From Candidatus Thorarchaeota archaeon (GTDB taxonomy: Archaea > Asgardarchaeota > Thorarchaeia > Thorarchaeales > Thorarchaeaceae), in NCBI GenBank assembly GCA_029855935.1, contig JAGSHN010000017.1:1-64000 (forward strand): 64,000 nt of DNA, in the 5' to 3' direction. The notes below the pieces were generated by a model. The model was not told the DNA's origin, ran no database searches, and saw only the letters and a list, made by a program, of their open reading frames with translations. The translations under genes were made by a program, and so were the position numbers. How positions within the stretch are numbered: position 1 is the first letter of the stretch; each line of letters begins with the position of its first letter. Of this stretch, positions 1-64,000 are shown one piece after another.

Positions 1-1393
1 GAGACAGCCCTCCCTCTGACTCAGCGCCCTCTCCGGCCGGGGCCTCGATTGGGGCCTCAAGAAGAGCGGCCTCGCCCTCAGCCCGAATCTTCTCGATCTG
101 CATCTTACGGGCCAAGTAGAGAGCGATGATTACAGCGATAGAGAACGCGGCACCCACGATGGTGAGCGTCGTCTGCCACTGGCTGGATGCTCCTCCGAGA
201 AGCTGCTGCCACGTGATGATCAGAAACGCCAGCCCGGCCATGTTCGTGGCGAAGCTCCGGATGGGTGTCTCCACCTTTGTGACCTCGACAAGTCCTACGT
301 CGACCATCGCAGCACCGATGACGCCCGCGTTGTACTGCGACGACTTTGTCTTCTTCGCGATCTTCCGTACCGACAGCGACTTCTTCTTCCCGAGGACCTT
401 TATCGCCTTCGGTACCTTAGACACCAGGAGGTCGGCGTAGGCCTGTCGTGCCTCCTCCTCTCCAATATTGCACTTCTTGCACATGTTCAGCTTCTTGTTC
501 CACGGTCGGCGACACTTTGGACACTTGTCCATTGGCCACGCTGCGGGTGCAACCTCTCTGAGGCGCTGCTTGAGCCGATACTCCTGGACCGACTCTGACA
601 CCTTTTCGGTCTTCTTCTTTCTTCGCATCTTGATACTGGCAAGGACGGTCATCAGCATTGGTAGGGCACCCAGCACCGCGAGATTGGGCAATGATTTTAT
701 CTCCGATGCCTTCTTCTGGATGCTCCTGAGCTTGTGAGCCGTCTGAAGGCCGTCAAGAATTGACCATATCTGACCGCCGAGGCCGGTGACGGCGCCGACC
801 GTCGCGACTGTGGTAGCAACCCCTGCGGCCGACGTGAGGACCTGCATTGGATCCTCCACTGGCATCAGTACGTAGAACTCGGTGGCAATGTGATGAGTCG
901 GTGGGCCCGAGTAGTCGTCTCCGGCAAGATAATAGCCGATGTCGACGGAGGTCTGGAACAGCCCTGTTGCCAAGTCAAGACCCAGGCCACCAGCGTTCAG
1001 TGCCAAGGCCTGTGCGAGATTTATCTCGTAGGTCTGCGGGGGCATCTCGACGCCCGGCGGAACCTCCGCTATCACCTCTTGTTCAATCAGAAGGGTGAAG
1101 ATCTTTATCCCCTGATAGTAGAACCCGATTCCACCACTGATATTGTAGATTGCTCTAGACCCAATGACCTTGAGAGCAAGGACAAAGGTCTGGTTTTGCT
1201 CCTTGTGGATGACTATGGGATTCGTCTCGGTTGCCTGTGTTATGTTCACACCGTCGATACTGACGAACAGTTGCAGATTGTCGTCACCAAACCAGCCACT
1301 CTCATCCTGAGCCGCGACAGGGCGTGGTGAGAGCACGAGCATTATGACCATCATCACAGAGATACCCAGCAGCAGTATAGTCCTCGGTCGCAT
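1..1393 (-). CDS. Membrane protein (3' end runs off the window): signal peptide, extracellular domain, TM, C4 zinc ribbon, HTH-like segment, 2 TM
   Basis: Not in the ORF track because it has no stop inside the window. Manual translation from ATG 1393: MRPRTILLLGISVMMVIMLVLSPRPVAAQ...CPKCRRPWNKKLNMCKKC...LSVRKIAKKTKSSQYNAGVIGAAMVDVGLVEV...AGEGAESEGGLS, open to base 1. Confidence 0.8.
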   Translation of the reverse strand, partial: MRPRTILLLGISVMMVIMLVLSPRPVAAQDESGWFGDDNLQLFVSIDGVNITQATETNPIVIHKEQNQTFVLALKVIGSRAIYNISGGIGFYYQGIKIFTLLIEQEVIAEVPPGVEMPPQTYEINLAQALALNAGGLGLDLATGLFQTSVDIGYYLAGDDYSGPPTHHIATEFYVLMPVEDPMQVLTSAAGVATTVATVGAVTGLGGQIWSILDGLQTAHKLRSIQKKASEIKSLPNLAVLGALPMLMTVLASIKMRRKKKTEKVSESVQEYRLKQRLREVAPAAWPMDKCPKCRRPWNKKLNMCKKCNIGEEEARQAYADLLVSKVPKAIKVLGKKKSLSVRKIAKKTKSSQYNAGVIGAAMVDVGLVEVTKVETPIRSFATNMAGLAFLIITWQQLLGGASSQWQTTLTIVGAAFSIAVIIALYLARKMQIEKIRAEGEAALLEAPIEAPAGEGAESEGGLS

Positions 1394-1612
1394 TGAAATA
1401 CACACCTTCCACATCGCATCTCGGAGGGCGCGAGACCCACATACAGGACCCACTAATGGCTTTTCCGCGTATCGGTCCCACATCGTCTGTGGTCAGCCAA
1501 TCAGCCGGTCACAGGATCCAGGTCTGCCAATCCAACGCCCTTCACGCAGTCCACCACTCCTGACCGAAACACCCACAACACACCACCTGTTTCGTGGCTC
1601 AGACGTGAGCAT

Positions 1613-2047
1613 TCATCGCTTCTCTGCGTGTCCAAGCGATGACTCGGTCTCGAGCGCCTCGACCATCGCAACGAGGGCCAGTGCCAGCTGCCTTGGGCCA
1701 AGACTCTTCTTGAACACCGTGTCGGCACCTGCAGAAACGGCCTTCGGGACAAGGTCGGGGTCCAGGAACGACGACATGATCACGATATTCTTGATACCCT
1801 TGTCAGAGAGTGTCTCGGCGCACTTGAATCCATCCATCAGTGGGAGACGGGCATCAATCAGCGAGACGAGCGGGCGGACCTTCTTCCTGCGCCACCGCCT
1901 CCGGCCCACCTTGTCAATCGCCTGCATGCAGTCGCTGGCCAGAATCACTGGGATATCTTCTCTCAGCTGGTGTATGATTGTGGCAATGACCTCCCTTATC
2001 GCTGGGTCATCGTCGACTATCAATACTGCAGGGGGCTCACCGCTCAT
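1613..2047 (-). CDS. Single-domain response regulator (REC/CheY-like)
   Basis: VLIVDDD, phosphoacceptor LIDARLPLMDG, VIMSS, GADTVFKK; start taken at ATG 2047. Confidence 0.85.
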   Translation of the reverse strand: MSGEPPAVLIVDDDPAIREVIATIIHQLREDIPVILASDCMQAIDKVGRRRWRRKKVRPLVSLIDARLPLMDGFKCAETLSDKGIKNIVIMSSFLDPDLVPKAVSAGADTVFKKSLGPRQLALALVAMVEALETESSLGHAEKR

Positions 2048-2265
2048 CGTCAGACGGCCTCTGTCGTAAGTGCATTCGGTTGGTGCGGTTCCTGACGTGA
2101 AGTCCACAGGCTCGTGCGCATCACCGCTTATGAAAGAATCTGCGACGGAGAGCGGCCGCGGGATAGACATCGCTGCGGTCAAGGGGCGCTTATTAGGGGT
2201 CTCCAGACACACAATCTGAGTGTGGAAGACCATCAAGACGCGACCCATACAGGTGGCCAACGATA

Positions 2266-2793
2266 GTGTGCGGACATAATGATGACAGGCAGGACAGGAC
2301 TGTCAGCATCTCGGACCTGAGGCCAGAGATGCGCGACTTCAGCATCATCTTCACGGTAGTGTCCAAGAGCAAGCCAAGACTGGTGACAGCCAGACGTTCT
2401 GGTCGACGACTACTTGTCACGGAGTGCGTGGTGGCTGACAGTTCGGGAAGAATAGGACTGGTCCTGTGGAACGATGAGCACGATCTGGTCGAGTGCGGGG
2501 AGTCTTACCTGCTCAGGAACGCACGCGTACGCCTCAACGACCACAGTATGTATCTCGTCCGAGGACCGAGAGGCGTCTTTGTGAAGACGGATGCGCCCTC
2601 CACCGTCAGCACGGGGGGCAAGGATATGAGTCTGCCATTCGCATGGATGAAACAAGAAGAGGACAGTGTTGCCGATGGTACATCAAGCGATGGTAGCGTC
2701 AAGAAGAGGAGAAGGAGGAGGCACATCATCATACCAGTAGGAGGACCTCCAGTGCATAGAATCCGCGGGATCCACGACCAGCACGAGTTCTGA
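2266..2793 (+). CDS. Single OB-fold ssDNA-binding protein (crenarchaeal SSB/RPA-like)
   Basis: ISDLRP...VADSSGRIGLVLWND...YLLRNA OB-fold signature, followed by a low-complexity charged tail. Confidence 0.75.
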   Translation: MCGHNDDRQDRTVSISDLRPEMRDFSIIFTVVSKSKPRLVTARRSGRRLLVTECVVADSSGRIGLVLWNDEHDLVECGESYLLRNARVRLNDHSMYLVRGPRGVFVKTDAPSTVSTGGKDMSLPFAWMKQEEDSVADGTSSDGSVKKRRRRRHIIIPVGGPPVHRIRGIHDQHEF

Positions 2794-2851
2794 GAGACTG
2801 GCCCACAGCAGAAGTTTTCAGGGGGTTTCTTGGCGCTCGTATCGGTGGAAG

Positions 2852-3745
2852 TTGACAGGTACCAAACGCGGTCAAGGCCCTAGGGTCCCCTATCCACAGG
2901 TGCTTCTCACGGGTAGACTCCGTCTTGCCGGACTGCCACCGGCACTCGCCTGCGAACTCTCAGAGAAGATACGGGACTCTGCTACGCGTGGCGACGGCGA
3001 TGTCCTGAGTCAGGATGGAGTGGATAGGGCCGCTCTTCAGGCAGTACAAGAGCTGTCATCCAATCTCGTGCCAGACTTGAGAACTGTCCTGAGATACTAC
3101 AGCATGCTCTCCAGAGGCGAGGCTCCGCCCCTCATTCTGGCCATTGAGGGGGCGTCTGCCACTGGCAAGTCAATGCTCTTTCTTGACCTTGTGCAGATGC
3201 TCGGTGCGACAAGAGTCATCTCGACAGACAGTGTTAGACAGGTGGTCAGGGCGTCCACAGACAGAGATGAAGCGCCAGAACTGTTCTGCCACACGTATCA
3301 GGCACACAGATATCGTCAGGCCGGTCCTGAGGGACTCGAGCCCGCGGTGAGGGGATTCCTCGCGCAGCGCAGCCTGCTGCTACCACTCATCCGCCAGTCC
3401 GTGAAGAGGGTGATTGACGAGGGGGCAGTGTGCATAGTGGAGGGTGTGCATCTTGTTCCGGGCGACTTCATCGACGAGACCCAGGTGATGGAGGTGCTCA
3501 TCAACCCAGACTGCGACACGCACAGAGCCATGTTCCTTGACAAGCAGAGGAGCAGCGGGCTGACGACCATCACCGATGACCCAAAACAGCGGGCACAGGA
3601 GTTTGAGGCCGCTCGAGCGATTCAGAGGTATATGCGTGCCCGGGCTGAGGAGTTCCAGACAGTGATCATCGACTTGGTGGATTACGAGCAGGCACTTGAG
3701 GACATCCGGCAGGCCATTGTTGACTGGATGAGGTATGTCACGTGA
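2852..3745 (+). CDS. 2-phosphoglycerate kinase-like P-loop kinase with ATP-cone-like N-terminus
   Basis: Walker A GASATGKS, VISTDSVRQVVR and IVEGVHLVPG motifs of the 2-PGK family. Confidence 0.75.
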   Translation: MTGTKRGQGPRVPYPQVLLTGRLRLAGLPPALACELSEKIRDSATRGDGDVLSQDGVDRAALQAVQELSSNLVPDLRTVLRYYSMLSRGEAPPLILAIEGASATGKSMLFLDLVQMLGATRVISTDSVRQVVRASTDRDEAPELFCHTYQAHRYRQAGPEGLEPAVRGFLAQRSLLLPLIRQSVKRVIDEGAVCIVEGVHLVPGDFIDETQVMEVLINPDCDTHRAMFLDKQRSSGLTTITDDPKQRAQEFEAARAIQRYMRARAEEFQTVIIDLVDYEQALEDIRQAIVDWMRYVT

Positions 3746-3805
3746 TGCAATGCGCTCGGGAGGACACGCAAGAGAATTCGGCAATCAGGCTACCGACATA
3801 GAATG

Positions 3806-3814
3806 CCTATTTAC
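3806..3814 (+). promoter_or_regulatory. Putative TATA-like box for the reductive dehalogenase gene (leaderless)
   Basis: CCTATTTAC ending 26 nt upstream of ATG 3840. Confidence 0.4.
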
Positions 3815-3839
3815 TCAGATTATCAGCACTGTCCGTGCA

Positions 3840-5237
3840 ATGAGGCCCCCGTCCGTTCTGGTAGACGTGAAGTTGTGTGCGAGTGCAGACTGTATCAACG
3901 AGTGTTTCGAAGTCTGTCGCTCGGTGCGTGGCGCCGATGCACCACTCTCCATCGTAGAAGACACGAAGAGACCTGTCATCGACACCGCTAGATGCACTGG
4001 ATGCCTTCTGTGCGTAAGGGCCTGCCCTGCTGGTGCCCTGAGGGTCTCCAACGTCGAGGACACCAGACGTGGCACAAGAACGGAGCAGGGTCGTACAGCC
4101 AGTGAAGACACGCCTGGGACCGACTACCGCCCCTATGAGGTGGCCTCAGACTATGCGCCATTTGACGAGAGCAGGACGATATTCGCCCGTGTCTACAACG
4201 ACGAGACGTTCCCTTTCTTCGGTATGAATGAGTTTGCCGGCGCTGAACAAGCACTGGCGAGACATATGACCGGATACGACAGATTCACTCACGAACTCGC
4301 CATGGCAGCCTGGAAGATCCACAACCTGCTACGCGACCCCCACAGCGACATCGACCGTGCCAGAAGGGAGATGAGCGCTCCCCGCAGACGCGCGCGAGCA
4401 ACACCCGATGAGCTCACAAGAATGGTCAAACGTGCTGCGCTGTTTCTGGGCGGAGCTCTTGTCGGTGTGGCAAGGGTCGACAGGAGATGGCTGTATACGG
4501 GGGACAGAAGGGGCAGAAGCTATGGTGTCCCGAAGAGTATCAATCGCGTGGTGGTCGTCGCAGTCGAGATGGACTATGATGCCATCAGTACCTCCCCATC
4601 ATTCGCTGCCTCAGCCGAGACCGGGCGTTGCTACTCTGTCATGACGTTCATCGAGGTCGAGCTGGCAGCGTTCATCAGAAGACTCGGGTATGTGGCCATT
4701 CCCTGTGGAAACGAGATTGCGCTGAGCGTGCCTGTTGCCATCGACGCCGGGCTGGGACAGTACGGGCGACACGGCCTTCTAATCACCAAGGAGTTCGGTT
4801 CTCGCGTGCATATCGCCAACGTGCTCACCGACGCGCCTCTGGTGCCGGACTCTCCAGACAGACGATTCTGTGAGTCGGTGACACGCTTCTGTGAGGTATG
4901 CGAAAAGTGCGCGCGGTTGTGTCCCTCGCAGTCGATAGCCTATGGTAGAGAGAGGTCTTGGACTGGCAAGACTGTCTCCAACAACTCCGGTGTCAAGAAG
5001 TGGTACATCAACCCCGAGACCTGCTACGGTTTCTGGATACGCAACGGCTCAGACTGCGCGAACTGCATACGTTCGTGCCCCTACAACAAGCCGAACAACG
5101 TACTCCACAGGGTCGTTCTGTGGGTCACCCAGCATCTGCCTTGGCTGGACCGAGTGATCGTCAAGATGGACGACATCGTCGGATTTGGCAGACAGAGACC
5201 GTCTAGTGCACTCTGGAAACGACTCAGACCGCGCTGA
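3840..5237 (+). CDS. rdhA: Reductive dehalogenase (RdhA/QueG superfamily, B12- and FeS-dependent) with an extra N-terminal dicluster ferredoxin domain and no TAT signal
   Basis: GALVGVARVDRRWLY, AGLGQYGRHGLLITKEFGSRVH, CEVCEKCARLCP, CYGFW-x5-DCANCIRSCP; N-terminal CASADCINECFEVC and CTGCLLCVRACP. Start moved from 3735 to ATG 3840. Confidence 0.85.
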   Translation: MRPPSVLVDVKLCASADCINECFEVCRSVRGADAPLSIVEDTKRPVIDTARCTGCLLCVRACPAGALRVSNVEDTRRGTRTEQGRTASEDTPGTDYRPYEVASDYAPFDESRTIFARVYNDETFPFFGMNEFAGAEQALARHMTGYDRFTHELAMAAWKIHNLLRDPHSDIDRARREMSAPRRRARATPDELTRMVKRAALFLGGALVGVARVDRRWLYTGDRRGRSYGVPKSINRVVVVAVEMDYDAISTSPSFAASAETGRCYSVMTFIEVELAAFIRRLGYVAIPCGNEIALSVPVAIDAGLGQYGRHGLLITKEFGSRVHIANVLTDAPLVPDSPDRRFCESVTRFCEVCEKCARLCPSQSIAYGRERSWTGKTVSNNSGVKKWYINPETCYGFWIRNGSDCANCIRSCPYNKPNNVLHRVVLWVTQHLPWLDRVIVKMDDIVGFGRQRPSSALWKRLRPR

Positions 5238-5386
5238 CTGGTGTCTGGCCATCGAGAGAGAGCCAGTGGTGACAACAACAACCGTTAATTGACGCGGCCG
5301 GAACAGGCGTCTCCGCGGGGCATCGGCCTCTGATGACTGAAGCGTATCTCGGAGAATGGATGAGCTGAGCAAGAGAGGTCAACAAG

Positions 5387-6139
5387 ATGTACAGGAGAGC
5401 CTTGGTCAGACCACCCTCGGCGTCGATGGGGGGTTGCATCTCAGATCATCCGATGAGAGAGCAGTTCAGCCTTGAGCTGGCAAGACGACAACACGCAGCG
5501 TACGTCGAAGCCCTCAGAGAGATTGGACTCGATGTAGTCGAACTGACACCGGAGCCGACGCTACCCGACTCGTGCTTCGTCGAGGACACGGCCGTTGTTC
5601 ACGAAAGTAGGGCATTGATCTGCAGACCAAGGCCTCCCAGCCGCAGAGCAGAGGTCGACGCCGTTGAAGAGGTCCTCGCTGAACACCTGCACATCAGAAG
5701 GGCCACCCCTCCGGCCACAATAGAGGGAGGGGATGTCATCCATTTCACGGAGAGACTCGTCTGCGGAGTCTCAAGCCGGACCACGCTTGACGGAGTGAGA
5801 CAGATGGAGGAGTGGCTGTGTGTCCGTGTCGACACCGTTCGGGATCCCGCGATGTTCCATCTTAAGTCGGATGTGACTGCTGTCAGCGATGAGCTTGTCA
5901 TCGGAACAAGACCGAGGATAGATGACGCGGTATTCGACGGACTGGAGAAGATAGTAGTTCCACCCGAGGAGGCCTATGCCGCCAACACGCTTGCCATCAA
6001 CGGACGGGTGCTAGTGGCAAGTGGCCATCCGGTGACTGCTGCCCGCCTGCGTGATGCCGGCCTGGATGTGATCGAGCTAGACATGTCGGAGTTCGAGAAG
6101 TGCAGTGGCGCACTGACCTGTCTGTCGATACTCTTCTGA
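5387..6139 (+). CDS. ddah: Dimethylarginine dimethylaminohydrolase / amidinotransferase (pentein) family
   Basis: PDSCFVED, EGGDV, HLKS, YAAN and C-terminal GALTCLS with the catalytic Cys. Confidence 0.9.
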   Translation: MYRRALVRPPSASMGGCISDHPMREQFSLELARRQHAAYVEALREIGLDVVELTPEPTLPDSCFVEDTAVVHESRALICRPRPPSRRAEVDAVEEVLAEHLHIRRATPPATIEGGDVIHFTERLVCGVSSRTTLDGVRQMEEWLCVRVDTVRDPAMFHLKSDVTAVSDELVIGTRPRIDDAVFDGLEKIVVPPEEAYAANTLAINGRVLVASGHPVTAARLRDAGLDVIELDMSEFEKCSGALTCLSILF

Positions 6140-6175
6140 CCAGCGCGCCGGCTGTTGAAACCCCGAACCGCACAC

Positions 6176-7675
6176 TCAGCCAAACAGCTGGCTTGCCGCT
6201 ATGTTGGCATAGTCGAGGACGATGCTGGGATTGATGAAGAGGACTAGGACACCAATGACACCAAGCGTGGCGGCAACAAGCGGTCCACGCGCAAGGCGCA
6301 GTCGCTCCGCGTCCTCAGGAGGGGCCATATAGCACACCCTAAGGACACGCAAGTAGTAGCCGAGCGACAGGACGGAGTTCAGAGTACCTATCAGCGCGAG
6401 CCACCACATCCCGACCTCGATTGCACTTCCGAAGAGGAATATCTTCGATAGCAGCCCAGCAGTCGGAGGCATCCCTGCGAGCGAGAGCATCAACACCGCA
6501 AGCAAGCCAGAGGCGAATGGGGCTCGTGAGGACAGCCCCACAAGCTCGTCATACGTGACCTGACGTCTGAGGCGAACCGTCAGCGCCCAGACGAGTATGA
6601 AGGCTGAGGTCTTCATCAGCGCGTGAACGAACGCGTGAAACATCGCGGCTGCAGCGCCGAACTGCGTACCGACAGCAAGACCGATGAACAGATAGCCCAT
6701 CATCGCGATGCTGGAGTACGCAAGCATGCGCATGATGTTCTGCTGACGAAGTGCCAGAATGTTGCCTATCAGCATCGTCAGGATTGACACAAGGACGATG
6801 AGGGGCATCCACTGCAGTCGCACGACGATGAACCCGACGATCATTATCCGCATCAGCGCACCCACACCAGCCTTCTTCGTGCCGCCCGCCAGGAATGCTG
6901 CGAGACTCCCGTCCGCGGAGCTGTACGTGTCCGGCACCCACATCCAGCCCGGAAAGGCTCCTATCTTGAAGCCAAAGGCGATGACAAAGAGCACCATTGC
7001 CAAGAGGGATGTGGCCACTGCAGACAGCTCGAGCGTGGGCGAGGAGAAGTACGACTGGAGCGCCGCTCCGATGGCCGCTATGTCCGTCGTCCCGGTGAGT
7101 CCGTAGAGCAAGGCGATACCGAACAGCATCAGCACCGTGGCGAGCAACCCCATCACGAAGTACTTCACCGCACCATCGACGGCAGCCCGACTCGGACCAA
7201 GCGCGGCAAGGACATAGGTCGGCATCGACATCAGCTCCCAAGCGAGGAACAGTGCCACAAGGTCGGTCGCCATCACGGTCCACATCGTGCCACCAATCGA
7301 GATCAGCAGCAACGAGTGAAACGTGGCCCGGTCGCCATAGAAGGTCGTGCTTGAGAGCAGCACAAGGAAACCGACAACCAGGATTATCCAGATGAACAGG
7401 TCGGCAAAGTGACTGCGCGCGAAGAGCCCGCCAAAAGAGGACCCGTAGACATCATTGTCGATGAGGACGGTCTCCAGCCCTGTGAGCAACAGGCCAATGG
7501 CACTGACAGGCAGTGGATTTGTTCGCTGACCGACAGCGAGAGCAATCACGCCAAAGGCGATAATGGTGAAGACGGGCACCGACCCGAGCCAGTCGGCAGG
7601 GATGTTACCTACAAGCCACTGTGTAAACGGAGAGAACACTGTTCTGACGAGTTGAGCAAGGACCGACAGTATCAC
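6176..7675 (-). CDS. nuoN: Complex I-like antiporter subunit N
   Basis: WELMSMPTY, AVKYF, GFKIGAFPGWMWVPDTY, RMLAYSSIA, SLAGMPP; many TM helices. Confidence 0.9.
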   Translation of the reverse strand: MILSVLAQLVRTVFSPFTQWLVGNIPADWLGSVPVFTIIAFGVIALAVGQRTNPLPVSAIGLLLTGLETVLIDNDVYGSSFGGLFARSHFADLFIWIILVVGFLVLLSSTTFYGDRATFHSLLLISIGGTMWTVMATDLVALFLAWELMSMPTYVLAALGPSRAAVDGAVKYFVMGLLATVLMLFGIALLYGLTGTTDIAAIGAALQSYFSSPTLELSAVATSLLAMVLFVIAFGFKIGAFPGWMWVPDTYSSADGSLAAFLAGGTKKAGVGALMRIMIVGFIVVRLQWMPLIVLVSILTMLIGNILALRQQNIMRMLAYSSIAMMGYLFIGLAVGTQFGAAAAMFHAFVHALMKTSAFILVWALTVRLRRQVTYDELVGLSSRAPFASGLLAVLMLSLAGMPPTAGLLSKIFLFGSAIEVGMWWLALIGTLNSVLSLGYYLRVLRVCYMAPPEDAERLRLARGPLVAATLGVIGVLVLFINPSIVLDYANIAASQLFG

Positions 7676-9192
7676 GGGGTTGCACCTCCAGTCACGAGAG
7701 TCACAAAGGGCGCGGTCATCGACAGTATCAGGTCAGGCCAGAGGCCCAGCAGGATCACCGGTACCAGCAGGAGGACTGGTGCGATGAGGTCACGCAGCGG
7801 GGCATCGTGAACCTCGGCCTCAGGATCGGGGTCGGAGAAGACCATCCTGTTGAGGGTCCACAGCATATAGCCGACCGTCAGGAATACTCCCAGAGTGATG
7901 AACGCCGTCCAAATGTACACTGGCACAGAACCGAGCAGTGTGAAGAACTCTGCGAGGAAACCACTGAAGCCAGGCAGACCGAATGCCGCAAGCGCACCGA
8001 GGATGAACACTGTCGAGAGGCGGGGCGCAGTACGACCGAGCCCCTTCACCTCAGGGATCTGTCTGGTGCCTGCAAGATGCTTGACCTCGCCAGCCACGAT
8101 GAACAATACTGAGATGATGACACCGTGGGAAAACATCATGTAGATGGCTCCCTGCAGGGCGAGAGCAGACCCGACAGCGACACCCAGGAGCACCCATGCC
8201 ATGTGGTTGATTGAGGTGTACGCCACCATGCTCTTGAGATCCGACTGGGCCATTGCGACGAAGGCCGCGTAGATGCAGGTGAAGATTGCCAGCACGGCGA
8301 ACACGACGCTGAAGACAGAGAAACCCTCTGGGACCATCCACACACCAAGCCTCAGAAAGCCATAGCCGCCCATCTTCAGCAGAATACCGGCGAGTATCAC
8401 GGATCCGGGTGTAGGCGCCTTGACGTGTGCCCACGGGAGCCAGTTGTGCAGAGGCCAGACAGGGAGCTTGACGCCCGCGCCGAAGAACACGGCTATGGAG
8501 AACCACATCTGAATGTCGATTGGCAGGCCGGAGGCACGAAGGACAAGCATGTCAAAGGTGTACAGTCCGGACGCGAAGTACAGGACAAAGAAGCCGATCA
8601 GCATGATGGCCGAGCCGAAGTGCGTGTAGATGAAGAACTTGATTCCAGCGTGCTGGCAGCCCTCCTCGCCCCACCTGCCGATGATGAAAAACATCGGGAT
8701 GAGCACGAGCTCCCAGAAGATGAAGAAGCTGAGCAGGTCAATCGAGAAGAACACACCGAGCAGGCCGGTCTGAAGCATCAGAAGGAGCATATAGTACAGA
8801 TTCCGGGACCGTTCAATGTGATTGGAACTCAGTGCAGCAGCAAAGACCACTATGTTGGACAAGAGAGCCATCACAACGGAGAGGCCGTCTGCACCGAGAT
8901 AGACCTGCACGGGAGTTGTGTGACTGTCTATCTGCATCGTGCCTAGAACAAAGTTCCACAGTAGGCGCATGCCAGCATTCGGCTCGCTCGGGTCAAACGT
9001 GGGAGAGAAGGTCGCCATCAGAGCAAGAGCTAGGACCAGTTCGATGAGGGTCACGAGTAGGGCGACCGCCCGAGAGCCTCGCTCTCCAGCGAGGAACGCG
9101 ACAACCGCTCCGAAAAGGGGGAACAGTGTGAGGAACGCAAGGGGATTACCGGGGATCATTGACATCAGCATTGAGGCGAGTTCTTCGAACAT
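7672..9192 (-). CDS. nuoM: Complex I-like antiporter subunit M
   Basis: FWELVLIPMF, KFFIYT, VKLPVWPLHNWLPWAHVKAPTPGSVILAGILLKMGGYG, GFLAEF. Confidence 0.92.
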   Translation of the reverse strand: MFEELASMLMSMIPGNPLAFLTLFPLFGAVVAFLAGERGSRAVALLVTLIELVLALALMATFSPTFDPSEPNAGMRLLWNFVLGTMQIDSHTTPVQVYLGADGLSVVMALLSNIVVFAAALSSNHIERSRNLYYMLLLMLQTGLLGVFFSIDLLSFFIFWELVLIPMFFIIGRWGEEGCQHAGIKFFIYTHFGSAIMLIGFFVLYFASGLYTFDMLVLRASGLPIDIQMWFSIAVFFGAGVKLPVWPLHNWLPWAHVKAPTPGSVILAGILLKMGGYGFLRLGVWMVPEGFSVFSVVFAVLAIFTCIYAAFVAMAQSDLKSMVAYTSINHMAWVLLGVAVGSALALQGAIYMMFSHGVIISVLFIVAGEVKHLAGTRQIPEVKGLGRTAPRLSTVFILGALAAFGLPGFSGFLAEFFTLLGSVPVYIWTAFITLGVFLTVGYMLWTLNRMVFSDPDPEAEVHDAPLRDLIAPVLLLVPVILLGLWPDLILSMTAPFVTLVTGGATP

Positions 9193-9193
9193 C

Positions 9194-11422
9194 TCAGATC
9201 ACCCCCAGGGAGACGAACAGCATAATCAGGAACAGCACGAGGCCGAATATGACGACGGCCACGTAGTCGTTGATGCGGCCTGTCTGAATCTCCTGACTCT
9301 CATCAGATACTCGGTAGCCGGCAGTGCCAATACCCTCAGCGAGCCCGTCAACCACGTGGTCATCGAACCACCGGAGCCTTGTGGAGGCGCCCTTGGCCGC
9401 ATCTGCCGACTTGAAGTCGATGCCGTCGATGATGTGGTCATCAATACGCGCTCTGTACCAGTTGACGAAACGCAGGAACTGATAGAGAATCCAGTAGTAC
9501 AGCTCGTTGATGTACCACCTGTGGCGGAGGAACGTGTGGACCCTGCGCAACAGACCTCTCTCACCGACAACGTTGTTCGGCCGGTCAGCATTCTTGATGT
9601 AGAGTACGTAGCTGGGAACAGCACCAAGGAAGAGCGCGCCGACGGTGAGCGCAAACGGGAACAGCCCCGTGGTGAACTTCGCGACAATCATCTCGGTGAG
9701 GACCTCGGTCCACATCTCCATCGTCAGCGGACCCTCCTCTGCCAGTATCGCCTGCACGAACGGGTAGACCAGAAAGGCGACCACAGTGAAGGCCGCAAGG
9801 AGATACAGCGGGACCATCATGGCAGGACCGGGGTCGTGGGGTACTGCGTGATGATGTCCGGCCTCCTCATCTAGCGGACCGGTCTCCTCCTCACTGTGCT
9901 CTGTAGAGTGCGCAGCCTCAAACTTCGGCGGACCATAGAATGTCAGGCCCATCAGTCGGATACTGTAGAAGATGGTGCAGGCGGCGGCGAGGACCGCAAA
10001 GGCGAACAAGATCCACCCGAGAGTCTCGTGTAGGGCCAGCTCGTACGAGTACTCAATGATCGAGTCCTTCGACCAGAAGCCTGAGAACGGAGGAATACCG
10101 GAGAGGGCGAGGACACCGACCCACATCACCTTGAATGTCTTGGGCATGTACTCTTTCAGACCGCCCATCTTGGTGACGTATTTTGAGTGGATGGCGTGAA
10201 TGACTCCTCCCGAGGCGAGGAACAGCAGCGCCTTGAACGCACCGTGGCTGATGACGTGGAGTATTCCGGCCGCGAAGGCTGGCTCATAGTGTGAGAGGAG
10301 ACCGCCAGTGCCTATCGCCAGCATCATGTAGCCGAGCTGACTCAATGTTGAGAACGCGAGGATCTGCTTCAGCTCGTTGGAGACCATTCCCATCGTGGCT
10401 GTCATCAGAGCAGTGATTGCACCAATGATTGCAACGATCGTAAAGAATGACGACGCAGCCTCAATGCCTACGAGCTGAAGTGGTGAGAGGAGAGCCTCAC
10501 TGTGGGAGACCTCCGAGGCCGAGGCGATCGTGACGAGAAACCGTGCAGTGATGTAGACACCTGCCTTGACCATAGTCGCCGCGTGGATGAGCGCGGAAAC
10601 CGATGTCGGGCCAGCCATCGCCTCGGGGAGCCAGACCTGCAGCGGAAACTGACCGGACTTTCCGATGGCCCCTGCAAAGATCAGCAGGAATGTGGGCAGG
10701 ACAAGTCCCGTGGCGGCCAGCACCTGCCACCAGTTCTGATAGTTCTCGGCCATCAATGAGAACGAGAAGGTGCCGGTGAAGGCGTAGAGGACCAGAATGC
10801 CACCGAGCATAAAGGCGTCACCGATGCGCGTGACAATGAAGGCCTTCGTACCGCACTGCGTGTTGTATTCGCCCTCGGTCTCATATTGGAGCAGTGGATT
10901 GGAGTATTCAATGCCGTCAGGCTCCCTCTCCGGTGGATTTCTCTTGTCATTCCAGAAGCCGATCAGTCCGTAGGAACAGAAGCCCATTATCTCCCAGCCG
11001 ATAAAGGCGATGAGGAGGTTGTTGCTGATGACGAGTGTGAGCATCCCACCGCCAAAGACGAGCATCAGGAAGAAGAACCTGTCACGGTCCTCCTCACCAG
11101 CCATGTACTCTGTGGAGTAGACGTAGATGAGGAAGCACAGCGTGCTCGCGAGGACCGTCATGATGACGGACAGTGGGTCTAGGAGAACCTCGAAGTTCAG
11201 CCCGAGCGACGGAATCCACGGCCAGCTGGTGGGACCCTTAGGAGAACCTATGTCGTAGAGCAGCGACCACGCGAGGATCATTGTGACGCCCATGAACAGC
11301 GCTGGTGTCCAGTCTCGAAGACGGTCGCTGAAACGTCCAAATACGGGGACGAGCAGCGCACCCACGAAGGGCAGCACGAGGAGGAGATAATATGGTAGTC
11401 CGAACAGCATCTCTTGGCTCAC
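9194..11422 (-). CDS. nuoL: Complex I-like antiporter subunit L with elongated lateral helix
   Basis: WEIMGFCSYGLIGFW, GKSGQFPLQVWLPEAMAGPTSVSALIHAATMVKAG, FSGFWSKD, QTGRINDY. Confidence 0.93.
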   Translation of the reverse strand: MSQEMLFGLPYYLLLVLPFVGALLVPVFGRFSDRLRDWTPALFMGVTMILAWSLLYDIGSPKGPTSWPWIPSLGLNFEVLLDPLSVIMTVLASTLCFLIYVYSTEYMAGEEDRDRFFFLMLVFGGGMLTLVISNNLLIAFIGWEIMGFCSYGLIGFWNDKRNPPEREPDGIEYSNPLLQYETEGEYNTQCGTKAFIVTRIGDAFMLGGILVLYAFTGTFSFSLMAENYQNWWQVLAATGLVLPTFLLIFAGAIGKSGQFPLQVWLPEAMAGPTSVSALIHAATMVKAGVYITARFLVTIASASEVSHSEALLSPLQLVGIEAASSFFTIVAIIGAITALMTATMGMVSNELKQILAFSTLSQLGYMMLAIGTGGLLSHYEPAFAAGILHVISHGAFKALLFLASGGVIHAIHSKYVTKMGGLKEYMPKTFKVMWVGVLALSGIPPFSGFWSKDSIIEYSYELALHETLGWILFAFAVLAAACTIFYSIRLMGLTFYGPPKFEAAHSTEHSEEETGPLDEEAGHHHAVPHDPGPAMMVPLYLLAAFTVVAFLVYPFVQAILAEEGPLTMEMWTEVLTEMIVAKFTTGLFPFALTVGALFLGAVPSYVLYIKNADRPNNVVGERGLLRRVHTFLRHRWYINELYYWILYQFLRFVNWYRARIDDHIIDGIDFKSADAAKGASTRLRWFDDHVVDGLAEGIGTAGYRVSDESQEIQTGRINDYVAVVIFGLVLFLIMLFVSLGVI
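9344..9442 (-). repeat. 26-codon internal duplication in the NuoL amphipathic helix
   Basis: DDHIIDG (first Asp codon 9442-9440) and DDHVVDG (9364-9362) are exactly 78 nt apart; DNA gatgaccacatcatcgacggc vs gatgaccacgtggttgacggg. Confidence 0.8.
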
Positions 11423-11423
11423 C

Positions 11424-12935
11424 TCACGGAACTATGTTCAACAGGCCCTGCGTGGCCCCGGCGATGACGTGTACGGCGACATCTGGAAAGACACCGAAGA
11501 ACACAATCAGCGCACCGAGCAACACCATTGGAATTGTCATCGACCTCGGCGCGTCCCTCACCGACTCAAGGTTGGTCGGCAGCGGGCCAAGGAACACCTT
11601 CATCACGAAACGCAGCATATAGCCAGCACTGACGATTGTGCTGGATACGGCAAGAATAGACAGCACGAAGAACGGCATACTGCCAATTCCTGCAGGCCCG
11701 AGAAGAGCAGCCTGAAAGCCGCCATTGAACATCATCCACTCACTGGCAAATCCTGAGAGCGGTGGCACTCCAGCGATGCTGAACGCCCCAACAGCCGCTG
11801 TGAATGCAGTTACCGGCATCCTGTTGGAGAGACCTCCCATCTCTTCGATGTTTCGAGTCCCGGTCTCGTGAATCACCGCGCCGGCGGTCATGAAGAGCAG
11901 CCCCTTTGAGAAGGCGTGATTGATGAGATGGAACAGACCGCCCTGCAGGCCGTACGAGGCCATTACACCGAGAGCGAACAGGACGTATCCCATCTGCGAG
12001 ACAGACGAATACGCCAGCAGCCTCTTGATGTCCTTCTGTGCAAGCGCCATCAGACCGCCATAGAACATCGTGAGAACACCCAGCACGCTCACCCAGAACG
12101 ACAGGGCCTGCGCTGCGGCACCGAGCATGATCACTCCGAACCTGACGAGGGCGTATGCACCAGTCTCAATCATCGCACCTGACAGGAGTACGGACACTGG
12201 TGTCGGGGCCTCGGCGTGGACTGGCGGGAGCCACCAATGGATTGGAAACACCGCCATCTTGACGAGAAAGCCAGCTGCCAGGAGTATGAATATCAGCTTC
12301 ATAGTGCTCAGAGCCATTTCTGATGTGAGGATCACACCGATGTCGGTCATTACAAAGGAGCCGGTGATGGCGTACAGTAGAGCGAATCCCGCAAGGATGG
12401 CCAGCGCACCTGACTGAGTGTAGAGCCAGAACTTCATCGCCGTGCGCTTGCGGGTCTCTGGAATGCCCCAGAACAGAATCAGGAAGTACGACGGGACGAG
12501 CATCAGCTCCCAAGCCATGAAGAACTCCACAAGGTTGGTCGCCAGTGTGACCCACTGCATACCCATTATGAAGAACAGAAGGTTGGAGAAGAATGTCCCT
12601 CTGTTCTCTGTGTGGCTCGTGTAGCCGATGGCATAGATCACGGAGAGAAAACCCAGGATAACAACTGCAAACGTGATTGGGAACGCAACGCCGTCGAGTA
12701 GAAGACCAAAGCTGCCCAGCACTGAGGACCACTCGACGACCTCCATTATGGGCTCATTGAAGACGACTATGTGGTAGAATGACGGCAACATCAAGAGCAT
12801 TGACAGGCCGGAGAAGACGGCGGCTGCAGTGCCAGCACGTTGCTCCAATGCTCCACGAAAGATGTAGATGAACAGTGCGCCGAGGAACATCACTATCAGT
12901 GATAGTGACATCAATGAGAATCCACTCAACAGCAT
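11424..12935 (-). CDS. Second NuoM-like (M2; MrpD/HyfB-like) antiporter subunit
   Basis: AWELMLVPSY, KFWLYT, VKMAVFPIHWWLPPVHAEAPTPVS, DIKRLLAYSSVSQMGY, GFASEW. Confidence 0.88.
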   Translation of the reverse strand: MLLSGFSLMSLSLIVMFLGALFIYIFRGALEQRAGTAAAVFSGLSMLLMLPSFYHIVVFNEPIMEVVEWSSVLGSFGLLLDGVAFPITFAVVILGFLSVIYAIGYTSHTENRGTFFSNLLFFIMGMQWVTLATNLVEFFMAWELMLVPSYFLILFWGIPETRKRTAMKFWLYTQSGALAILAGFALLYAITGSFVMTDIGVILTSEMALSTMKLIFILLAAGFLVKMAVFPIHWWLPPVHAEAPTPVSVLLSGAMIETGAYALVRFGVIMLGAAAQALSFWVSVLGVLTMFYGGLMALAQKDIKRLLAYSSVSQMGYVLFALGVMASYGLQGGLFHLINHAFSKGLLFMTAGAVIHETGTRNIEEMGGLSNRMPVTAFTAAVGAFSIAGVPPLSGFASEWMMFNGGFQAALLGPAGIGSMPFFVLSILAVSSTIVSAGYMLRFVMKVFLGPLPTNLESVRDAPRSMTIPMVLLGALIVFFGVFPDVAVHVIAGATQGLLNIVP

Positions 12936-13367
12936 TCAACGAAACCTCCTGCCTCGCCATTCAAGCGGCTCGCGTTCCAGTGTCTCGATTCTCTCTGGGT
13001 CGTAGTGCAAGGCCTCACGTGACGGCTCGCTCAGGTCGACCACTGGAGTGTGGAACAGGGCATTGAACCGGCACGCCTCCACGCACAGGCCACAGAAGAT
13101 GCACCTCGTGTAGTCGAAGTAAAGGGCGGCGTCCTTCTCGTACTTGCGGTCGCTCTTGTCGATGCGGATGGCCACGACCGGGCACGCGCGGACGCACTGA
13201 CCGCACGCCGTACAGTTCTCTCGAATGTGTATGTGGCGGCCACGTGTGCGCTCCGGGTACTCGCGGTCCTCAAAGGGATAGAAGTACGTGAAGGGTCGTG
13301 AGAACGTCTGACGCACGATGTGTTTCAGCACGCGAAAGATATCGCCCAGAACTCTAATCATTCCCAT
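12936..13367 (-). CDS. nuoI: Complex I-like 2x[4Fe-4S] subunit I
   Basis: YPFE, RTRGRH, CTACGQCVRACP, DYTRCIFCGLCVEAC; start at ATG 13367 after a GGAGG. Confidence 0.92.
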   Translation of the reverse strand: MGMIRVLGDIFRVLKHIVRQTFSRPFTYFYPFEDREYPERTRGRHIHIRENCTACGQCVRACPVVAIRIDKSDRKYEKDAALYFDYTRCIFCGLCVEACRFNALFHTPVVDLSEPSREALHYDPERIETLEREPLEWRGRRFR

Positions 13368-13371
13368 CTCT

Positions 13372-14529
13372 CTATCCTCCTCCTGCGAGAATGCCAGCGA
13401 GCCCCGGCACATACGCCAGCACGAGCAGCGCGACTATGATGTTCAGCATTGACAGCGGGAGGAGATACCTCCAGCTGTACTTTACTATCTGGTCCTGTCG
13501 AATCCTGTAGAAGGACGACGTAACGATGATCATCCCGAAGAGGACAACAAGGAACTTGAGGAAGAAGTTCAGGAACGGCGGAAAGCCGGGAACGCCGTAC
13601 TCGCCGCCGAAGAAGAGCGCCACGATAAGCGCGGAGTAGAGGACCTGCTTGGCGAACTCGGCAAAGTAGGTGAGCGTGAAGTAGACTCCCGAGAGCTCGG
13701 TCCTCCAGCCGAATATGACCTCCGAGTCCGCCACAGGGGCGTCAAAGGGCACCAACCCTATGCTGATGACTGCGGAGACGAGGAAGGTGACAAAGCAGAC
13801 GGGCAGCAGAACGACGTACCAGAGGTGCGTCTGGGCCTGCGATATCTGCAGCACGCTGAGCGAGCCTGCAAGAAGAGCGGGACCAACTGAGGACACTATG
13901 AGCGGTATCTCGGCCGCGAACTGGTTACTTGCCGCCCGAAATCCACCGACTAGGGTGTACTTCGAGCCGCTTATCCAGCCCGTCAGCAAAGAGATGACAG
14001 GCACGGCCGTCAGGAACGCGAACACGAGCACGAGGCTGACGGAGAGGTCGGTTATCACCCACTCGCTGGTCCACGGTACAAAGGCGAAGGGCGTGAGCAC
14101 GACTAGCAGTAGGAAGGACGGGAGAAGCCGATACATCCACCGCTTCGCTCCACGCGGGATGATTATCTCCTTCGAAATGAGCTTGATTGCGTCGGCGAAG
14201 ATCTGAAGGCCTCCGTACTTTCCGATGTGGAAAGGACCACGACGAGCCTGTACACGGCCCCACACCTTTCGTGTGAACCACACGTCAAAGATTATGAGCA
14301 TCAGGACGAAGACGAGACCGGGGAAGACTATTGCCTTGAACAGCAGCAGCCAGTTGTCTAGCGCGAGATTCCACGCCCAGACAAAGACACCCCAAGCCCA
14401 GTTGAACACGCCTACTGCCAGCGTGTATACCCAGACAATGATACCATGGATCCAGTCCGGGATTCCACGCAGCCAGCCAATGATGTCAATGTTGTCGAAC
14501 AGTTGCAACAGCAAGGCGTTCAATGTCAT
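13372..14529 (-). CDS. nuoH: Complex I-like membrane subunit H
   Basis: RKVWGRVQARRGP, GLQIFADAIKLISKE, PFDAPVADSEV, RIRQDQ; start taken at ATG 14529. Confidence 0.92.
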   Translation of the reverse strand: MTLNALLLQLFDNIDIIGWLRGIPDWIHGIIVWVYTLAVGVFNWAWGVFVWAWNLALDNWLLLFKAIVFPGLVFVLMLIIFDVWFTRKVWGRVQARRGPFHIGKYGGLQIFADAIKLISKEIIIPRGAKRWMYRLLPSFLLLVVLTPFAFVPWTSEWVITDLSVSLVLVFAFLTAVPVISLLTGWISGSKYTLVGGFRAASNQFAAEIPLIVSSVGPALLAGSLSVLQISQAQTHLWYVVLLPVCFVTFLVSAVISIGLVPFDAPVADSEVIFGWRTELSGVYFTLTYFAEFAKQVLYSALIVALFFGGEYGVPGFPPFLNFFLKFLVVLFGMIIVTSSFYRIRQDQIVKYSWRYLLPLSMLNIIVALLVLAYVPGLAGILAGGG

Positions 14530-14537
14530 CCCTCCGT

Positions 14538-15674
14538 TCACCGGTCCCACCATCCTGGGTACGGGTCCAGACTGCCGAACACGACAATGAAGTCAGCAAA
14601 CGTCGACCCGGGGACCAGATGCTTCAGGCTGTAGTAGGAGGCGAAGCACGGCCCGCGAATCTTCGCTCGGTACGGTGTCTGCGCCTTCTCTGTCGTCTTG
14701 AGCCAGACGGTCGTCACTCCCCGTGTCCCCTCGACCCGGCCATAGGCCTCTCCGGCCGGGAGACGGTTCGTCTTGGCCCGCGCCTTGGGGTCGACGATAG
14801 GCCCCTCAGGTATCTGCGGCAGCAGCTGCCGGATTATGTTGATGGATGTCTCGACCTCAAGGAATCTCTGGACCATCCTGTCGTACGCATCGCTCTGACC
14901 GGGATGGTCCGGATTATCAACAACGGGCACCTCCCAGTCGACAAGGTCATACGCCAAGTTGAGGTCAGGCCAGTCCTTGCGAAGATCCATAGGCACGCCA
15001 CAGGCCTTGATGTTCGGTCCACTGAGGCCCCACCTGAGAGCATCCTCGTAGCTGAATAGTGCAATGCCCTTGGTCCGCATTCTGAAGGTCGGGCTGCGGA
15101 GAAGCATGTCTTTGAACTTTGGCAGATGCTGTTCCAGTCGCTGTAGCGCCCTGTCAAGCTTCTTGAGGACCTTCTCATTGAAGTCGTACCTGACGCCACC
15201 GGGAGTGCTGAAGGAGACTGCGTGCCGTGAGCCGGTCAGCTCCTCGAACGTGTCCAGGAAGAACTCTCGGTCCACCCATGGCCATAGTGTCATAGCAAAC
15301 AGACCGAGCTCTGCCGAGAACTGACCCCACCAGAACTGTAGCGAGTGTATCCTGCTGGCCTCCATCATTATCGTTCTGAGGACCTTCGCACGTTCGGGCA
15401 CCTCCACGCCCGCGATCTGCTCCACTGCGCTGATGTACGGGTACTCGGCAAGAAACGCCTCAAGCATACACATCCTCTCAAGTACGAGAGGACCCTGTTT
15501 GAACGTACGAAACTCAAGGACCTTCTCTGCGGAACGATGGAAATAGCCAGCGTGAGGGTCACACTCCACAATGAAGTCGCCCACCACCGTGAGCTTGGCG
15601 GCCCAACCGTGGGCCGACACATGCTGGGGCCCGAACCACATCTCAACAGCTTCGTCGCGTATGTCGGGGCTCAT
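14538..15674 (-). CDS. nuoD: Complex I-like subunit D (non-hydrogenase large subunit)
   Basis: FGPQHVSAHG, GYFHRSAEK, PGGVRYD, GLSGPN, PYRAKIRGP; both NiFe CxxC motifs are absent (RMCMLE; DPYPGWWDR). Confidence 0.9.
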   Translation of the reverse strand: MSPDIRDEAVEMWFGPQHVSAHGWAAKLTVVGDFIVECDPHAGYFHRSAEKVLEFRTFKQGPLVLERMCMLEAFLAEYPYISAVEQIAGVEVPERAKVLRTIMMEASRIHSLQFWWGQFSAELGLFAMTLWPWVDREFFLDTFEELTGSRHAVSFSTPGGVRYDFNEKVLKKLDRALQRLEQHLPKFKDMLLRSPTFRMRTKGIALFSYEDALRWGLSGPNIKACGVPMDLRKDWPDLNLAYDLVDWEVPVVDNPDHPGQSDAYDRMVQRFLEVETSINIIRQLLPQIPEGPIVDPKARAKTNRLPAGEAYGRVEGTRGVTTVWLKTTEKAQTPYRAKIRGPCFASYYSLKHLVPGSTFADFIVVFGSLDPYPGWWDR

Positions 15675-16195
15675 TCCTTGTTCGCCTCCTGTCTGCGTGG
15701 TCTTGGCTGCGGTAGTCCAGACTCGGCCAGCCTCCTCCGGTCTGGCTGGAAGCTCTTCCTGAGCGGATACTTCCCGACCAGCTCATCAGGCAGAAGCAGT
15801 GGTCTCAGGTCGGGATGGCCTCTGAAGCCGATCCCGAACATCTCGTGAGTCTCCCGTTCGTGCCACTCAAGGCCTGGGAATATGTCACAGACCGAGTCAA
15901 TCTCCGGCTCCTCACCCTCCAGCTCGACCCTGAGCTGCACAAGTACTCTGATATCGTGTGACCAGAAGTAGTAGATAAGCTGATAGCGATCATCCTGTAG
16001 GTCGACGCCGAACATAGACTCAGGTAGAGCGTGAGGGAGCAGCTCATCGACGGACTTGACGACATCACGAATCATCCCTGCAGGTACTGTGAGTTCTGCG
16101 GTCTGGCCCTCGATCTTGTGGGCCTCAACACCGGGATGACGACGCATCAGCTCGGCCGCTACCTCAGACGGTGTAGTCGGTGGCGCCAACCTCAC
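15671..16195 (-). CDS. nuoC: Complex I-like subunit C
   Basis: WHERETHEMFGIGFRGHPDLRPLLLP...YPLRK. Confidence 0.92.
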   Translation of the reverse strand: MRLAPPTTPSEVAAELMRRHPGVEAHKIEGQTAELTVPAGMIRDVVKSVDELLPHALPESMFGVDLQDDRYQLIYYFWSHDIRVLVQLRVELEGEEPEIDSVCDIFPGLEWHERETHEMFGIGFRGHPDLRPLLLPDELVGKYPLRKSFQPDRRRLAESGLPQPRPRRQEANKE

Positions 16196-16509
16196 GACAC
16201 CTCCTCCGTTCTAGTGACCGGGATCCCCAGGTCCACGGTCCTGTATCTGCGATGGTAGAGAAGCATCAGGACCATTGCAAGGGCGGTCTCGGCTGCGGCC
16301 ACTGCGATGACTAGGATGACAAGCGCCTGGGCCGTGAATGTGAAGAATGGTCCGTACAACGCCAGCGCAATGAGGGCGATGTTGACCCCATTGGCCATGA
16401 TCTCGGCACTGATCAGTATCCTGATGAGATTGCGCTTGGAGACCATCCCGTAGGCACCCATACCAATCAGTATGAGGGCCAGCACCATGTACCAGCTCAG
16501 CGGAACCAT
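16192..16509 (-). CDS. nuoK: Complex I-like subunit K
   Basis: RNLIRILISAEIMANG, AVAAAETAL with both conserved Glu; 3 TM. Confidence 0.9.
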   Translation of the reverse strand: MVPLSWYMVLALILIGMGAYGMVSKRNLIRILISAEIMANGVNIALIALALYGPFFTFTAQALVILVIAVAAAETALAMVLMLLYHRRYRTVDLGIPVTRTEEVS

Positions 16510-17163
16510 CTACTCAACCTCCTTCTCCTCCTTAACGTCACGTGCCTCAAGGACTGGCATCCCAGATGTGGCGCTCTCGGGCTCACTCTCCTCAGGGATC
16601 GGGAGGGAGAAGTCTTCCGTTCTCGGACGAAGCTGTTCCTCCTTCTCCATCCTTATGATCGCGACAGAACCGACTAGCCCAACGAAGAGAAGCATAGCAA
16701 TTATCTCGAGATAGACAGCGTGCGTTCCCCAGAGCCACTCAGCAAGTCCCTCGAGACTCTGCGACAACGGGATGTGTTCAGGCGGGATGCTCTCCTGCCA
16801 TGGAAACAGCAGCGCGATGAGCGCTGATATGACTACAACCGAGATGGAGAGCACCAAGCCCACCTTCCGCATTCGGGGTGAATGTAGCACTTCCAGTGTC
16901 GAGTCCTGTGCCCTTGGGATGAGTAGTACACCAAAGATGATCAGTGCTGTTATGCCACCAGTGTAGATGGCTATCTGGAGCCCTGCGACGAACGGGGCTT
17001 CTAGCAGGATGAATATCCCTGCAACCCCCGTGGCCATAAAGCCGAAGAAGAACGCAGCATAGACGATGTCCCTATGCTCGAGCGCCAAGTAGGCAAGGAC
17101 TATCACCACACCCGCGATGAGCAGGAACTCGATATTCTCGAAGAGTATCTCAGCCTCTTGCAT
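16510..17163 (-). CDS. nuoJ: Complex I-like subunit J
   Basis: LEAPFVAGLQIAIYTGGI motif, about 5 TM; start at ATG 17163. Confidence 0.88.
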   Translation of the reverse strand: MQEAEILFENIEFLLIAGVVIVLAYLALEHRDIVYAAFFFGFMATGVAGIFILLEAPFVAGLQIAIYTGGITALIIFGVLLIPRAQDSTLEVLHSPRMRKVGLVLSISVVVISALIALLFPWQESIPPEHIPLSQSLEGLAEWLWGTHAVYLEIIAMLLFVGLVGSVAIIRMEKEEQLRPRTEDFSLPIPEESEPESATSGMPVLEARDVKEEKEVE

Positions 17164-17170
17164 CGTGAAC

Positions 17171-17605
17171 TCATCCCTCCGAATGCAACCCCGTGGCCTG
17201 CTCCTTGGCAGCCTCATAGAGGGCTACCACCTCGGGACCCGTCATCTGCGCCTTTGGTAGAATCTTCAGAACAAACATCACAGCAGCCATTATGACCGCA
17301 GCAAAGACTACGACCTGCCACACAACGAACACCGAGGTCCTCAGTGCTGAGACCGCATACAGCCACATGAAAGCGCCCATCACGTCCACTACGAGAAACA
17401 GTACCGTGTAGATGATGTAGCTGTACGGAAAGCTGATCCGAGCCGGACCGAGAGGCTCCTCGCCACATTCGTAGGTGGATGTCTTCTCCGAGTTCTGGAG
17501 GACATGCGGACGCAGGACCCACGATGCAAGCAGCATCACGATTACGAGTGCTGTGACAAGGCCCATCCATAAGAGTAGAGGCACAAAGTCGATGAACAGT
17601 CGCAC
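17171..17605 (-). CDS. nuoA: Complex I-like subunit A
   Basis: EKTSTYECGEEP, LFLVVDV; 3 TM. Confidence 0.9.
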   Translation of the reverse strand: MRLFIDFVPLLLWMGLVTALVIVMLLASWVLRPHVLQNSEKTSTYECGEEPLGPARISFPYSYIIYTVLFLVVDVMGAFMWLYAVSALRTSVFVVWQVVVFAAVIMAAVMFVLKILPKAQMTGPEVVALYEAAKEQATGLHSEG

Positions 17606-17741
17606 TACAGTCCAGCTCCGTTGCAGGTCACAGGCGGTCAGTCAATTGCGGCCAACCCGGTACCCGACTCGTTGGGCGCCCAGGCTGCCGTGTAAGAAGG
17701 TCATCCAAGCCTGGTTCTTGGTCTCCGTCGTGGCTCTATGG

Positions 17742-17756
17742 GTGATAAAAACGCTT
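17742..17756 (-). promoter_or_regulatory. Putative BRE/TATA promoter of the nuo operon
   Basis: Minus strand AAGCGTTTTTATCAC, about 140 nt upstream of nuoA. Confidence 0.45.
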
Positions 17757-18025
17757 CGCCATGTGACTATGACCTTTTGTCGACCCACGCACTGGCCCCA
17801 CTGACCTTGCGGAAGAAGAAAACAGGAAGGAGTGCTACCACGGCAATAGGTGCGAGGGCTGGCCGCGAATTTGATCCGTGTACTGGTTCTTGCCAACAAC
17901 GATTCTGATTGCAAAGATCACTATGGCCGCCCGATCTTGTCGCAGTTGAAGTGTGCCCGCCTAGGTCTACTACCACATTGATGTCGTGACCTCACATCCC
18001 CACCGGAATTCCGACAATAGTACTG

Positions 18026-18040
18026 GTGATTCAGAATCAC
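18026..18040. promoter_or_regulatory. Perfect 7-bp inverted repeat (possible operator)
   Basis: GTGATTC-A-GAATCAC in the 860-nt intergenic region. Confidence 0.25.
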
Positions 18041-18463
18041 GATGCGCCTGATGACTCCTCGACGCACTGTGTCAATCCGCTACCGAGTCTTGTGTTTTTC
18101 CACATCTAGATTCAGAAGTGCTCCAATCGAGCCGTCTATGGTTGCTGGTACTATGATGGAGTGAAGGGACTGCCATGCCTATGAAAGGCCAGACTTTCTC
18201 TTTTCGACAGGCAATTGACAGTGCAGAATGACACATGCTGGACCGGCATCAAGAAGCGTCCCCATCACGGCAATGAGAAACCAAGTCCTTGCACCCAACC
18301 ACACAATGACCTTATGCAACAACAGGGTAGGGATTTGCAAGGTGATTCGATATCGGTCTAGGGACCCCGAGCCGTTCTGAGGCGCCTGACAAGAGGACGC
18401 GAACAAGATATTCCCTCGCAGAGAACCACGCTTAAATGCTCTTGAGATGATAGTATCACGAGA

Positions 18464-19216
18464 ATGACACAAGCAGAACGCAATGAGGATCCGGTGAAGA
18501 TCGCCAAGAGGATACTGGATGCGCTGAGGAGAGAACCGTCTCTCCGAGAGGAGTTCCTTGAGATCATAGCCCCATCGACGTACGTCAGGCGTGACGAGCT
18601 GACACAGGTCCTTGAGGAGATTCGACAACTCCGTATAGAGAGCAACAAACGCTTCGAGGCAATGGACAGACGATTCGAGGCAATGGACAGACGATTCGAG
18701 GCGATGCAGAGACAGATGGACGAACGCTTCGAGGCAATGGACAGACGATTCGAGGCAATGCAGGAAGTCCTAGTTGTGATGCAGGCTGACATTGCGGACC
18801 TGTCGGGCAAGTACGGCAAGCGGGCTGAGGACGCTGTCCGGAGACTTCTCTCAAGAGTACTGGAGGCGGAGGGAATCGAGACTGCAAGGATTGAGCACAT
18901 CCAGGTCAAGGACAGGGATGGCTCTGTCTTGGGCAAGGGCTACACGACGGACATCGACATCTACTACAAGGGCAGGGAGACATGGATAATAGAGTACAAG
19001 GCCCGTGCGAAGAGGGAGGACATCATTCATCTGCACCTGGTGGCGAGGCTTCTGAGGGAGCAGTACAGAATCAATCCCGACAGGGTGCTGATGGTCACTC
19101 TGAACATAGCAGATGAGGCGCGAGTGCTGGCTGAGGACATGGACATAGAGGTGCTTCAGGGGAGGAGCACGAATCCCACACCACTACCGCCGCCTGCAAC
19201 GGACGGCCCAGCGTGA
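18464..19216 (+). CDS. Coiled-coil-repeat PD-(D/E)XK nuclease-like protein (DUF3782/paREP-like)
   Basis: RFEAMDR heptads, then TDIDIYY...WIIEYK; CTTAAAT TATA-like box at 18431-18437. Confidence 0.75.
   Translation: MTQAERNEDPVKIAKRILDALRREPSLREEFLEIIAPSTYVRRDELTQVLEEIRQLRIESNKRFEAMDRRFEAMDRRFEAMQRQMDERFEAMDRRFEAMQEVLVVMQADIADLSGKYGKRAEDAVRRLLSRVLEAEGIETARIEHIQVKDRDGSVLGKGYTTDIDIYYKGRETWIIEYKARAKREDIIHLHLVARLLREQYRINPDRVLMVTLNIADEARVLAEDMDIEVLQGRSTNPTPLPPPATDGPA
18650..18763 (+). repeat. Intragenic 21-bp tandem repeat (5 units, one 12-nt interruption)
   Basis: Units of cg(a/c)ttcgaggcaatggacaga start at 18650, 18671, 18692, 18725 and 18746 (third and fifth diverge at the 3' end). Confidence 0.9.
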
Positions 19217-19857
19217 ATGTCCGCTCGTTTTCTTGCTGATGTAGGCTGCTGTTTCTCGGAGATGGGAGGACCCAGCCGCAAGAGGAATGTGGAAACCTGG
19301 GCCATTCCCCGAGGAGCCACAGGTTGTCCATATTGTATATGGAAGAGTCGCGTTTATTGGTTGTGTAGAGTGCGGATGACATGCGGCTAGTGTGCCATTG
19401 CCAGGGGCTGAAGCACAGCAGATACAATCATGGGTAGCACGTACCCCTGCGTCCCCGCATCCGGCGGTCCAGACAATGGCTCCGAAACACCTGTCCCTCT
19501 GATGCCAGCCACTCAGACGCAAGGTCCTGCCGCGCGGAGTAGTGACCTTATAGCGGAATGCCTCCCGCTAGCGCAGGACCATTTCCATTTCCATTTCCCT
19601 CAGTTGTCCTCCCAAATGCTCTAAGCAGGCTATCGACTGTTCTCGCAGTTCCCATCCGCTGCTGGCCGCCAGCACTGGAATCGGTGCAGTTCGCTATGGG
19701 ACCCGTGGTCGCCATTGTGTTATGGGGCGCACTCAGCCACATCGCTTGGAGAAAGTACTGTGCAGGACGTCCCAATAATAGGGGGACCACAACGACGGAC
19801 AGATTAAATAGGTGCATCAATCTTCGACTGTCCAGTGGTGACCGAGAAGTGTCGTCG

Positions 19858-20199
19858 ATGGACAGAAGGCGCTACACCTACTACGTCATATTGTTTCTCG
19901 GACTTGTCCTAGTGAGCCTCTATTTTCTAGTACTCTATCAATGGGTGGGACTGAGCAGTCTTGCCTCGCTATTGCTTGTTGGCAGTGGTGGCCTGTTCAT
20001 CCTGCTCGCACTCGTTGCCCCCTTTGGCCGCTCTAGACCTGCAAGACTCGGACTCACTGCCTTGTGCGGTCTCATTGCTGGAACTCACGCATATCTCGAT
20101 ATCATATTGCTGCAGGGTCAGATGGGGACTGTGATGTTCATATGGATTGGCCTGGGCACAATGCTCGTCACTGCACCACTGCGATGGCTCAAAGAGTGA
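19858..20199 (+). CDS. Small 4-TM hypothetical membrane protein
   Basis: MDRRRYTYYVILFLGLVLV... four hydrophobic segments; ATTAAATA upstream at about 19803. Confidence 0.65.
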   Translation: MDRRRYTYYVILFLGLVLVSLYFLVLYQWVGLSSLASLLLVGSGGLFILLALVAPFGRSRPARLGLTALCGLIAGTHAYLDIILLQGQMGTVMFIWIGLGTMLVTAPLRWLKE

Positions 20200-20250
20200 T
20201 TCGATCTCATATTCCATTTCGCGGCAGTCAGCACGGCACGGGCCCAACCA

Positions 20251-20820
20251 CTACTCGGATTCGTCCCTCTTGCCCGTCTCGGCAGTCGACTCCTCAGTCC
20301 TCTCTATAGGCTCTCTCGCTTCTCCCTCTTTCTCACTGCCTCTCGTCTCCTCCGGCTCCTCCACGAACACCTCAACAGCCGAACGCACTGCTGGGCGTCC
20401 AGCGTACGAGAGTCTTGAGTAGTCAAGTAGGCCTGGCGTGACCGCATCCTCAAGAGGTGGTATCATTGCCAGACCGCCTGCCGTGACCAGAGCGCCGATG
20501 ATCCCCCAGAAGACGAGTCCAAGGCCACCGCCCCACTCGGCCGGCACAGACATAGAAAAGATTGCGTAGAACAGTGATGCCACAACGGAGAAGCCGAACA
20601 TCGTCGTCTTGGCCTTGCCGCGAACTGGTCGAAGGTATCCCACGTAGAGGAAGACCATCACCGGTGGCAGACCCAGCACGGGGAGGAGCACTGCGGTCAG
20701 GATGTTGAGCGTGATCGTACCAGTCAGCCACAGATAGCCAAAGCTGAAGTAGAACGCGCCCAGTATGGCCATTCCAAGCCAGACCATGCAGTAGTAGTCG
20801 GTGTCCTCTCGTAGATGCAT
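20251..20820 (-). CDS. 4-TM membrane protein with acidic C-tail, co-oriented downstream of the FAD-NuoB fusion
   Basis: Four hydrophobic helices; 22-nt gap with GGAGG after the fusion gene. Confidence 0.75.
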   Translation of the reverse strand: MHLREDTDYYCMVWLGMAILGAFYFSFGYLWLTGTITLNILTAVLLPVLGLPPVMVFLYVGYLRPVRGKAKTTMFGFSVVASLFYAIFSMSVPAEWGGGLGLVFWGIIGALVTAGGLAMIPPLEDAVTPGLLDYSRLSYAGRPAVRSAVEVFVEEPEETRGSEKEGEAREPIERTEESTAETGKRDESE

Positions 20821-20842
20821 CTCTCTATCTCCTCCCTGTGGT

Positions 20843-22783
20843 CTATCTCAGGAAGCCCATGGCATCCTGGTTCTCGTATTTCATCTGCCAGTGCGTCGTG
20901 CCAGCACGGATCTTGTTCTGAAGTATCAGATGGGCTCGTATGAAGTCTGACGGCTTCGGCGGGCACCCCGGTAGATAGACATCCACAGGAACGACCTCCT
21001 CGGGGTCCTTGACAAGAGAGTAGCCGTCCCAGAACATGCCGCCGCTCGCAGCACACTGACCGAACGATATCACAAACTTTGGCTCAGGCATCTGCTCGTA
21101 GATTCGGCGCAGCCTGGGCGCCATCTTCTTCGTCAGCGAACCGGATATCCACAGCACATCAGTCTGACGAGGACCAAACAGCGGAAGCATACCGAACCGC
21201 TCAGTGTCCCACCGTGGAGCCACAGCGGCGGACCCCTCGACCATGCAGCAGCCCAGACCGAACTGTACTGGCCAGGGACTGTGAGCACGACCCCATCGGA
21301 GAAGCCACTTGATCGGTGGCAGGTTCTGCAGCCACTTCAACACGATTGGCCCCATCCGGCCGAAGCCGTTCCTCAGCAGATCGTAGCCAAGCCACATGAA
21401 GTACTTGCCGACTCTGAGTACAAGAGGCAGCCAGTAGGCAAACACCTTCCCCGGGTTCGCCACCTCATTGGGGTCGAACTTGAGCTTGGCGGCACGAATC
21501 CGTGCAAGGCGCCTCTTGCCGAAGTACTGTGGAGCATAGTTCGCCAGCCAGATGCCGGTCGAATGAACGTGACCCCCGTGCCTCTGTGCAATCTTGAAGA
21601 CCACGAAGCTCTGAACCCAAGATAGCATGAAGCCGAACCGCCGCTCGTCCTCAAGGAAGTAGCCCATTAGCGTGACCCCGTTCTTCGATGTCACGTAGCC
21701 GTCCATGCCTGCCCGCGCTGAGGCCTGCTCGAACTGAAAGTCGTCGAGGATGAGCATCAGATTCTCCAATGGCGCAAAGGCCTGTCCGACGACCAGCGAC
21801 GGGCCGAGCTTCTTGATCTTCATTGGATAGAAGCGCTGCTCCCACTCGTGTTCCGCAACGTGCTCGTCGTAGACTTTGCCCTTCAGCTCCTTCGCCACCC
21901 TGCGTACAACCTCGAGGCCCTCCTCGGTCTCCTCATCGGAACCATCGTACGCAAAGAGCGCGACACAGTGATGAACGGGATAGGGATAGGGGCCCGGGCC
22001 CTCCCAGATCTCCTTCTTGAGGTCGACGTACTTGCTCTCCTTGAACTTGATTGTGTGTGGGAGCGGACCCTCCTCCAGAATCTTCTCGATTGCAAATGTC
22101 ATCAGGTAGTTCTCAGGAAAGCTGACGACGATGCACTTGATGGGGGTGAGAGCTTTGACCTTGAGCGTGACCTTGGTGATTATCCCCAGAATGCCCTCGG
22201 TGTCGCAGAACAGGTCGGTATCGCGGCTGCGCACAATTCGCCCATTGGGGAGGACCACCTCGACCTCCTCGACGTTCTCGTTGATGTTGCCGTACTTCAG
22301 CGAGCCGATACCGTCACCACCCTGAGCCACCCAACCTCCAACCGTGGCCGAGATTCCCGATGAGGGATAGGTGCGCAGGTCCAGTCCCTGACGATTGAGC
22401 TCAAACTGCAGGTGCGCCCAGGAGATTCCGGGCTCCACTGTGACCGTCAGGCCCTCGGGGTCGACACTCAACACGCGATCCATCCTACGCATATCAACAA
22501 TGATGCCGCCCTTTCTGGGAATCGCACCGCCGTAGCCTGAGGTGCCAGCGCCACGTGGGACAATTGGCACGCGCTCCTCATTGGCGAACTTGAAGAGCGC
22601 GACAATCTCGTCCACCGACTCGGGCTGCACAAGTGCATCAGGTTTGTTGTTCATCAGCCAGCCGACCTGCTTGGGCAGTGAACCTACATCCATACTGTGG
22701 ATGTGAAGCTCGTACTTCTCTGTGATCAGCCGGTCACCGAATATCGCTTTCAGGCGCTCCAATTGATCCTTCTTCAGTCCCAT
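20843..22783 (-). CDS. FAD-linked oxidoreductase (VAO/GlcD family) fused to a C-terminal NuoB domain
   Basis: N-part PRGAGTSGYGGAIP, ATVGGWVA, TEGILGIITKVTLK, DPNEVANPGKV; C-part GLGCCMVE, PRQTDVL, QMPEPKFVISFGQCAASGG, VDVYLPGCPP. Confidence 0.9.
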   Translation of the reverse strand: MGLKKDQLERLKAIFGDRLITEKYELHIHSMDVGSLPKQVGWLMNNKPDALVQPESVDEIVALFKFANEERVPIVPRGAGTSGYGGAIPRKGGIIVDMRRMDRVLSVDPEGLTVTVEPGISWAHLQFELNRQGLDLRTYPSSGISATVGGWVAQGGDGIGSLKYGNINENVEEVEVVLPNGRIVRSRDTDLFCDTEGILGIITKVTLKVKALTPIKCIVVSFPENYLMTFAIEKILEEGPLPHTIKFKESKYVDLKKEIWEGPGPYPYPVHHCVALFAYDGSDEETEEGLEVVRRVAKELKGKVYDEHVAEHEWEQRFYPMKIKKLGPSLVVGQAFAPLENLMLILDDFQFEQASARAGMDGYVTSKNGVTLMGYFLEDERRFGFMLSWVQSFVVFKIAQRHGGHVHSTGIWLANYAPQYFGKRRLARIRAAKLKFDPNEVANPGKVFAYWLPLVLRVGKYFMWLGYDLLRNGFGRMGPIVLKWLQNLPPIKWLLRWGRAHSPWPVQFGLGCCMVEGSAAVAPRWDTERFGMLPLFGPRQTDVLWISGSLTKKMAPRLRRIYEQMPEPKFVISFGQCAASGGMFWDGYSLVKDPEEVVPVDVYLPGCPPKPSDFIRAHLILQNKIRAGTTHWQMKYENQDAMGFLR

Positions 22784-23067
22784 ACGGTATCACGCCCGAG
22801 GTCAATGTGGGAGCCTTCGAAGACTCAGTTCCTGTCAGGCCTAGACCGTGAATAAAAAGATAGCGAGTCGGCAATAGTCGTCCGATTGTGCAGATACTCA
22901 GCAGGGTCATCCCCTCAGATGGGGCCCTGTCATAGGACACGATATTCAAACAAGTGGTTGAATAAAGATATAATGGAGCAGTCGTCGCATTAGGAAAACC
23001 TATTTACGTGGGCAAGGGCCGCTTTCCCCGGTCAAAGAACGACAACAGGTCAAAGAGGCAGGCCCCA

Positions 23068-24294
23068 ATGCACTTCGAGATGCTTGAACAGTACAACCTT
23101 CAGGACATGGCCTTCATCTGTGCCCAGTGCAGCTTCTGTCAGGTGGGTCACGGTGCGTGCCCGACCTACAAGGTCAAGCGCCGGGACAGCTACTCAGGCA
23201 AGGGCAAGATGATCATCGCACGAGCGCTACTTCAGGGTAGGCTCTCACCCAGCGAGGCACTGGAGGGTCTTCGCGATGCCGTGTTCGGATGCACCCTCTG
23301 TGGCGGATGTGAGGAGGTGTGTCAAGTAGACATACCCTTTGTCCAGATCTACCAACTTCTGCGTGGTGAGTTCCTCAAGCTGAACCTCTGGCCGGAGCAG
23401 CTAAAGATGATGAAGAAGACCCTGATCAAGACACGGAACGTGCAGGGCCAGCCGAACATCGACCGTGTGGAGGGATGGTCATACTGGCATCCCGATGAGG
23501 ATGCGCTCTTGGAGAAAGTGGGGCAGCCTGCGGAGACCGGGTTCTTCGTCGGATGCGGTTCATCATTCCGCGGTATTGCCATTCAGGCGACGATTGCCAC
23601 AACTCTGATTCTCGATGACGCCGGCATCGAATACACGCTTCTTGGAGAGGACGAGTGGTGTTGCGGAGCCCCGCTGATCATGACTGGCGACTTCGAGGGC
23701 GCGAAGGAGTTCGCTCTACACAACATCGAGGAGTTCCGCAAGCTCGGTGTGAAGCGGATTGTGACAAATTGTCCAGGCTGCTACAAGATGTGGCATCACG
23801 AGTATCACCAGCTTCTCGGCATTGATCACGAATTTGAGATCGTGTACGGTCCCGTACTCTACGCCAAGCTAGTAGAGGAGGGCAAGCTGGAGGGCAAGAT
23901 TAAGGACCTCCCGGTCTCGGTCACATTCCACGACCCGTGCGATGCTGGGCGCAACAGTGGCATCTATGAGGAGCCCAGAGTTGTACTGAAGAACATACCC
24001 GGACTCAGATTTGAGGAGCTTCCTCACAACCGGGAGAACTCGTACTGCTGCGGTTCAGGAGGTGTTCTGAGAGCACAGGACGAGGAGTTCTGTCTGAAGA
24101 TAAACGAGCTGAAAGTACGCGACATCGAGCAGACGGATGCGGACTGGGTGATCTCCGCCTGCCCGTCATGTGTGGACTTCATCAACACAGGACTACCAGA
24201 GGCCGGGTCTGAGAAGAAGTCCAAGGACCTCGCCGTGCTGCTTGCAGAGGCTCTCGGACATACCTGGGACGGACTCGACGACGTCTACGGCTGA
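23068..24294 (+). CDS. GlcF/HdrD-like FeS oxidoreductase (2x 4Fe-4S plus 2 CCG domains)
   Basis: CAQCSFC..ACP, CTLCGGCEEVC, FVGC/EWCCG/CPGC, FHDPC/YCCGSGG/ACPSC; start at ATG 23068. Confidence 0.9.
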   Translation: MHFEMLEQYNLQDMAFICAQCSFCQVGHGACPTYKVKRRDSYSGKGKMIIARALLQGRLSPSEALEGLRDAVFGCTLCGGCEEVCQVDIPFVQIYQLLRGEFLKLNLWPEQLKMMKKTLIKTRNVQGQPNIDRVEGWSYWHPDEDALLEKVGQPAETGFFVGCGSSFRGIAIQATIATTLILDDAGIEYTLLGEDEWCCGAPLIMTGDFEGAKEFALHNIEEFRKLGVKRIVTNCPGCYKMWHHEYHQLLGIDHEFEIVYGPVLYAKLVEEGKLEGKIKDLPVSVTFHDPCDAGRNSGIYEEPRVVLKNIPGLRFEELPHNRENSYCCGSGGVLRAQDEEFCLKINELKVRDIEQTDADWVISACPSCVDFINTGLPEAGSEKKSKDLAVLLAEALGHTWDGLDDVYG

Positions 24295-25331
24295 GGCGCC
24301 GGGGGAGGTCGCAGCAGAGTCCTGACTGCCAGCCCTACAAAGACGAGTAGCATCACAGCAACGAGAACGTATACCAGTAGTGGCGTCCTCATGTCAATCA
24401 CAACATAGCCAACCGTCAGGTACAGTCCCGTCAACAGATGGGTCATAATCGTCCCGGCGTTCGCAGGTATCATTCTCAGGGGCTCATCGTAATGTCGTCG
24501 TGCAGTCCTGATTGCAATGGCCGCGATAGGAACCGTGAGCAGACCATAGAGCTGCGTCCACGGAACAAGGCCAACGAACGTGAACAACACTATGACAGCA
24601 TAGGTGACGATCATCAGACCCGCATACACAGCTGATGCTCGCCTCCTACCCAGACGCACTACAGCCGTGTACTTGCCAGCAGCCCTGTCGCCCTCCATAT
24701 CTGGAAACTCATTGATGAACAACACCAGAGAGATGAGTAGTGCCACCGGGAGCGAGGCGAAGACTGGTTCCCAGTCAAGGGCCTGTGTCTGCACGAAGAA
24801 GGCTCCAAGCGTCATCAGGATGCCAAAGTTCAGCCCGATGAATATCTCTCCAATCCCCCGACTCACAAGCCTGACTGGGGGTGCTGTGTAGAAGAAACCA
24901 GATGCTGCACCAATCAGCCCAAGGACAACTATCACCCAACCGAGGTGGAGATAGAGGTAGAAGCCGATTGCCACGGCAATGCCGAAGAAGACGAATGACC
25001 CCGCGAGGACCTCGCCGGGACTCAACAGGCCCTCCTGTATCACCCGGCTGCCTCCACTGAAGGGTCGAATGAAACCCTCGTTGACGTTATCGGCGCCACT
25101 CTTGTAGTCGAAGTAGTCATTGGCGATGTTTGCGCCGAGATGCAGACAGGCGGCCGCCACAAGAGTGAGGAAGAAAAACCAGAGGTTCAGGCCGTGCGTC
25201 CGCTCCCAAGCAATTGCGGTTCCTAGCAGCACGGGAACGAGTGACGCCGTCAAGAAACTCAACCTCATCTCACGTATCCAGATTCGAAGCCTCCCGGGCT
25301 TCGGCTCTACTGGGGCTCTCTCGCCAGTCAT
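24285..25331 (-). CDS. menA: 1,4-dihydroxy-2-naphthoate prenyltransferase (MenA/UBIAD1-type)
   Basis: NIANDYFDYKSGAD, PFSGGSRV, FYTAPP, GIGE, NEFPDMEGDRAAGKYT. Confidence 0.88.
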   Translation of the reverse strand: MTGERAPVEPKPGRLRIWIREMRLSFLTASLVPVLLGTAIAWERTHGLNLWFFFLTLVAAACLHLGANIANDYFDYKSGADNVNEGFIRPFSGGSRVIQEGLLSPGEVLAGSFVFFGIAVAIGFYLYLHLGWVIVVLGLIGAASGFFYTAPPVRLVSRGIGEIFIGLNFGILMTLGAFFVQTQALDWEPVFASLPVALLISLVLFINEFPDMEGDRAAGKYTAVVRLGRRRASAVYAGLMIVTYAVIVLFTFVGLVPWTQLYGLLTVPIAAIAIRTARRHYDEPLRMIPANAGTIMTHLLTGLYLTVGYVVIDMRTPLLVYVLVAVMLLVFVGLAVRTLLRPPPAPQP

Positions 25332-25544
25332 TGTGGGTCGACGGAGCAGCAGGCGGGAAGAATAAAAGATTGATGGAACAGGGCCGGCATAGTAACGCAT
25401 TCGGGGTCACACCGCGCACGATCCCCTGGGCCTACACCAAGAGACAATGCCCTTCAGGGCGGATTCCACATTGTCCTCAGGACAAGTACTTTAAGAGGCG
25501 GTCGTCACGTAGCACTGTCGCCTGTTATCCGGAGAGGTAGCGTC

Positions 25545-26612
25545 ATGTCCGGCAGAGAGATGTCGACAGACAGGGATTCTCGCACCGAGTGCGACCAGCG
25601 CGACACGAGTCTCGCTGCCGGTTCCACAGGCCTGCTCACAATCGATGATCTCACCGCCGACGAGGAGTTCGGAGCAATAATATCGGCTATCAACACGGCG
25701 ATGGACGAGTTTGTTCAGAACCTATACGGAGAGCCTGCCTCACTCTATGAGGCGGCCAGACACCTGCTTGTTGCCGGGGGCAAGAGGCTCCGCTCTCTGA
25801 TTGTCCTCTTGGCGACACAGGCGGTCGGAGGTGACATTGAGGACGCATTGCCGTTCGCTGTAGCAATGGAGCTGGTGCAGACCGCCAGCCTTCTTCACGA
25901 TGACGTGATTGACGACGACGTCCTACGGCGAGGTGTCGAGACCGCACACAGAAAGTTCGGGACCAGAATTGCAATCCTCGCGGGAGACCTTCTCGTTGCA
26001 GAGGCGATGAGCCTGATTGGAGAGAGGGCGACTCCAGAGCTCCTCGCCATGATAGGAAAGGCGGGGATAATGCTGTGTGAGGGCGAGGCATCCGACTTGC
26101 TGATGGAGATCACTGATAGCGAGTCGGTCAGTGTGAGACGCTATCTGGCAATGGCGGAGAGAAAGACCGCATCACTTCTGCGGGTAGCGGCAGGTGTCGG
26201 GGCAGTGGTCGGAGGTGGTACGACAGAGCAGCGCGACGCTCTGATGGAGTACGCTCGGAAGATTGGTCTGGCATTCCAGATTCGTGACGATGTTCTGAAT
26301 CTGACATCAACTCCCGATGTGACAGGCAAGTCGGTCCTCTCAGACCTGAAGTGGAAGACCAGCAACTACGTGGTGATCCACTGCCTCGAACACTGCAGTC
26401 AGCCTGTTCGCGAGGAGTGCCTGAGGGCACTCGGATCCAACTCGTATGAGGACGTTCTCCGTGTCCTGGAGGAGTCCGGTTCCATAGCGCACGCGAATGA
26501 GGTGGCGTGGCGCTTGGCACGTGAGGCAAAGGCCGTCCTGAGAGGCGCAGACCTGCAGAAGAAACATCTTCTTGAGAGGCTCGCTGACTTTGTCGTCCTC
26601 AGGGCGCACTAG
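25545..26612 (+). CDS. trans-polyprenyl diphosphate synthase, probably medium/long chain
   Basis: GGKRLR, FARM TASLLHDDVIDDD-x2-RRG, KTASL, FQIRDDVLN. Confidence 0.9.
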   Translation: MSGREMSTDRDSRTECDQRDTSLAAGSTGLLTIDDLTADEEFGAIISAINTAMDEFVQNLYGEPASLYEAARHLLVAGGKRLRSLIVLLATQAVGGDIEDALPFAVAMELVQTASLLHDDVIDDDVLRRGVETAHRKFGTRIAILAGDLLVAEAMSLIGERATPELLAMIGKAGIMLCEGEASDLLMEITDSESVSVRRYLAMAERKTASLLRVAAGVGAVVGGGTTEQRDALMEYARKIGLAFQIRDDVLNLTSTPDVTGKSVLSDLKWKTSNYVVIHCLEHCSQPVREECLRALGSNSYEDVLRVLEESGSIAHANEVAWRLAREAKAVLRGADLQKKHLLERLADFVVLRAH

Positions 26613-26627
26613 GAACGGGACATGGTC

Positions 26628-27827
26628 TCAGAGAAGAAACATCAAAGCGCGGAGAAGAGTGCGGGAGGCAATGTCGACCGGTAGCGGGAGCCGGCAACGT
26701 ATAAGTTGTTCCAGCAGCCTGGTCCCAGCCAGACGCATGGTGACCTCCGTGACCGCATCCGTCGTCATCGCCTTGTCGGCAATGTGTCTGATGGACAGGG
26801 CTGTGTAGAGCTCACGGCCGAACTCCTGTTTCCACCCCTTCTCGTAGGCGCTCAGTGGGGTCCCGAACTCAAGATGGTTGACGATACTCTCGGCGGCTAT
26901 CTCACCGCCAATCAGCGCTGTGGGGATGCCACCGCCATTGGAGGCCATCACGTGACCTGCGGCGTCGCCGACAAGCAGTACACCTTCGTCCGAGTATGTT
27001 CGCTCGACGGGTCCATCAACAGGGATGAGTGCACCAATCTGTCGGACTACACGACCGCCCCTCAGACGTCGGGCCACAAAGGTATGGCTCAGGATGAACC
27101 GGTGCAGGTAGCGACGGGGTGGAACGCCCGGAGCGGCAAAGGCGGGGCGCAGCCCAAGTCCCACATTGGCCTCAGAGGGGCCCCTCGGAATCACCCAAGC
27201 GTACCCGCCTGGGGCCACAGAAGAGCCAAAGAACATTTCGACGACAGAGACGTCTGTGTCGACATCCGCAAGAGTCACCGAGGCGGATTGGCTCAGTTGG
27301 CTTGAGGGGTCTTTGTACTCCACCCCGATTGAGCGTGCCACCACTGAGACCGGTCCATCAGCGCCCACGACTACGCGTCCTCTTATCTCGCTGATACCGT
27401 CGGGTGTACGCACCAGGACAGTATTGTCCCTGTTCCTCCTGACAACCGTGTTGCACAGTCTCAGCTCGGCACCAGCATCCTCAGCAACCGTGACGAGAAA
27501 TGGGTCGAACCTCGCGCGGTCGATGATATTGGCGGAGAACCGGAACTCGTAGCGTCGGCCTCGAGGCGAGATGAGTCGGATCGTGCGCGTCCTGTCGAGA
27601 ATAAGGTGGCGTGGGACATCCGTCAGTCTGACGCCTCTTGGCGAGCGGGGGAACAGGTCCCCCATCTCAGATGGAGTGGGTAGCAGCTCGCCACAAAGGA
27701 CAGGCTCGCCGAGGGCTCTCCTTCGCTCAAGAAGGATCGTAGAGAGACCACGTCCTGCTGTACCAGCAGCCACAGTGGCGCCTGCTGGCCCTGCTCCAAC
27801 AACAACGACATCAAACGTCTCAGTCAC
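26628..27827 (-). CDS. Geranylgeranyl reductase family flavoprotein
   Basis: VGAGPAG, GADG, PGGYAWVIP, LVGDAAG, NGGGI. Confidence 0.9.
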   Translation of the reverse strand: MTETFDVVVVGAGPAGATVAAGTAGRGLSTILLERRRALGEPVLCGELLPTPSEMGDLFPRSPRGVRLTDVPRHLILDRTRTIRLISPRGRRYEFRFSANIIDRARFDPFLVTVAEDAGAELRLCNTVVRRNRDNTVLVRTPDGISEIRGRVVVGADGPVSVVARSIGVEYKDPSSQLSQSASVTLADVDTDVSVVEMFFGSSVAPGGYAWVIPRGPSEANVGLGLRPAFAAPGVPPRRYLHRFILSHTFVARRLRGGRVVRQIGALIPVDGPVERTYSDEGVLLVGDAAGHVMASNGGGIPTALIGGEIAAESIVNHLEFGTPLSAYEKGWKQEFGRELYTALSIRHIADKAMTTDAVTEVTMRLAGTRLLEQLIRCRLPLPVDIASRTLLRALMFLL

Positions 27828-27928
27828 CCGGCATGCCTCCGGTCCCTGTGCGAGTCGTCAAAGAGCAGGTCAATATTAGTTATGCTGATTGGGATACGGC
27901 CGCCCAACCGTCGGCGAAGCTCGCCAAC

Positions 27929-30046
27929 ATGAGCACGCAAAGACTAAATGTTCCGACAGGGCACTCCGCTCGGGTCTTCCCTGTGGGGCTGCGGTCGGAG
28001 GCAATACTTTTCGCGCTCCTTGCACTGATTCTCTCATTGGCGGCCGCCAGTCCAATCGTTACGGATGATGCGGTACAGCCGACAACGCCACAGACAGCGG
28101 TCATCGGGGCACAGTCGACACACAGTCCGATAGTGATCTCTTCGGACGAGGACTTCAAGACACAGGGCTGGCCAGGGAACGGCACACGAATGAATCCCTA
28201 TGTCATTGGCAATCTCACAATCTCCTCGAACGATGTCGCACTGTCTGTGAGCGGTACGAGCGTCCATTTCATCATCGCGAACTGCATGTTCCTCAACGAC
28301 GTAGACCCCTCGCTCAGTGGAACGGGAGTCCGCATTGAAAAGGCATCATTCGGCACCATAAGGAACTGTACCTTCGTTGGGTTCGCCACGGCCGTGATGC
28401 TCTCCGAGGCTCGCAGCATTCTCGTTGAGATGGTGGAGGTCACGGGGTGCCTGCTCGCCACGGACATCAGCTTCAGCAGTGACGCCATTGTCAGCGCTTG
28501 CGAGTTCGCCTCAGTCAAGATGGGCGTGTACGTGCTGGCATCAGTGAACGTCACGGTCGATGGATGCAGGGGGGATGCCCCGGCCTCGTTCATCACATCC
28601 TTCTTGTCCGACGACTGTAGCGTCACGAGAAATGTCGTGACCGACCCTAGGGGCGGTATGATTGCGGTCTTCAGCGGCACAGACTGGTTCATCTCGGACA
28701 ATGTCCTCGGGAGAGGAGGACTGTATTTCGCCGGGGGCTCGGACGGCTGGCTGCACACAGTGGTCAACAACACTGTCCTGGGCCGACCAATATTGTTCCT
28801 GACTGACGTGTCTGACACCAGCGTGCCGACAGGAGAGTACGGTCAGGTCATAATGCACAACTCGACGGATGTGAGCCTGATCGGTCTGTCGTTTCAGGAC
28901 ATCAGTGTTCCCGTTGAGATAGGGTTCTGCCACGGTGTGACCATAGACAGAATCAAGATGGACCGCTGTGGCAAGGGACTGTATGTCGAGATGACAACGA
29001 ACATCTCGGTCGTGGACTCTACGTTCGGCGACTGCCTCTTTGCTCTTGATGTTCAGAGCACGATAGGGCTCACGGTAAGCGATACTGTCTTCGCGAGGAA
29101 TGTGAGAAGCATCTTTCTCTCCGTAGTTGACGATGTAGACATAGAGAACTGCGAGTTCGTTGGTAAGTACGATGCCGCAGACGCACTTCAAGACTCTGCC
29201 TCGCAGGGCCGCCCGTTCGCCCTCTCAGCGGTCCAAAGTACTCCTGCGATCGACACTCCACACTTGTACCCCGTCCTGCAGAGCTTCCTGACCAACGCCT
29301 CAATAGGCGCAAACCACTGTTCCGGCCTCTCACTGAGGTACAACAGGATCGTCAACGCGTCGGCAGGAGTCTTGGGTGTAGCTCTGACGAACTTTGAGGT
29401 GCGGAACAACACAATAGTCGGATGCGGTGGCGATGGGGTCCTCCTGAACTACTCGAGCCAGGGCGTCATCGTCTACAACACAATCACTGACAACCAGGGA
29501 TATGGTGTCGTGCTGGACTTCAATAGCGACGGCATCAGAACGTGGGGTAACGTGTTTGCCAGGAACATGAGGGGAAACGCTCGAGATGACCACCAGTACA
29601 ACTCCTGGGATGACGGGGACAAGATGGGAAACTACTGGGACGACTATGATGGTAAGGGACCCTATCTTGTCGACGGTCTCGCAGGAAACATAGACCAGTA
29701 TCCCAGAGCTCTTGACAGTGACGGCGACGGGTTGAGCGACTACGAGGAGAACCACGTGTATGGCACAGACAGCCTCAATCCAGACACAGACGGCGGGGGC
29801 GAAGACGACCTCTCTGAGATAGAGGCCGGAAGAGATCCGTTGGATCCCTCAGACGACTTCCAGTCGTTCTCAATCGAGATTCCTCTGCTACCGCTAGTCG
29901 CTGTCGTGTGTGCCGTGGTGGTCTTGGGGATTGTTGGAGAGTGCATCGCGCTGAGAAGAGCCGCCAATTCGGCTGAGCGCATCAGCCCGTCAGAGCCAGT
30001 CCAGAGTGGGCGTATGAGCAGCGCCTCGGGGAAACAAAAATCCTAA
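27929..30046 (+). CDS. Membrane-anchored right-handed beta-helix (NosD/CASH) surface protein with acidic Ca-binding repeats
   Basis: Signal peptide, GWPGNGTRMNPYVI, PbH1-like repeats, GNYWDDY, DSDGDGLSDYEE/DTDGGGEDD, C-terminal TM. Confidence 0.82.
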   Translation: MSTQRLNVPTGHSARVFPVGLRSEAILFALLALILSLAAASPIVTDDAVQPTTPQTAVIGAQSTHSPIVISSDEDFKTQGWPGNGTRMNPYVIGNLTISSNDVALSVSGTSVHFIIANCMFLNDVDPSLSGTGVRIEKASFGTIRNCTFVGFATAVMLSEARSILVEMVEVTGCLLATDISFSSDAIVSACEFASVKMGVYVLASVNVTVDGCRGDAPASFITSFLSDDCSVTRNVVTDPRGGMIAVFSGTDWFISDNVLGRGGLYFAGGSDGWLHTVVNNTVLGRPILFLTDVSDTSVPTGEYGQVIMHNSTDVSLIGLSFQDISVPVEIGFCHGVTIDRIKMDRCGKGLYVEMTTNISVVDSTFGDCLFALDVQSTIGLTVSDTVFARNVRSIFLSVVDDVDIENCEFVGKYDAADALQDSASQGRPFALSAVQSTPAIDTPHLYPVLQSFLTNASIGANHCSGLSLRYNRIVNASAGVLGVALTNFEVRNNTIVGCGGDGVLLNYSSQGVIVYNTITDNQGYGVVLDFNSDGIRTWGNVFARNMRGNARDDHQYNSWDDGDKMGNYWDDYDGKGPYLVDGLAGNIDQYPRALDSDGDGLSDYEENHVYGTDSLNPDTDGGGEDDLSEIEAGRDPLDPSDDFQSFSIEIPLLPLVAVVCAVVVLGIVGECIALRRAANSAERISPSEPVQSGRMSSASGKQKS

Positions 30047-30081
30047 AAGGTCAAGGCCGAAGGTGCGCGGGGGTTTTCTCA

Positions 30082-32058
30082 GTGAGCGGGTGGCGGTTGA
30101 AACTCGTTCTCATAATGCTTCTTACCCTGAGCCTCTCACTGGCGACCGCCATTTCTCAGGACGGCGTCACCACCGTAGAGAGGACGAGCTACAGACCAAG
30201 CGATGCGATGGAGACTGCACAATCGACGCACGCCCCGATACTGATAACGTCTAACGAAGACTTTGAGGCGCAGGGCTGGCCGGGCAACGGGACGGCAAGC
30301 AACCCCTATGTGATCAGTGGCCTCCACATCGGGACGAGTGAGGTTGCAATCAACATCACCAACACTGATGCCCATTTTGTCATCGAGGACTGTGTCCTCG
30401 TCAATCAGGTCGACAGAACGGACTTGGTCACGGGGATAGGCCTTACGAACATCACCTCGGGCACTATCCGTAACTGCACAACGATAGGATTCACGTGGTC
30501 GATTCTGGCCACAGAGGTGACCGACCTCCTCTGCGGGAACATCGATGCGAGGGACTGCATGCTCCCAGTGGCAATCACATCTGGCAATGACATAGTAGTG
30601 AGGGAGAGCGAATTCACTTCCTGCGACATGGGCGTGTACCTCCTCCAGTCAACCAATGTCACAGTCGAGGAATGCCGAGGTGATGCTCAGTACTTCTTCT
30701 TTGGGTCGAGCCTCTGCAAGGACTGTAACGTCTCAAGAAACGTGGCAACCATTTCTGACAGTGGCCCTATGTTCGACTGTGGCGGCAGGAATGTCCGCTT
30801 TTCCAACAATGCATTGGGCAGGGGTGGGATCATCGTCGGCTTCCAGCAGGACAGCTGGCCGTACGAGATGGTCAACAACACCGTTCTGGGGCGCCCTATT
30901 CTCTACTTGGATGACGCATTGCACGTCAGTGTTCCTCAGGGGGAGTATGGCCAAGTGATAGTTGCGGACTCAGAGTATGTCGAGATTACGGACCTCTCCT
31001 TCTCAGATGTGGACATACCCATCCTGATAGGGCACAGCTATGGCGTGGCTGTGAGCGGAGTCCAAGTCGGCGGGGCGGCTCGCGGCATATACGTTGAAAC
31101 AACAAGAAACCTTTCAATTGTGAACTCCACGTTCGACAGGTGTTTCGTTGGGATTGATATGAGCAACCCGATGATCGCGACAGTCTCTGGGTGCGTCTTC
31201 ATAGACGACTTCACGGGCATCTCAACGAGGTATGACTACCAGAACACCATAGAGCAATGCAACTTCACAGGAGGGTACCCCCTGAGTGAGGGCCCGGAGA
31301 AGTACGAGGACATCGTACCACCCGTCACATCGGGGCCTGCGGCCATCTGGGCCCAGCAGTCGGAACAGCTCGCGGTGAGGTACAACAGGATGAGCAATGC
31401 CTCTGCTGGGCTTGTCGGCGTGAGTCTCAGAGATTTCAACATCCAGGAAAACACAATCTTCGGGTGCAATGGCAGCGGCATTATGTTGAAGTACTCAACT
31501 CAAGGCCTCATTAGATTCAACAACATCACTGACAACAAGGCGTACGGTGTCACCCTCGACAACTTCTGTACCTACGTCAGAATCTGGGGGAACGTCTTCG
31601 CTCGGAACACAATGGGCAACGGGCACGATGACGGAACGTACAACTCATGGGATGATGGAAGGGAGGTAGGCAACAGCTGGGACGACTATGGTGGCGAGGG
31701 GTCCTATCGGGTCCCAGGTACGGGAGCAAGTATTGACTCATACCCGTTCCCAGTCGACAGCGATGGCGACGGGCTGATAGACTATCTCGAGAACAACGTC
31801 TACGGGACGGACCCCCTCAATCCCGACACTGATGGCGGCGGCGAGAACGATCTGGCAGAGATTCAAGCAGGGAAGGACCCGCTGGACCCGTCGGATGACC
31901 TGTTGTCGTACTCCGTGGAGATACCTCTGCTGGAGATGGTCGCCCTCGCGGGCATTGTGGTGACTGTGGTCGTCGCCTTCAGATGGTTCCTCGCGAGCAG
32001 AAGAGCCAGTGGCATAAGCGCCCCTGAGATTGTCGATGGGGCACTGTGGAGCGGTTGA
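30082..32058 (+). CDS. Tandem paralog of the preceding NosD/CASH beta-helix protein
   Basis: GWPGNGTASNPYVI, VNNTVLGRPIL, WGNVFARN, DSDGDGLIDYLE, C-terminal TM. Confidence 0.82.
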   Translation: MSGWRLKLVLIMLLTLSLSLATAISQDGVTTVERTSYRPSDAMETAQSTHAPILITSNEDFEAQGWPGNGTASNPYVISGLHIGTSEVAINITNTDAHFVIEDCVLVNQVDRTDLVTGIGLTNITSGTIRNCTTIGFTWSILATEVTDLLCGNIDARDCMLPVAITSGNDIVVRESEFTSCDMGVYLLQSTNVTVEECRGDAQYFFFGSSLCKDCNVSRNVATISDSGPMFDCGGRNVRFSNNALGRGGIIVGFQQDSWPYEMVNNTVLGRPILYLDDALHVSVPQGEYGQVIVADSEYVEITDLSFSDVDIPILIGHSYGVAVSGVQVGGAARGIYVETTRNLSIVNSTFDRCFVGIDMSNPMIATVSGCVFIDDFTGISTRYDYQNTIEQCNFTGGYPLSEGPEKYEDIVPPVTSGPAAIWAQQSEQLAVRYNRMSNASAGLVGVSLRDFNIQENTIFGCNGSGIMLKYSTQGLIRFNNITDNKAYGVTLDNFCTYVRIWGNVFARNTMGNGHDDGTYNSWDDGREVGNSWDDYGGEGSYRVPGTGASIDSYPFPVDSDGDGLIDYLENNVYGTDPLNPDTDGGGENDLAEIQAGKDPLDPSDDLLSYSVEIPLLEMVALAGIVVTVVVAFRWFLASRRASGISAPEIVDGALWSG

Positions 32059-32118
32059 CACAGCGCCCTCGGGCACGGGGATGTCAGGCAGTGTCCCCCG
32101 TGCCACGTCTCAGGACTT

Positions 32119-32370
32119 TCACACAAGGTAGACCTTGTCGTGAGGCCTGACGCGCTCCATGACCTTGATGGCAATCTCCTGCCCGGGCTCCGCAGACTCG
32201 ATGGGCTTGCGGTCGATCTGCATCGAGGCCACCTGCTGCTCAAAGTTGGTGGTGGCCCCCTCAAATCTCACTCTGTCACCCACCTTTATGGGCTCGACTA
32301 GCTTTATCGCTGCAACGCCAATCTTTCCGAAGTAGTTAGTCACTTCTCCTACAAGCTTCTTCTCCGCCAT
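32119..32370 (-). CDS. Small beta-barrel protein (EF-Tu domain II-like / U32 C-terminal-like)
   Basis: VGEVTNYFGKIGVAAIKL...VGDRV..SMQIDRKPIESAEPGQEIAIKV; start at ATG 32370. Confidence 0.75.
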   Translation of the reverse strand: MAEKKLVGEVTNYFGKIGVAAIKLVEPIKVGDRVRFEGATTNFEQQVASMQIDRKPIESAEPGQEIAIKVMERVRPHDKVYLV

Positions 32371-32598
32371 CTGCCACACCATCCTGTCGTCTTGGTCAGG
32401 CACGGAACATGTGCAGTTCCGGGTCCTGCGTCGACGATGGTCACAGTAGAGAGTCACAACGGGGATATAAAACAATGCGCCCCCTTGCACAATGTCACCA
32501 CAACCCATATCAATCTTCGACATCAATAGGCGTCGTTGACCTCTCGATGTGACTGCCTGGCATCTTGTCCTGAGGCAGAAAGGGTGGTTGGATTGTCT

Positions 32599-33537
32599 GT
32601 GTCCCAAAAGGCTCTGATGAAGTTCTCACAGGAGATTGAGAAGGCCGAGAACGCAGCAAGAATTCGTCTGTTCTCAAAGGCATCCAAACAGTATGAGAAG
32701 CTGGCGGAGAAGGCCAGAGAGCTGCAACCGGAGATTGCCATCGAACTCCAGTTCTACTCGATTCTCTACAGGCTTCTCGACGAGATTGAGGATGGCAAGG
32801 ACCCGATGAAGACCGGGACCGTGAGCGCTCTTCTCAGGCTCACACCGCAGATAGGCGACAGGAGGCTGGTCATGGCCCTTCCGGGCGGCAGATTTGGTGA
32901 GTTCTCCACATTCAGGATACTCAGAGAGCTCAAGGCCATCGAGACCATGGCGATTGGGCTGTCGAGGAATGACCACAATATGCTCAGGCAGGCTGTGGAC
33001 CTGTTTATGAACATCGGAGACGAGATGCTCATCTTCTCAATGTATCTCTCGCCGCTGAAGCGGAGAATCACGGGTCGCAGAGCGGCACTAGAGTGTGAGG
33101 GCTACGCGCAAGTCATAGAGGGAGCTAGGTTTGTCGACGAGGATCCCTCTGCCGCAGCCGAGTACTATATGATGGCAGTGAGAGCGTTCCGCTCAGCCCG
33201 CCTCCATGACAAAGAGGCAATCTACCAGAACACGCTCATCGGTCTGAGAGTGGAGCTCACATGCTGGATCTGCGGCCGCCGCGTGAAGGGAGCCTCTCAC
33301 CTTGTGTGGATGCCGGCACAGGTGAGCAACTACTTTGTGAAGCTGCTGGAGGAGAACAAGGAGGATGTCAGGAGTGTCAAGCCGAACAGGCTCGTGGTGT
33401 GCAAACCGTGCTACACTGCCATATCCAACGAGGCCCTCGCTCAGGCGAGAAAGGAGGCCGCGAGGGTGATGGCAAGAGTGCAGGAGCTAGAACGTCGCCT
33501 GAGACGCTTGGAGTCCACCGTGCACACAATGGGGTGA
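32599..33537 (+). CDS. Helical-repeat hypothetical with C4 zinc finger and C-terminal coiled coil
   Basis: TPR/SNAP-like helices, CWIC...CKPC, RVQELERRLRRLE; start uncertain (GTG 32599). Confidence 0.7.
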   Translation: MSQKALMKFSQEIEKAENAARIRLFSKASKQYEKLAEKARELQPEIAIELQFYSILYRLLDEIEDGKDPMKTGTVSALLRLTPQIGDRRLVMALPGGRFGEFSTFRILRELKAIETMAIGLSRNDHNMLRQAVDLFMNIGDEMLIFSMYLSPLKRRITGRRAALECEGYAQVIEGARFVDEDPSAAAEYYMMAVRAFRSARLHDKEAIYQNTLIGLRVELTCWICGRRVKGASHLVWMPAQVSNYFVKLLEENKEDVRSVKPNRLVVCKPCYTAISNEALAQARKEAARVMARVQELERRLRRLESTVHTMG

Positions 33538-33546
33538 GAGTGAGAG

Positions 33547-35226
33547 ATGGCCGAGGCATACGCATGTGCGGTCTGTGGAGGACCGCTTGAGGTGAAGGCT
33601 AGTGATGATGTCGTCGAGTGTCCCTACTGTGGGTACGTCAACAACGTCTCAAGTCTGAACCAAGACCTGGAGGAGTTCAAGAGAGAGGTACGCTCCTGGC
33701 TTATGGAGATCGGCGTCGCAGGACAGTCAGGCGCTGATCTTGGGATGAGAAGGCTCTACTTCAAGAGAGAGCTCTACCCCGAACTTCTCACTCAGTTCGC
33801 CAACATCGTTGGCAACACCGATGACCTGATGGACTATCCGTTGGTGTATCTCAGCATCTATGCCAAGTTCCCCGACCTGGCGATAAGAAAGAGATGGTCC
33901 ACCGAGCAGGGGAAGCCAATCAAGGACTTTGCACGGAAGCTGGGCTCACCTGAACTCCTCGGCTTCGTGCCAGAGCCGCAGGCCCAGATACAGATCATCC
34001 AGCTAAGGCTTCAGGCCATGATGATACCGATGTTGATGGACATTGTACGTCTCACCGAGGTTCCGACAAAACAGAGTCTTATGAGATGCGCCAACACCCT
34101 CAGGGCTCTCGCCGACGAGATAGGCTCTGCAATGTTGATCGTGTCAACCGACAGGAGCCTGAGTGAGAGGGTTGAGTACTACAACGTTATGGAGGAGCGG
34201 TTCCGTCTTGCCGCCGAGGTGTACGAGAACATTGCGAGATCCGTTGAGACAGGCGAGCCGTTCGAGGAGGACTGGGTCAAGGACACGATGACAAAGCTCA
34301 ACAATCTGAAGAGCAGGCTGGCAGAGTTGAGCGAAGTATCGGTCATCGACAGGGTGCCGATGGAGGCCGGACTGGACGATGATATGGCATCACTGATGAC
34401 GTGGAACGGTATCGTTGCGACGTTCATCAAGCTTGGTGCAAAAGACCTGCCGTCATTCATCCGTGCTCTAGAGAACTTTGCGAATGCGACCTTCTTCAGA
34501 CGTATCGAGCCCAGACCGGGCATTGACCAGACGTGGTACTACGACTTCATTGACAGCAAGAAATTTGCATGGTTTGTGGACTCGCTGAGGATGGCGGTCC
34601 TGGCAAGGGAGATAAAGATCATCGACCCACGAGGAGTCGCGACCGCGGCGCCCTTTATGTATCCATTCTACCTGCTTCACGTGGATGCGATTTTGAAGAC
34701 CGGTATGCTGTGGTGGAAGAAAGGGACTATGGAGAGCTTCTATGTTCTCGTGGACGCGGGCTTCACGGTCTACAGAGGCTTCCCGGCTGGAGACTACCCA
34801 GCCTGTATGACGCCGATAGGAAAGAAGCTGATAGACAAGCCTCTTGAGAAGTCGCTCGAAGCAGTATCGAGAATAGGACCCGTTTCTGTACCTCCGAGGA
34901 CAATTGTCCTGCCTCCTATGGTGAGCCCTCAGGATGCTGTCAACTTTTTCACTGCAGCATACAACTTCCGCGAGGAGGCCGAGTCCGCCAGAGTGGAACA
35001 GGGGCGTATCATCGAGGTCCCCTCTTCTTACAAGAGAAAGGGATTCGACCCGGGAAGAATCAAGGCGGTGATGCCGGAGGTCGTCGGCCTCTACTGGGCC
35101 CCCCTGATGTTCATAAAGGGACACCCGGAGCTGGCGCTCTCGGAGCTCGGCATGGATTCCAAGCTCAAACACAGAGGCGAGCTTGCCAAGATGTTCACCG
35201 CATTTCTGTCACAGGTGAAACAATAG
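33547..35226 (+). CDS. Hypothetical protein with N-terminal zinc ribbon
   Basis: CAVCGG-x11-ECPYCG; 9-nt gap from the upstream gene. Confidence 0.75.
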   Translation: MAEAYACAVCGGPLEVKASDDVVECPYCGYVNNVSSLNQDLEEFKREVRSWLMEIGVAGQSGADLGMRRLYFKRELYPELLTQFANIVGNTDDLMDYPLVYLSIYAKFPDLAIRKRWSTEQGKPIKDFARKLGSPELLGFVPEPQAQIQIIQLRLQAMMIPMLMDIVRLTEVPTKQSLMRCANTLRALADEIGSAMLIVSTDRSLSERVEYYNVMEERFRLAAEVYENIARSVETGEPFEEDWVKDTMTKLNNLKSRLAELSEVSVIDRVPMEAGLDDDMASLMTWNGIVATFIKLGAKDLPSFIRALENFANATFFRRIEPRPGIDQTWYYDFIDSKKFAWFVDSLRMAVLAREIKIIDPRGVATAAPFMYPFYLLHVDAILKTGMLWWKKGTMESFYVLVDAGFTVYRGFPAGDYPACMTPIGKKLIDKPLEKSLEAVSRIGPVSVPPRTIVLPPMVSPQDAVNFFTAAYNFREEAESARVEQGRIIEVPSSYKRKGFDPGRIKAVMPEVVGLYWAPLMFIKGHPELALSELGMDSKLKHRGELAKMFTAFLSQVKQ

Positions 35227-35429
35227 GCTCTGCGGCTCTGAGCCAAGTCCGAGGCGCACACAACCACAAAGGTGGTCCACACGCACGCTCTCGGCTCGGA
35301 TTGTTCGCTTCCGAGTATGCAACAGAAAGAGGCTTATCTCACTGTGTCAGAAATAGGATTGGTGCCGCATGTAGGCTGCCCCTCGGCGTCACCCTCGGCA
35401 CCAAGACCACAGGAACGGAGGTCTACGCA

Positions 35430-35780
35430 ATGAGAATAATGACCTTCAGCGGATCGACTGTCGCGTACATCGAGAGTGGCACAATCTTGAGTTCCTCAAG
35501 GAGCACACTTGGTAGAATCTCTGGCGGAACGGTCACTAATTCCTCAGGCAACACGCTCGGCCGCGTGAGAGACGGCTATGTGACCGATTTCTCGGGCAGC
35601 ACCATTGCACGGTACACCGACTCCGGGCTGATGACATACGGTGGTTCTACTCAGTTCCGGTTCAGCGACGATAGCATAATGAGGTTCAGCGGCTCGACGC
35701 TCTACAGGACAGATGACGACATCTCCAGACACCTTGAGGCCGTGGTCGCGTGGCTGGTGTTCTTCTCAGGTGAGTGGTAG
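35430..35780 (+). CDS. Small beta-repeat protein (beta-flower-like)
   Basis: About six 16-aa repeats starting SGSTVAY/SRSTLGR/SGNTLGR/SGSTIAR/GGSTQFR/SGSTLYR, then a hydrophobic C-terminal helix. Confidence 0.6.
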   Translation: MRIMTFSGSTVAYIESGTILSSSRSTLGRISGGTVTNSSGNTLGRVRDGYVTDFSGSTIARYTDSGLMTYGGSTQFRFSDDSIMRFSGSTLYRTDDDISRHLEAVVAWLVFFSGEW

Positions 35781-35897
35781 CCCGTACGGCTGCATAGTAG
35801 CCTCGCACAGAGCGGCGTGACCCCGCGACCCCAGCTGAGAAAAACAAGACAACGCACGCCACTGTGAAAAAGGCGAGGCTCACAGGTCGAGCGCTGA

Positions 35898-36194
35898 GAA
35901 GTCCAGTGCGCTGTTGACGGCCTGCTCAATCCTCTCGATGTTCCTTCTGTCCTTGGGGTGCACAGAGCCGATGAGCCCATCGACATCGAGAATCGGCCCG
36001 AGCAAGACCACGTCGTCACAGTGCTATCCGAGAGAATCTCGCTCATCCTCGCTCGGTCAACTGAGATGTTCACGGACATGGTCGTGGAGAAACTTGGCGG
36101 AAGGAGCGCCCTCGATGCCATTGAAACTCTCAACTACGACGAGATGGATGCTCTTGTCCACAAGGCGTTCCCATTTCTGAGAGCAAGAACGTGA
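35898..36194 (+). pseudogene. Probable gene remnant (C-terminal half of a longin-like domain) or small ORF
   Basis: Coding-like frame ending DALVHKAFPFLRART; upstream in-frame TGAs at 35865 and 35895; no ATG start. Confidence 0.35.
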
Positions 36195-36421
36195 CCACAG
36201 CACCGGAAGGCATTCACACTCCAGAATCACTGCCCTTCTCTTCCATAGCGATTTGGGCTATGGTCAATCGCGATCCCTACCGTGGTTCAGGCGCTTCAGA
36301 CGATACAGAGTCGGCCAGTCTTCGAACGGCAAATCGACAGAAAGAAAAGCTGAGTTCTCTCTATTCACGCCAACAGACGAGAAGAGCCACAGAGAAAGAA
36401 CAGGAGAATGAGTAGGTCCCA

Positions 36422-39031
36422 ATGGTCAAGAAACTAACGCCGATGCAGAGGCAGTATCTTGAGCTCAAGCGCCAGTATCCTGACAGCATACTGATGTTCA
36501 GGCTTGGGGACTTCTATGAGATGTTCAATGAGGATGCCAAGATAGCAAGCAAGATACTGAACATTGTGCTGACCGCCCGTGGGGAGGGCGTGGAGAGATG
36601 GCCGATGTGCGGCGTCCCCTATCACTCAGTCGACACATATGTTGCAAAGCTGATACGTGCGGGCTACACTGTAGCCATTGCGGACCAGGTCGAGGACGCC
36701 TCCCAGGCAAGGGGGCTGGTCAGAAGAGAGATCGTCCGGCTGGTCACACCGGGGACCGTGCTGGAGTCGTCGATGCTTGAGGACTCTACCAACAACTATC
36801 TCGTTGCCATAGTCGCGCACGAGAGACGGGTTGGTGTGGCCGCAGTCGACGTGTCCACTGGTGAGTTCATTGCCACGGAGTTCGAGGGCGACCTTGAGGG
36901 AGAGAGGCTCTTCAACGAACTCAGCAGGTTGAGCCCAGCCGAGGTGCTTGTCCCAAGCAGCGAGACCAAACGGGCGCCTCTGATCAAGTTTCTTGAGGAG
37001 ATAGGAGCCCGTGTAACAGCTAGGAACGACTACGAGTTCTCCGCCCGTTCGGCCGAACAGAGGCTCAAGGACCACTTTGGCGTGGCCACACTGGACGGGT
37101 TCGGTGTGAGCGACTGGCCAGCAGCACTGGGCGCAGCGGGAGCCATCCTCGCATACGTGCAGGAGGTCCACAAGACAGGCCCGGTCACACTGAGCGGCCT
37201 GCGGACCTATTCGATTGAGCGTCATATAGTTCTAGATGCCACGACACAGCGCAATCTTGAGCTCCTCAGAAATGCGAGGGACGGTAGCACAAGGGGTACC
37301 CTGCTGAGCGTGTTGAACAGAACTGTCACGCCAATGGGCAAGAGACTGCTCAAGCGGTGGATTCTACAACCACTGTTGGACATTGACGAGATCAACAAGC
37401 GGCTGGACGCGGTCGAGGACCTTGCGAGGTCGGCTGTTCTAAGACGCAACGTGATGGACACACTCCGACCTCTGGGGGACCTTGAACGTGTCACGAGCAG
37501 GATACTCTTTGGCACGACAAATGCCAGAGAGCTTGCAGCCCTCCGAGATGCCCTCAAGCGTCTTCCTCCGATACGCGATGCTCTAGCTGGCTGCAAATCG
37601 GGCTTGCTGCGCGAGGCCGCAGAGACGATAGACCCTCTTGAGAAACTATACGACACCTTGAAGCGAGCCGTTGTGGATGACCCCCCCGCCACCGTCCGAG
37701 AGGGTGGGATGATCAGGGAGGGCTTCTCCCAAGAGCTAGATGAGCTGAAGAAGACAATAGCTGATGACAAGAAGTGGATAGCGTCGCTTCAGGCAAGAGA
37801 ACGGGCCCGAACCGGTATCAAGTCGCTCAAGGTCGGCTACAACAAGGTCTTCGGATACTACATCGAGGTGACGAAGGCCAACCTGCATATGGTCCCGGAC
37901 GACTACGAACGCAAGCAGACGCTCGCAAATGTGGAGAGATTCATCACTCCAGAGCTCAAGAGACGAGAGGAGGCTGTTCTGGCGGGAGAGGAGCGTATCA
38001 ACAGGCTTGAGTACGAGATCTTCGAGCAGCTGCGCTCAAGGGTCAGAGAGAATGCACAGGCACTTCGAAACGATGCTGCTGCAGTGGCCCTCGTCGATGT
38101 CATCGCCTCTCTGGCAGACGTTGCCGTTTCGCGCAAGTACGTCCGCCCGAACGTTACGGAGGGCACTGCAATCCGCATCGTCGATGGCCGTCATCCGGCG
38201 CTTGAGATGATACTCGGCCCCAATGAGTTCGTTCCAAACAGCCTGGAGATAGGCGACGGCGGCATCACTCTCCTGATAGTGACTGGCCCGAACATGGCAG
38301 GAAAGAGCACCTACATGCGTCAAGCGGCTCTCATCGTCATCATGGCTCAGATGGGGTCATTCGTCCCAGCCAAGTCAGCCGAGATAGGTCTGGTGGACCG
38401 TATCTTCACGAGAGTCGGCGCATTTGATGATCTGACGGCAAGGCAGAGCACGTTCATGGTCGAGATGATCGAGACGGCCAACATCCTCAACAGTGCCACA
38501 AGGCGGAGCCTTGTCATCCTTGATGAGATAGGGAGGGGGACGTCGACATTCGATGGGATGGCGTTGGCCTGGGCCGTTGCTGAGCGGATCGTACAGATGA
38601 AGACGAGGACGCTGTTCGCAACACACTTCCATCAGCTGACCGAGATGGCCCGACTGTATCACGGCGTGAAGAATGTCCACACTCTCGCAAGAGAAACTGG
38701 CAACACCATCGTCTTCCTGCACAAGGTCGTCGAGGGAGGAACTGACAAGAGCTACGGCATCCACGTCGCAGCCCTCGCTGGTGTCCCGGAGCCAGTGGTG
38801 CAGAGAGCTCGCGAGATACTGTCGCGTATCGAGAGGGAGAATGTTGTCGATCTGGGCTCCGCTGCAGGTTCCGACGGGCAGGAGCTGCAGCAGACGACCC
38901 TAGAGGCGCTGGTCATAGATGACCCCATAGTAGAACGGATCCGCCACTTGGACCTCGACAGGACCACGCCGATTGACGCGCTGCTAACACTGAAGGAGCT
39001 ACAAGACGAGATACGCTCTCGCGAGAAATGA
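36422..39031 (+). CDS. mutS: DNA mismatch repair protein MutS (MutS1)
   Basis: TPMQRQY, FRLGDFYEMF, TGPNMAGKSTYMRQ, STFMVEM, DEIGRGTST, SYGIHVA. Confidence 0.97.
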   Translation: MVKKLTPMQRQYLELKRQYPDSILMFRLGDFYEMFNEDAKIASKILNIVLTARGEGVERWPMCGVPYHSVDTYVAKLIRAGYTVAIADQVEDASQARGLVRREIVRLVTPGTVLESSMLEDSTNNYLVAIVAHERRVGVAAVDVSTGEFIATEFEGDLEGERLFNELSRLSPAEVLVPSSETKRAPLIKFLEEIGARVTARNDYEFSARSAEQRLKDHFGVATLDGFGVSDWPAALGAAGAILAYVQEVHKTGPVTLSGLRTYSIERHIVLDATTQRNLELLRNARDGSTRGTLLSVLNRTVTPMGKRLLKRWILQPLLDIDEINKRLDAVEDLARSAVLRRNVMDTLRPLGDLERVTSRILFGTTNARELAALRDALKRLPPIRDALAGCKSGLLREAAETIDPLEKLYDTLKRAVVDDPPATVREGGMIREGFSQELDELKKTIADDKKWIASLQARERARTGIKSLKVGYNKVFGYYIEVTKANLHMVPDDYERKQTLANVERFITPELKRREEAVLAGEERINRLEYEIFEQLRSRVRENAQALRNDAAAVALVDVIASLADVAVSRKYVRPNVTEGTAIRIVDGRHPALEMILGPNEFVPNSLEIGDGGITLLIVTGPNMAGKSTYMRQAALIVIMAQMGSFVPAKSAEIGLVDRIFTRVGAFDDLTARQSTFMVEMIETANILNSATRRSLVILDEIGRGTSTFDGMALAWAVAERIVQMKTRTLFATHFHQLTEMARLYHGVKNVHTLARETGNTIVFLHKVVEGGTDKSYGIHVAALAGVPEPVVQRAREILSRIERENVVDLGSAAGSDGQELQQTTLEALVIDDPIVERIRHLDLDRTTPIDALLTLKELQDEIRSREK

Positions 39032-39164
39032 GGGGAGAAGCCGTGCATAGAGCGTCTGGTTGACGGTCCTGCCTAGTCGCGAAACTTCGACGTGACTTTT
39101 CACAACGCTTAATTGCCGGGTGGTAGAGCCGTCAATCAGGACAGCCCCATCGGAGATCCCTTCA

Positions 39165-39830
39165 GTGAAGCCAATAATCGCCCCGTCGATACTCTCTGCG
39201 GACTTTGCGAATCTGAGAGAGGATGTCCTAGCCGCTGTGAGGGGTGGCGCTGATGCCCTGCACTGTGACATAATGGACGGCAGCTTTGTGCCCAACATCT
39301 CGTTTGGGCCGATGATCGTCCGCACGGTGAACGAGATGACGGATGTGATGCTGGACGTCCATCTGATGATTGTCAACCCCGACAAGTATGTGCCGGAGTT
39401 TGTCAAGGCTGGCGCCGACCTGATCTATCCGCACGTGGAGGCACCCTATGACATCTATAGGACTGTACAGCTGATCAGGGACCACGGGATACGAGCTGGC
39501 ATCACGCTGAATCCCGGGACGCCGCTTGAGACCGTCATTCCACTACTCGACCACGTTGACACCGTGCTGATAATGAGCGTGTGTCCGGGATTTGGCGGAC
39601 AGAAGTTCATCCCATCCGCGCTACAGCGCATCAGGAGGCTGAGAAGACTGCTCGACGAGGAGAAGCCCAGCGTCACTATTGCAGTCGATGGCGGAGTGTC
39701 GCGGGACAATGTCGCAGAGCTGTACAGAGCAGGGGCGAGACACTTCATCGCGGGGTCATCGGTATTCAAGGCCGAGGACATCGAGGGTGCTGTCCGGGAG
39801 CTGAGAACGATCGTCGAGGCACTGGAGTGA
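39165..39830 (+). CDS. rpe: Ribulose-phosphate 3-epimerase
   Basis: [49 protein letters not shown]. Confidence 0.95.
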
Positions 39831-39835
39831 TTGAG

Positions 39836-40495
39836 ATGAAGTTCTTCATAGACACAGCCAACGTAGAGGCAATTCGAAGGTTCCACGAGAGAGGAATGGT
39901 CGACGGAGTGACGACCAACCCCACACTCGTGGCGAGAGAGGGTCGTGACCTCAGACAGATAGTCACGGAGATTGCGTCCTTCGTCAAGGGCCCCATCAGC
40001 CTTGAGGTTGTGAGCGAGGACGCAGACAAGATGGTGAATGATGCCCAAAGGATGAGTGGCTGGATTGACAACGCAGCCATCAAGATACCGATGACTTGGG
40101 AGGGACTCAAGGCGGTGAGAAAACTCGCAGAAGAGGGCATAAAGACCAACGTGACCCTCGTGTTCAGTGCCAACCAGGCGCTTCTGGCCGCAAAGGCAGG
40201 AGCGACATTTGTCTCGCCGTTCATTGGCAGGCTGGACGATGTCGGTCACACCGGAATGCAGCTGATCGCCGATGTGGTGCAGATCTATTCCAACTACGGC
40301 TATGACACCGAGGTCATCGTGGCCAGTGTCCGCCATCCGATTCACGTGTATGAGGCCGCCCTGATTGGTGCTGATATCGCCACGATACCACCCACCGTCA
40401 TGGAGAAGATGGTCAACCATCCGCTCACGGACGTGGGCATCAAGAGATTCCTCGACGACTCGAGGAAGGTCCAAGAGACAAAGGACGGACAGTGA
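39836..40495 (+). CDS. tal: Transaldolase (TalC/FSA subfamily)
   Basis: [41 protein letters not shown]. Confidence 0.93.
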
Positions 40496-40541
40496 GAGGG
40501 ACTCCCTACGTCCGAGAACGTATTATTAGCGTCCGTATGGC

Positions 40542-42125
40542 ATGTCAGGAGTTGTGGTCCGAATGAGGTTGGAGCCGGACCTTGTGGTCTTCAACGGCCG
40601 GATAATCACAATGGACCCTGAGAACCCCGAGGCAACGGCGATAGCGGTCAAGAACTACAAGTTCCTCCTGGTGGGCAGTGATACCGACATCCTCGACCTC
40701 GTTCAGTCAGCACGTAGGGTCATCGACCTGGGCGGCAAGACTGTTGTGCCGGGATTCGTCGACGCCCACGCTCACGTCACCAGTACCGGCATCAGACGCG
40801 GATATGTTGACCTCAGCGATGCAAAGTCGCTGCAGGAACTCAAAGCGACCCTCAGACAGGCTGCCCAAGAGCGCCCACCGGGGGAGTGGATTCGAGGACA
40901 CAGGTGGGACGAGAGCCGATGGCCCGAGAGGAGATATCCGACGGCGAGGGACCTTGATGAGGTCTCCACCGAACATCCAATCGCCATAGAACGCGTGGAC
41001 CTTCACCTCGCCTCGATGAACACTCTCGCGATGGAGAAGCTGAAGGTGCCGCTGGACCACGAGGGTACGTTGAAGGACTCCAAGGGACAGCCCATCGGAG
41101 TATTCAGGGACATCCCCGACCTGTTTGCCAGGCTCCGCCCGGATCTTGACACAATAAAGGCAGGAGTCGTGGCGGGGAGCAAGCTCGTCAATCAGTACGG
41201 CATCACTACCTGCGTCGACAACATCAGAGCCGAGTATCTACGCGCCATTCTTGAGTGCGAGAGGGAGAAGCGACTCACTGCGAGGTTTATCGTCAACCCC
41301 CCGGGCAACCAGATGAAGCATCTTGTTGCTCTAGGCCTCACCTCAGGGCTGGGCGGACCTATGTTCAGACTGGCTGGCGTGAAGAGCTTTATGGACGGCT
41401 CGATTGGCGCCCGTACCGCCGCACTGAGCGAGCCCTATGCTGATGACCCTGGCAACATAGGTAGACTATTGATCAATGAAAAGGCGATGACGAGGTTTCT
41501 CAGAAAGGCGGTTCGGGGCGGCATCCAGACAGTCACCCACGCAATCGGCGACCGCGCGATTGAGATACTGCTAAGAGCATTCGAGTCTCTGAACGAGCGA
41601 GAACTCGCCCTCGCTCGTAGGCAACGCCATCGCATTGAACACGCTGAGATGATGAGCAGGGAGCAGATACGAAGGGCGGCAGCTCTGGGGCTCATCCTGT
41701 CAATGCAGCCAAACTTTATTGGCGAGTGGCAGACAGAGGGCGGGATGTACGAACAACGCCTCGGTCCCGAGAGAGCCAAGATGATGAACATGTTCAGGGT
41801 GGCACTGGACAACGGCGCAAGAGTCTGCTTCGGCTCTGACGGCATGCCCTTTGGCCCACTCTACGGCATCTGGTGCGCCACAACCCACAGCAATCCCAAT
41901 GTGCAGATAACCGTCGAAGAGGCCCTCCGTTGCTACACCCTTGAGGGTGCCTACGCGTCGTTCGTAGAGAACATCGTGGGCAGCATCACCGTTGGCAAGC
42001 GCGCAGACTTTGTCGTACTCTCAGAGGACATAACACGCGTGCCCCCTGAGAGGATAAGAGAGGTTCAAGTGGAGAGCACGTTCGTCGGGGGAATCGAGGA
42101 GTTCTCTAGGGCGAGGAACAGGTGA
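40542..42125 (+). CDS. Metal-dependent amidohydrolase (YtcJ-like)
   Basis: PGFVDAHAH, KSFMDGSIGARTA, HAIGDRA, HRIEHA, FGSD. Confidence 0.9.
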   Translation: MSGVVVRMRLEPDLVVFNGRIITMDPENPEATAIAVKNYKFLLVGSDTDILDLVQSARRVIDLGGKTVVPGFVDAHAHVTSTGIRRGYVDLSDAKSLQELKATLRQAAQERPPGEWIRGHRWDESRWPERRYPTARDLDEVSTEHPIAIERVDLHLASMNTLAMEKLKVPLDHEGTLKDSKGQPIGVFRDIPDLFARLRPDLDTIKAGVVAGSKLVNQYGITTCVDNIRAEYLRAILECEREKRLTARFIVNPPGNQMKHLVALGLTSGLGGPMFRLAGVKSFMDGSIGARTAALSEPYADDPGNIGRLLINEKAMTRFLRKAVRGGIQTVTHAIGDRAIEILLRAFESLNERELALARRQRHRIEHAEMMSREQIRRAAALGLILSMQPNFIGEWQTEGGMYEQRLGPERAKMMNMFRVALDNGARVCFGSDGMPFGPLYGIWCATTHSNPNVQITVEEALRCYTLEGAYASFVENIVGSITVGKRADFVVLSEDITRVPPERIREVQVESTFVGGIEEFSRARNR

Positions 42126-42290
42126 TTATGATTGCGTCTCTTCACACGGAACATAACAGATGTTGGGCCCAGGAGAGCTCGACCCGCACTCTCTGAAAAT
42201 GCCGTGATATCCCGGCACCGCACTGCTGTCTGGAAAAGACTCACATAGGACTGCTAGATAGGTGAAACATACGCAGAGAAGGAAGTTCGA

Positions 42291-44237
42291 ATGGAGGAGT
42301 ACCAATCCATAACGAGGTATTACACATTCCTCTCTGATGAGTCTCGTGACTTGGTCGAGAACATCGTGCGAGAGTCCACGAACGTCTCGGACCTGGCCAG
42401 CAGGATTACTGACTATGTCTGCAAGAACAATGTGCCCAAGGAGCTGGTGATCTTCGCCCTGCGTGTCGGATATCTAGCAAAGAGCCCTACCACATTGCGC
42501 AGACTGGCTGACCGATACGGGGACTTCCCGGAGATACGTGCTTGGGTTCTATGGGGGCGTAATGTAATGGGCCTCCATCCCAGTACGCAGGATGTCATCG
42601 ACGCAATGGACGCTGTCATTCAGAACCCGTTTGATGAGGCAATCAAGGTCGAGGCGCAAGTGCTCAAGGCAAGCATAGCTCCTAGAGAGGCTGCAGCAAG
42701 TGCCCTCGATGAGGCCTTGAACCTCTGTGAGACTAGTCCACATCTGAGACCGTTCTTGGGAGATATCATATCCCAGCGTGCCTCACTCAGGTACCAATGG
42801 GAAGAATATGAAATGGGGAGGCGTGATGCAGAGACAGCATTAGAAATGGCGGTCAAGAGCGGAGACATCATACTGCAGCTAAGCGCGCTTGTTAGCCTGG
42901 GACTCAACCTTGACGATCCACGACAAGCCGTGGCTGTGTACCTCAGAGTGGCTGACCTCGTGAACATAACAGGAGCGGAGTCTTACAAGAGTACTCTGTA
43001 CAACAACCTTGGTTTCAACTACGCCGCTCTCGGAGAGTACGACAATGCGATTCGTTCCTACGAAGCGGCAATAGAGTTCAACAGGGCAATGGGAATGAGG
43101 TCCCATACGCCTCTGATGAATCTCGCAGTTCTCTATGGGGCTGTAGGAGAACCTGAAAAGGCACTGGAGTACGCCGCGGAGGCGGTGAGGGCCATTGGTA
43201 CAGAAGACGGTAGCCATCCGGCACCTTACATTGAGATGGCCCGGGCTCTGATTCTCAATGGCCGGGTGGACGAGGCGTTCGACTATCTTGAGAGAGGCGG
43301 CCAGTACGCTATCAGGATCGACTCAAAGAAGGAGCAGGGAAGATACTACCTTGTCAGGGGGATCCTCGCTCGTGAGACCGGCAACTATTCCGAGGCTATA
43401 CGCGTCTTCAACCGCGGACTTGAGCTGGCGGAGAGCATCGGTAACCTCTATCACATCCTCCAAATCTTGTTTAACCTTGCCGAGGCCGAGCTCGCACAAT
43501 GTGCAGACAACCCCAGCGAGGAGGCAATCCTCAGGTCAGAGGGTGCGCTCTCTCGGATAGAGCAGATTGCTAGAGAGCAGGACCTCCCGGCCCTCCTGAT
43601 TCAAGTGAACCTCCTGAGGGCAGAGTTGAGCAGACTGAATGGCAACAGAGAACAGGCAAGGAGCTACCTCACTGATGCACTGGCTCTCTGCAACAGGTAC
43701 GATGTCGGTGTCCTCCGTGCAAGGGTCGAGGAGCGGCTCGGGGCTCTCGACATCAGAGAGTCCACGCCCACAATAATAGCTCGCTTCCGGTCCTTTGTCC
43801 GTCAGATTGTCGTACCCTCAGCAAGGCGGAAGAGAATCCATTTCGATGTATATGGCTGTATTGTGATGATGCGTGATACAGGACTTGAAGTGTTCTCAAG
43901 CTACGTCGACTCACGCCTGACCAGCAACCCGACGCTGGTCGCTGGTCTGATCACGGCAGTCTCAGCCTTTGCGCAAGAGCTCAGGCAGGACACAAGTGGC
44001 TCGCTGCAGTCCATCGTCCACGAAGACATCGCCGTGCTTCTCGAACACGGAGACTATGTCACGTGTGCGCTGCTGTGCAGTAGGGATGCCTCAGAGGCCA
44101 GAGTCCTCGAGCGCATCTTTCTGAAGAGATTCGAGAGGACCCACGCGGAGCGTCTGCGCACCTACGCAGACGGCGGCGTGAGCCCAATCGATGCAGGCAA
44201 GATGTTCGATGAGATTGTCGTGCAACGTGCAGGGTAG
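42291..44237 (+). CDS. TPR-repeat protein with C-terminal longin-like domain
   Basis: TPRs (YNNLGFNYAALGEYDNAIRSYEAAI); C-terminal TGLEVFS...LVAGLITAVSAFAQEL...LQSIVHEDIAVLLEHGDYVTCALL. Confidence 0.8.
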   Translation: MEEYQSITRYYTFLSDESRDLVENIVRESTNVSDLASRITDYVCKNNVPKELVIFALRVGYLAKSPTTLRRLADRYGDFPEIRAWVLWGRNVMGLHPSTQDVIDAMDAVIQNPFDEAIKVEAQVLKASIAPREAAASALDEALNLCETSPHLRPFLGDIISQRASLRYQWEEYEMGRRDAETALEMAVKSGDIILQLSALVSLGLNLDDPRQAVAVYLRVADLVNITGAESYKSTLYNNLGFNYAALGEYDNAIRSYEAAIEFNRAMGMRSHTPLMNLAVLYGAVGEPEKALEYAAEAVRAIGTEDGSHPAPYIEMARALILNGRVDEAFDYLERGGQYAIRIDSKKEQGRYYLVRGILARETGNYSEAIRVFNRGLELAESIGNLYHILQILFNLAEAELAQCADNPSEEAILRSEGALSRIEQIAREQDLPALLIQVNLLRAELSRLNGNREQARSYLTDALALCNRYDVGVLRARVEERLGALDIRESTPTIIARFRSFVRQIVVPSARRKRIHFDVYGCIVMMRDTGLEVFSSYVDSRLTSNPTLVAGLITAVSAFAQELRQDTSGSLQSIVHEDIAVLLEHGDYVTCALLCSRDASEARVLERIFLKRFERTHAERLRTYADGGVSPIDAGKMFDEIVVQRAG

Positions 44238-44406
44238 GACCGACACGTGTGCAGTGGCATCTACCCTGCAGACAGTCAGCATCCCTGTGTGCTGGCCGGC
44301 TTCACCTGATGCGGAGTGCTTCGTTGAACAGCATCTTTGAGAGCACTTTTTATGGAGGGCCGTGACTCGTGACCAGTGGTACAGACCAGAGGCCCGAGGT
44401 GAGAGA

Positions 44407-46209
44407 ATGGGTCGCGTTGTCAAACTCCCCAGAGATGTCGTGGCACTGATTGCTGCAGGCGAGGTGATTGAGAGACCCGCCTCGGTGGTCAAGGAGTTGA
44501 TAGAGAACTCGTTGGACGCAGACGCAACAACTATCGACATAGTCATAGAGAACGGGGGGTTCGACCTCATCTCGGTCTCTGACGACGGTCACGGAATCCT
44601 GCGCGAGGACTGCCCGACGTGCGTGAAGCGTCACTCAACATCAAAGATTCGCACGCGCGAGGACGTAGAGGCAATTCGGACCTACGGCTTCCGCGGTGAG
44701 GCGCTGGCCAGCATAGCCGCGGTGGCCACGCTGCGAATCGTCACACGGGCACGCGAGGAGGACATCGGCACAGAGCTTGTAGTCCTGAGCGGGACTGAAC
44801 AAGTGATTCGACCCGCTTCCCGGGCCGTCGGTACTACCGTCGAGGTCACGGGGCTGTTCGAACGGGTCCCTGCAAGAAGACACAGCCTGATGGGCCCAGT
44901 CGCGGAGGCGGGTAGAGTGACAGATCTCGTCCGGCGATACGCCGCCGCACGGCCTGACGTTGGTCTTAGGCTCACACGTGACGGCGAAACCCTGATGGAC
45001 TGTCCAGCGGGTCAGAAACTGAGCGAGCGCATCGTATATCTATGGGGCCACACGACAGCTGCTGCTCTTGCGCCTGTCAATCATTCGGTTGACAATATCC
45101 GGGTGACTGGCTATGTTGTCAGGCCGCCACTCTCACGTGGTAACCGGTCCCGCGAGTACGTCTCTGTCCGGGGCAGACCGATAGAGGATCTCCGGCTGAG
45201 CCGTGCCGCAGAGGCGGCATATGCCACGCTCCTGATGAGGGGGAGGTACCCGGCCTTTGTGATCGACATTCAACTACCTCCGGAGGACGTCGATGTTAAT
45301 GTACATCCGTCAAAGAGAGAGGTCCTATTCGCTAACGTTGGTAGGGTCGTCGAGGCTGTGCATCACGCCATCAGACGAGCGCTGGCCGAGGAACCAGATG
45401 CCGGCCATAAGGAGGACCTGAGCGGGTATGTCACCTCGGCCCCGCCTGAGGTGCAGCATGACACTCCGATGGCAATATCGGCAGGAGAGGCAGAGGCTGA
45501 ACCTGAGAGATCTGATACAGGACGAACAGGTCGGCTCGCCGATACCAGGACCTTTCCGACGACCATCGTGTCAGAGAGCTTGGAGGACCCCGAACAGCAC
45601 GGCCCGGAGGTGATTGACGGGCTCTTTGAGGGCGGTCTGAGAATCGTCGGACAGATACATGGTCTGTACATCCTGCTTGAAGCCTCTGACGGACTCGTGA
45701 TAGTCGACCAGCACGCCGCCCACGAGCGAGTCGTCTACGAGAGGCTGAGGCGAGAGGTGAACGAGGGCAACGTTGCCGTTCAGGAGCTCCTTGAGCCTGT
45801 TGTCCTGCAGCTGAGCCCCGATGAGATAGAACAGATACAGTCCGTGTCGGATGTCCTGCACCAACTCGGTTTCGATGTAGAGAGATTCGGGGAACGCGAG
45901 GTCATTGTGAGAACGCTTCCAGAGATCCTCGGAAAACATGCCTCTGAGACTGACCTCGTATCGCTCGTTGATGAGATTCTTGAGGTCGGAAAGTCCACGC
46001 CCGTAGAGCACTTTATGGACGAGGTTGTCAAAGTGACGGCGTGCCACAGCGCAATTAGAGCAGGGAGAACGCTCAATCACAATGAGATTGCAAGGTTGCT
46101 TGAGGAGATGGCGAAGACACCAGACTGGGACCTCTGTCCGCACGGACGACCGACCGTCATACGTGTGACAGGCAGCGAACTCGAACGACGCTTTGGCCGT
46201 ACTGGCTAA
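44407..46209 (+). CDS. mutL: DNA mismatch repair endonuclease MutL
   Basis: IAAGEVIERPASVVKELIENSLDA, GFRGEALASI, DVNVHP, DQHAAHERVVYE, ACH, CPHGRP. Confidence 0.96.
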   Translation: MGRVVKLPRDVVALIAAGEVIERPASVVKELIENSLDADATTIDIVIENGGFDLISVSDDGHGILREDCPTCVKRHSTSKIRTREDVEAIRTYGFRGEALASIAAVATLRIVTRAREEDIGTELVVLSGTEQVIRPASRAVGTTVEVTGLFERVPARRHSLMGPVAEAGRVTDLVRRYAAARPDVGLRLTRDGETLMDCPAGQKLSERIVYLWGHTTAAALAPVNHSVDNIRVTGYVVRPPLSRGNRSREYVSVRGRPIEDLRLSRAAEAAYATLLMRGRYPAFVIDIQLPPEDVDVNVHPSKREVLFANVGRVVEAVHHAIRRALAEEPDAGHKEDLSGYVTSAPPEVQHDTPMAISAGEAEAEPERSDTGRTGRLADTRTFPTTIVSESLEDPEQHGPEVIDGLFEGGLRIVGQIHGLYILLEASDGLVIVDQHAAHERVVYERLRREVNEGNVAVQELLEPVVLQLSPDEIEQIQSVSDVLHQLGFDVERFGEREVIVRTLPEILGKHASETDLVSLVDEILEVGKSTPVEHFMDEVVKVTACHSAIRAGRTLNHNEIARLLEEMAKTPDWDLCPHGRPTVIRVTGSELERRFGRTG

Positions 46210-46637
46210 CCCACATGGCAATCAGGAATCAGTATGTCACAATCGACTACCGCAGCGGAGTCCGTGGGGGCCTAGGCGGAGCTGCAATCTATGTCGCAGA
46301 CTGCTTGTTGTAGAACGAATACTTTGTGAGGTTCACTGCAATAGATGCGCTTCACGCCCTGACAGCCCTGACACAGGTAGGATCCCGAGGTAAATTCGGA
46401 AGCATTGTGCGTGCAACACTGGTATCTGCGCCGATTGAAAAGACTTCTATGGTCCCCTTCTCCATTCGGAGATGGTGCAAAGATGAAAATATGATTGCTG
46501 GTCAAGTTCTGTCCTTCGCACAAGACTTGGTACTCATGTGCAGAACCCTTTTTCCCAAGTCCCTCGCAATCCCTGTGCGAAGTAGTCCATTGGAAGGTCT
46601 TCTTTGATTGCCTTCTACGAACGTGAGGATGCCAGGG

Positions 46638-46841
46638 TCATCTCTTTCCTTGGAATCGAAGTTTCTTCACAATCCACGCCTCGGCTGACTTCTTGGCCTC
46701 AGCAGTATTCCGTCCGTGGGTACTGTAGGAACGAGGTTTCTTGTGGCATTCAATCTTGCGGGCTTGGATGTAGATAGTTTCGCCTCGAATCATGTCGCCG
46801 TGGCCCAGACCTATGAATCGATCTTTGTCACTCTGGCCCAT
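46638..46841 (-). CDS. Small basic hypothetical protein
   Basis: MGQSDKDRFIGL...; overlaps the stop of the upstream wHTH gene. Confidence 0.35.
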   Translation of the reverse strand: MGQSDKDRFIGLGHGDMIRGETIYIQARKIECHKKPRSYSTHGRNTAEAKKSAEAWIVKKLRFQGKR

Positions 46842-47352
46842 CGGCGCGAAGAACCCCCTCACTCACTAGTGTCCTTGTAATACGCATAACTTGGGCGAAG
46901 TCCAATCGTAGGTCTCGGGAAATATCCTGTGGCCATGCCTCCTGATGTTCCCGCATATACTCAATAATCATCTCTCGGGCTTGTTCGTCTTCGACGTCGA
47001 GCATATCCTCGGTGTCTTGGTCTTCGTGTCCTGTATGGCCCGTGTTGGTCAGTATCGTCAGTTGCTCTGCAATCTTCTTGACAATCTCAGTTTGTTCAGC
47101 CATCATCTTCTCGATGCGCTCCATCCTTTCTAGTATGCCTCGGTAAAGCGCACTGTTCTGCTCCATCTTCTGATGAGCCATTGCCATATCTGCCCGAATC
47201 ACCACAATCGGTCTACCAGGCCCGTACTCAGGTGCAAGTTCGTGGTCTGAGTCGTCGCTTGGCGTCCATACTCTCATTCCGGCCCACTCGTCTGTAGAAC
47301 CATAAGTCTCAATGCTGTCGATATCCTCTTCACTCAGTGGATTCTGAAACAT
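46828..47352 (-). CDS. Coiled-coil plus C-terminal winged-HTH protein
   Basis: ILERMERIEKMMAEQ coil; AREMIIEYMREHQEAWPQDISRDLRLDFAQVMRITRTLVSEGVL. Confidence 0.65.
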   Translation of the reverse strand: MFQNPLSEEDIDSIETYGSTDEWAGMRVWTPSDDSDHELAPEYGPGRPIVVIRADMAMAHQKMEQNSALYRGILERMERIEKMMAEQTEIVKKIAEQLTILTNTGHTGHEDQDTEDMLDVEDEQAREMIIEYMREHQEAWPQDISRDLRLDFAQVMRITRTLVSEGVLRADGPE

Positions 47353-47716
47353 CATCAGTCACCTCATTCCGTTGTTTTTGTTCCTGCTCTTCAATTTCCC
47401 TTGCTACCTGACCAAGTATCCGTGCAATTCTCCGTACAGCTCCAAACGGCAATATGATGGTTGTATGAATCGTCCTCTTGATCCGTGGGGGCCCCTCGAA
47501 CGCAGTCTTTGAAACTCTCGGTTGAAGGCCAGTGCCGGCTGCAACAATCTCCTCCTCTTTGACTTGTTCTACAGGGACATCGTTGTAGAATGCAATCTTC
47601 AGGTGATGCGGCCATTGGATGTACGTCCTTACACCATTGGCATAGACCTCTCTATGATCCTCAGTTTGCTCATAGTCGATTATGGCGACTATTTTCTCGG
47701 CCTTCTCCTTCTCCAT
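47330..47716 (-). CDS. DUF3467-like protein
   Basis: EVYANGV...LKIAF...IILPFGAVRRIARILGQVAREIE pattern. Confidence 0.55.
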   Translation of the reverse strand: MEKEKAEKIVAIIDYEQTEDHREVYANGVRTYIQWPHHLKIAFYNDVPVEQVKEEEIVAAGTGLQPRVSKTAFEGPPRIKRTIHTTIILPFGAVRRIARILGQVAREIEEQEQKQRNEVTDDVSESTE

Positions 47717-48520
47717 TCCGCGTGCCTCTAGAGAAACTCTTTGCGATTGGACTGTCTTAAGTCTTGTTCATAGGATACTGTCGCATCAATGCGTGCCAAT
47801 CATTCTCGCTGTTGGTGGCCCCTCATAACCACCATTGCAGAATAGTTTGCTTGGTTGACAAGCCAAGGTGAGAATTCTGCTACCTCAACTCGCGTACCAT
47901 TGACTCGGCACGCGAAACGCTCCTGACAGAATGAGAGAAACTCTGACGGAACCATCCGCCAAGGCCAGCAGAAGAACAGTGGGACCAACTCGTGCAATTG
48001 ATGGTCACATCATTTCCATCAAAGTCAGGATTCGGGATGAGAGAGCCAGGTAGGTATTCCAGATTCAGAGTTCCCTATGGGGACTGTTCAAATCATACTT
48101 CCAGAAGAGTTCAATGTATGAATGGACGGAGAATCTCAGCACAGCCCTGTGCTCAGGCTCGCACGTACTCAGGGGTCGTGAGCTGGTCGCTCTCGCGTTG
48201 TGAGAAGATTGTTTGCTGCGCCCTAGTACGTTTCTATGTCCTTCATACTCTGAGGAACGTTCTCGCGGCACTCTTGCCAATGTCAGTCGGTCTGGTAGAA
48301 CAGATTGCAAGGACTTGAGACTCAACCTCGGGAGAATCCCGAAATAGGAGAAATACTGTGACTGGGCATGCTCCGAGAATATGTTCATCCAGACGGTGGG
48401 AATCTCCACTAGCATTGGTGCTCGGCACAAGAATGGTTCACTCAGAGTATGCGAAGACTTTTACCTAACTATGAGAAGGAATAGTATTGTGCTGTTTCAG
48501 CAGAGAGGAGAAGTGGTGAC

Positions 48521-48925
48521 GTGAGCACCACATGGTTCATTGCAAAAGAGTATCTGAAACGACTGGATGTGTCCTTTGAGGAGAGAGGGAAAAAGACGTT
48601 CACACTGTATCCCGTGGGAAAGACTGAGACCAAGGAGATTGAGGTATTTCCGGGCGCAAACTGGATCACCCTCACCACGCGATTGATCGACCTGAGCCAG
48701 CTGCCAGCCAAGAAGCGACGCGAGCTCTGTGACAAGGTACTGCGTGTGAACGCGGCACTTGCAGAGGTGAGCTTCGGCATTGACAGAAAGGACTACCTCG
48801 TCATCCGCAACGCAATCCCGGTCACCGGAATAAGCTACGATGCTTTCAGCTCAATCTATGAGGCGCATCTCAACGGCATTCGGTTTTTCCAGAAGAAGCT
48901 CTTGCCACAGGTCGTCAAGGAATAG
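48521..48925 (+). CDS. YbjN/CesT-fold chaperone-like protein
   Basis: ELCDKVLRVNAALAEVSFGIDRKDYLVIR pattern and typical size (134 aa). Confidence 0.65.
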   Translation: MSTTWFIAKEYLKRLDVSFEERGKKTFTLYPVGKTETKEIEVFPGANWITLTTRLIDLSQLPAKKRRELCDKVLRVNAALAEVSFGIDRKDYLVIRNAIPVTGISYDAFSSIYEAHLNGIRFFQKKLLPQVVKE

Positions 48926-48943
48926 GAACGCCCCTCAGTCGCA

Positions 48944-48980
48944 GAAGGAACAGAGAGAAAAAATAGCAAGAGAGGGGGAG
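48944..48980 (-). terminator. Pyrimidine/T-rich terminator after the 1945-aa gene
   Basis: Minus-strand T tract (CTATTTTTTCTCTCTG) between convergent genes. Confidence 0.45.
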
Positions 48981-49014
48981 CAGAAGGACTGGCCCTCAAC
49001 TCCCATCCGCTCTA

Positions 49015-52000
49015 TTACCTTCTTCTGCGTAGGACGAGCACGACTATGATCACCAAGACGGCTCCCACACCAAGGAGGAGTACCGTCGTCTCTCCGCCGA
49101 AGGCGATACCTGATCCTCCAGTCGTGGGTATGGATGTCTCGGTAGTCATAAGGCCACCCCTACCGACGGTGTACGAGTAGGTCTGTGACTCGTAGTAGCC
49201 GCTGGCAGTCGACACGCCGACCTTGAGGTAGACGGTCGTGCCATCCGGAAACGGTGGTACCGAACCAGTGTAGGTGGATGGCCCGGCTGATGACATCTCT
49301 ACCGCCTGCCAGTTCTCCCCGTCAGTGCTGTAGTACAGTGTGACCGAGTCGACCAGCTCAGTGGAGTATATCTCAATGTATACTGTGACCGTGTCGCCCT
49401 CGGTGGGCAACGCCGGGTCAATGCTCAGGGCACCGAACGTGACAGGCGATGGTCCGACTACAGATGTGCCACGAGAGGAGACGTAGCTGATGAACACCGG
49501 GTCCTGATAGACACTGTAGCCGTCCCACTCCGGGAACCCGATGCTCACCATATACATGCTGCTGCTGAAGCTCCACGCGGTGGCAGACATTCCGTTGTCG
49601 GACTCGTATGCGTGCTCGAAGGTGCCCAGCGGGGTGGTGTAGCTCACGACATCATACGGGGCGGAGAGGTTCTTGCCCCAGTCGTACGTCGTTCCGCCCA
49701 TTATCATCTCCGCGAAGCGGGCACCTGCAGTCTCAAGCTGGAAGGTGTCAGCGGCGACAGTGCTCTCAGTGTCGGTAAAGCTACCGTTGGCCTTGAACGC
49801 AAAGTCCGCAAGGTTCACCTCGGAGAAGTAGTTCAGTGCAAGGCTGCGATTCTCAAGGTTCCTGCGTCCGCCAAGGAGGTCAACGTCCCAGTTGCCGACG
49901 TAGTTGTCGACCTTGATCCTCGCATGGTTGTTGATGTCCTCTGTCACGTTGGCGCAGAAGTGGACGAGAAACGACAGCTCATCAATCGTGACCCGAGTTG
50001 GTCGCTCGTCAAAGGTCCGCAGATCGCTGCCAGTCACCACACCAGCGTACCAGTCCCAGTAGCCGTACTGGGAGAACGGGAATACTGTGCCCGTGACGTT
50101 GAAGAAGGTGACACCCCACGTCACCTCGTCTGTCAGGTTGAGATGCAGGTGGCCCGTGTCATTGTAGTCACCGTAGCCATAACCCGGAGTGACGAAGTCA
50201 ACAGCGTCAACGGAGTCCGGAATGAGGTAGTGCGTTAGCTCGCTGCTGGACGGGTTGTTCAGGTCAACCTGCATCAGCCCGTCGTTGTTGTCGTCCTCCC
50301 AGATCATCAGGCCTGAGAACTCATAGTGGACGCCGACGCCAAGCCAGTGCTCCACCTCACCCTCAGTATAGGACGTGCCGTAGCTCTGATCAATGCCGAA
50401 GCTCAGCCAAGTCCAGGTCTGGTTCTCCTCTGAGATCCAGTCCCAGCCCTGCTCCTGGGCCTCAGCGAGGATGTCGTCCCAAGTCACATTATTCACCATC
50501 CACGCAATGCCCCAGTAGCCAGGTGCGGGCTCACCGTCAGGTGACAACACCGTGTTGCGGATCTCAGTCATCTCGGTAGAGTTGACCGGGCTCATATCGC
50601 TGGCGTGGTACCAGTAGAACGTCTCATTCCACTTGTACGACCACGCGAACATGTCGACACCCATCCACGAGTTGACGAACATCTCGTCGCCAAACTGTGA
50701 GCCATTGACATCCCACATCAAGTTGATGTCCATATACTCCCACTCGTGCGACCACGTGTTCGTTGATGAGTAGACCTCAAGGACATAGTACTGGTCACCC
50801 TGCGTATTGAGGTCGCCATCAAGGTCGAGAGCTCCCGTCTCCGGATCCGTGGTCCAGAGTGACAGACCCCACAGACCGTAGTCGGGAGCACCGTATACGA
50901 GGGTATCCACGTTCTTGTAGAGGGTGCTCCGTATGGGCTCCGGGCCATACACGACGGGGTGACCCCACACTGGTACCCTCCGGTAGATCGCCTCCCACTT
51001 GGCGGTGGCATTCACGGGTGTGCCCATGTAGGTGAAGTTGTAGATGGTCTTTGCGTCGAAAGTATTCACCATGTAGAGACGGTCACCGGAGTACGTCGCG
51101 TTCAGGACTACGTAGGTGGCTATCGTACCCTGATGGACCTCATGCAGATAGTATCTCGTGGAGTTCAGGTCAAAGTAGTAGAACGTATCGTTGGTTGTAT
51201 GGTAGAGCTCGACCTTGTACGTGTTCACGACGTCGAGGTCATAGCCGCCGCTCTTGTACTCCCTGCCGTCGAGTGACCACCACACATAGTAGGAGATGTT
51301 GTTCTCCTTGAATACGGTCGGCCACTCATCGGTGGACAGGAAGGTCGTACCGTTTGGTGCGAGGTACTCGAAGACGACCATCAGCTGGGTCGAATTGACG
51401 ACCCAGACGGTACCGTTGAGCAACTTGAGCAGGTTCGTCTTGTTGTCATACGGCTCAAGGTACGCATCGTAGGCCACCGTATCCACATGCGTGAAGGTCA
51501 GAGTGTCATCATAGGTGCCAAACTTTGAGGTCTTGCCAATCTCCTGTGGATCCCAGATGTCGGTGCCATTGGCCGTCGCATGGGTCAGCAAGAGCTCGGT
51601 GACCGTATAGTTGATGGCATCGATGGTGACATAGTTGTTCGCCCCGTCCCAGTGGACTGGATAGAGAGTGTCATTGTACATCAACGACTTCTTGGTCGGA
51701 ACAACTCCGCCCTGTGACTGGAAATGGTTGAGATCCCAGTCCGACTGTCCGCCTGCACCGGGGTACGGCATCTCGTACTTGATACCATCCTTCTCGTAGT
51801 ACCAGAAGTTGTGCTGATACGCATCGACGAGGCGAATCCACTGGGAGTTGTACTCTCTGTACCAGTAGTATTCTGGCGCGCTGATCCGGTAGCGTGTGCC
51901 ATCGATTGTTGCATAGTACTCCTTGGTGTCAGTGTCGTAGTCCACGCGGTAAAGTGTGCCATTCGTGTCCGTCATATAGTAGCACTCGTCACGGCTGGAC

Positions 52001-54852
52001 CACCACCACCGGGAGATGTCAAGGACACTATCAAGACCGTAGCGCACGAACTGATGCTCTGTGTGCTCCCACGGAGAGATCACAATCTTGTCGTACAGTG
52101 TGAAGTTGTAGACGTGATCTCTCTGGTAGGACGTGTCGGTACTCTGATGCACGTTGCCGTAGATGTCAATCCATGAGTAGTATTCCTGACCGCCGTACTC
52201 CCACACATACTCGTACTCCTGGCCTGTCAGGAACGACTCGCCGGGAGTGACGGTGACGTTGTAGATGTGTAGTGATGTGGTGTAGGTCGCAGGAATCTTC
52301 GTGCCGTTGAGGAGTTCGTAGTAGTAGACAGGCGTGTCGCTCTCGTGGTCCCAGTGATCATAGAAGAAGATCGTGGTGATAGGCTCATGGGTCCAGAAGT
52401 CCTCACTCTGAACAGTCTTGACGAGATACTCCTGACCGTCGATGACTATGTACGGTTGTTCGTAGCCAGTGACTATCTCCGACGTGGGAACTCCACCATC
52501 GAAGACGTAGGCCAGCTTGTTGTACTCGACTGGGGTCATATATACCCGGTCGCCGCCGTAGTCAAAGCTGTACACCCAAGCCTCTTCCCAGGAGTACACC
52601 TCGTGCAGTCCCCACTCGCCCGTCTCATCCTCGTACCAGGTGAGATTCACGAAGGAGAAGTCCCACCAGTACTCGGATTCAGGCATCGTGTCGCTGAGGT
52701 TCACCTCGAAAGACGCGTAGAGGTCACCAAGGATGACCTGTTTCGTGAAGTTGCTCACGGTGGCGAAGACGGCTCCCTGTATCTCGGTCTCACGAGAGTG
52801 GCGGGCAGGGAAGTAGCTAACCCACTCGCCGGTCAGCTGGTTGTAGAACCACTCGGCCCAGTACCAGTCCTCTACCTGTTTCCAATTCCACATGGTGTAG
52901 TTGCCGTAGACCCACTGCCACGCGTCAGCGCTCTCATTGTACTCGTAGTGCCAGCCAGTGGCGTTCTCCTCCACCCAGTCCCAGTGGAGACCGTACGTAA
53001 GGTTCCACTTGGTGGTGTAGTTGAAGAGCTTCATGCGGACTGTGCCATTGAAGTAGCAGAGTATGACGTAGTCAAGATCAGTCCAGACGGACTCGTTCTC
53101 GGACCACTCTCCCGTGCTGGCCTGCAGCGTGAACTTGACGCCATCAATATCATCCGCGACCTCACCGCCACCCTGCAGTGTCCCTTCAACGATGAAGTCT
53201 GACCCCTTGTTCACGTGCATCATCCAGCCCTCAGGCGGAGTGCCGTCGGGGTTGAGGATGTTTGCGATAGTCACAGGGGTCTCGATGGCCACCTTCCGCG
53301 CCATCTCAAAGCTCGTGAACGTGCCAAAGACGGGGTCGTTGTCCATCGCCACTTGAAATGGCATACCGTCGGCGGCCGTCACCTGGACATTAAGGTATAT
53401 TGGATAGTCCTCAGTCTTGGGCATTGCATCTGTGAAGTGACCCACGAAGTCAACGACGTAGTATCGTCCGTTGTCGCTGTACGAACACAGCGACTCGTTC
53501 AGCTCGTAGAACACGGGCAGGTCAGCGGGATATGGCTCACGAACCGTGATGAGCTCGTTCCACGTTCCCGGGACATAGTGATCGTACCGGTAGCCTTCGT
53601 ACGAGTACATTGTTCCTACTGACCATGTACCAGAGGTGTGATTGTACAGTACGTCAATCTGGTAGGAGACAGTCACGTTGATGGTCTCGACCCAGTAGTC
53701 CCAGTCATTGGTCTGGTTATTCCACTCCATCATAAGCCGATTGATCTGGATCTCCTTGTACGGGGAGAGATAGATCTTCTGGCGCTCGGGATGCGTCCCG
53801 TACTTCATTACGGGGACCTGATACGTCACAGTGCTGTTCCACACGTACGTCCCGAGAACAGGGTCGTAGACCCAGCCACCTGTACGGGCCTCTGTGGCCT
53901 CATACCAGTCCGTGACATTAGTCCAGACAACCATCGACTCCGGGATGGGAATCTCCACCTCGGTCGCGACTGGCTCCAGACCAGTTGAGTTCACGGTCAT
54001 GACGAAGTCGCTGTTTCGCTGCACTGAGTAGATCGGATTGCCGGCCATGTCGAGCTTGTCGAAGATGAAGAGCCCGCCGAAAGATGCCCCGCGGGCCTGA
54101 TAGGGATCGACACCGACAGCAAGCAGGAACCTCGACTGATAGTCACTCCAGACGCCGTTCCACTCGGTGTCATAAGCTCCTACAGAGAGCTCATACAGTC
54201 CGAGAATCGCGTCGCTCGTGAACCGCAGTACGAAGTCAAAGTAGAACGAGTACTGGTCGGAGTAGTTGGCGCAGGACGCTGCGTCAAGCTGTGCGAAGGT
54301 CCCTATTGGGGTGTCGGGTTGCTGTGTGTAGTTCCAGATGTTGCTCTCGACGGACCAAGTGGGAGACCACTCGTCCGTGGTGAATACCAGCCGAAAGTTC
54401 GCACTTATGTTGGTGGATACTGTCAACAGATTGCCATACACATCGACTTCCTTGATGGTGGCATTGCGACCCATCGCGTTGCGGGGAATGTTGACAGAGA
54501 CTCTGATCCATTCTCCAATGTTCACATAATCGTCAAACGTGACCTCGGTACCATTGGAGTAGTACACGTTGAACGTCGGTTTCGGGCCGAACATCCAGTT
54601 TCGGCTAGTCCACGACCACTCATCAGTTGTGCTGTTTCGGTCGATGTGCCAGTTGACATCAGTACCAGTTTCACCCGATGGAGGAGGTGGCGGCGGTGGT
54701 GGCTCCTGAGTCACCGCTCGCACGGGCTCGACCGGGCTCGCTCCAGACTTGGCAGTGGCAGGAGGAGCATACACCGCGACGGAATAGAACATCGACACGG
54801 TGAACAGCATCACAGTGATGAGTGACAGGATTCTCTTTGATTGCCCTATCAT
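49015..54852 (-). CDS. Giant W/Y-rich membrane-anchored surface glycoprotein (1945 aa)
   Basis: Signal peptide, poly-Pro, many N-x-S/T sequons, one Ig-like domain, T-rich linker, C-terminal TM followed by RRRR. Confidence 0.85.
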   Translation of the reverse strand: MIGQSKRILSLITVMLFTVSMFYSVAVYAPPATAKSGASPVEPVRAVTQEPPPPPPPPSGETGTDVNWHIDRNSTTDEWSWTSRNWMFGPKPTFNVYYSNGTEVTFDDYVNIGEWIRVSVNIPRNAMGRNATIKEVDVYGNLLTVSTNISANFRLVFTTDEWSPTWSVESNIWNYTQQPDTPIGTFAQLDAASCANYSDQYSFYFDFVLRFTSDAILGLYELSVGAYDTEWNGVWSDYQSRFLLAVGVDPYQARGASFGGLFIFDKLDMAGNPIYSVQRNSDFVMTVNSTGLEPVATEVEIPIPESMVVWTNVTDWYEATEARTGGWVYDPVLGTYVWNSTVTYQVPVMKYGTHPERQKIYLSPYKEIQINRLMMEWNNQTNDWDYWVETINVTVSYQIDVLYNHTSGTWSVGTMYSYEGYRYDHYVPGTWNELITVREPYPADLPVFYELNESLCSYSDNGRYYVVDFVGHFTDAMPKTEDYPIYLNVQVTAADGMPFQVAMDNDPVFGTFTSFEMARKVAIETPVTIANILNPDGTPPEGWMMHVNKGSDFIVEGTLQGGGEVADDIDGVKFTLQASTGEWSENESVWTDLDYVILCYFNGTVRMKLFNYTTKWNLTYGLHWDWVEENATGWHYEYNESADAWQWVYGNYTMWNWKQVEDWYWAEWFYNQLTGEWVSYFPARHSRETEIQGAVFATVSNFTKQVILGDLYASFEVNLSDTMPESEYWWDFSFVNLTWYEDETGEWGLHEVYSWEEAWVYSFDYGGDRVYMTPVEYNKLAYVFDGGVPTSEIVTGYEQPYIVIDGQEYLVKTVQSEDFWTHEPITTIFFYDHWDHESDTPVYYYELLNGTKIPATYTTSLHIYNVTVTPGESFLTGQEYEYVWEYGGQEYYSWIDIYGNVHQSTDTSYQRDHVYNFTLYDKIVISPWEHTEHQFVRYGLDSVLDISRWWWSSRDECYYMTDTNGTLYRVDYDTDTKEYYATIDGTRYRISAPEYYWYREYNSQWIRLVDAYQHNFWYYEKDGIKYEMPYPGAGGQSDWDLNHFQSQGGVVPTKKSLMYNDTLYPVHWDGANNYVTIDAINYTVTELLLTHATANGTDIWDPQEIGKTSKFGTYDDTLTFTHVDTVAYDAYLEPYDNKTNLLKLLNGTVWVVNSTQLMVVFEYLAPNGTTFLSTDEWPTVFKENNISYYVWWSLDGREYKSGGYDLDVVNTYKVELYHTTNDTFYYFDLNSTRYYLHEVHQGTIATYVVLNATYSGDRLYMVNTFDAKTIYNFTYMGTPVNATAKWEAIYRRVPVWGHPVVYGPEPIRSTLYKNVDTLVYGAPDYGLWGLSLWTTDPETGALDLDGDLNTQGDQYYVLEVYSSTNTWSHEWEYMDINLMWDVNGSQFGDEMFVNSWMGVDMFAWSYKWNETFYWYHASDMSPVNSTEMTEIRNTVLSPDGEPAPGYWGIAWMVNNVTWDDILAEAQEQGWDWISEENQTWTWLSFGIDQSYGTSYTEGEVEHWLGVGVHYEFSGLMIWEDDNNDGLMQVDLNNPSSSELTHYLIPDSVDAVDFVTPGYGYGDYNDTGHLHLNLTDEVTWGVTFFNVTGTVFPFSQYGYWDWYAGVVTGSDLRTFDERPTRVTIDELSFLVHFCANVTEDINNHARIKVDNYVGNWDVDLLGGRRNLENRSLALNYFSEVNLADFAFKANGSFTDTESTVAADTFQLETAGARFAEMIMGGTTYDWGKNLSAPYDVVSYTTPLGTFEHAYESDNGMSATAWSFSSSMYMVSIGFPEWDGYSVYQDPVFISYVSSRGTSVVGPSPVTFGALSIDPALPTEGDTVTVYIEIYSTELVDSVTLYYSTDGENWQAVEMSSAGPSTYTGSVPPFPDGTTVYLKVGVSTASGYYESQTYSYTVGRGGLMTTETSIPTTGGSGIAFGGETTVLLLGVGAVLVIIVVLVLRRRR

Positions 54853-55092
54853 TTTCCATCATCACCTGCTCTCGATTCACACGGATGCTGCCGTGACCCC
54901 CAGAGTGATGTTGGTGGCGGCTCCGGCAGGTCCAATGCATATCGACTAGTGAATACAGTATAATCTACTGGGAATTATTCGCGCAACCTGTGAATATAAG
55001 GAAATCCTGTATCATCCCTCATCAAGTTCTGAAATCACGTGCCACGGTAGAAGGACAGCAACACCAGTATTCAGGTCTGGCAGAAGAATACG

Positions 55093-55147
55093 GAGAGAAA
55101 AAGAAAGGGAAGGCAACGGGCCCCAAGAGGGACCCGTGAACATTGCC
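55093..55147 (-). terminator. Hairpin plus T-rich terminator
   Basis: Right after the stop: GGCAA..ACGGGTCCC-TCTT-GGGGCCCGT-TGCC, then TTCCCTTTCTTTTTCTCTC. Confidence 0.6.
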
Positions 55148-58100
55148 TCACTTCTTGCGTTTCACCATCAGAGCCATCAGCACAATGACGAGAGCCAGTA
55201 CTCCGACCACACCGAGTAGCCCAAAGTCGAGAGACACCCCCGGACCTGGCGTGAATCCCGTGGTCGTAGAGGTCGTCTCCGTAGTGGTGGTCTCTGTGGT
55301 CGTCACTGTCATGTCACTGACTGTGTAGCTCTGCTGCGCGGACTGTGATGACTTGCCCGCCGTGTCGTAGGCGACGACATAGTAGGTCACAACGGATCCA
55401 TCCGCCTGCGGAGGAATCGTGCCAGTGTACTGGTTGCTGCCGATTGAAGACATCGTCACAGCAATCCACGCGCCACCGTCGACACTGTAGTACAGCGTGA
55501 CATTGTACACACCCATATCGTCCGTGACCGTCGCAGTGACTGTCACACTGTCACTCGACGTGGGCGATGCCTTGTCAATGGACACACTGGAGATTGTTGG
55601 CGGCGACACATCGTCAGAGACCGTGTAGGATGCCTCCGCCGACTGCGATCTCTGCTCAAGGTTGTCATAGGCGACAACATAGAAGGTGACCACAGAGCCG
55701 TGTGGCTGCGCAGGGATGATGGCCCAGTAGGTGCTACCACTGGCCGTCATCAGGATACTGGTCCAGTTGCCGTCATCGACCTTGTAGTAGAGGGTCGCGT
55801 TCAGTATGGTGCCGTCGTCAAGGATAGTCACGCTGACGTTGACAGCATCCGAGGATGTCGGACTGGTGGGTGAGTAGCTCAGCGAGCCAATGCCCGGAGG
55901 CGTGTCACCCTCGGTGGAGAACCTGTACACGTACTGGTCGGTCGTGGCAACATTGCCCTGTCCGTCGGTCGCGCGTACACGATAGAAGACGTATGTACCA
56001 GGGGCTTGGTTTGGCACGGTGTAGCGCCACACATCCGCTCCCGAGTCGTATGTCATGTCCACGGTGGTGTCAGACCCGCTGATGGTGTAGATGAGTTGCA
56101 CTGAGGAGAGTCCGGAGCCTCCGTTGTCGAAGACAGAGACCTCTACCACGAGGACCTCCTGACCACTGACCTCACCCTTGGTGCCGCTCACGTCAGAGAT
56201 GACCGGAGCGAGATTGTCAGGAAAGTTGTAGTACATCGTTGACGACTCGATCATATTGCCGGCGGCGTCATAGACCCGGACCTTGTAGGCAGCAGTGTAG
56301 GCATAGTCACTGCTCCGGGTCAGATAGCCCTCCCACTGGCTGGTCGTGCTGTTGTAGTTCATTGAGATTGCCTCCTCGGTGTTCTGGATATATATCTCCA
56401 CCCGGTCGACACCAGAGTCGGTGTCCCTGGCCGATGCTGTGATCAGGACCGATGTCGATGTGGCGGTGCCTACGCCAATTGAGTCAATGGTCGGCGGTGT
56501 TGGGTCATTGTAGAAGGTATGGTCGATGGGTGAACTGGCAATGTAGTTGCCGGTGTAGTCCCGCACGTATACAACGAATGACGTACTGTACGGGTCCGTC
56601 CCGACCATCTCAACCGAGCCCTCCCATGTGTGCGTGTCGCCATTGTATTCGAGAGACACGTTCTGATGGAAGCCATCGGGATTGTAGACCCACACCTCTG
56701 CAACTCCTGAGCCACCAGTGTCGCTGGCAGCCACCTCGAAGCTGACTCGCTCCTTGCCGTCGACGAACCTCGTTGTTGCGGACAGCGAGTCGATGCTCGG
56801 GTCAGAATTGTCGGTCACCCCTCTTGAGGAGGAGTAGCTCACAAAGACCGGGTCCACCGACACCTTGTAGCCGTCCCACCACTTGTAGTTGATCAGTGTG
56901 TAGAACTGGCTCGTCGAGATCTCGAACGGAGTCGCCGTGACACCCATGTCTGACAGATACGCCTCCTCGAAGAGGTCGGCAGGTATGGTCTGAGCATCCA
57001 CCGTGGTGTACATGGCGCTCCTGTTCCGGTCCCACTGATAGTGTACACCGCCGAGGTCCATCGACGCCACCTGAGCAGCAGCCGCCGCGACGGCGTATCT
57101 CGAAGACACAACGGTCTGGTTGCCGCTGACCGGCTGACCGTGCTGGTCGAAATAGGTCGCATTGAGCGGCACACCGTTCTCAGACACCATCAGTACATCG
57201 GTGTAGAAGGCAATCCCAAGGCTACGGTTCTCCAACACACTGCGGCCTCCGGGAGCATCAGTGTCCCAGTTGCCAATGGTCACGTTGAACTTCACCGTGC
57301 CATTGTTTGAGCTGCCGCCCGTGAGGACACCTTGAAAAGCGGCGCCGAGCGAGATCTCGGAGACATTGGCGCGAACTGGTCGCTCATCGAAAGTCGAGAA
57401 GTCGCTGCCAGTCATCGCTCCTTGATACCAGTCCCAGTAGCTCTGAGTTCCGAACGGGTAGGCGGTTCCTGAGACGTTGTCGAAGGTCACACCAAATGGT
57501 ACCGATGCGTTAAGGGGCCAGTTCTCTGAGCCGGATGTCAAGGAGGCATTCGGGGTGAGGAACTGAACTCCGCTCACGTCATCAGGCAGCCAGTAATGCG
57601 TGACCTCGCTGTTCTCTGGGTCATCAGGAATGAAGTCCATCACGTCGTTCTGGTTGTCATCCTCCCAAGAGAACAGACCAGCGTACTCGTACCACGAATC
57701 AACAGACATGACGGAACCATTGCCCATATCCGACAGGTAGTGCTCGGAGAGCTCCCACCAGATCCAGCTCCACTCCTGCGAGTCCTGAATGGCCCAGTCC
57801 CAGCCTTCCTCCTCAGCCTCTTTCTTCAGGTCCTGCGAGGTGAAGTTCCGGGCCATCCACGCGACATCCCAGTAGCCCGGCCTCGGGTTGCCGGCATCGT
57901 CGAAGATTGTGGAGTTGATCTGCGCCCACTCTGCAGGGGTGACCACAGCACCACTGTCGGCCTTGTACCAAGTGTAGTTGTCAGACCAGAAGGTCGTCCA
58001 GTTCACGGTGACTAGGCCCATGTAGGAGTCGACGTGGAACTCGTCGCCCACCTTGGTCGCATTGGGCTCCCACAGGATGGAGACCCATAGATACTGCTCC

Positions 58101-61100
58101 GTCTGGTTGTAGGTGTCCGTTGACTGGAATGTGTTTCTCACGTAGTACTGGTCGTTCGTTGTCGAGAGGTCCCCGTCAAGGTCGATTGCACCTGTATTAG
58201 GATCCTCTGTCCACGTCCTCATGTCCCAGAGGCCGAACTTCGGCGCGCCCACAATCACAGACCACTGCTGTCGCACAATCGTGATTGGGAGCGGAGCATA
58301 GTCCAGCTTCTTCCCAAGGCCCCAGAACTTGTAGACCTTGTAGATCATCTCACGTCCGCCTGTGACATTGTACGTTGTCGCTCCCATTGTGAAGTTGAAC
58401 TGTGGGATGTCGTACCGGTGCTGTGAGTCATCGTGGTAGTCGACTATCTCGAACTCGTCTGTGGAGTTTACAAGCGCCGGATAAGACTCAACGATGAGGT
58501 TCTCATAGGGGCGCGACTCCCAAGAGTTCTTGTCAAAGTTGTACTGGTCGACGGTATAGGTCGTCTGGTTGCGCCAGACGCCCTGGAACAAGAACTGTGC
58601 GGGAGAGCCTGGCAGATAGTCGTCGGGTCTCATCGCCGTCACATTGACAATCTCCCCTGCCTCCCAAGTCAGCATCTGACCGTCGAGGTCCCAAGTGTAG
58701 AAGAACTCATGGACGTTGTGGCCCAGATCTTCATCATAGGGAGCGAAGTCGTATGCGTACGGTTCGGTCGTGTAGAAGACTGTCCCGTTCGAGAGAGTCA
58801 CCTTGTAGAACAGCGGCCGGTCAAAGTGAGTGTAGTTGAGAACACTCCCATCTGCAAGACGGGCAATCTCAGTGTCGCCTGTCCAGTCAGTGATACCCCC
58901 ATCACCCCAGTCATTGAGCCAGCCGCTCTTCACATCGAACCATCCCTCGACCACGAACTCACGGGTATTGAGGTCCGTGTGGCCATAGGCAACGCGCCAT
59001 CCGGCAAGGTTGATGGCCGGTACAGGTGTAGAGCCCCCAATATTAGTGCTCCACAGATAGTCGAATTCGTCCTTGGGCGCCCAGCTGTATGGTCTTCGTC
59101 CGAACTTGGTGAGATTGTAAGTCGTGCCATTGACAACTGCAGTGTAGAAGTCGTAGTCGTAGACATCTATGCCGTCGTCGTAGGTGTATGTACCATTGTA
59201 TTGTGTGGCGGCCCACGTTTCGTTGATGAGGACGAAGATGTCTCCAGGGGTCTTGCTCTCAAGATCCCACGGATCCCAAGCGCCTGCGCCGGGATAGGGT
59301 AGCTCGTACTCGGTCCCGTTGATTGTGGTGAACGAGTAGGAGTCAAGGTACTTGTCCAGGGCAATCACGTGCTTTCCACTGAAGTTGCCCTCGTAGACTT
59401 GGAATGGCCACACTCCGTCCCAGAGCCAGTAGGTCGCTCCGTCGGTATGATTGACGTAATAGTACGCACTCCGATTGTACTCAGGACAGTGGCCCTTCCA
59501 GACCTCAATCTGTTCCCAAGTGCTGTTGATGTATATCACGTAGTGGTCATTATGCCACTCGGGCTCAGTTGCGTAGTAGATGACGGAGGAACCGTTTGCG
59601 ATGACTCCCAGTCCGACAGGCTTCATCGGAATGGTGTCGAGGAGAACACTTGTGTAGTTCCATGGGTCTGGTCGGACAATCAGACTACCGTTGATGGCAG
59701 GCATATGTGAGTCCGTTCCGTTCCACCAGTGGTGATCCGTATAATTGCCAACTGATAGGAACGACTCACCAGTATCGAGGGTCGTGTTGTAGATCGGGGC
59801 GACCTTGCCGAACTCTGCATACACTCTCGTTCCATTGAGGAGTTCGTAGTAGTGGACCCAGTTGCCCGAGTACTCTTGCCTGTGAGGGTCATACGCGTGG
59901 GGGTCCCACTCCTCGAACAGGATGTGCCGCCTTGTAGTCCCATCAGGCAGTGTCTCGGTGAACTCCTTGACGAAGTGCTTTTGACCTCCTATCATTACGT
60001 AGTGGTCAATCCGTGTGGGGTATATCACGTCGGTGTCGTTATTCCGCATCAATAGTGCCTTGAAGGGTGTGTCGACGTAGGTCCTCGTCCCGTTGTCGAG
60101 ATAGCTGTACACCAGCTGGTTGGTCCATCCAAGGGCCACGTGCTCGCCCCAGCCAGCCTCATAGTCGACAACCCACGTGAGGTTGCCGTAGTAGTAGTCC
60201 CAGTTCCACTCGAGCTCTGGCATGTCCGCCGTCGGCGTCACATCGAATGAGACCCTCAGGTCGTCTCCCTGTACGTAGTAGCTGAGATTTCCAACAAGGA
60301 CGTAGGAGGCGGGCATCACTGTCTCATTACCGTGATAATGGACATACTCTGTTGTCCAGTTGTTAGTCTTGAAGTCCCAGACTAGGTCCTCCCAGTGCCA
60401 CGTCGTCTCGTGGACCTGCCGCCACTCCCAGTATCCCGGAAAGACCTCAACATACTTCCATTCCCACGTCTCGCCATAGACGTACTGGACACGGTGCGTG
60501 TAGTTATAGACCGTCACCTCAAATTGCCCAGCCGGGCTCGCCTTCATCCAGATCTCAACCTGTGCGTCTTGAGACCAGCTGGAGTTGTCAGTCTTGCCCC
60601 AGTCATAGGACCATCCAGTCAGCACAAAGGCGACACCGTCGATGTCGTCTGCATAGGCCGCACCGCCCTGAAGGCGCGATGTCACCTCAAACGTGTCCCC
60701 GTGATCGGTTAGAAACATCCAAGATGGCTCGAAGGGCTGTCCCTTGTGAAGAAGTTTCACCACGGACACGGGTGTGTCCACAGCCAGTTGGTTGAACATG
60801 TCAGCACTAAAGGTCTCGTGTGCAACGAAGGGCAGGTAATCGAATCGTGGCAGATAGCGCCCGAATATGTCCGCGACCGAGACGTCCACCCGCAGTGACT
60901 GGGTAACTTCATTGCTGGGGAGCGTGATGTTCTCCGACACGTGGCCTCTGAAGACCACCACCTCGTTGTCGCCGTCTGTGTAGTGCTCTGATGTTGTCCC
61001 GTTCAGCACGTATACAATGGGCAATGTGCCATTGGTGGGGTAGGGCTCGTAGTACCACTTCATTGTCTCGAACCAATGGCCTCTGTCATCCTGAACGTAC

Positions 61101-62383
61101 TCGGCCATCTGGTAGGCCAAGTAGGTGGACCACGTATCTGTACCAAACGAGTAGACGACGGCCTGAAAGAGGTTCGCCGTTCGATTCTCCGTCACACCCC
61201 TCTCGGGGTTGTACACCTGATACTCGAACCACGGGTCGGTGTACTTCTCCCGATTCTCCCAGTGGTAGCCCCAGCGTTCCTCGCTATACGTGACCACAAT
61301 GGAATCATTCCAGTAGTAGGTGCCTGTGGCGGTGTCATACACCCAGCCGCCAGTGACGTTGTGCTCGACAACGTAGGGACCGTCAACGTATTCCCTGACG
61401 CTGACCACACTGGGCACGCTGAAGTACACAGAGGCGTTGTCGAGGTTCGTGCCGTGTATAGTCACCGTCGTGTTGAAGTCAACGCCACGGGTGGCAGAAT
61501 ATACAAAGTTGCCATCGTCGTCCACCCTGTCGGGCATGAAGTACCCGCCTATGGACTGGGCAAGGGCCTGATCCACCGGCATCCCTACAGCACGGTAGGT
61601 CAGCTCGTCCTCCCTGCTCTCCGCGAGCATATTGAGATTGTTGTCGAAGGCAATGGCGTGAAAGCCCCATAGACCCAGCGGGGCAGATGTGTTGAACCGC
61701 AGCTGGAACTGAGCCCAGATATTCTCGGGGCCCACGTAGAAGGCACAGGCTGGTTCATCCATCTCCATGAACGGATCCACTGGAGGCCCGAAGTAGTCCT
61801 CGAATGTCCAACCCGGAGGCAGCTCCTGCGGAGGCTCCTCTATGGGAGTAAAGTTGTAGGTGGAATATATCTGCCATCGTGCAGTGGGAATCTCGTAGAA
61901 ACCGATGAACTCTGTGGTAGCCGTATCTGAACCGCCAGGCATCCACATCTCCGACAGATTCAGGTACATGCCCGAGAATGCGACGGCATAGGGGACCTGG
62001 CCGCCAACCGCGGTCTTAGGTATCTTGAGTATGTAGTTCGCCCACCCATTGATGGCAACCGTATCATTCTTCTCAATCAGCTGGTCGGTTGTGGCGTTTC
62101 TTATCGTCCACGTTATCCTCGGCCCGAACTGCCAATAGCTTGAGGAAAACGTGTCAGTCCACGCTTCGCTGTTTACTCCCTGCTCCCAGTCGACACGGGT
62201 ATAGTTCTGGGGATAGTCAGCAGGCGACATCGCACGCGGGCCAGTGTCCAGAGGCACTACGTCCGGTGTGGACTCGCTGGCTGTGGGTGAGGTGTCGCTC
62301 ATAATCGGTGAGGGGGAGAGGAACAACGAGAGCGCGAACAGAAATATGACTGACAGACCAATATGAGCAGCTCTCTTTTCCAT
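55148..62383 (-). CDS. Giant surface glycoprotein (about 2411 aa), paralog of the 1945-aa protein, with five Ig-like repeats
   Basis: Collinear shared motifs (TGGWVYD, LQGG..ADDIDGV, YELLNGT, PYPGAG, DLDGDL..DQYYV, FDERP, WDGY...DPVF); TTTETTT linker, TM and KRKK; start at ATG 62383. Confidence 0.85.
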   Translation of the reverse strand: MEKRAAHIGLSVIFLFALSLFLSPSPIMSDTSPTASESTPDVVPLDTGPRAMSPADYPQNYTRVDWEQGVNSEAWTDTFSSSYWQFGPRITWTIRNATTDQLIEKNDTVAINGWANYILKIPKTAVGGQVPYAVAFSGMYLNLSEMWMPGGSDTATTEFIGFYEIPTARWQIYSTYNFTPIEEPPQELPPGWTFEDYFGPPVDPFMEMDEPACAFYVGPENIWAQFQLRFNTSAPLGLWGFHAIAFDNNLNMLAESREDELTYRAVGMPVDQALAQSIGGYFMPDRVDDDGNFVYSATRGVDFNTTVTIHGTNLDNASVYFSVPSVVSVREYVDGPYVVEHNVTGGWVYDTATGTYYWNDSIVVTYSEERWGYHWENREKYTDPWFEYQVYNPERGVTENRTANLFQAVVYSFGTDTWSTYLAYQMAEYVQDDRGHWFETMKWYYEPYPTNGTLPIVYVLNGTTSEHYTDGDNEVVVFRGHVSENITLPSNEVTQSLRVDVSVADIFGRYLPRFDYLPFVAHETFSADMFNQLAVDTPVSVVKLLHKGQPFEPSWMFLTDHGDTFEVTSRLQGGAAYADDIDGVAFVLTGWSYDWGKTDNSSWSQDAQVEIWMKASPAGQFEVTVYNYTHRVQYVYGETWEWKYVEVFPGYWEWRQVHETTWHWEDLVWDFKTNNWTTEYVHYHGNETVMPASYVLVGNLSYYVQGDDLRVSFDVTPTADMPELEWNWDYYYGNLTWVVDYEAGWGEHVALGWTNQLVYSYLDNGTRTYVDTPFKALLMRNNDTDVIYPTRIDHYVMIGGQKHFVKEFTETLPDGTTRRHILFEEWDPHAYDPHRQEYSGNWVHYYELLNGTRVYAEFGKVAPIYNTTLDTGESFLSVGNYTDHHWWNGTDSHMPAINGSLIVRPDPWNYTSVLLDTIPMKPVGLGVIANGSSVIYYATEPEWHNDHYVIYINSTWEQIEVWKGHCPEYNRSAYYYVNHTDGATYWLWDGVWPFQVYEGNFSGKHVIALDKYLDSYSFTTINGTEYELPYPGAGAWDPWDLESKTPGDIFVLINETWAATQYNGTYTYDDGIDVYDYDFYTAVVNGTTYNLTKFGRRPYSWAPKDEFDYLWSTNIGGSTPVPAINLAGWRVAYGHTDLNTREFVVEGWFDVKSGWLNDWGDGGITDWTGDTEIARLADGSVLNYTHFDRPLFYKVTLSNGTVFYTTEPYAYDFAPYDEDLGHNVHEFFYTWDLDGQMLTWEAGEIVNVTAMRPDDYLPGSPAQFLFQGVWRNQTTYTVDQYNFDKNSWESRPYENLIVESYPALVNSTDEFEIVDYHDDSQHRYDIPQFNFTMGATTYNVTGGREMIYKVYKFWGLGKKLDYAPLPITIVRQQWSVIVGAPKFGLWDMRTWTEDPNTGAIDLDGDLSTTNDQYYVRNTFQSTDTYNQTEQYLWVSILWEPNATKVGDEFHVDSYMGLVTVNWTTFWSDNYTWYKADSGAVVTPAEWAQINSTIFDDAGNPRPGYWDVAWMARNFTSQDLKKEAEEEGWDWAIQDSQEWSWIWWELSEHYLSDMGNGSVMSVDSWYEYAGLFSWEDDNQNDVMDFIPDDPENSEVTHYWLPDDVSGVQFLTPNASLTSGSENWPLNASVPFGVTFDNVSGTAYPFGTQSYWDWYQGAMTGSDFSTFDERPVRANVSEISLGAAFQGVLTGGSSNNGTVKFNVTIGNWDTDAPGGRSVLENRSLGIAFYTDVLMVSENGVPLNATYFDQHGQPVSGNQTVVSSRYAVAAAAAQVASMDLGGVHYQWDRNRSAMYTTVDAQTIPADLFEEAYLSDMGVTATPFEISTSQFYTLINYKWWDGYKVSVDPVFVSYSSSRGVTDNSDPSIDSLSATTRFVDGKERVSFEVAASDTGGSGVAEVWVYNPDGFHQNVSLEYNGDTHTWEGSVEMVGTDPYSTSFVVYVRDYTGNYIASSPIDHTFYNDPTPPTIDSIGVGTATSTSVLITASARDTDSGVDRVEIYIQNTEEAISMNYNSTTSQWEGYLTRSSDYAYTAAYKVRVYDAAGNMIESSTMYYNFPDNLAPVISDVSGTKGEVSGQEVLVVEVSVFDNGGSGLSSVQLIYTISGSDTTVDMTYDSGADVWRYTVPNQAPGTYVFYRVRATDGQGNVATTDQYVYRFSTEGDTPPGIGSLSYSPTSPTSSDAVNVSVTILDDGTILNATLYYKVDDGNWTSILMTASGSTYWAIIPAQPHGSVVTFYVVAYDNLEQRSQSAEASYTVSDDVSPPTISSVSIDKASPTSSDSVTVTATVTDDMGVYNVTLYYSVDGGAWIAVTMSSIGSNQYTGTIPPQADGSVVTYYVVAYDTAGKSSQSAQQSYTVSDMTVTTTETTTTETTSTTTGFTPGPGVSLDFGLLGVVGVLALVIVLMALMVKRKK
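55310..56812 (-). repeat. Five tandem Ig-like domains of about 100 aa
   Basis: Units begin DNSDPSI, DPTPPTI, DNLAPVI, DTPPGI and DVSPPTI, each containing a Y.V.A.D..(G)N-like motif. Confidence 0.7.
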
Positions 62384-62656
62384 CGTAAAGACTCCTATAG
62401 ATTGTTCTCTCAAGTGACGCTATGATCAGTAGACCTGCAGCAGAAGAGACTCTCCGTGGCGTGCCAGACTCAGCACAGTATTCGACGCGTCCCAGTTCAG
62501 GGGACAGCAGGCGAAGAACTCCTCTGTGACAGCGCTAGCAACGCTCTTGAGTTTCAGAGAAATATAAGGGTTGGTCGGACATACTCCGGCGCTCTATATG
62601 TCATCTGAATTGATGGTGGGAAGGAACTGCCGGGTCCACCCCGGCCATTGGCAGCA

Positions 62657-64000
62657 TTACCAGATAGGCAATCCAGAGGCAACCATCTGCACCACCAGTT
62701 CGGTGATGTAAGCCTCGACAAGTGCAGCAATGACTAGGAAGAACAGAACGAGACCATACGTCCGCCATAGCCGGCCATCGGTGAGCACCTTCTTGGTGTG
62801 CTCGGGGACATCGTCCCATCGCTCCTCGACCACCACGGGCGCTATCTCACGTGCTATCCTGAAGGATGCAGCGGCCGCGAAGAGGAATGCTGGAATCTCC
62901 ACAACACCGTGAGGCAGCACGTAGGCAAGAAAGAGAGTCAGGTCGCCGATGAATGCGTGAAGTGTTGCCAGGCCAGCAAGCCACAGTGCGGTTGACAGGA
63001 CTTCCGCGATACCCACAGACATCAGGCTAAACCTGATGTATGTGATGAGCGGGTCCTCCGCCCGAACCTCAGGCCTACCCGAATACACGAGCTTGTATGG
63101 GCCCGCAATTATCATCGGTAGCACTACAAGGGCGATGAGCGTGAACTGATCATCGTAGACAAAGTACTCGATAGTGAAGGCCAGTATCAGCGGCGGGAAC
63201 CACCATGGGTTTGCCCGGCCCTCCGTGGCCTTACTTGCGAACGCGGCCACCAGCATCACAACGAACAGCGGTACGAGTATGACAGCCGCTCGATAACCCA
63301 GTGCCGCACTGAATGTCCACGGCCAGAACGCATCACCCTCCGCTTGACTCGGGCGGAGGACTCCTCTCTCGATATCAAGAATCGTCCAGATGTATGCCAC
63401 AGCAGCACCAATCGCAGCGAGCACAATTCCAAGGACGCCTACCCGGATATCACCTCCGCGCTTCTGAGCAGCCACGAGCCACAGAATGATCGACCAAAAC
63501 ACAGGACCCGCCACCAGCATCAGGAAGGTCCTGATGATGTTGTGTTCGAGCACTATGGTGAATCGCAAAGATGTTGAGGCCAGTACAAGCTCCAGACCGT
63601 CAGGCAGACCAATCTCTGCGATGAGAGCATCAAACCACGGGCCGACGAAGTAGGGGTCCGCCACAAAGGAGAGTGCCGCGACACCGATCACTGTCAGGAC
63701 AATCCCCCCGAAGAACATACCAACCGCATCGTAGATGTCGCGAGCGTGCACATTCAACAGCGGCCCCGAAGACTCGCCACTCTCCTCGCGCCACCTCTCC
63801 CTGTACTCGAAGTAGTACATCAGGAAGAGCGTCGCGCTGATGAAGATGGGCATATTGACCACGAACTGTGCGGCAAGCCTGTAGAGCCATTCCTCTGCTC
63901 CCGGAATCAGGATGAGCGGACGCAGGTGGTAGAAGGTGCCGAAGGTCTCGCTCTGAACAGGAGTGGTGGCAAGTTGGATCAAATAGTCAAGGCCGGGAAG
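62657..64000 (-). CDS. Multi-TM protein with C-terminal SpoIIM (DUF95)-like domain; 5' end outside the window
   Basis: LPHGVVEIPA...LVIAALVEAYIT motif; frame open to the window edge. Confidence 0.75.
   Translation of the reverse strand, partial: LPGLDYLIQLATTPVQSETFGTFYHLRPLILIPGAEEWLYRLAAQFVVNMPIFISATLFLMYYFEYRERWREESGESSGPLLNVHARDIYDAVGMFFGGIVLTVIGVAALSFVADPYFVGPWFDALIAEIGLPDGLELVLASTSLRFTIVLEHNIIRTFLMLVAGPVFWSIILWLVAAQKRGGDIRVGVLGIVLAAIGAAVAYIWTILDIERGVLRPSQAEGDAFWPWTFSAALGYRAAVILVPLFVVMLVAAFASKATEGRANPWWFPPLILAFTIEYFVYDDQFTLIALVVLPMIIAGPYKLVYSGRPEVRAEDPLITYIRFSLMSVGIAEVLSTALWLAGLATLHAFIGDLTLFLAYVLPHGVVEIPAFLFAAAASFRIAREIAPVVVEERWDDVPEHTKKVLTDGRLWRTYGLVLFFLVIAALVEAYITELVVQMVASGLPIW

Follow-up and report, generated by a model that had tools for sequence, protein, structure and literature searches.

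How does a complex I-like operon exchange electrons when it carries no NuoEFG and its NuoB is encoded only as a fusion to a flavoprotein? Thorarchaeia are commonly depicted as hydrogenase-bearing fermenters, and the locus described here suggests that most of the family has a membrane carrier and a pump of high stoichiometry. We addressed this question in a Thorarchaeia genome (97% complete), within a window of 64,000 nucleotides, the whole stretch of DNA that was analysed, in which an 11-gene minus-strand operon (A-J-K-C-D-H-I-X-L-M-N, without NuoEFG) lies near the fusion gene and a set of redox and prenyl genes. Profile searches and ORF calls found every gene reported by a first-pass annotation at the coordinates it gave, including a membrane arm, NuoC, NuoD and NuoI, and four antiporter (Proton_antipo_M) subunits of 503, 742, 506 and 499 aa. 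The features are as follows.

6176..7675, minus strand: NuoN, antiporter-like, 499 aa (PF00361; in the NuoN clade, 100/100)
7672..9192, minus: NuoM, 506 aa, canonical charged residues (TIGR01972, 430 bits; NuoM clade)
9194..11422, minus: NuoL, 742 aa, lateral helix HL extended by about 25 aa relative to three-pump complexes
11424..12935, minus: subunit X, the extra (fourth) antiporter, NuoM/MrpD-like; TM8 Lys replaced by Glu (SGAMIETGAY)
12936..13412, minus: NuoI, two [4Fe-4S] motifs
13372..14553, minus: NuoH; ERK replaced by TRK, Arg preceding PFD gone
14538..15674, minus: NuoD, without a NiFe site; His pair retained, quinone-binding Tyr replaced (RMCM)
15671..16195, minus: NuoC (PF00329)
16192..16509, minus: NuoK (PF00420)
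16510..17217, minus: NuoJ (PF00499)
17171..17605, minus: NuoA, YECG loop, DVE replaced by DVM (NCBIfam NuoA matches)
18464..19216, plus: DUF3782/PD-(D/E)XK gene, between nuoA and the fusion
19858..20199, plus: small membrane protein, about 113 aa, no family; position between nuoA and the fusion conserved
20251..20820, minus: membrane protein with 3-4 TMs
20843..21346, minus: NuoB domain of the fusion, about residues 480-646; four N2 ligands including tandem CC
21347..22783, minus: VAO-family FAD domain (1-450) and amphipathic linker helices (452-501); WxxRFYP, DER, GGxxHSxGxW; no EHG
23008..24294, plus: CCG protein with two [4Fe-4S] motifs and two CCG domains, HdrD/GlcF/TfrB-like; partner of the FAD domain
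24285..25400, minus: MenA-type (DHNA) polyprenyltransferase (TIGR00751, 117.8 versus a cut-off of 102.15)
25545..26612, plus: trans-polyprenyl diphosphate synthase
26628..27827, minus: geranylgeranyl-reductase-family flavoprotein (GGR)

The true start of NuoI is probably later than listed, since NuoI is 143 aa in relatives, and this subunit is the likely docking side for ferredoxin. The DUF3782 gene was seen at this position in none of the relatives' loci compared, and is an insertion outside the system. The protein first described as having four TMs is a membrane protein, with three clear hydrophobic segments in a Kyte-Doolittle profile rather than four, and it is probably an accessory of the complex because it still adjoins nuoA where the locus is split (genome G018).

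The fusion ORF (20843-22783, 646 aa) comprises FAD_binding_4 (residues 48-185), FAD-oxidase_C (218-447) and Oxidored_q6 (513-617), and it scored above the NuoB cut-off (TIGR01957, 175 versus 143 bits). Its NuoB part contains the tandem-Cys N2 motif GLGCC and both other ligands, giving four Cys as in complex I, and the linker helices at 452-501 are amphipathic (moment 0.47-0.66). About 45 full-length homologues of the 646-aa fusion (73-87% identity; from Thorarchaeota wherever named) rule out an assembly chimera. The proposal that NuoB is supplied solely as a fusion to a VAO-family flavoprotein was borne out, as the genome encodes no other complex-I-type NuoB; its sole stand-alone NuoB-like gene (C8:51886-52416) is a CxxC-type hydrogenase small subunit within a separate group 4 NiFe hydrogenase operon. 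NuoF (PF01512) and a NiFe site were absent, as first claimed, and the accompanying claim that FpoF is missing needs amending, since an FrhB/FpoF-like gene lies unlinked to the operon at C6:45879-46961; no such gene was found in genome G012, which has the complex. The hallmarks of Fpo, a conserved FpoF input and RxCY in FpoD, were not found, the FrhB-like gene being unlinked and the Tyr absent. Likewise, NuoD lacks the NiFe CxxC pairs, and the features of a group 4 NiFe hydrogenase were found only in the separate C8 operon.

The fusion occurred in 59 of 86 family genomes and the NuoD orthologue in 60, with both in 54, and where the two shared a contig, 39 of 42 pairs started within 7 kb of each other. 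Co-occurrence follows kinship and reflects few independent events. Taken with the lack of another complex-I NuoB and of NuoF, this co-occurrence supports the fused domain as the NuoB of the complex and the locus as one conserved system; none of the outcomes named beforehand as counting against such a system was found.

The longer lateral helix of NuoL supports a fourth pump built into the membrane arm. From the WxIN-type motif to QTG, this helix spans 52 aa in three-antiporter complexes (L089, L103), 77-78 aa in all Thorarchaeia and G400 four-antiporter complexes, and 105 aa in the five-antiporter complex of Borrarchaeum, a series that provides a clean natural ruler for pump addition. The TM5 Glu, TM7 Lys and TM12 charge are retained in all four antiporters. 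Subunit X scored over the NuoM cut-off (TIGR01972, 314 versus 264 bits), yet in the tree it fell outside the 100/100 NuoM clade and is not a duplicate of the adjoining NuoM.

We then considered what the flavoprotein does. Its FAD domain has an LDHD-like fold (TM-score 0.84, by target length), with the lipid-substrate enzyme ADPS among the top fold matches, and it fell far under the family cut-off (glcD, 154 versus 568 bits). Identity as a D-2-hydroxyacid dehydrogenase (GlcD/LctD/LDHD) was rejected, as the domain lacks the lactate/glycolate dehydrogenase active site, having neither EHG nor HxGDGNxH (the metal-binding His/His/Glu). Among 80 relatives, EHG was present in two, and the domain's own motif set is common to a family in Chloroflexota, Zixibacteria and Methanoperedens; this widespread FAD-Fer4-CCG family is annotated as lactate dehydrogenase, yet is without that active site. 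Of 80 non-Asgard relatives, 79 also have the Fer4-CCG part, nearly always within the same reading frame as the FAD domain. The CCG protein retains both five-Cys sets, with TfrB as its best NCBIfam match. When the fusion and the CCG protein were predicted as a complex, the score was 0.76 versus 0.00 for the best control (58 of 80 solved complexes attain this mark, as do 2 of 110 mismatched pairs), with at least 94% contact agreement between runs and partner pLDDT of at least 84; the pass may partly reflect likeness, as the two proteins are halves of a naturally fused one. Confident contacts on the fusion side all lay in the FAD domain, including subfamily motifs 319-330 and 379-381, with none on NuoB, and those on the CCG side lay, all but one residue, in the ferredoxin domain. 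The prediction places the FAD domain against the CCG protein rather than against NuoB, and the CCG protein is its predicted and evolutionary partner.

These results bear on the idea, put forward in the first-pass annotation, that the FAD domain oxidizes a substrate and passes electrons straight into N2, replacing NuoEFG. The covalent fusion, its strong conservation and the absence of NuoF from the genome speak for such wiring. However, the CCG protein occupies the electron exit face of the FAD domain in the model, and N2 is buried at the NuoB/NuoD interface. The modules also occur apart: another Asgard archaeon, G400, carries the same NuoB-less operon together with a stand-alone NuoB (63% identical) that is not linked to it, and no close orthologue of the FAD domain could be found there, and genus g2 has no NuoD orthologue and an FAD enzyme without NuoB that nevertheless adjoins CCG, menA, synthase and GGR genes. 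Moreover, a typical VAO-family 2-hydroxyacid donor could drive only ~1.5 ions per two electrons to menaquinone, not five (calculated). We consider direct wiring very improbable. By gene content, the complex and FAD/CCG modules are separable in related genomes; this separability, like the genes, fusion, cofactor ligands, helix extension and linkage, can be read from sequence.

The residues around N2 and the quinone site have changed in several subunits. In NuoD, the Tyr87 equivalent, which Fpo retains, is M or L in all orthologues, with His38 kept; in NuoB, CCAxEM has become CCMx[DE]G; in NuoH, ERK has become TRK and the R209 equivalent is gone; and in NuoA, E81 has become M. Judged by these substitutions, the quinone pocket appears remodelled. 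One explanation would dispense with quinone altogether, as in Methanomassiliicoccus: the fusion would recruit an HdrD-like protein to form a direct ferredoxin:heterodisulfide oxidoreductase, with the prenyl genes as bystanders. This model has been proposed for Fpo-like complexes with HdrD (PMC7374477) and for Fpo-associated HdrD/GlcD (PMC10667645), and it would account for the lost quinone Tyr, the lack of head-group genes and a menA lying outside the system in g6 and g12. We regard it as decidedly unlikely, since the module has menA, synthase and GGR as neighbours in Thorarchaeia, genus g2 and Borrarchaeum, the prediction has the CCG protein contacting the FAD domain, and NuoD keeps its His pair and N2 its tandem Cys.

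The suggestion that the system has its own prenylquinone genes fared unevenly. MenA, the prenyl synthase and GGR are present, and a long-chain product was not established; in both prenyl synthases of the genome, the residue five positions before the first DDxxD is small, and GGR, a possible side-chain reductase, is one of ~12 paralogues. No MenB or MenD scored over its cut-off in this genome, and neither MqnA/D nor MenG was found in it (MenG exceeded its cut-off only in G012), so that the locus encodes the tailoring half of a pathway only and the carrier is putative. Genera that do not have the complex can carry the menA orthologue too, adjoining carotenoid-like genes. It is quite improbable, in our judgement, that the FAD/CCG enzyme instead works with MenA, synthase and GGR to make or modify a membrane electron carrier, the NuoB fusion merely co-localizing it. 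The missing head-group pathway, the altered pocket, the module's travelling with prenyl genes in Asgard and one archaeal relative that adjoins UbiD and a 4HBT thioesterase fit a biosynthetic role, but bacterial family members hardly ever adjoin quinone genes (1 of 80), and a high-flux catabolic role fits a 1:1 fusion to a core respiratory subunit better.

We favor, with a probability of roughly 0.47, a ferredoxin-quinone four-pump complex tethered through NuoB to an FAD/Fe-S/CCG oxidoreductase, the two coupled by a prenylated carrier, with reverse transport slightly favored. We infer quinone coupling, ferredoxin use, stoichiometry and direction as follows. The machine would consist of two membrane modules joined by a lipid-soluble carrier. 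The first, an 11-subunit complex I without NuoEFG and with a fourth antiporter, would exchange electrons with ferredoxin at NuoI and with a prenylated quinone at N2/NuoD, moving up to ~5 ions per two electrons; ferredoxin to menaquinone allows ~4.6-5.7 ions at 150 mV (calculated). The second would be an FAD/2x[4Fe-4S]/CCG oxidoreductase of the widespread family, split here into two genes, whose FAD half, joined to the NuoB N terminus by membrane-surface amphipathic helices, would sit beside the quinone-tunnel entrance. MenA, the prenyl synthase and GGR would build the carrier from scavenged naphthoate (DHNA-like) or another head group. The most likely path would then run reversibly from organic substrate to FAD, ferredoxin-type clusters, CCG clusters, quinone, N2, NuoI and ferredoxin. 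In reverse electron transport, which has been proposed for extra-pump complexes (PMC9040806), ion inflow would drive electrons uphill, from a high-potential organic substrate to ferredoxin, in support of H2 production or C1 metabolism, and we slightly favor this over ferredoxin-driven respiration of an organic acceptor (~55:45). No NarI-type cytochrome b, NrfD or multiheme cytochrome for quinol re-oxidation was found in the genome, whose ferredoxin sinks include the group 4 hydrogenase (C8) and HdrABC/MvhD (C24). Borrarchaeum lends further support to the two-module machine: it has a five-pump operon and, after it, an FAD protein of the same subfamily that is not fused, then CCG, MenA, GGR and synthase. 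Against this machine stand the missing head-group pathway and MenG, the altered quinone pocket, the kinship behind the co-occurrence, the menA orthologues of genera lacking the complex, and the rarity of menA (1 of 80) or nuo genes near FAD-CCG family members outside Asgard.

A forward chain could instead end at a disulfide, with electrons passing from ferredoxin through the complex and a membrane carrier to a quinol-oxidizing FAD domain in place of the HdrE cytochrome b, and on through Fe-S and CCG non-cubane clusters to a heterodisulfide or persulfide. The intact five-Cys sets and TfrB match of the CCG protein agree with this, as do an FAD domain with membrane helices, a lipid-substrate fold relative and no 2-hydroxyacid site, and the Borrarchaeum and paralogous versions that end in hydrophobic segments; a low-potential carrier could suit the remodelled pocket. 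It is nonetheless unlikely: electron transfer from menaquinol or demethylmenaquinol to CoM-S-S-CoB is uphill, ferredoxin to heterodisulfide gives at most ~4.8 ions at 150 mV (calculated), and characterized FAD_binding_4 and CCG pairs take up substrate at the flavin. We also consider it doubtful that the locus encodes a single self-contained supercomplex. A new flavin/Fe-S oxidoreductase class and the four-pump complex I would then share a carrier of their own, prenylated but non-canonical (not standard menaquinone or methanophenazine), to which quinone pocket and E-channel would have been adapted by remodelling, and Borrarchaeum would have an unfused, five-pump form of that design.

How far does the favored two-module machine depart from known systems? 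That no complex of this composition had been described holds for the fusion, which is new, and not for four-pump complex I or for Fpo-like complexes with a GlcD/HdrD link, which are both in the literature (PMC9040806, PMC10667645). Our literature search found no published account of a four-pump complex I with a NuoB-tethered flavoenzyme, nor a description of complex I extended at the membrane surface by a NuoB-linked module, an arrangement that would be an alternative to the NuoI/NuoG route. Among solved structures, the best NuoD match was Pyrococcus MBS (6U8Y, PMC7684303), which likewise lacks Tyr87 and retains the first Cys of the former NiFe motif, whereas here N2 is ligated by four Cys with tandem CC, NuoD retains His38 and is missing the C-terminal Cys, and the arm is of NuoLMN type. 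Identity as an MBS sulfane-sulfur reductase, with its three-Cys proximal cluster, C85 and C385 and no His38, was rejected given the tandem CC, the absent C-terminal Cys and the His. GlcD/GlcF, the D-lactate dehydrogenases LctD/LDHD and YdiJ share the fold and the FAD, Fer4 and CCG architecture, and differ in that the FAD domain here has its own motif set in place of EHG/HxGDGNxH. The FLEET locus of Listeria/Lactiplantibacillus (DmkA/DmkB and Ndh2), whose host organism is supplied with external DHNA (PMC9888254), is another redox locus that brings MenA-like and prenyl-synthase genes of its own, with different enzymes; no extracellular transfer genes occur in our genome. As described in PMC9040806, the 2M complex I of Chadwick et al. 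2018 and the five-pump Complex_I_3 of Ca. Manganitrophaceae have an HL insertion of ~25-26 aa and a proposed ferredoxin-quinone (reverse) electron transport. 2M complex I shares the fourth antiporter and the insertion (~26 aa expected; 77 versus 52 aa here), whereas in the complex here the extra subunit, in 2M a second NuoM, does not group with NuoM in the tree, nuoB has left the operon and joined a flavoenzyme, the quinone pocket is altered, and a CCG partner and MenA genes are attached. Finally, the headless Fpo-like complex with HdrD in Methanomassiliicoccales and the Fpo-associated HdrD/GlcD in Bathyarchaeia, Methanomethylicia and Korarchaeia (PMC7374477, PMC8407382, PMC10667645) likewise combine an operon without NuoEFG/FpoF with linked GlcD-like and HdrD-like proteins, the CCG Cys sets being intact here; the Thorarchaeia system differs by its covalent link through NuoB, four pumps, prenylquinone genes and a flavoprotein without a lactate/glycolate site. 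That pairing has so far been genomic only, and the covalent fusion is evidence of a physical kind for the link, which thereby becomes testable.

The complex is encoded in a dense operon within a 2.97-Mb, 97% complete genome, with genes assigned by Pfam and NCBIfam searches. On the upstream side of the operon lie genes for a small membrane protein, a 3-4 TM protein, a 646-aa fusion of a VAO-family FAD domain to a C-terminal NuoB domain, a Fer4/CCG protein (the CCG protein) transcribed divergently from the fusion gene, MenA, a polyprenyl synthase, and a GGR-family protein. The features with window coordinates are:

17605 down to 6176, minus strand: operon nuoA-J-K-C-D-H-I-X-L-M-N, X being the extra (fourth) antiporter subunit
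16192-16509, minus strand: nuoK of this operon, whose second Glu is kept (AAET); in 12 of 13 relatives this position is His (AAHT)
18464-19216, between nuoA and the fusion gene: DUF3782/PD-(D/E)XK gene that contains short internal repeats, an insertion in this genome only, not seen at the relatives' loci
27833-32058 and 36422-39031: two beta-helix (NosD-like) surface-type proteins, plus mutS, a conserved neighbor past the GGR gene in relatives
49015-54852 and 55148-62413, minus strand: two very long ORFs (1945 and 2421 aa)

The first-pass annotation held that NuoB occurs here only as a fusion to the flavoprotein, and this stands. The fused C-terminal domain clears the NuoB cut-offs in an NCBIfam profile search, aligns best with complex I PSST/Nqo6, and keeps the tandem Cys and both remaining N2 ligands. 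Of the six Oxidored_q6 matches genome-wide, only one other is short; it is a small subunit of the CxxC type, and the large subunit of its operon carries both NiFe CxxC motifs. By profile, alignment, and ligands, the fused domain is the NuoB of the complex. An alternative NuoB partner for the operon was ruled out, the NuoB-like gene on contig C8 being part of a NiFe hydrogenase. The C8 locus (48617-52776) is an operon of its own for a group 4 NiFe hydrogenase and has no antiporter genes; a Mrp-like cluster with three antiporters, unlinked to it (contig C28, 167283-173321), may supply its membrane arm. A search for nuoEFG elsewhere found no NuoF in the genome. One FrhB/FpoF-like gene is present, unlinked to the operon, and none was found in a second genome, G012, although G012 carries the complex.

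The proposed linkage of fusion and operon is borne out across relatives: among 86 family genomes, a NuoD ortholog is present in 60, the fusion in 59, and both in 54 (genomes with one but not the other are fragmented assemblies), patterns that track kinship and equal few independent events. Where the two share a contig, their starts lie <7 kb apart in 39 of 42 pairs, and gene order, including CCG-menA-synthase-GGR, is held across a dozen loci inspected. In genera g4, g6, and g12, orthologs of NuoD, the fusion, and the CCG protein are all absent. Named close homologs of the fusion are nearly all from Ca. Thorarchaeota. An assembly or annotation artifact was ruled out, the fusion being intact in dozens of genomes; in G008 it is interrupted by a run of N, and in G050 many genes are broken.

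A fourth antiporter had also been noted, correctly. Between the WxIN-type motif and QTG, NuoL spans 52 aa in operons with three antiporters, 77-78 aa in all operons with four, and 105 aa in the five-antiporter operon of Ca. Borrarchaeum. All four antiporter subunits of the Thor complex retain the Glu in TM5, the Lys in TM7, and the charge in TM12. Because Glu replaces the TM8 Lys in subunit X and X is placed outside the NuoM clade, X is not a copy of the adjacent NuoM. In sequence terms, the fourth pump is a genuine part of the complex.

The FAD domain has an LDHD/LctD/ADPS-type fold, but lacks the EHG and HxGDGNxH metal-site motifs, scores far under the glcD cut-off, and belongs to a distinct subfamily with motifs WxxRFYP, DER, and GGxx[YH]SxG. 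Six more FAD/CCG gene pairs lie on contigs C4, C10, C13, C16, C20, and C27 of the same genome, with the EHG motif in none of the six FAD proteins; the label 'D-lactate dehydrogenase' in Thorarchaeia annotations may for the most part be mistaken. At 80 non-Asgard loci of the subfamily, a Fer4-CCG part is present in 79, nearly always in an in-frame fusion with the FAD domain; one locus lies near menA and one near NuoB/C/D-like genes, and a family-wide FAD-menA linkage was thus not found outside Asgard (1/80). This fusion family (L138-L217, ∼1030 aa) is widespread in Chloroflexota, Zixibacteria, Methanoperedens, and syntrophs, is without the 2-hydroxyacid active site, and has a Met/Pro-rich C-terminal helical tail with no Pfam family; neither MetV nor another known domain matched the C terminus of the bacterial members. 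The CCG protein in the window opens with a CAQC motif that it shares with these fusions; the window FAD and CCG genes are therefore the halves of a FAD-Fer4-CCG protein, with NuoB joined at the split point.

Complex prediction of the fusion with the CCG protein scored 0.76 (best control, 0.00), passing a mark that 58 of 80 solved complexes reach, against 2 of 110 mismatched pairs, although the two are halves of a natural fusion and the pass may reflect that likeness. Contacts agreed between runs at 94% or better, and the pLDDT of the partner was no lower than 84. Every confident contact links the FAD domain with the CCG protein, nearly always at the latter's first Fe-S domain; the NuoB part had none in this prediction. 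In the AlphaFold model of the fusion the FAD domain is confident and the NuoB part poor (pLDDT mostly <60); a PDB search with the CCG protein found EtfD and HdrB as sole relatives. The FAD domain is predicted to pair with the CCG protein.

The modules are separable in Asgard relatives. In genus g2 the NuoD ortholog is absent and a 499-aa FAD protein, sister to all fused forms, stops just short of the NuoB core; unfused, it still adjoins CCG-menA-synthase-GGR. Its tail has no significant match to the NuoB N terminus (p 0.4-0.7), and tail and sister position are compatible with either order of fusion versus truncation. A Heimdallarchaeota-labeled MAG (G400; loci L066, L067, L123) has the same NuoB-less four-pump operon and, on another contig beside hypD, a free NuoB 63% identical to the fused one; no close FAD ortholog was found in this MAG, which also has a second, orphan NuoD copy. 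In Ca. Borrarchaeum yapensis (L047/L043; also L130, L131), nuoABCDHIJK is followed by five antiporter subunits, with nuoB within the operon, and directly downstream come an unfused FAD protein of the same subfamily, CCG, an amine-oxidase-like flavoprotein, MenA, GGR, and a prenyl synthase, which makes an archaeal complex I of five pumps that shares the partner module. Together, these arrangements indicate that the FAD enzyme is tethered as a partner and is not an obligatory electron input, and the Borrarchaeum locus shows that a second Asgard lineage has the same FAD/CCG-complex partnership with no fusion involved.

NuoD keeps its His pair and has RMCM at the site of complex I RxDY or Fpo RxCY, the Tyr being also missing from related Asgard complexes. 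Lineage-wide, NuoB has Gly at the Nqo6 pocket Met position, NuoH has TRK for ERK and has lost the Arg preceding PFD, and NuoA has DVM for DVE. Read from the genes, these substitutions show a remodeled quinone pocket in the catalytic arm and are no proof against quinone binding; a quinone-free Fpo-HdrD mode is a less likely alternative.

Of the prenylquinone genes first credited to the system as its own, menA holds up: the protein clears the TIGR00751 cut-off, and HMM scores ruled out a DGGGP (archaeal lipid) synthase. The claim as a whole holds only in part, since searches of the window genome gave no MenB, MenD, MqnA/D, or MenG and menA orthologs also occur in g6 and g12, next to carotenoid-like genes. 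The carrier could be made from scavenged DHNA, whose prenylation has precedent in the FLEET locus (PMC9888254), or might bear a head group of another kind. The polyprenyl synthase is only putatively long-chain. In g6 and g12 (L029, L030, L032), menA and prenyl-synthase orthologs close an apparent carotenoid cluster, whose CrtI/CrtB-like and UbiA-like genes were identified by N-terminal sequence alone. The FAD/CCG enzyme may, less probably, have a biosynthetic role. NarI-type cytochrome b, NrfD, and multiheme cytochromes were not found in the window genome. Four relatives (G041, G006, G018, G010; L035, L036, L019, L022, L013) have arrays of extra FAD/CCG paralog pairs, PNPOx/DUF7530 genes, and cytochrome c maturation-like genes in or beside the locus, and G010 and G018 also a protein with 6-7 CxxCH motifs; these gene sets hint at extracellular respiration in some species.

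Computed from textbook potentials, ferredoxin to menaquinone would move 4.6-5.7 ions per two electrons at 150 mV and lactate to menaquinone 1.5, so that five-ion coupling suits a ferredoxin-quinone reaction and not direct organic-donor injection. With the contacts on the CCG protein and the modules separable, this misfit counts against the initial wiring, in which the FAD domain fed substrate electrons directly into N2 in place of NuoEFG; we infer instead that the FAD enzyme is tethered via NuoB and has the CCG protein as its partner. Fusion helices 452-501 are amphipathic and run into the helix that NuoB itself has at the membrane surface; in complex I this helix is close to where quinone enters. 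The fusion would hold two quinone sites near each other, and the simplest reading is that electrons would pass, in either direction, between substrate, FAD, Fe-S, CCG, quinone, N2, NuoI, and ferredoxin, in that order. Electrons might instead run forward, with an organic compound or a disulfide as acceptor. Reverse flow along this path is slightly favored, because characterized FAD + CCG pairs oxidize substrates and ferredoxin sinks are present in the genome. A further reason is that reverse electron transport has been proposed for extra-pump complexes (PMC9040806).

The system is real and conserved, and its NuoB-flavoprotein fusion has no precedent in the literature searched, coverage of which is incomplete, so that an earlier mention, including in supplements, is possible; none appears in the accessible part of an Asgard complex I survey (bioRxiv 2024.07.04.601786). 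MBS differs, its three-Cys cluster being absent from the Thor complex despite MbsL being the best solved-structure match of NuoD. The longer NuoL span agrees with the ∼26-aa insertion in the NuoL helix of 2M complexes, and four-pump complex I is already described, both in PMC9040806. Also described are headless complexes in Asgard (PMC9723677) and Fpo-associated HdrD/GlcD (PMC10667645, PMC8407382, PMC7374477).

Follow-up and report, generated by a model that had tools for sequence, protein, structure and literature searches.

A conserved GlcD-type flavoprotein–NuoB fusion encoded beside a complex I-like operon in Thorarchaeota

Homologs of complex I swap their input modules, which may be NuoEFG, FpoF, ferredoxin-docking subunits, or hydrogenase or formate dehydrogenase modules. 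An Fpo-like complex of 11 subunits in the Methanomassiliicoccales has been proposed to work with HdrD, and the "2M" complex I of bacteria contains a second NuoM-like subunit and is marked by a lengthened lateral helix of NuoL. A flavoprotein of the VAO family, L-galactono-1,4-lactone dehydrogenase (GLDH), binds to complex I at its membrane arm on the opposite membrane side and has a role in assembly. The GlcD-GlcF pair and YdiJ (D-2-hydroxyglutarate dehydrogenase) combine a VAO-type FAD domain with a protein or domain that contains two 4Fe-4S and two CCG motifs, a combination that recurs at the locus described here. We analyzed a stretch of 64,000 nucleotides from a Candidatus Thorarchaeota archaeon (Asgard archaea; assembly GCA_029855935.1, contig JAGSHN010000017.1, positions 1–64,000), hereafter the window, in which a flavoprotein of this type is encoded in one frame with a NuoB subunit.

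The gene is located at 20843..22783 on the minus strand and encodes 646 amino acids plus a stop, in a frame that is open throughout as claimed in the initial annotation. Three Pfam domains were identified in the protein: FAD_binding_4 at residues 48–185 (3e-43), FAD-oxidase_C at residues 218–447 (2.6e-12) and Oxidored_q6 at residues 513–617 (5.6e-24). The first two make up a GlcD/VAO-type FAD dehydrogenase domain of residues 1–447 (21443..22783), in line with the flavoprotein of about 450 residues originally proposed. It is followed by a conserved amphipathic segment of residues 448–497 (21293..21442) and by the NuoB core of residues 498–646 (20846..21292). All four ligands of cluster N2 were located in the latter, namely the tandem Cys512-Cys513 (21245–21250), Cys577 (21053–21055) and Cys607 (20963–20965), which bears out the claim of a complete NuoB with a tandem CC motif and two further ligands.

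The fusion is present as a single uninterrupted frame in 51 of the 87 genomes of the class, and is almost always one gene where full-length homologs were sought in other assemblies. A single frame is also seen in about 45 protein clusters of 644–667 amino acids (most have 646), at 73–87% identity. Averaged over 26 orthologs, identity amounts to 74% in the FAD domain, 77% in the linker and 86% in NuoB, and all of 27 fusions have the four cluster cysteines. The inference that the gene is a genuine, conserved GlcD/VAO–NuoB fusion, present in one family of the Thorarchaeota, is strongly supported. A NuoB-domain protein of 533 amino acids (P0212) was dismissed as a relative, being an irrelevant, intron-containing eukaryotic gene. 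No RNA runs were listed as containing the stretch, the sole listed run being the probable source DNA from a hydrothermal vent metagenome.

The C-terminal 150 residues resemble Nqo6/PSST (NDUFS7) of complex I, which gave the best matches among the solved structures (~1e-44), and they exceed the curated cut-offs of both NCBIfam models for NuoB (NF005012, 184.7 vs. 116; TIGR01957, 175.4 vs. 142.7). In contrast to NuoB/Nqo6/PSST of respiratory complex I, this NuoB bears a 450-residue flavoprotein at its N-terminus, has its gene outside the core operon and is paired with a NuoD that is without the quinone Tyr. Adjacent cysteines are a complex I-specific trait (PMC7684303), and the fusion is the only tandem-CC NuoB in this 97%-complete genome. 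The genome has one further NuoB-like gene, on a different contig and of the CxxC type. Its neighbor encodes a [NiFe] large subunit in which the motifs RICGIC and DPCYSC are found. This second gene represents the small subunit of a true [NiFe] hydrogenase set and was rejected as a source of NuoB for the operon.

The neighboring operon on the minus strand contains every core gene except nuoB, as had been noticed at the outset: nuoA (17171..17605, 144 amino acids; PF00507, 6.7e-19), nuoJ (16510..17217; PF00499), nuoK (16192..16509; PF00420), nuoC (15671..16195; PF00329), nuoD (14538..15674), nuoH (13372..14553; PF00146 at residues 80–375, after an N-terminal extension of about 65 residues) and nuoI (12936..13412; two 4Fe-4S motifs). 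An ORF of 118 codons at 17214–17570 was discarded as nuoA, having no family match, in favor of the overlapping 144-codon frame. The absence of nuoB from the operon extends to the complete genome of a relative (L010) and to a sister clade with 50% identity. In other genomes, only a single gene for a small membrane protein separates the fusion from nuoA, which lies downstream of it. Synteny with the operon was seen in L010 and L014 as well as in the window. Furthermore, the fusion has the same distribution as the operon's NuoD, in genera g1 to g12, and this type of NuoD is absent from genera g13 to g17. These patterns provide strong support, at the level of sequence and gene order, for the proposal that the C-terminal part of the fusion serves as the N2-carrying NuoB of the adjacent complex I-like enzyme, as the initial annotation had considered likely.

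The intervening gene, orfX (20251..20820, minus strand), starts 22 nt past the fusion stop, is preceded by GGAGG and encodes a predicted membrane protein of 189 amino acids with an acidic tail. The gene order fusion-orfX-nuoA is conserved across genomes and a homolog of orfX was found immediately downstream of the fusion in all six of the other loci. No known family was matched, and the best hit in the ESM Atlas (0.87) was below the useful range. We consider orfX a candidate for a lineage-specific subunit.

The operon continues with four antiporter-like subunits at 6176..12935, identified with NCBIfam and all with PF00361: M' (11424–12935), L (9194–11422, 742 amino acids), M (7672–9192) and N (6176–7675). 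The long NuoL, inside which a repeat of 25 nt with 76% identity is found at a spacing of 78 nt, and the four antiporter-like subunits are reminiscent of the bacterial 2M complex I. Unlike the latter, the enzyme is archaeal, its NuoB carries a flavoprotein, and its genes are arranged in the order nuoA-J-K-C-D-H-I-M'-L-M-N, with no NuoEFG found in the operon.

The acceptor site in NuoD is non-canonical. The residue that corresponds to His38 of Nqo4 is kept as His22, and Asp86 and Tyr87 are replaced by Cys69 and Met70, here as well as in L010. His38 and Tyr87 belong to the Q site in Nqo4 (PMC7684303), and since the quinone-ligating Tyr is missing, a normal quinone site is not assured. The best solved match of NuoD is MbsL in the MBS complex of Pyrococcus furiosus (PDB 6u8y, 2.8e-57); like MbsL, it lacks the equivalent of Nqo4 Y87 and has a motif R-x-C-x-x-E whose Cys matches C85 (PMC7684303). 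The MBS complex differs, however, in that its membrane arm is Mrp-type rather than Nuo-type with the NuoL lateral helix, and it has neither the tandem CC in NuoB nor the His at the position of Nqo4 H38. In these respects the NuoD has an intermediate character, between that of MBS and that of complex I, and bears on the evolution of quinone reduction.

The predicted model of the FAD domain has high confidence (AlphaFold pLDDT 85–96) and a fold nearest to mouse LDHD (Foldseek TM 0.84–0.85), and the glycine-rich FAD motifs show little or no variation throughout the subfamily; matches in the ESM Atlas were generic only. The motifs GHxGDGNxH and GEHG occur in none of 264 homologs. In an alignment with E. 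coli GlcD and YdiJ as positive references, these two display HAGDGNMH and GEHG, and GHV..LHV and GEHG, respectively. The corresponding stretches of the fusion read TSKNGVTLMGY and HSTG, with a deletion at the position of the Glu. The His, His and Glu residues of GlcD and YdiJ are presumably the metal ligands, judging from the LDHD and D2HGDH structures, and in contrast to these two enzymes the triad is missing in the cap domain of the fusion and of its whole flavoprotein subfamily. The scores against the GlcD equivalogs are also below the cut-offs (TIGR00387, 154.1 vs. 567.9; NF008408, 104.5 vs. 897). Judged by its sequence, the flavoprotein falls outside the canonical D-2-hydroxyacid dehydrogenases.

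On the other side of a shared intergenic region with two AT-rich boxes (22784..23067), a divergent gene encodes an HdrD/GlcF-like Fe-S protein (23068..24294, plus strand). The ORF opens at 23008, and the orthologs start at Met21, nt 23068. Two 4Fe-4S motifs (Fer4_8) and two CCG domains were identified, the latter in two stretches (1.7e-37), with the CCG motif defined as C..CC..CxxC. In an alignment of 40 sequences, 18 of the 34 invariant columns are cysteines, four in each ferredoxin-type motif and five in each CCG domain. The gene is usually adjacent to and divergent from the fusion and is found in the same 12 genera. In one genus, where the flavoprotein is unfused and the operon is absent, the HdrD-like gene nests among those of the fusion-bearers, which looks like secondary loss. 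The closest relatives of the flavoprotein outside the Thorarchaeota are proteins of 870–1050 amino acids, 35–41% identical, in which the same type of flavoprotein is fused to the same HdrD-like module in one chain. In this respect they are comparable to YdiJ-type single chains. In the fusion, NuoB takes the C-terminal place instead, and the CCG protein has a gene of its own.

A complex prediction that paired the FAD domain with the HdrD-like protein scored 0.87, compared to 0.01 for the best of three controls, with a contact agreement between runs of at least 95% and a pLDDT of at least 90 for the HdrD-like partner. Of 80 solved complexes, 58 attain this mark, as do 2 of 110 mismatched pairs; with our own alignments as input, these counts hold only roughly. 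The ferredoxin-like domain of the HdrD-like protein was placed on residues 79–81, 142–145, 318–330 and 379–381 of the FAD domain, an interface that includes conserved motifs specific to the subfamily. Together with the shared genus distribution and the fused relatives, this makes the pairing of the flavoprotein with the divergent HdrD-like protein a well-supported prediction.

Next to the HdrD-like gene, and adjoining it in many genomes, is a gene for a MenA-like prenyltransferase (24285–25400, minus strand; TIGR00751, 117.8 vs. a cut-off of 102), followed by genes for a polyprenyl diphosphate synthase (25545–26612, plus strand) and a protein of the geranylgeranyl-reductase (GGR) family (26628–27827, minus strand). 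MqnA/D, MqnC, MenD and a true MenB were not found in the genome, nor were cytochrome bd or NrfD-type quinol oxidoreductases. A [NiFe] hydrogenase complex of the ferredoxin type is encoded. Related unfused flavoproteins have amphipathic or transmembrane tails at their C-termini. Together with the MenA-like, polyprenyl synthase and GGR genes beside the HdrD-like gene, these tails suggest an association of the flavoprotein with the membrane and with a lipophilic carrier.

The segment between the two parts of the fusion was initially described as an amphipathic linker of about 45 residues, roughly at 21300–21440. The position is essentially correct, but the segment is more than a mere linker, in that it is conserved and structured, and its final portion shares homology with the N-terminal helix of NuoB and aligns with the N-termini of Nqo6 and NDUFS7. 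The segment contains many aromatic and basic residues, has a hydrophobic moment of up to 0.58 and does not vary in length among the seven fused orthologs printed. AlphaFold predicts a helix at residues 451–486 with low confidence; confidence was low also for the NuoB part, with no reliable packing between the domains. The tunnel in complex I is formed by Nqo4, Nqo6 and Nqo8, with the entrance on Nqo8 (PMC3750175).

We favor, tentatively and as somewhat short of probable, the hypothesis that the flavoprotein/Fe-S dehydrogenase is tethered to the Q-module and shares a carrier pool with the pump. The flavoprotein and the HdrD-like protein would then form an ordinary peripheral-membrane oxidoreductase between a substrate and a lipophilic carrier, with electrons passing from the substrate to FAD, the 4Fe-4S clusters, the CCG clusters and a prenylated carrier. 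The fusion may place this dehydrogenase at the N-terminus of NuoB, which we take from solved complex I to be at the membrane interface near the carrier entrance and far from the exposed NuoI cluster, such that the dehydrogenase and the pump draw on one local carrier pool. The complex would link the carrier to ferredoxin via N2 and NuoI, preferably in the uphill direction driven by the pmf, whereby electrons from an organic substrate of fairly high potential could reach ferredoxin, H2 or the reduction of CO2; direction, carrier and substrate are all inferred. We favor the uphill direction because of the four antiporter modules, the absence of NuoEFG from the operon, the lack of cytochrome bd and NrfD, and the ferredoxin-type [NiFe] hydrogenase complex. 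The missing metal triad, however, weakens the thermodynamic argument for the direction, which depends on the potential of the substrate. It also speaks against the shared-pool hypothesis that two dehydrogenases with a diffusible carrier have no obvious need for a covalent link.

Other explanations were considered. The fusion could be an artefact or effectively two proteins, due to an error in the assembly or the frame, an internal start or proteolytic separation, and one genome (G023) does carry the gene as two overlapping frames. The break in that genome is at residues 432–435, however, inside the FAD domain and away from the junction. An internal Met at residue 477 in the window sequence (MGPIVLKW) was tried as a translation start and rejected, since it is replaced by Ile, Val or Ser in the orthologs printed. 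The initial annotation had named a stop or frameshift in the reads at the junction, or a restart at this Met in combination with homologs always encoded by two genes, as grounds for abandoning the fusion; an independent Logan assembly of the source run was identical across the junction, at a depth of about 23 and with zero variants, and the homologs are almost always one gene. With one stop-free frame in 51 genomes and a linker that is under selection, we give next to no credence to this explanation, although proteolysis of the product is conceivable. It is also very improbable that the FAD domain has no catalytic role and is attached to NuoB for structural, assembly or regulatory purposes, in the manner of GLDH or of NDUFA9, which is located near the Q site. 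The loss of the canonical metal site would fit such a role, and there is a precedent for a VAO-family protein on complex I in GLDH, which is attached to assembly intermediates of the plant complex (PDB 7a24, chain z). GLDH is nevertheless a separate protein, whereas here the flavoprotein is covalently joined to NuoB and retains a dedicated Fe-S partner. Moreover, the FAD-binding domain and its glycine-rich motifs are kept, the domain is well conserved among the fusions, and stand-alone as well as HdrD-fused members of the subfamily are also without the triad, which identifies the absence as a family trait rather than decay.

More serious is the question of whether electrons enter or leave the complex through the fused module itself. 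If NuoEFG is replaced by the FAD domain together with the HdrD-like protein, electrons would pass from the substrate to FAD, the HdrD clusters, the NuoI clusters, N2 and the acceptor, an arrangement that we think rather unlikely. The enzyme would in that case pump protons as an "organic substrate : carrier" oxidoreductase whose dehydrogenase is a covalent part of the Q-module. The operon is without any input module, a flavin with an Fe-S chain is what such a module needs, the ferredoxin-like domain is predicted to sit on the FAD domain, and docking on the complex would better explain why the two parts are covalently linked and why they co-occur so strictly with the operon and the HdrD-like gene. 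The helix predicted for the linker, with about 36 residues and a rise near 1.5 Å per residue, would also measure about 54 Å and could span the short peripheral arm. Yet the presumed location of the NuoB N-terminus, far from the NuoI cluster, argues against this route, as do the resemblance of the amphipathic, aromatic and basic linker to a membrane-surface helix and the membrane tails on the unfused relatives. A couple near -190 mV, as for 2-hydroxyacids, would also hardly drive five pumping modules with a menaquinone-like acceptor. Less likely still is an electron output, in which reduced ferredoxin would donate electrons via NuoI, N2 and the carrier site to the HdrD-like/FAD module and further to a disulfide or an organic acceptor. 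As in the Fpo-like complex of the Methanomassiliicoccales, 11 core subunits without an input module are genomically tied to an HdrD homolog, with ferredoxin as the presumed partner, although the model for those archaea is itself unproven. The locus differs from theirs by the flavoprotein on NuoB, the four antiporter modules, the adjacent MenA-like genes and a context other than methanogenesis. The best NCBIfam match of the HdrD-like protein, subunit TfrB of thiol:fumarate reductase (168.6 bits, below cut-off), points in the output direction, and a NuoD that lacks the quinone Tyr but keeps one Cys of the hydrogenase/MBS type suggests an unusual acceptor (PMC7684303). Flavoproteins of the VAO/GlcD type normally oxidize their substrates, however, there is no sign of coenzyme M or B chemistry, and the MenA-like genes indicate a lipophilic carrier.

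A substrate dehydrogenase fused to the N2 subunit is apparently undescribed; a full-text literature search returned no description of a GlcD-NuoB fusion, although a prior one is still possible, and this agrees with the initial impression that the architecture was unfamiliar from characterized enzymes. It is conceivable, but we would not expect it, that this is the first complex I-type pump with a covalent non-NADH input enzyme wired to NuoI and N2, and with a NuoD/NuoB pair intermediate between MBS and complex I. Such an enzyme would couple the oxidation of an organic substrate to ion translocation via four antiporter modules, and its NuoD/NuoB pair would combine one hydrogenase Cys, the presence of His38, the absence of Tyr87 and the tandem CC, as an evolutionary intermediate within the archaeal phylum that stands nearest to eukaryotes. 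If functional, the fusion would be a natural construct for the study of electron entry and exit in a minimal 11-subunit complex I. Thorarchaeota are usually modeled as simple fermenters or acetogens, and their bioenergetics would have to be revised to include a testable link between oxidation of the organic-acid type, a lipophilic carrier, ferredoxin and H2. In current annotations, the fusion sequences are named only "NuoB" or "hypothetical," and the paralogs are named "D-lactate dehydrogenase," which is not supported given the missing metal site.

The gene at 20843-22783 on the minus strand is a single open frame of 646 aa in which a GlcD-like FAD dehydrogenase is joined to NuoB (FAD_binding_4 at residues 48-185, 3e-43; FAD-oxidase_C at 218-447; Oxidored_q6 at 513-617), and residues 492-630 are assigned to the NuoB family of NCBIfam above the curated cut-offs. 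The frame and the domain matches bear out the uninterrupted 646-aa ORF of the initial annotation, which had also correctly located the linker (21293-21442), the tandem CC motif (21245-21250) and two further cluster ligands, Cys577 and Cys607. The probable source run is a hydrothermal vent metagenome, and its independent assembly by Logan matched the window exactly over 20700-23200 at a depth of about 23. A stop-free, single-frame gene was found in 51 of the 87 species genomes of the class, most of the remaining matches being truncated by contig ends. A stop or frameshift at the junction, or a restart at the internal methionine, had been named as observations that would speak against the fusion; no such break occurs in the 51 genomes or in the Logan assembly, and the seven printed fused orthologs have Ile, Val or Ser in place of Met477. 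The fusion is conserved and is no artifact, and we assign a minimal probability to an artifact or to two separate proteins.

In a collection of 5.8 billion proteins, this three-domain arrangement recurred at 73-87% identity in about 45 clusters, which span 644-667 aa (646 aa in most) and are labeled nearly exclusively as Thorarchaeota and named merely "NuoB" or "hypothetical." The full architecture was present in only one cluster among 1.84 billion 50%-identity representatives, and the fusion therefore appears to be restricted to this lineage. Across 26 orthologs, mean identity rose from 74% in the FAD domain to 77% in the linker and 86% in NuoB, and all four cysteines were invariant. A conserved GlcD-NuoB fusion is thereby strongly supported. 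Its sequences are already public under the name NuoB only, and no description of the architecture was found in the literature searched, the coverage of which is incomplete; this agrees with the earlier impression that it is not known from characterized enzymes. We regard the complex as a homolog of complex I that carries a new redox module, attached covalently. A single Thorarchaeota genome (G023:C5:93253-95186) carries the fusion in two overlapping frames; the break, at residues 432-435, falls within the FAD domain and away from the junction, and either a pseudogene or a frameshift error would account for it.

The FAD domain terminates with NPGKVF at residue 447 and is followed by a conserved, amphipathic segment rich in aromatic and basic residues (448-497), which is of constant length in the seven printed orthologs and was modeled by AlphaFold, at low confidence, as a single long helix (451-486). 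From about residue 474, ahead of the WGR...FGL.CC core, the chain aligns with the helix at the N-terminus of solved NuoB proteins, namely Drosophila NDUFS7 and T. thermophilus Nqo6 (the latter from residue 24). Orthologs in genus g14 are unfused (498-499 aa, 59% identity) and keep the linker segment, ending in FPPLKWLRNR exactly where the NuoB core would start. In GCA_964648855.1, for example, the unfused 499-aa ortholog lies at 10001-11500, and its terminal FPPLKWLRNR corresponds to the point where the N-terminal helix of NuoB begins. The g14 locus retains genes for a GGR-family reductase, a polyprenyl synthase, a MenA-like prenyltransferase, the HdrD-like protein and the flavoprotein, and contains no nuo operon. 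When a maximum likelihood tree of the HdrD-like proteins was rooted on the HdrD portions of single-chain relatives, g14 was nested within the fusion-bearing genera as sister to g9 (support 98/98), inside a clade that excludes g1 (99/100); g14 sits on a long branch, and the tree traces the gene and not the species. Because of this nesting, the unfused form is most simply explained as a probable secondary loss of the NuoB core along with the operon.

The neighboring operon, all on the minus strand, consists of nuoA (17171-17605), nuoJ (16510-17217), nuoK (16192-16509), nuoC (15671-16195), nuoD (14538-15674), nuoH (13372-14553), nuoI (12936-13412), the antiporter-like M' (11424-12935), nuoL (9194-11422), nuoM (7672-9192) and nuoN (6176-7675). 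As previously claimed, it has no nuoB, and nuoEFG are absent as well. A 118-aa ORF at 17214-17570 was rejected as spurious, with no family match, an implausible composition and an overlap with the real nuoA in another frame. Within nuoL, which encodes 742 aa, a 25-nt direct repeat (9340-9442; 76% identity, 78-nt spacing) would fit a duplication of 26 residues of the lateral helix. Downstream of the fusion is orfX (20251-20820, minus strand), which encodes a predicted membrane protein of 189 aa that belongs to no known family and has an acidic tail at its C-terminus. In all six other loci checked, a homolog is located directly downstream of the fusion, and orfX is a candidate additional subunit. 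A complete relative genome (L010) has the HdrD-like gene divergent from the fusion, followed by orfX, an oppositely oriented ORF of 116 aa and nuoA-J-K-C-D-H-I-M'-L-M; the sole difference in the window is two plus-strand genes inserted at 18464-20199, between orfX and nuoA. One encodes a DUF3782/PD-(D/E)XK protein containing an FEAMDRR repeat and the other is a hydrophobic ORF of 213 aa; both are missing from that position in L010 and in another locus, L014, where nuoA comes directly after the orfX homolog.

A second complex I-like set is encoded in the source genome, with nuoA-B-C-D-H-I at C8:48629-52776 (L007) and K-L-M-N at C28:167322-172726. The [NiFe] motifs RICGIC and DPCYSC are intact in its "NuoD" and its "NuoB" carries CxxC, which identifies this set, by its motifs, as a [NiFe] hydrogenase of group 4 that has the architecture of complex I and Nuo-type membrane subunits, as described for Asgard archaea (bioRxiv 10.1101/2024.07.04.601786; PMC11291895). 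This leaves the fused NuoB as the only one with a tandem CC in this 97.3%-complete genome. Both the fusion and the operon's NuoD type are present in genera g1-g12, and this NuoD type occurs in none of g13-g17, which carry only the hydrogenase-type set; we treat this as a pattern without a statistic, since related genomes are non-independent samples. Together with the conserved synteny, these observations strongly support the fused NuoB as the B subunit of the operon, as the initial annotation had proposed. A sister clade (NuoD 49-51% identity) has the order J-K-C-D-H-I-M-L-M-N, likewise without nuoB, and a stand-alone NuoB with 62% identity to the fused domain adjoins a nuoA on a short metagenome contig, for which reason the fusion probably arose within Thorarchaeota, in a complex whose nuoB already lay outside the operon.

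Among solved proteins, the FAD domain matched best in sequence to LctD (5e-28), from the lactate dehydrogenase/Etf complex of A. woodii, and to mouse D-lactate dehydrogenase, and the model fold was nearest to the latter (TM 0.84-0.85), followed by LctD (0.81) and alkyl-DHAP synthase (0.65-0.70). E. coli GlcD (HAGDGNMH ... GEHG) and YdiJ (GHV..LHV ... GEHG) have a His/His/Glu site; both His are absent and the Glu position is deleted in the cap domain of the fusion and of every aligned subfamily member, including single-chain flavoprotein-HdrD relatives of 870-1050 aa. Since the score also falls far under the GlcD equivalog cut-off of NCBIfam, we do not classify it as a D-lactate or glycolate dehydrogenase. 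The subfamily has its own motifs, EWE.RFYPMR.K.LGPS and L.DER. The flavoprotein shares with those dehydrogenases a putative electron route from FAD to an Fe-S partner.

A dedicated partner of this kind, the divergent HdrD-like protein, is strongly supported. Although its ORF can be extended to a GTG (nt 23008), the alignment of 28 of 29 orthologs begins only at Met21 (nt 23068), which gives a protein of 408 aa and a divergent intergenic region of 284 nt. All cysteines of its two ferredoxin-type and two CCG motifs are invariant in 40 sequences, its genus distribution equals that of the fusion, and the two genes are usually head-to-head. Complex prediction with the FAD domain scored 0.87 (best of three controls, 0.01), a mark that 58 of 80 solved complexes and 2 of 110 mismatched pairs attained; these counts are only rough because the alignments were self-made. 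Contact agreement between runs was at least 95% and the partner's pLDDT at least 90. The ferredoxin-like domain is predicted to sit on FAD-domain residues 79-81, 142-145, 318-330 and 379-381, which take in the subfamily-specific motifs, and the model supports binding as a prediction rather than a demonstration.

On the acceptor side, the best solved match to NuoD was MbsL of MBS, the P. furiosus membrane-bound sulfane sulfur reductase (2.8e-57), slightly ahead of T. thermophilus Nqo4 (2.7e-55). The quinone head-group site is defined by H38 and Y87 of Nqo4 (PMC7684303). In the alignment of these proteins, His22 of NuoD retains the H38 position, whereas Cys69-Met70 replace D86-Y87 and the Tyr is lacking; MbsL has C85-V86 here and shares the Cys, and L010 has the same state as the window. 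NuoD thus seems to stand between MBS and quinone-type complex I, and as the fused NuoB is of the adjacent-cysteine type of complex I, the acceptor site is, on these residues, non-canonical. The MenA-like prenyltransferase (TIGR00751 score over cut-off), polyprenyl synthase and GGR-family reductase genes (24285-27827) border the HdrD-like gene in this genome as well as in many relatives, which makes a lipophilic carrier likely. MqnA/D, MqnC, MenD and a true MenB were not found in the 97%-complete genome, which suggests an uncharacterized prenylated carrier or a scavenged head group.

We tentatively favor a carrier-reducing flavoprotein/HdrD module at the membrane surface, tethered to NuoB, in a complex that links the carrier with ferredoxin, probably uphill. 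The N-terminus of NuoB is located near the entrance to the carrier cavity in solved structures of complex I, and the fusion would park the dehydrogenase there, where the prenylated carrier could be reduced; the coupling to ferredoxin would be paid by the ion gradient. The uphill direction is suggested by the four antiporter modules, the lack of cytochrome bd and NrfD-type quinol oxidoreductases in the genome and the separate ferredoxin-dependent hydrogenase complex. We also considered that the module is directly wired as an input in place of NuoEFG, which is possible but clearly less probable, or that it serves as an output module, as proposed for Fpo-like complexes with HdrD, which we regard as unlikely. 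That it is a non-catalytic appendage seems quite improbable.

Related modules are found elsewhere in the source genome, with at least seven further flavoprotein/HdrD-like paralog pairs or fusions (C4, C10, C13, C16, C20, C27 and C29), one of which, on C4, is near a molybdopterin oxidoreductase (91762-92982). The genome also encodes three SdhA/FrdA-like flavoproteins, one beside an HdrD paralog; on C14 the paralog (100538-101755) and the SdhA/FrdA-like gene (~102098-102460) form a thiol:fumarate reductase-like arrangement.
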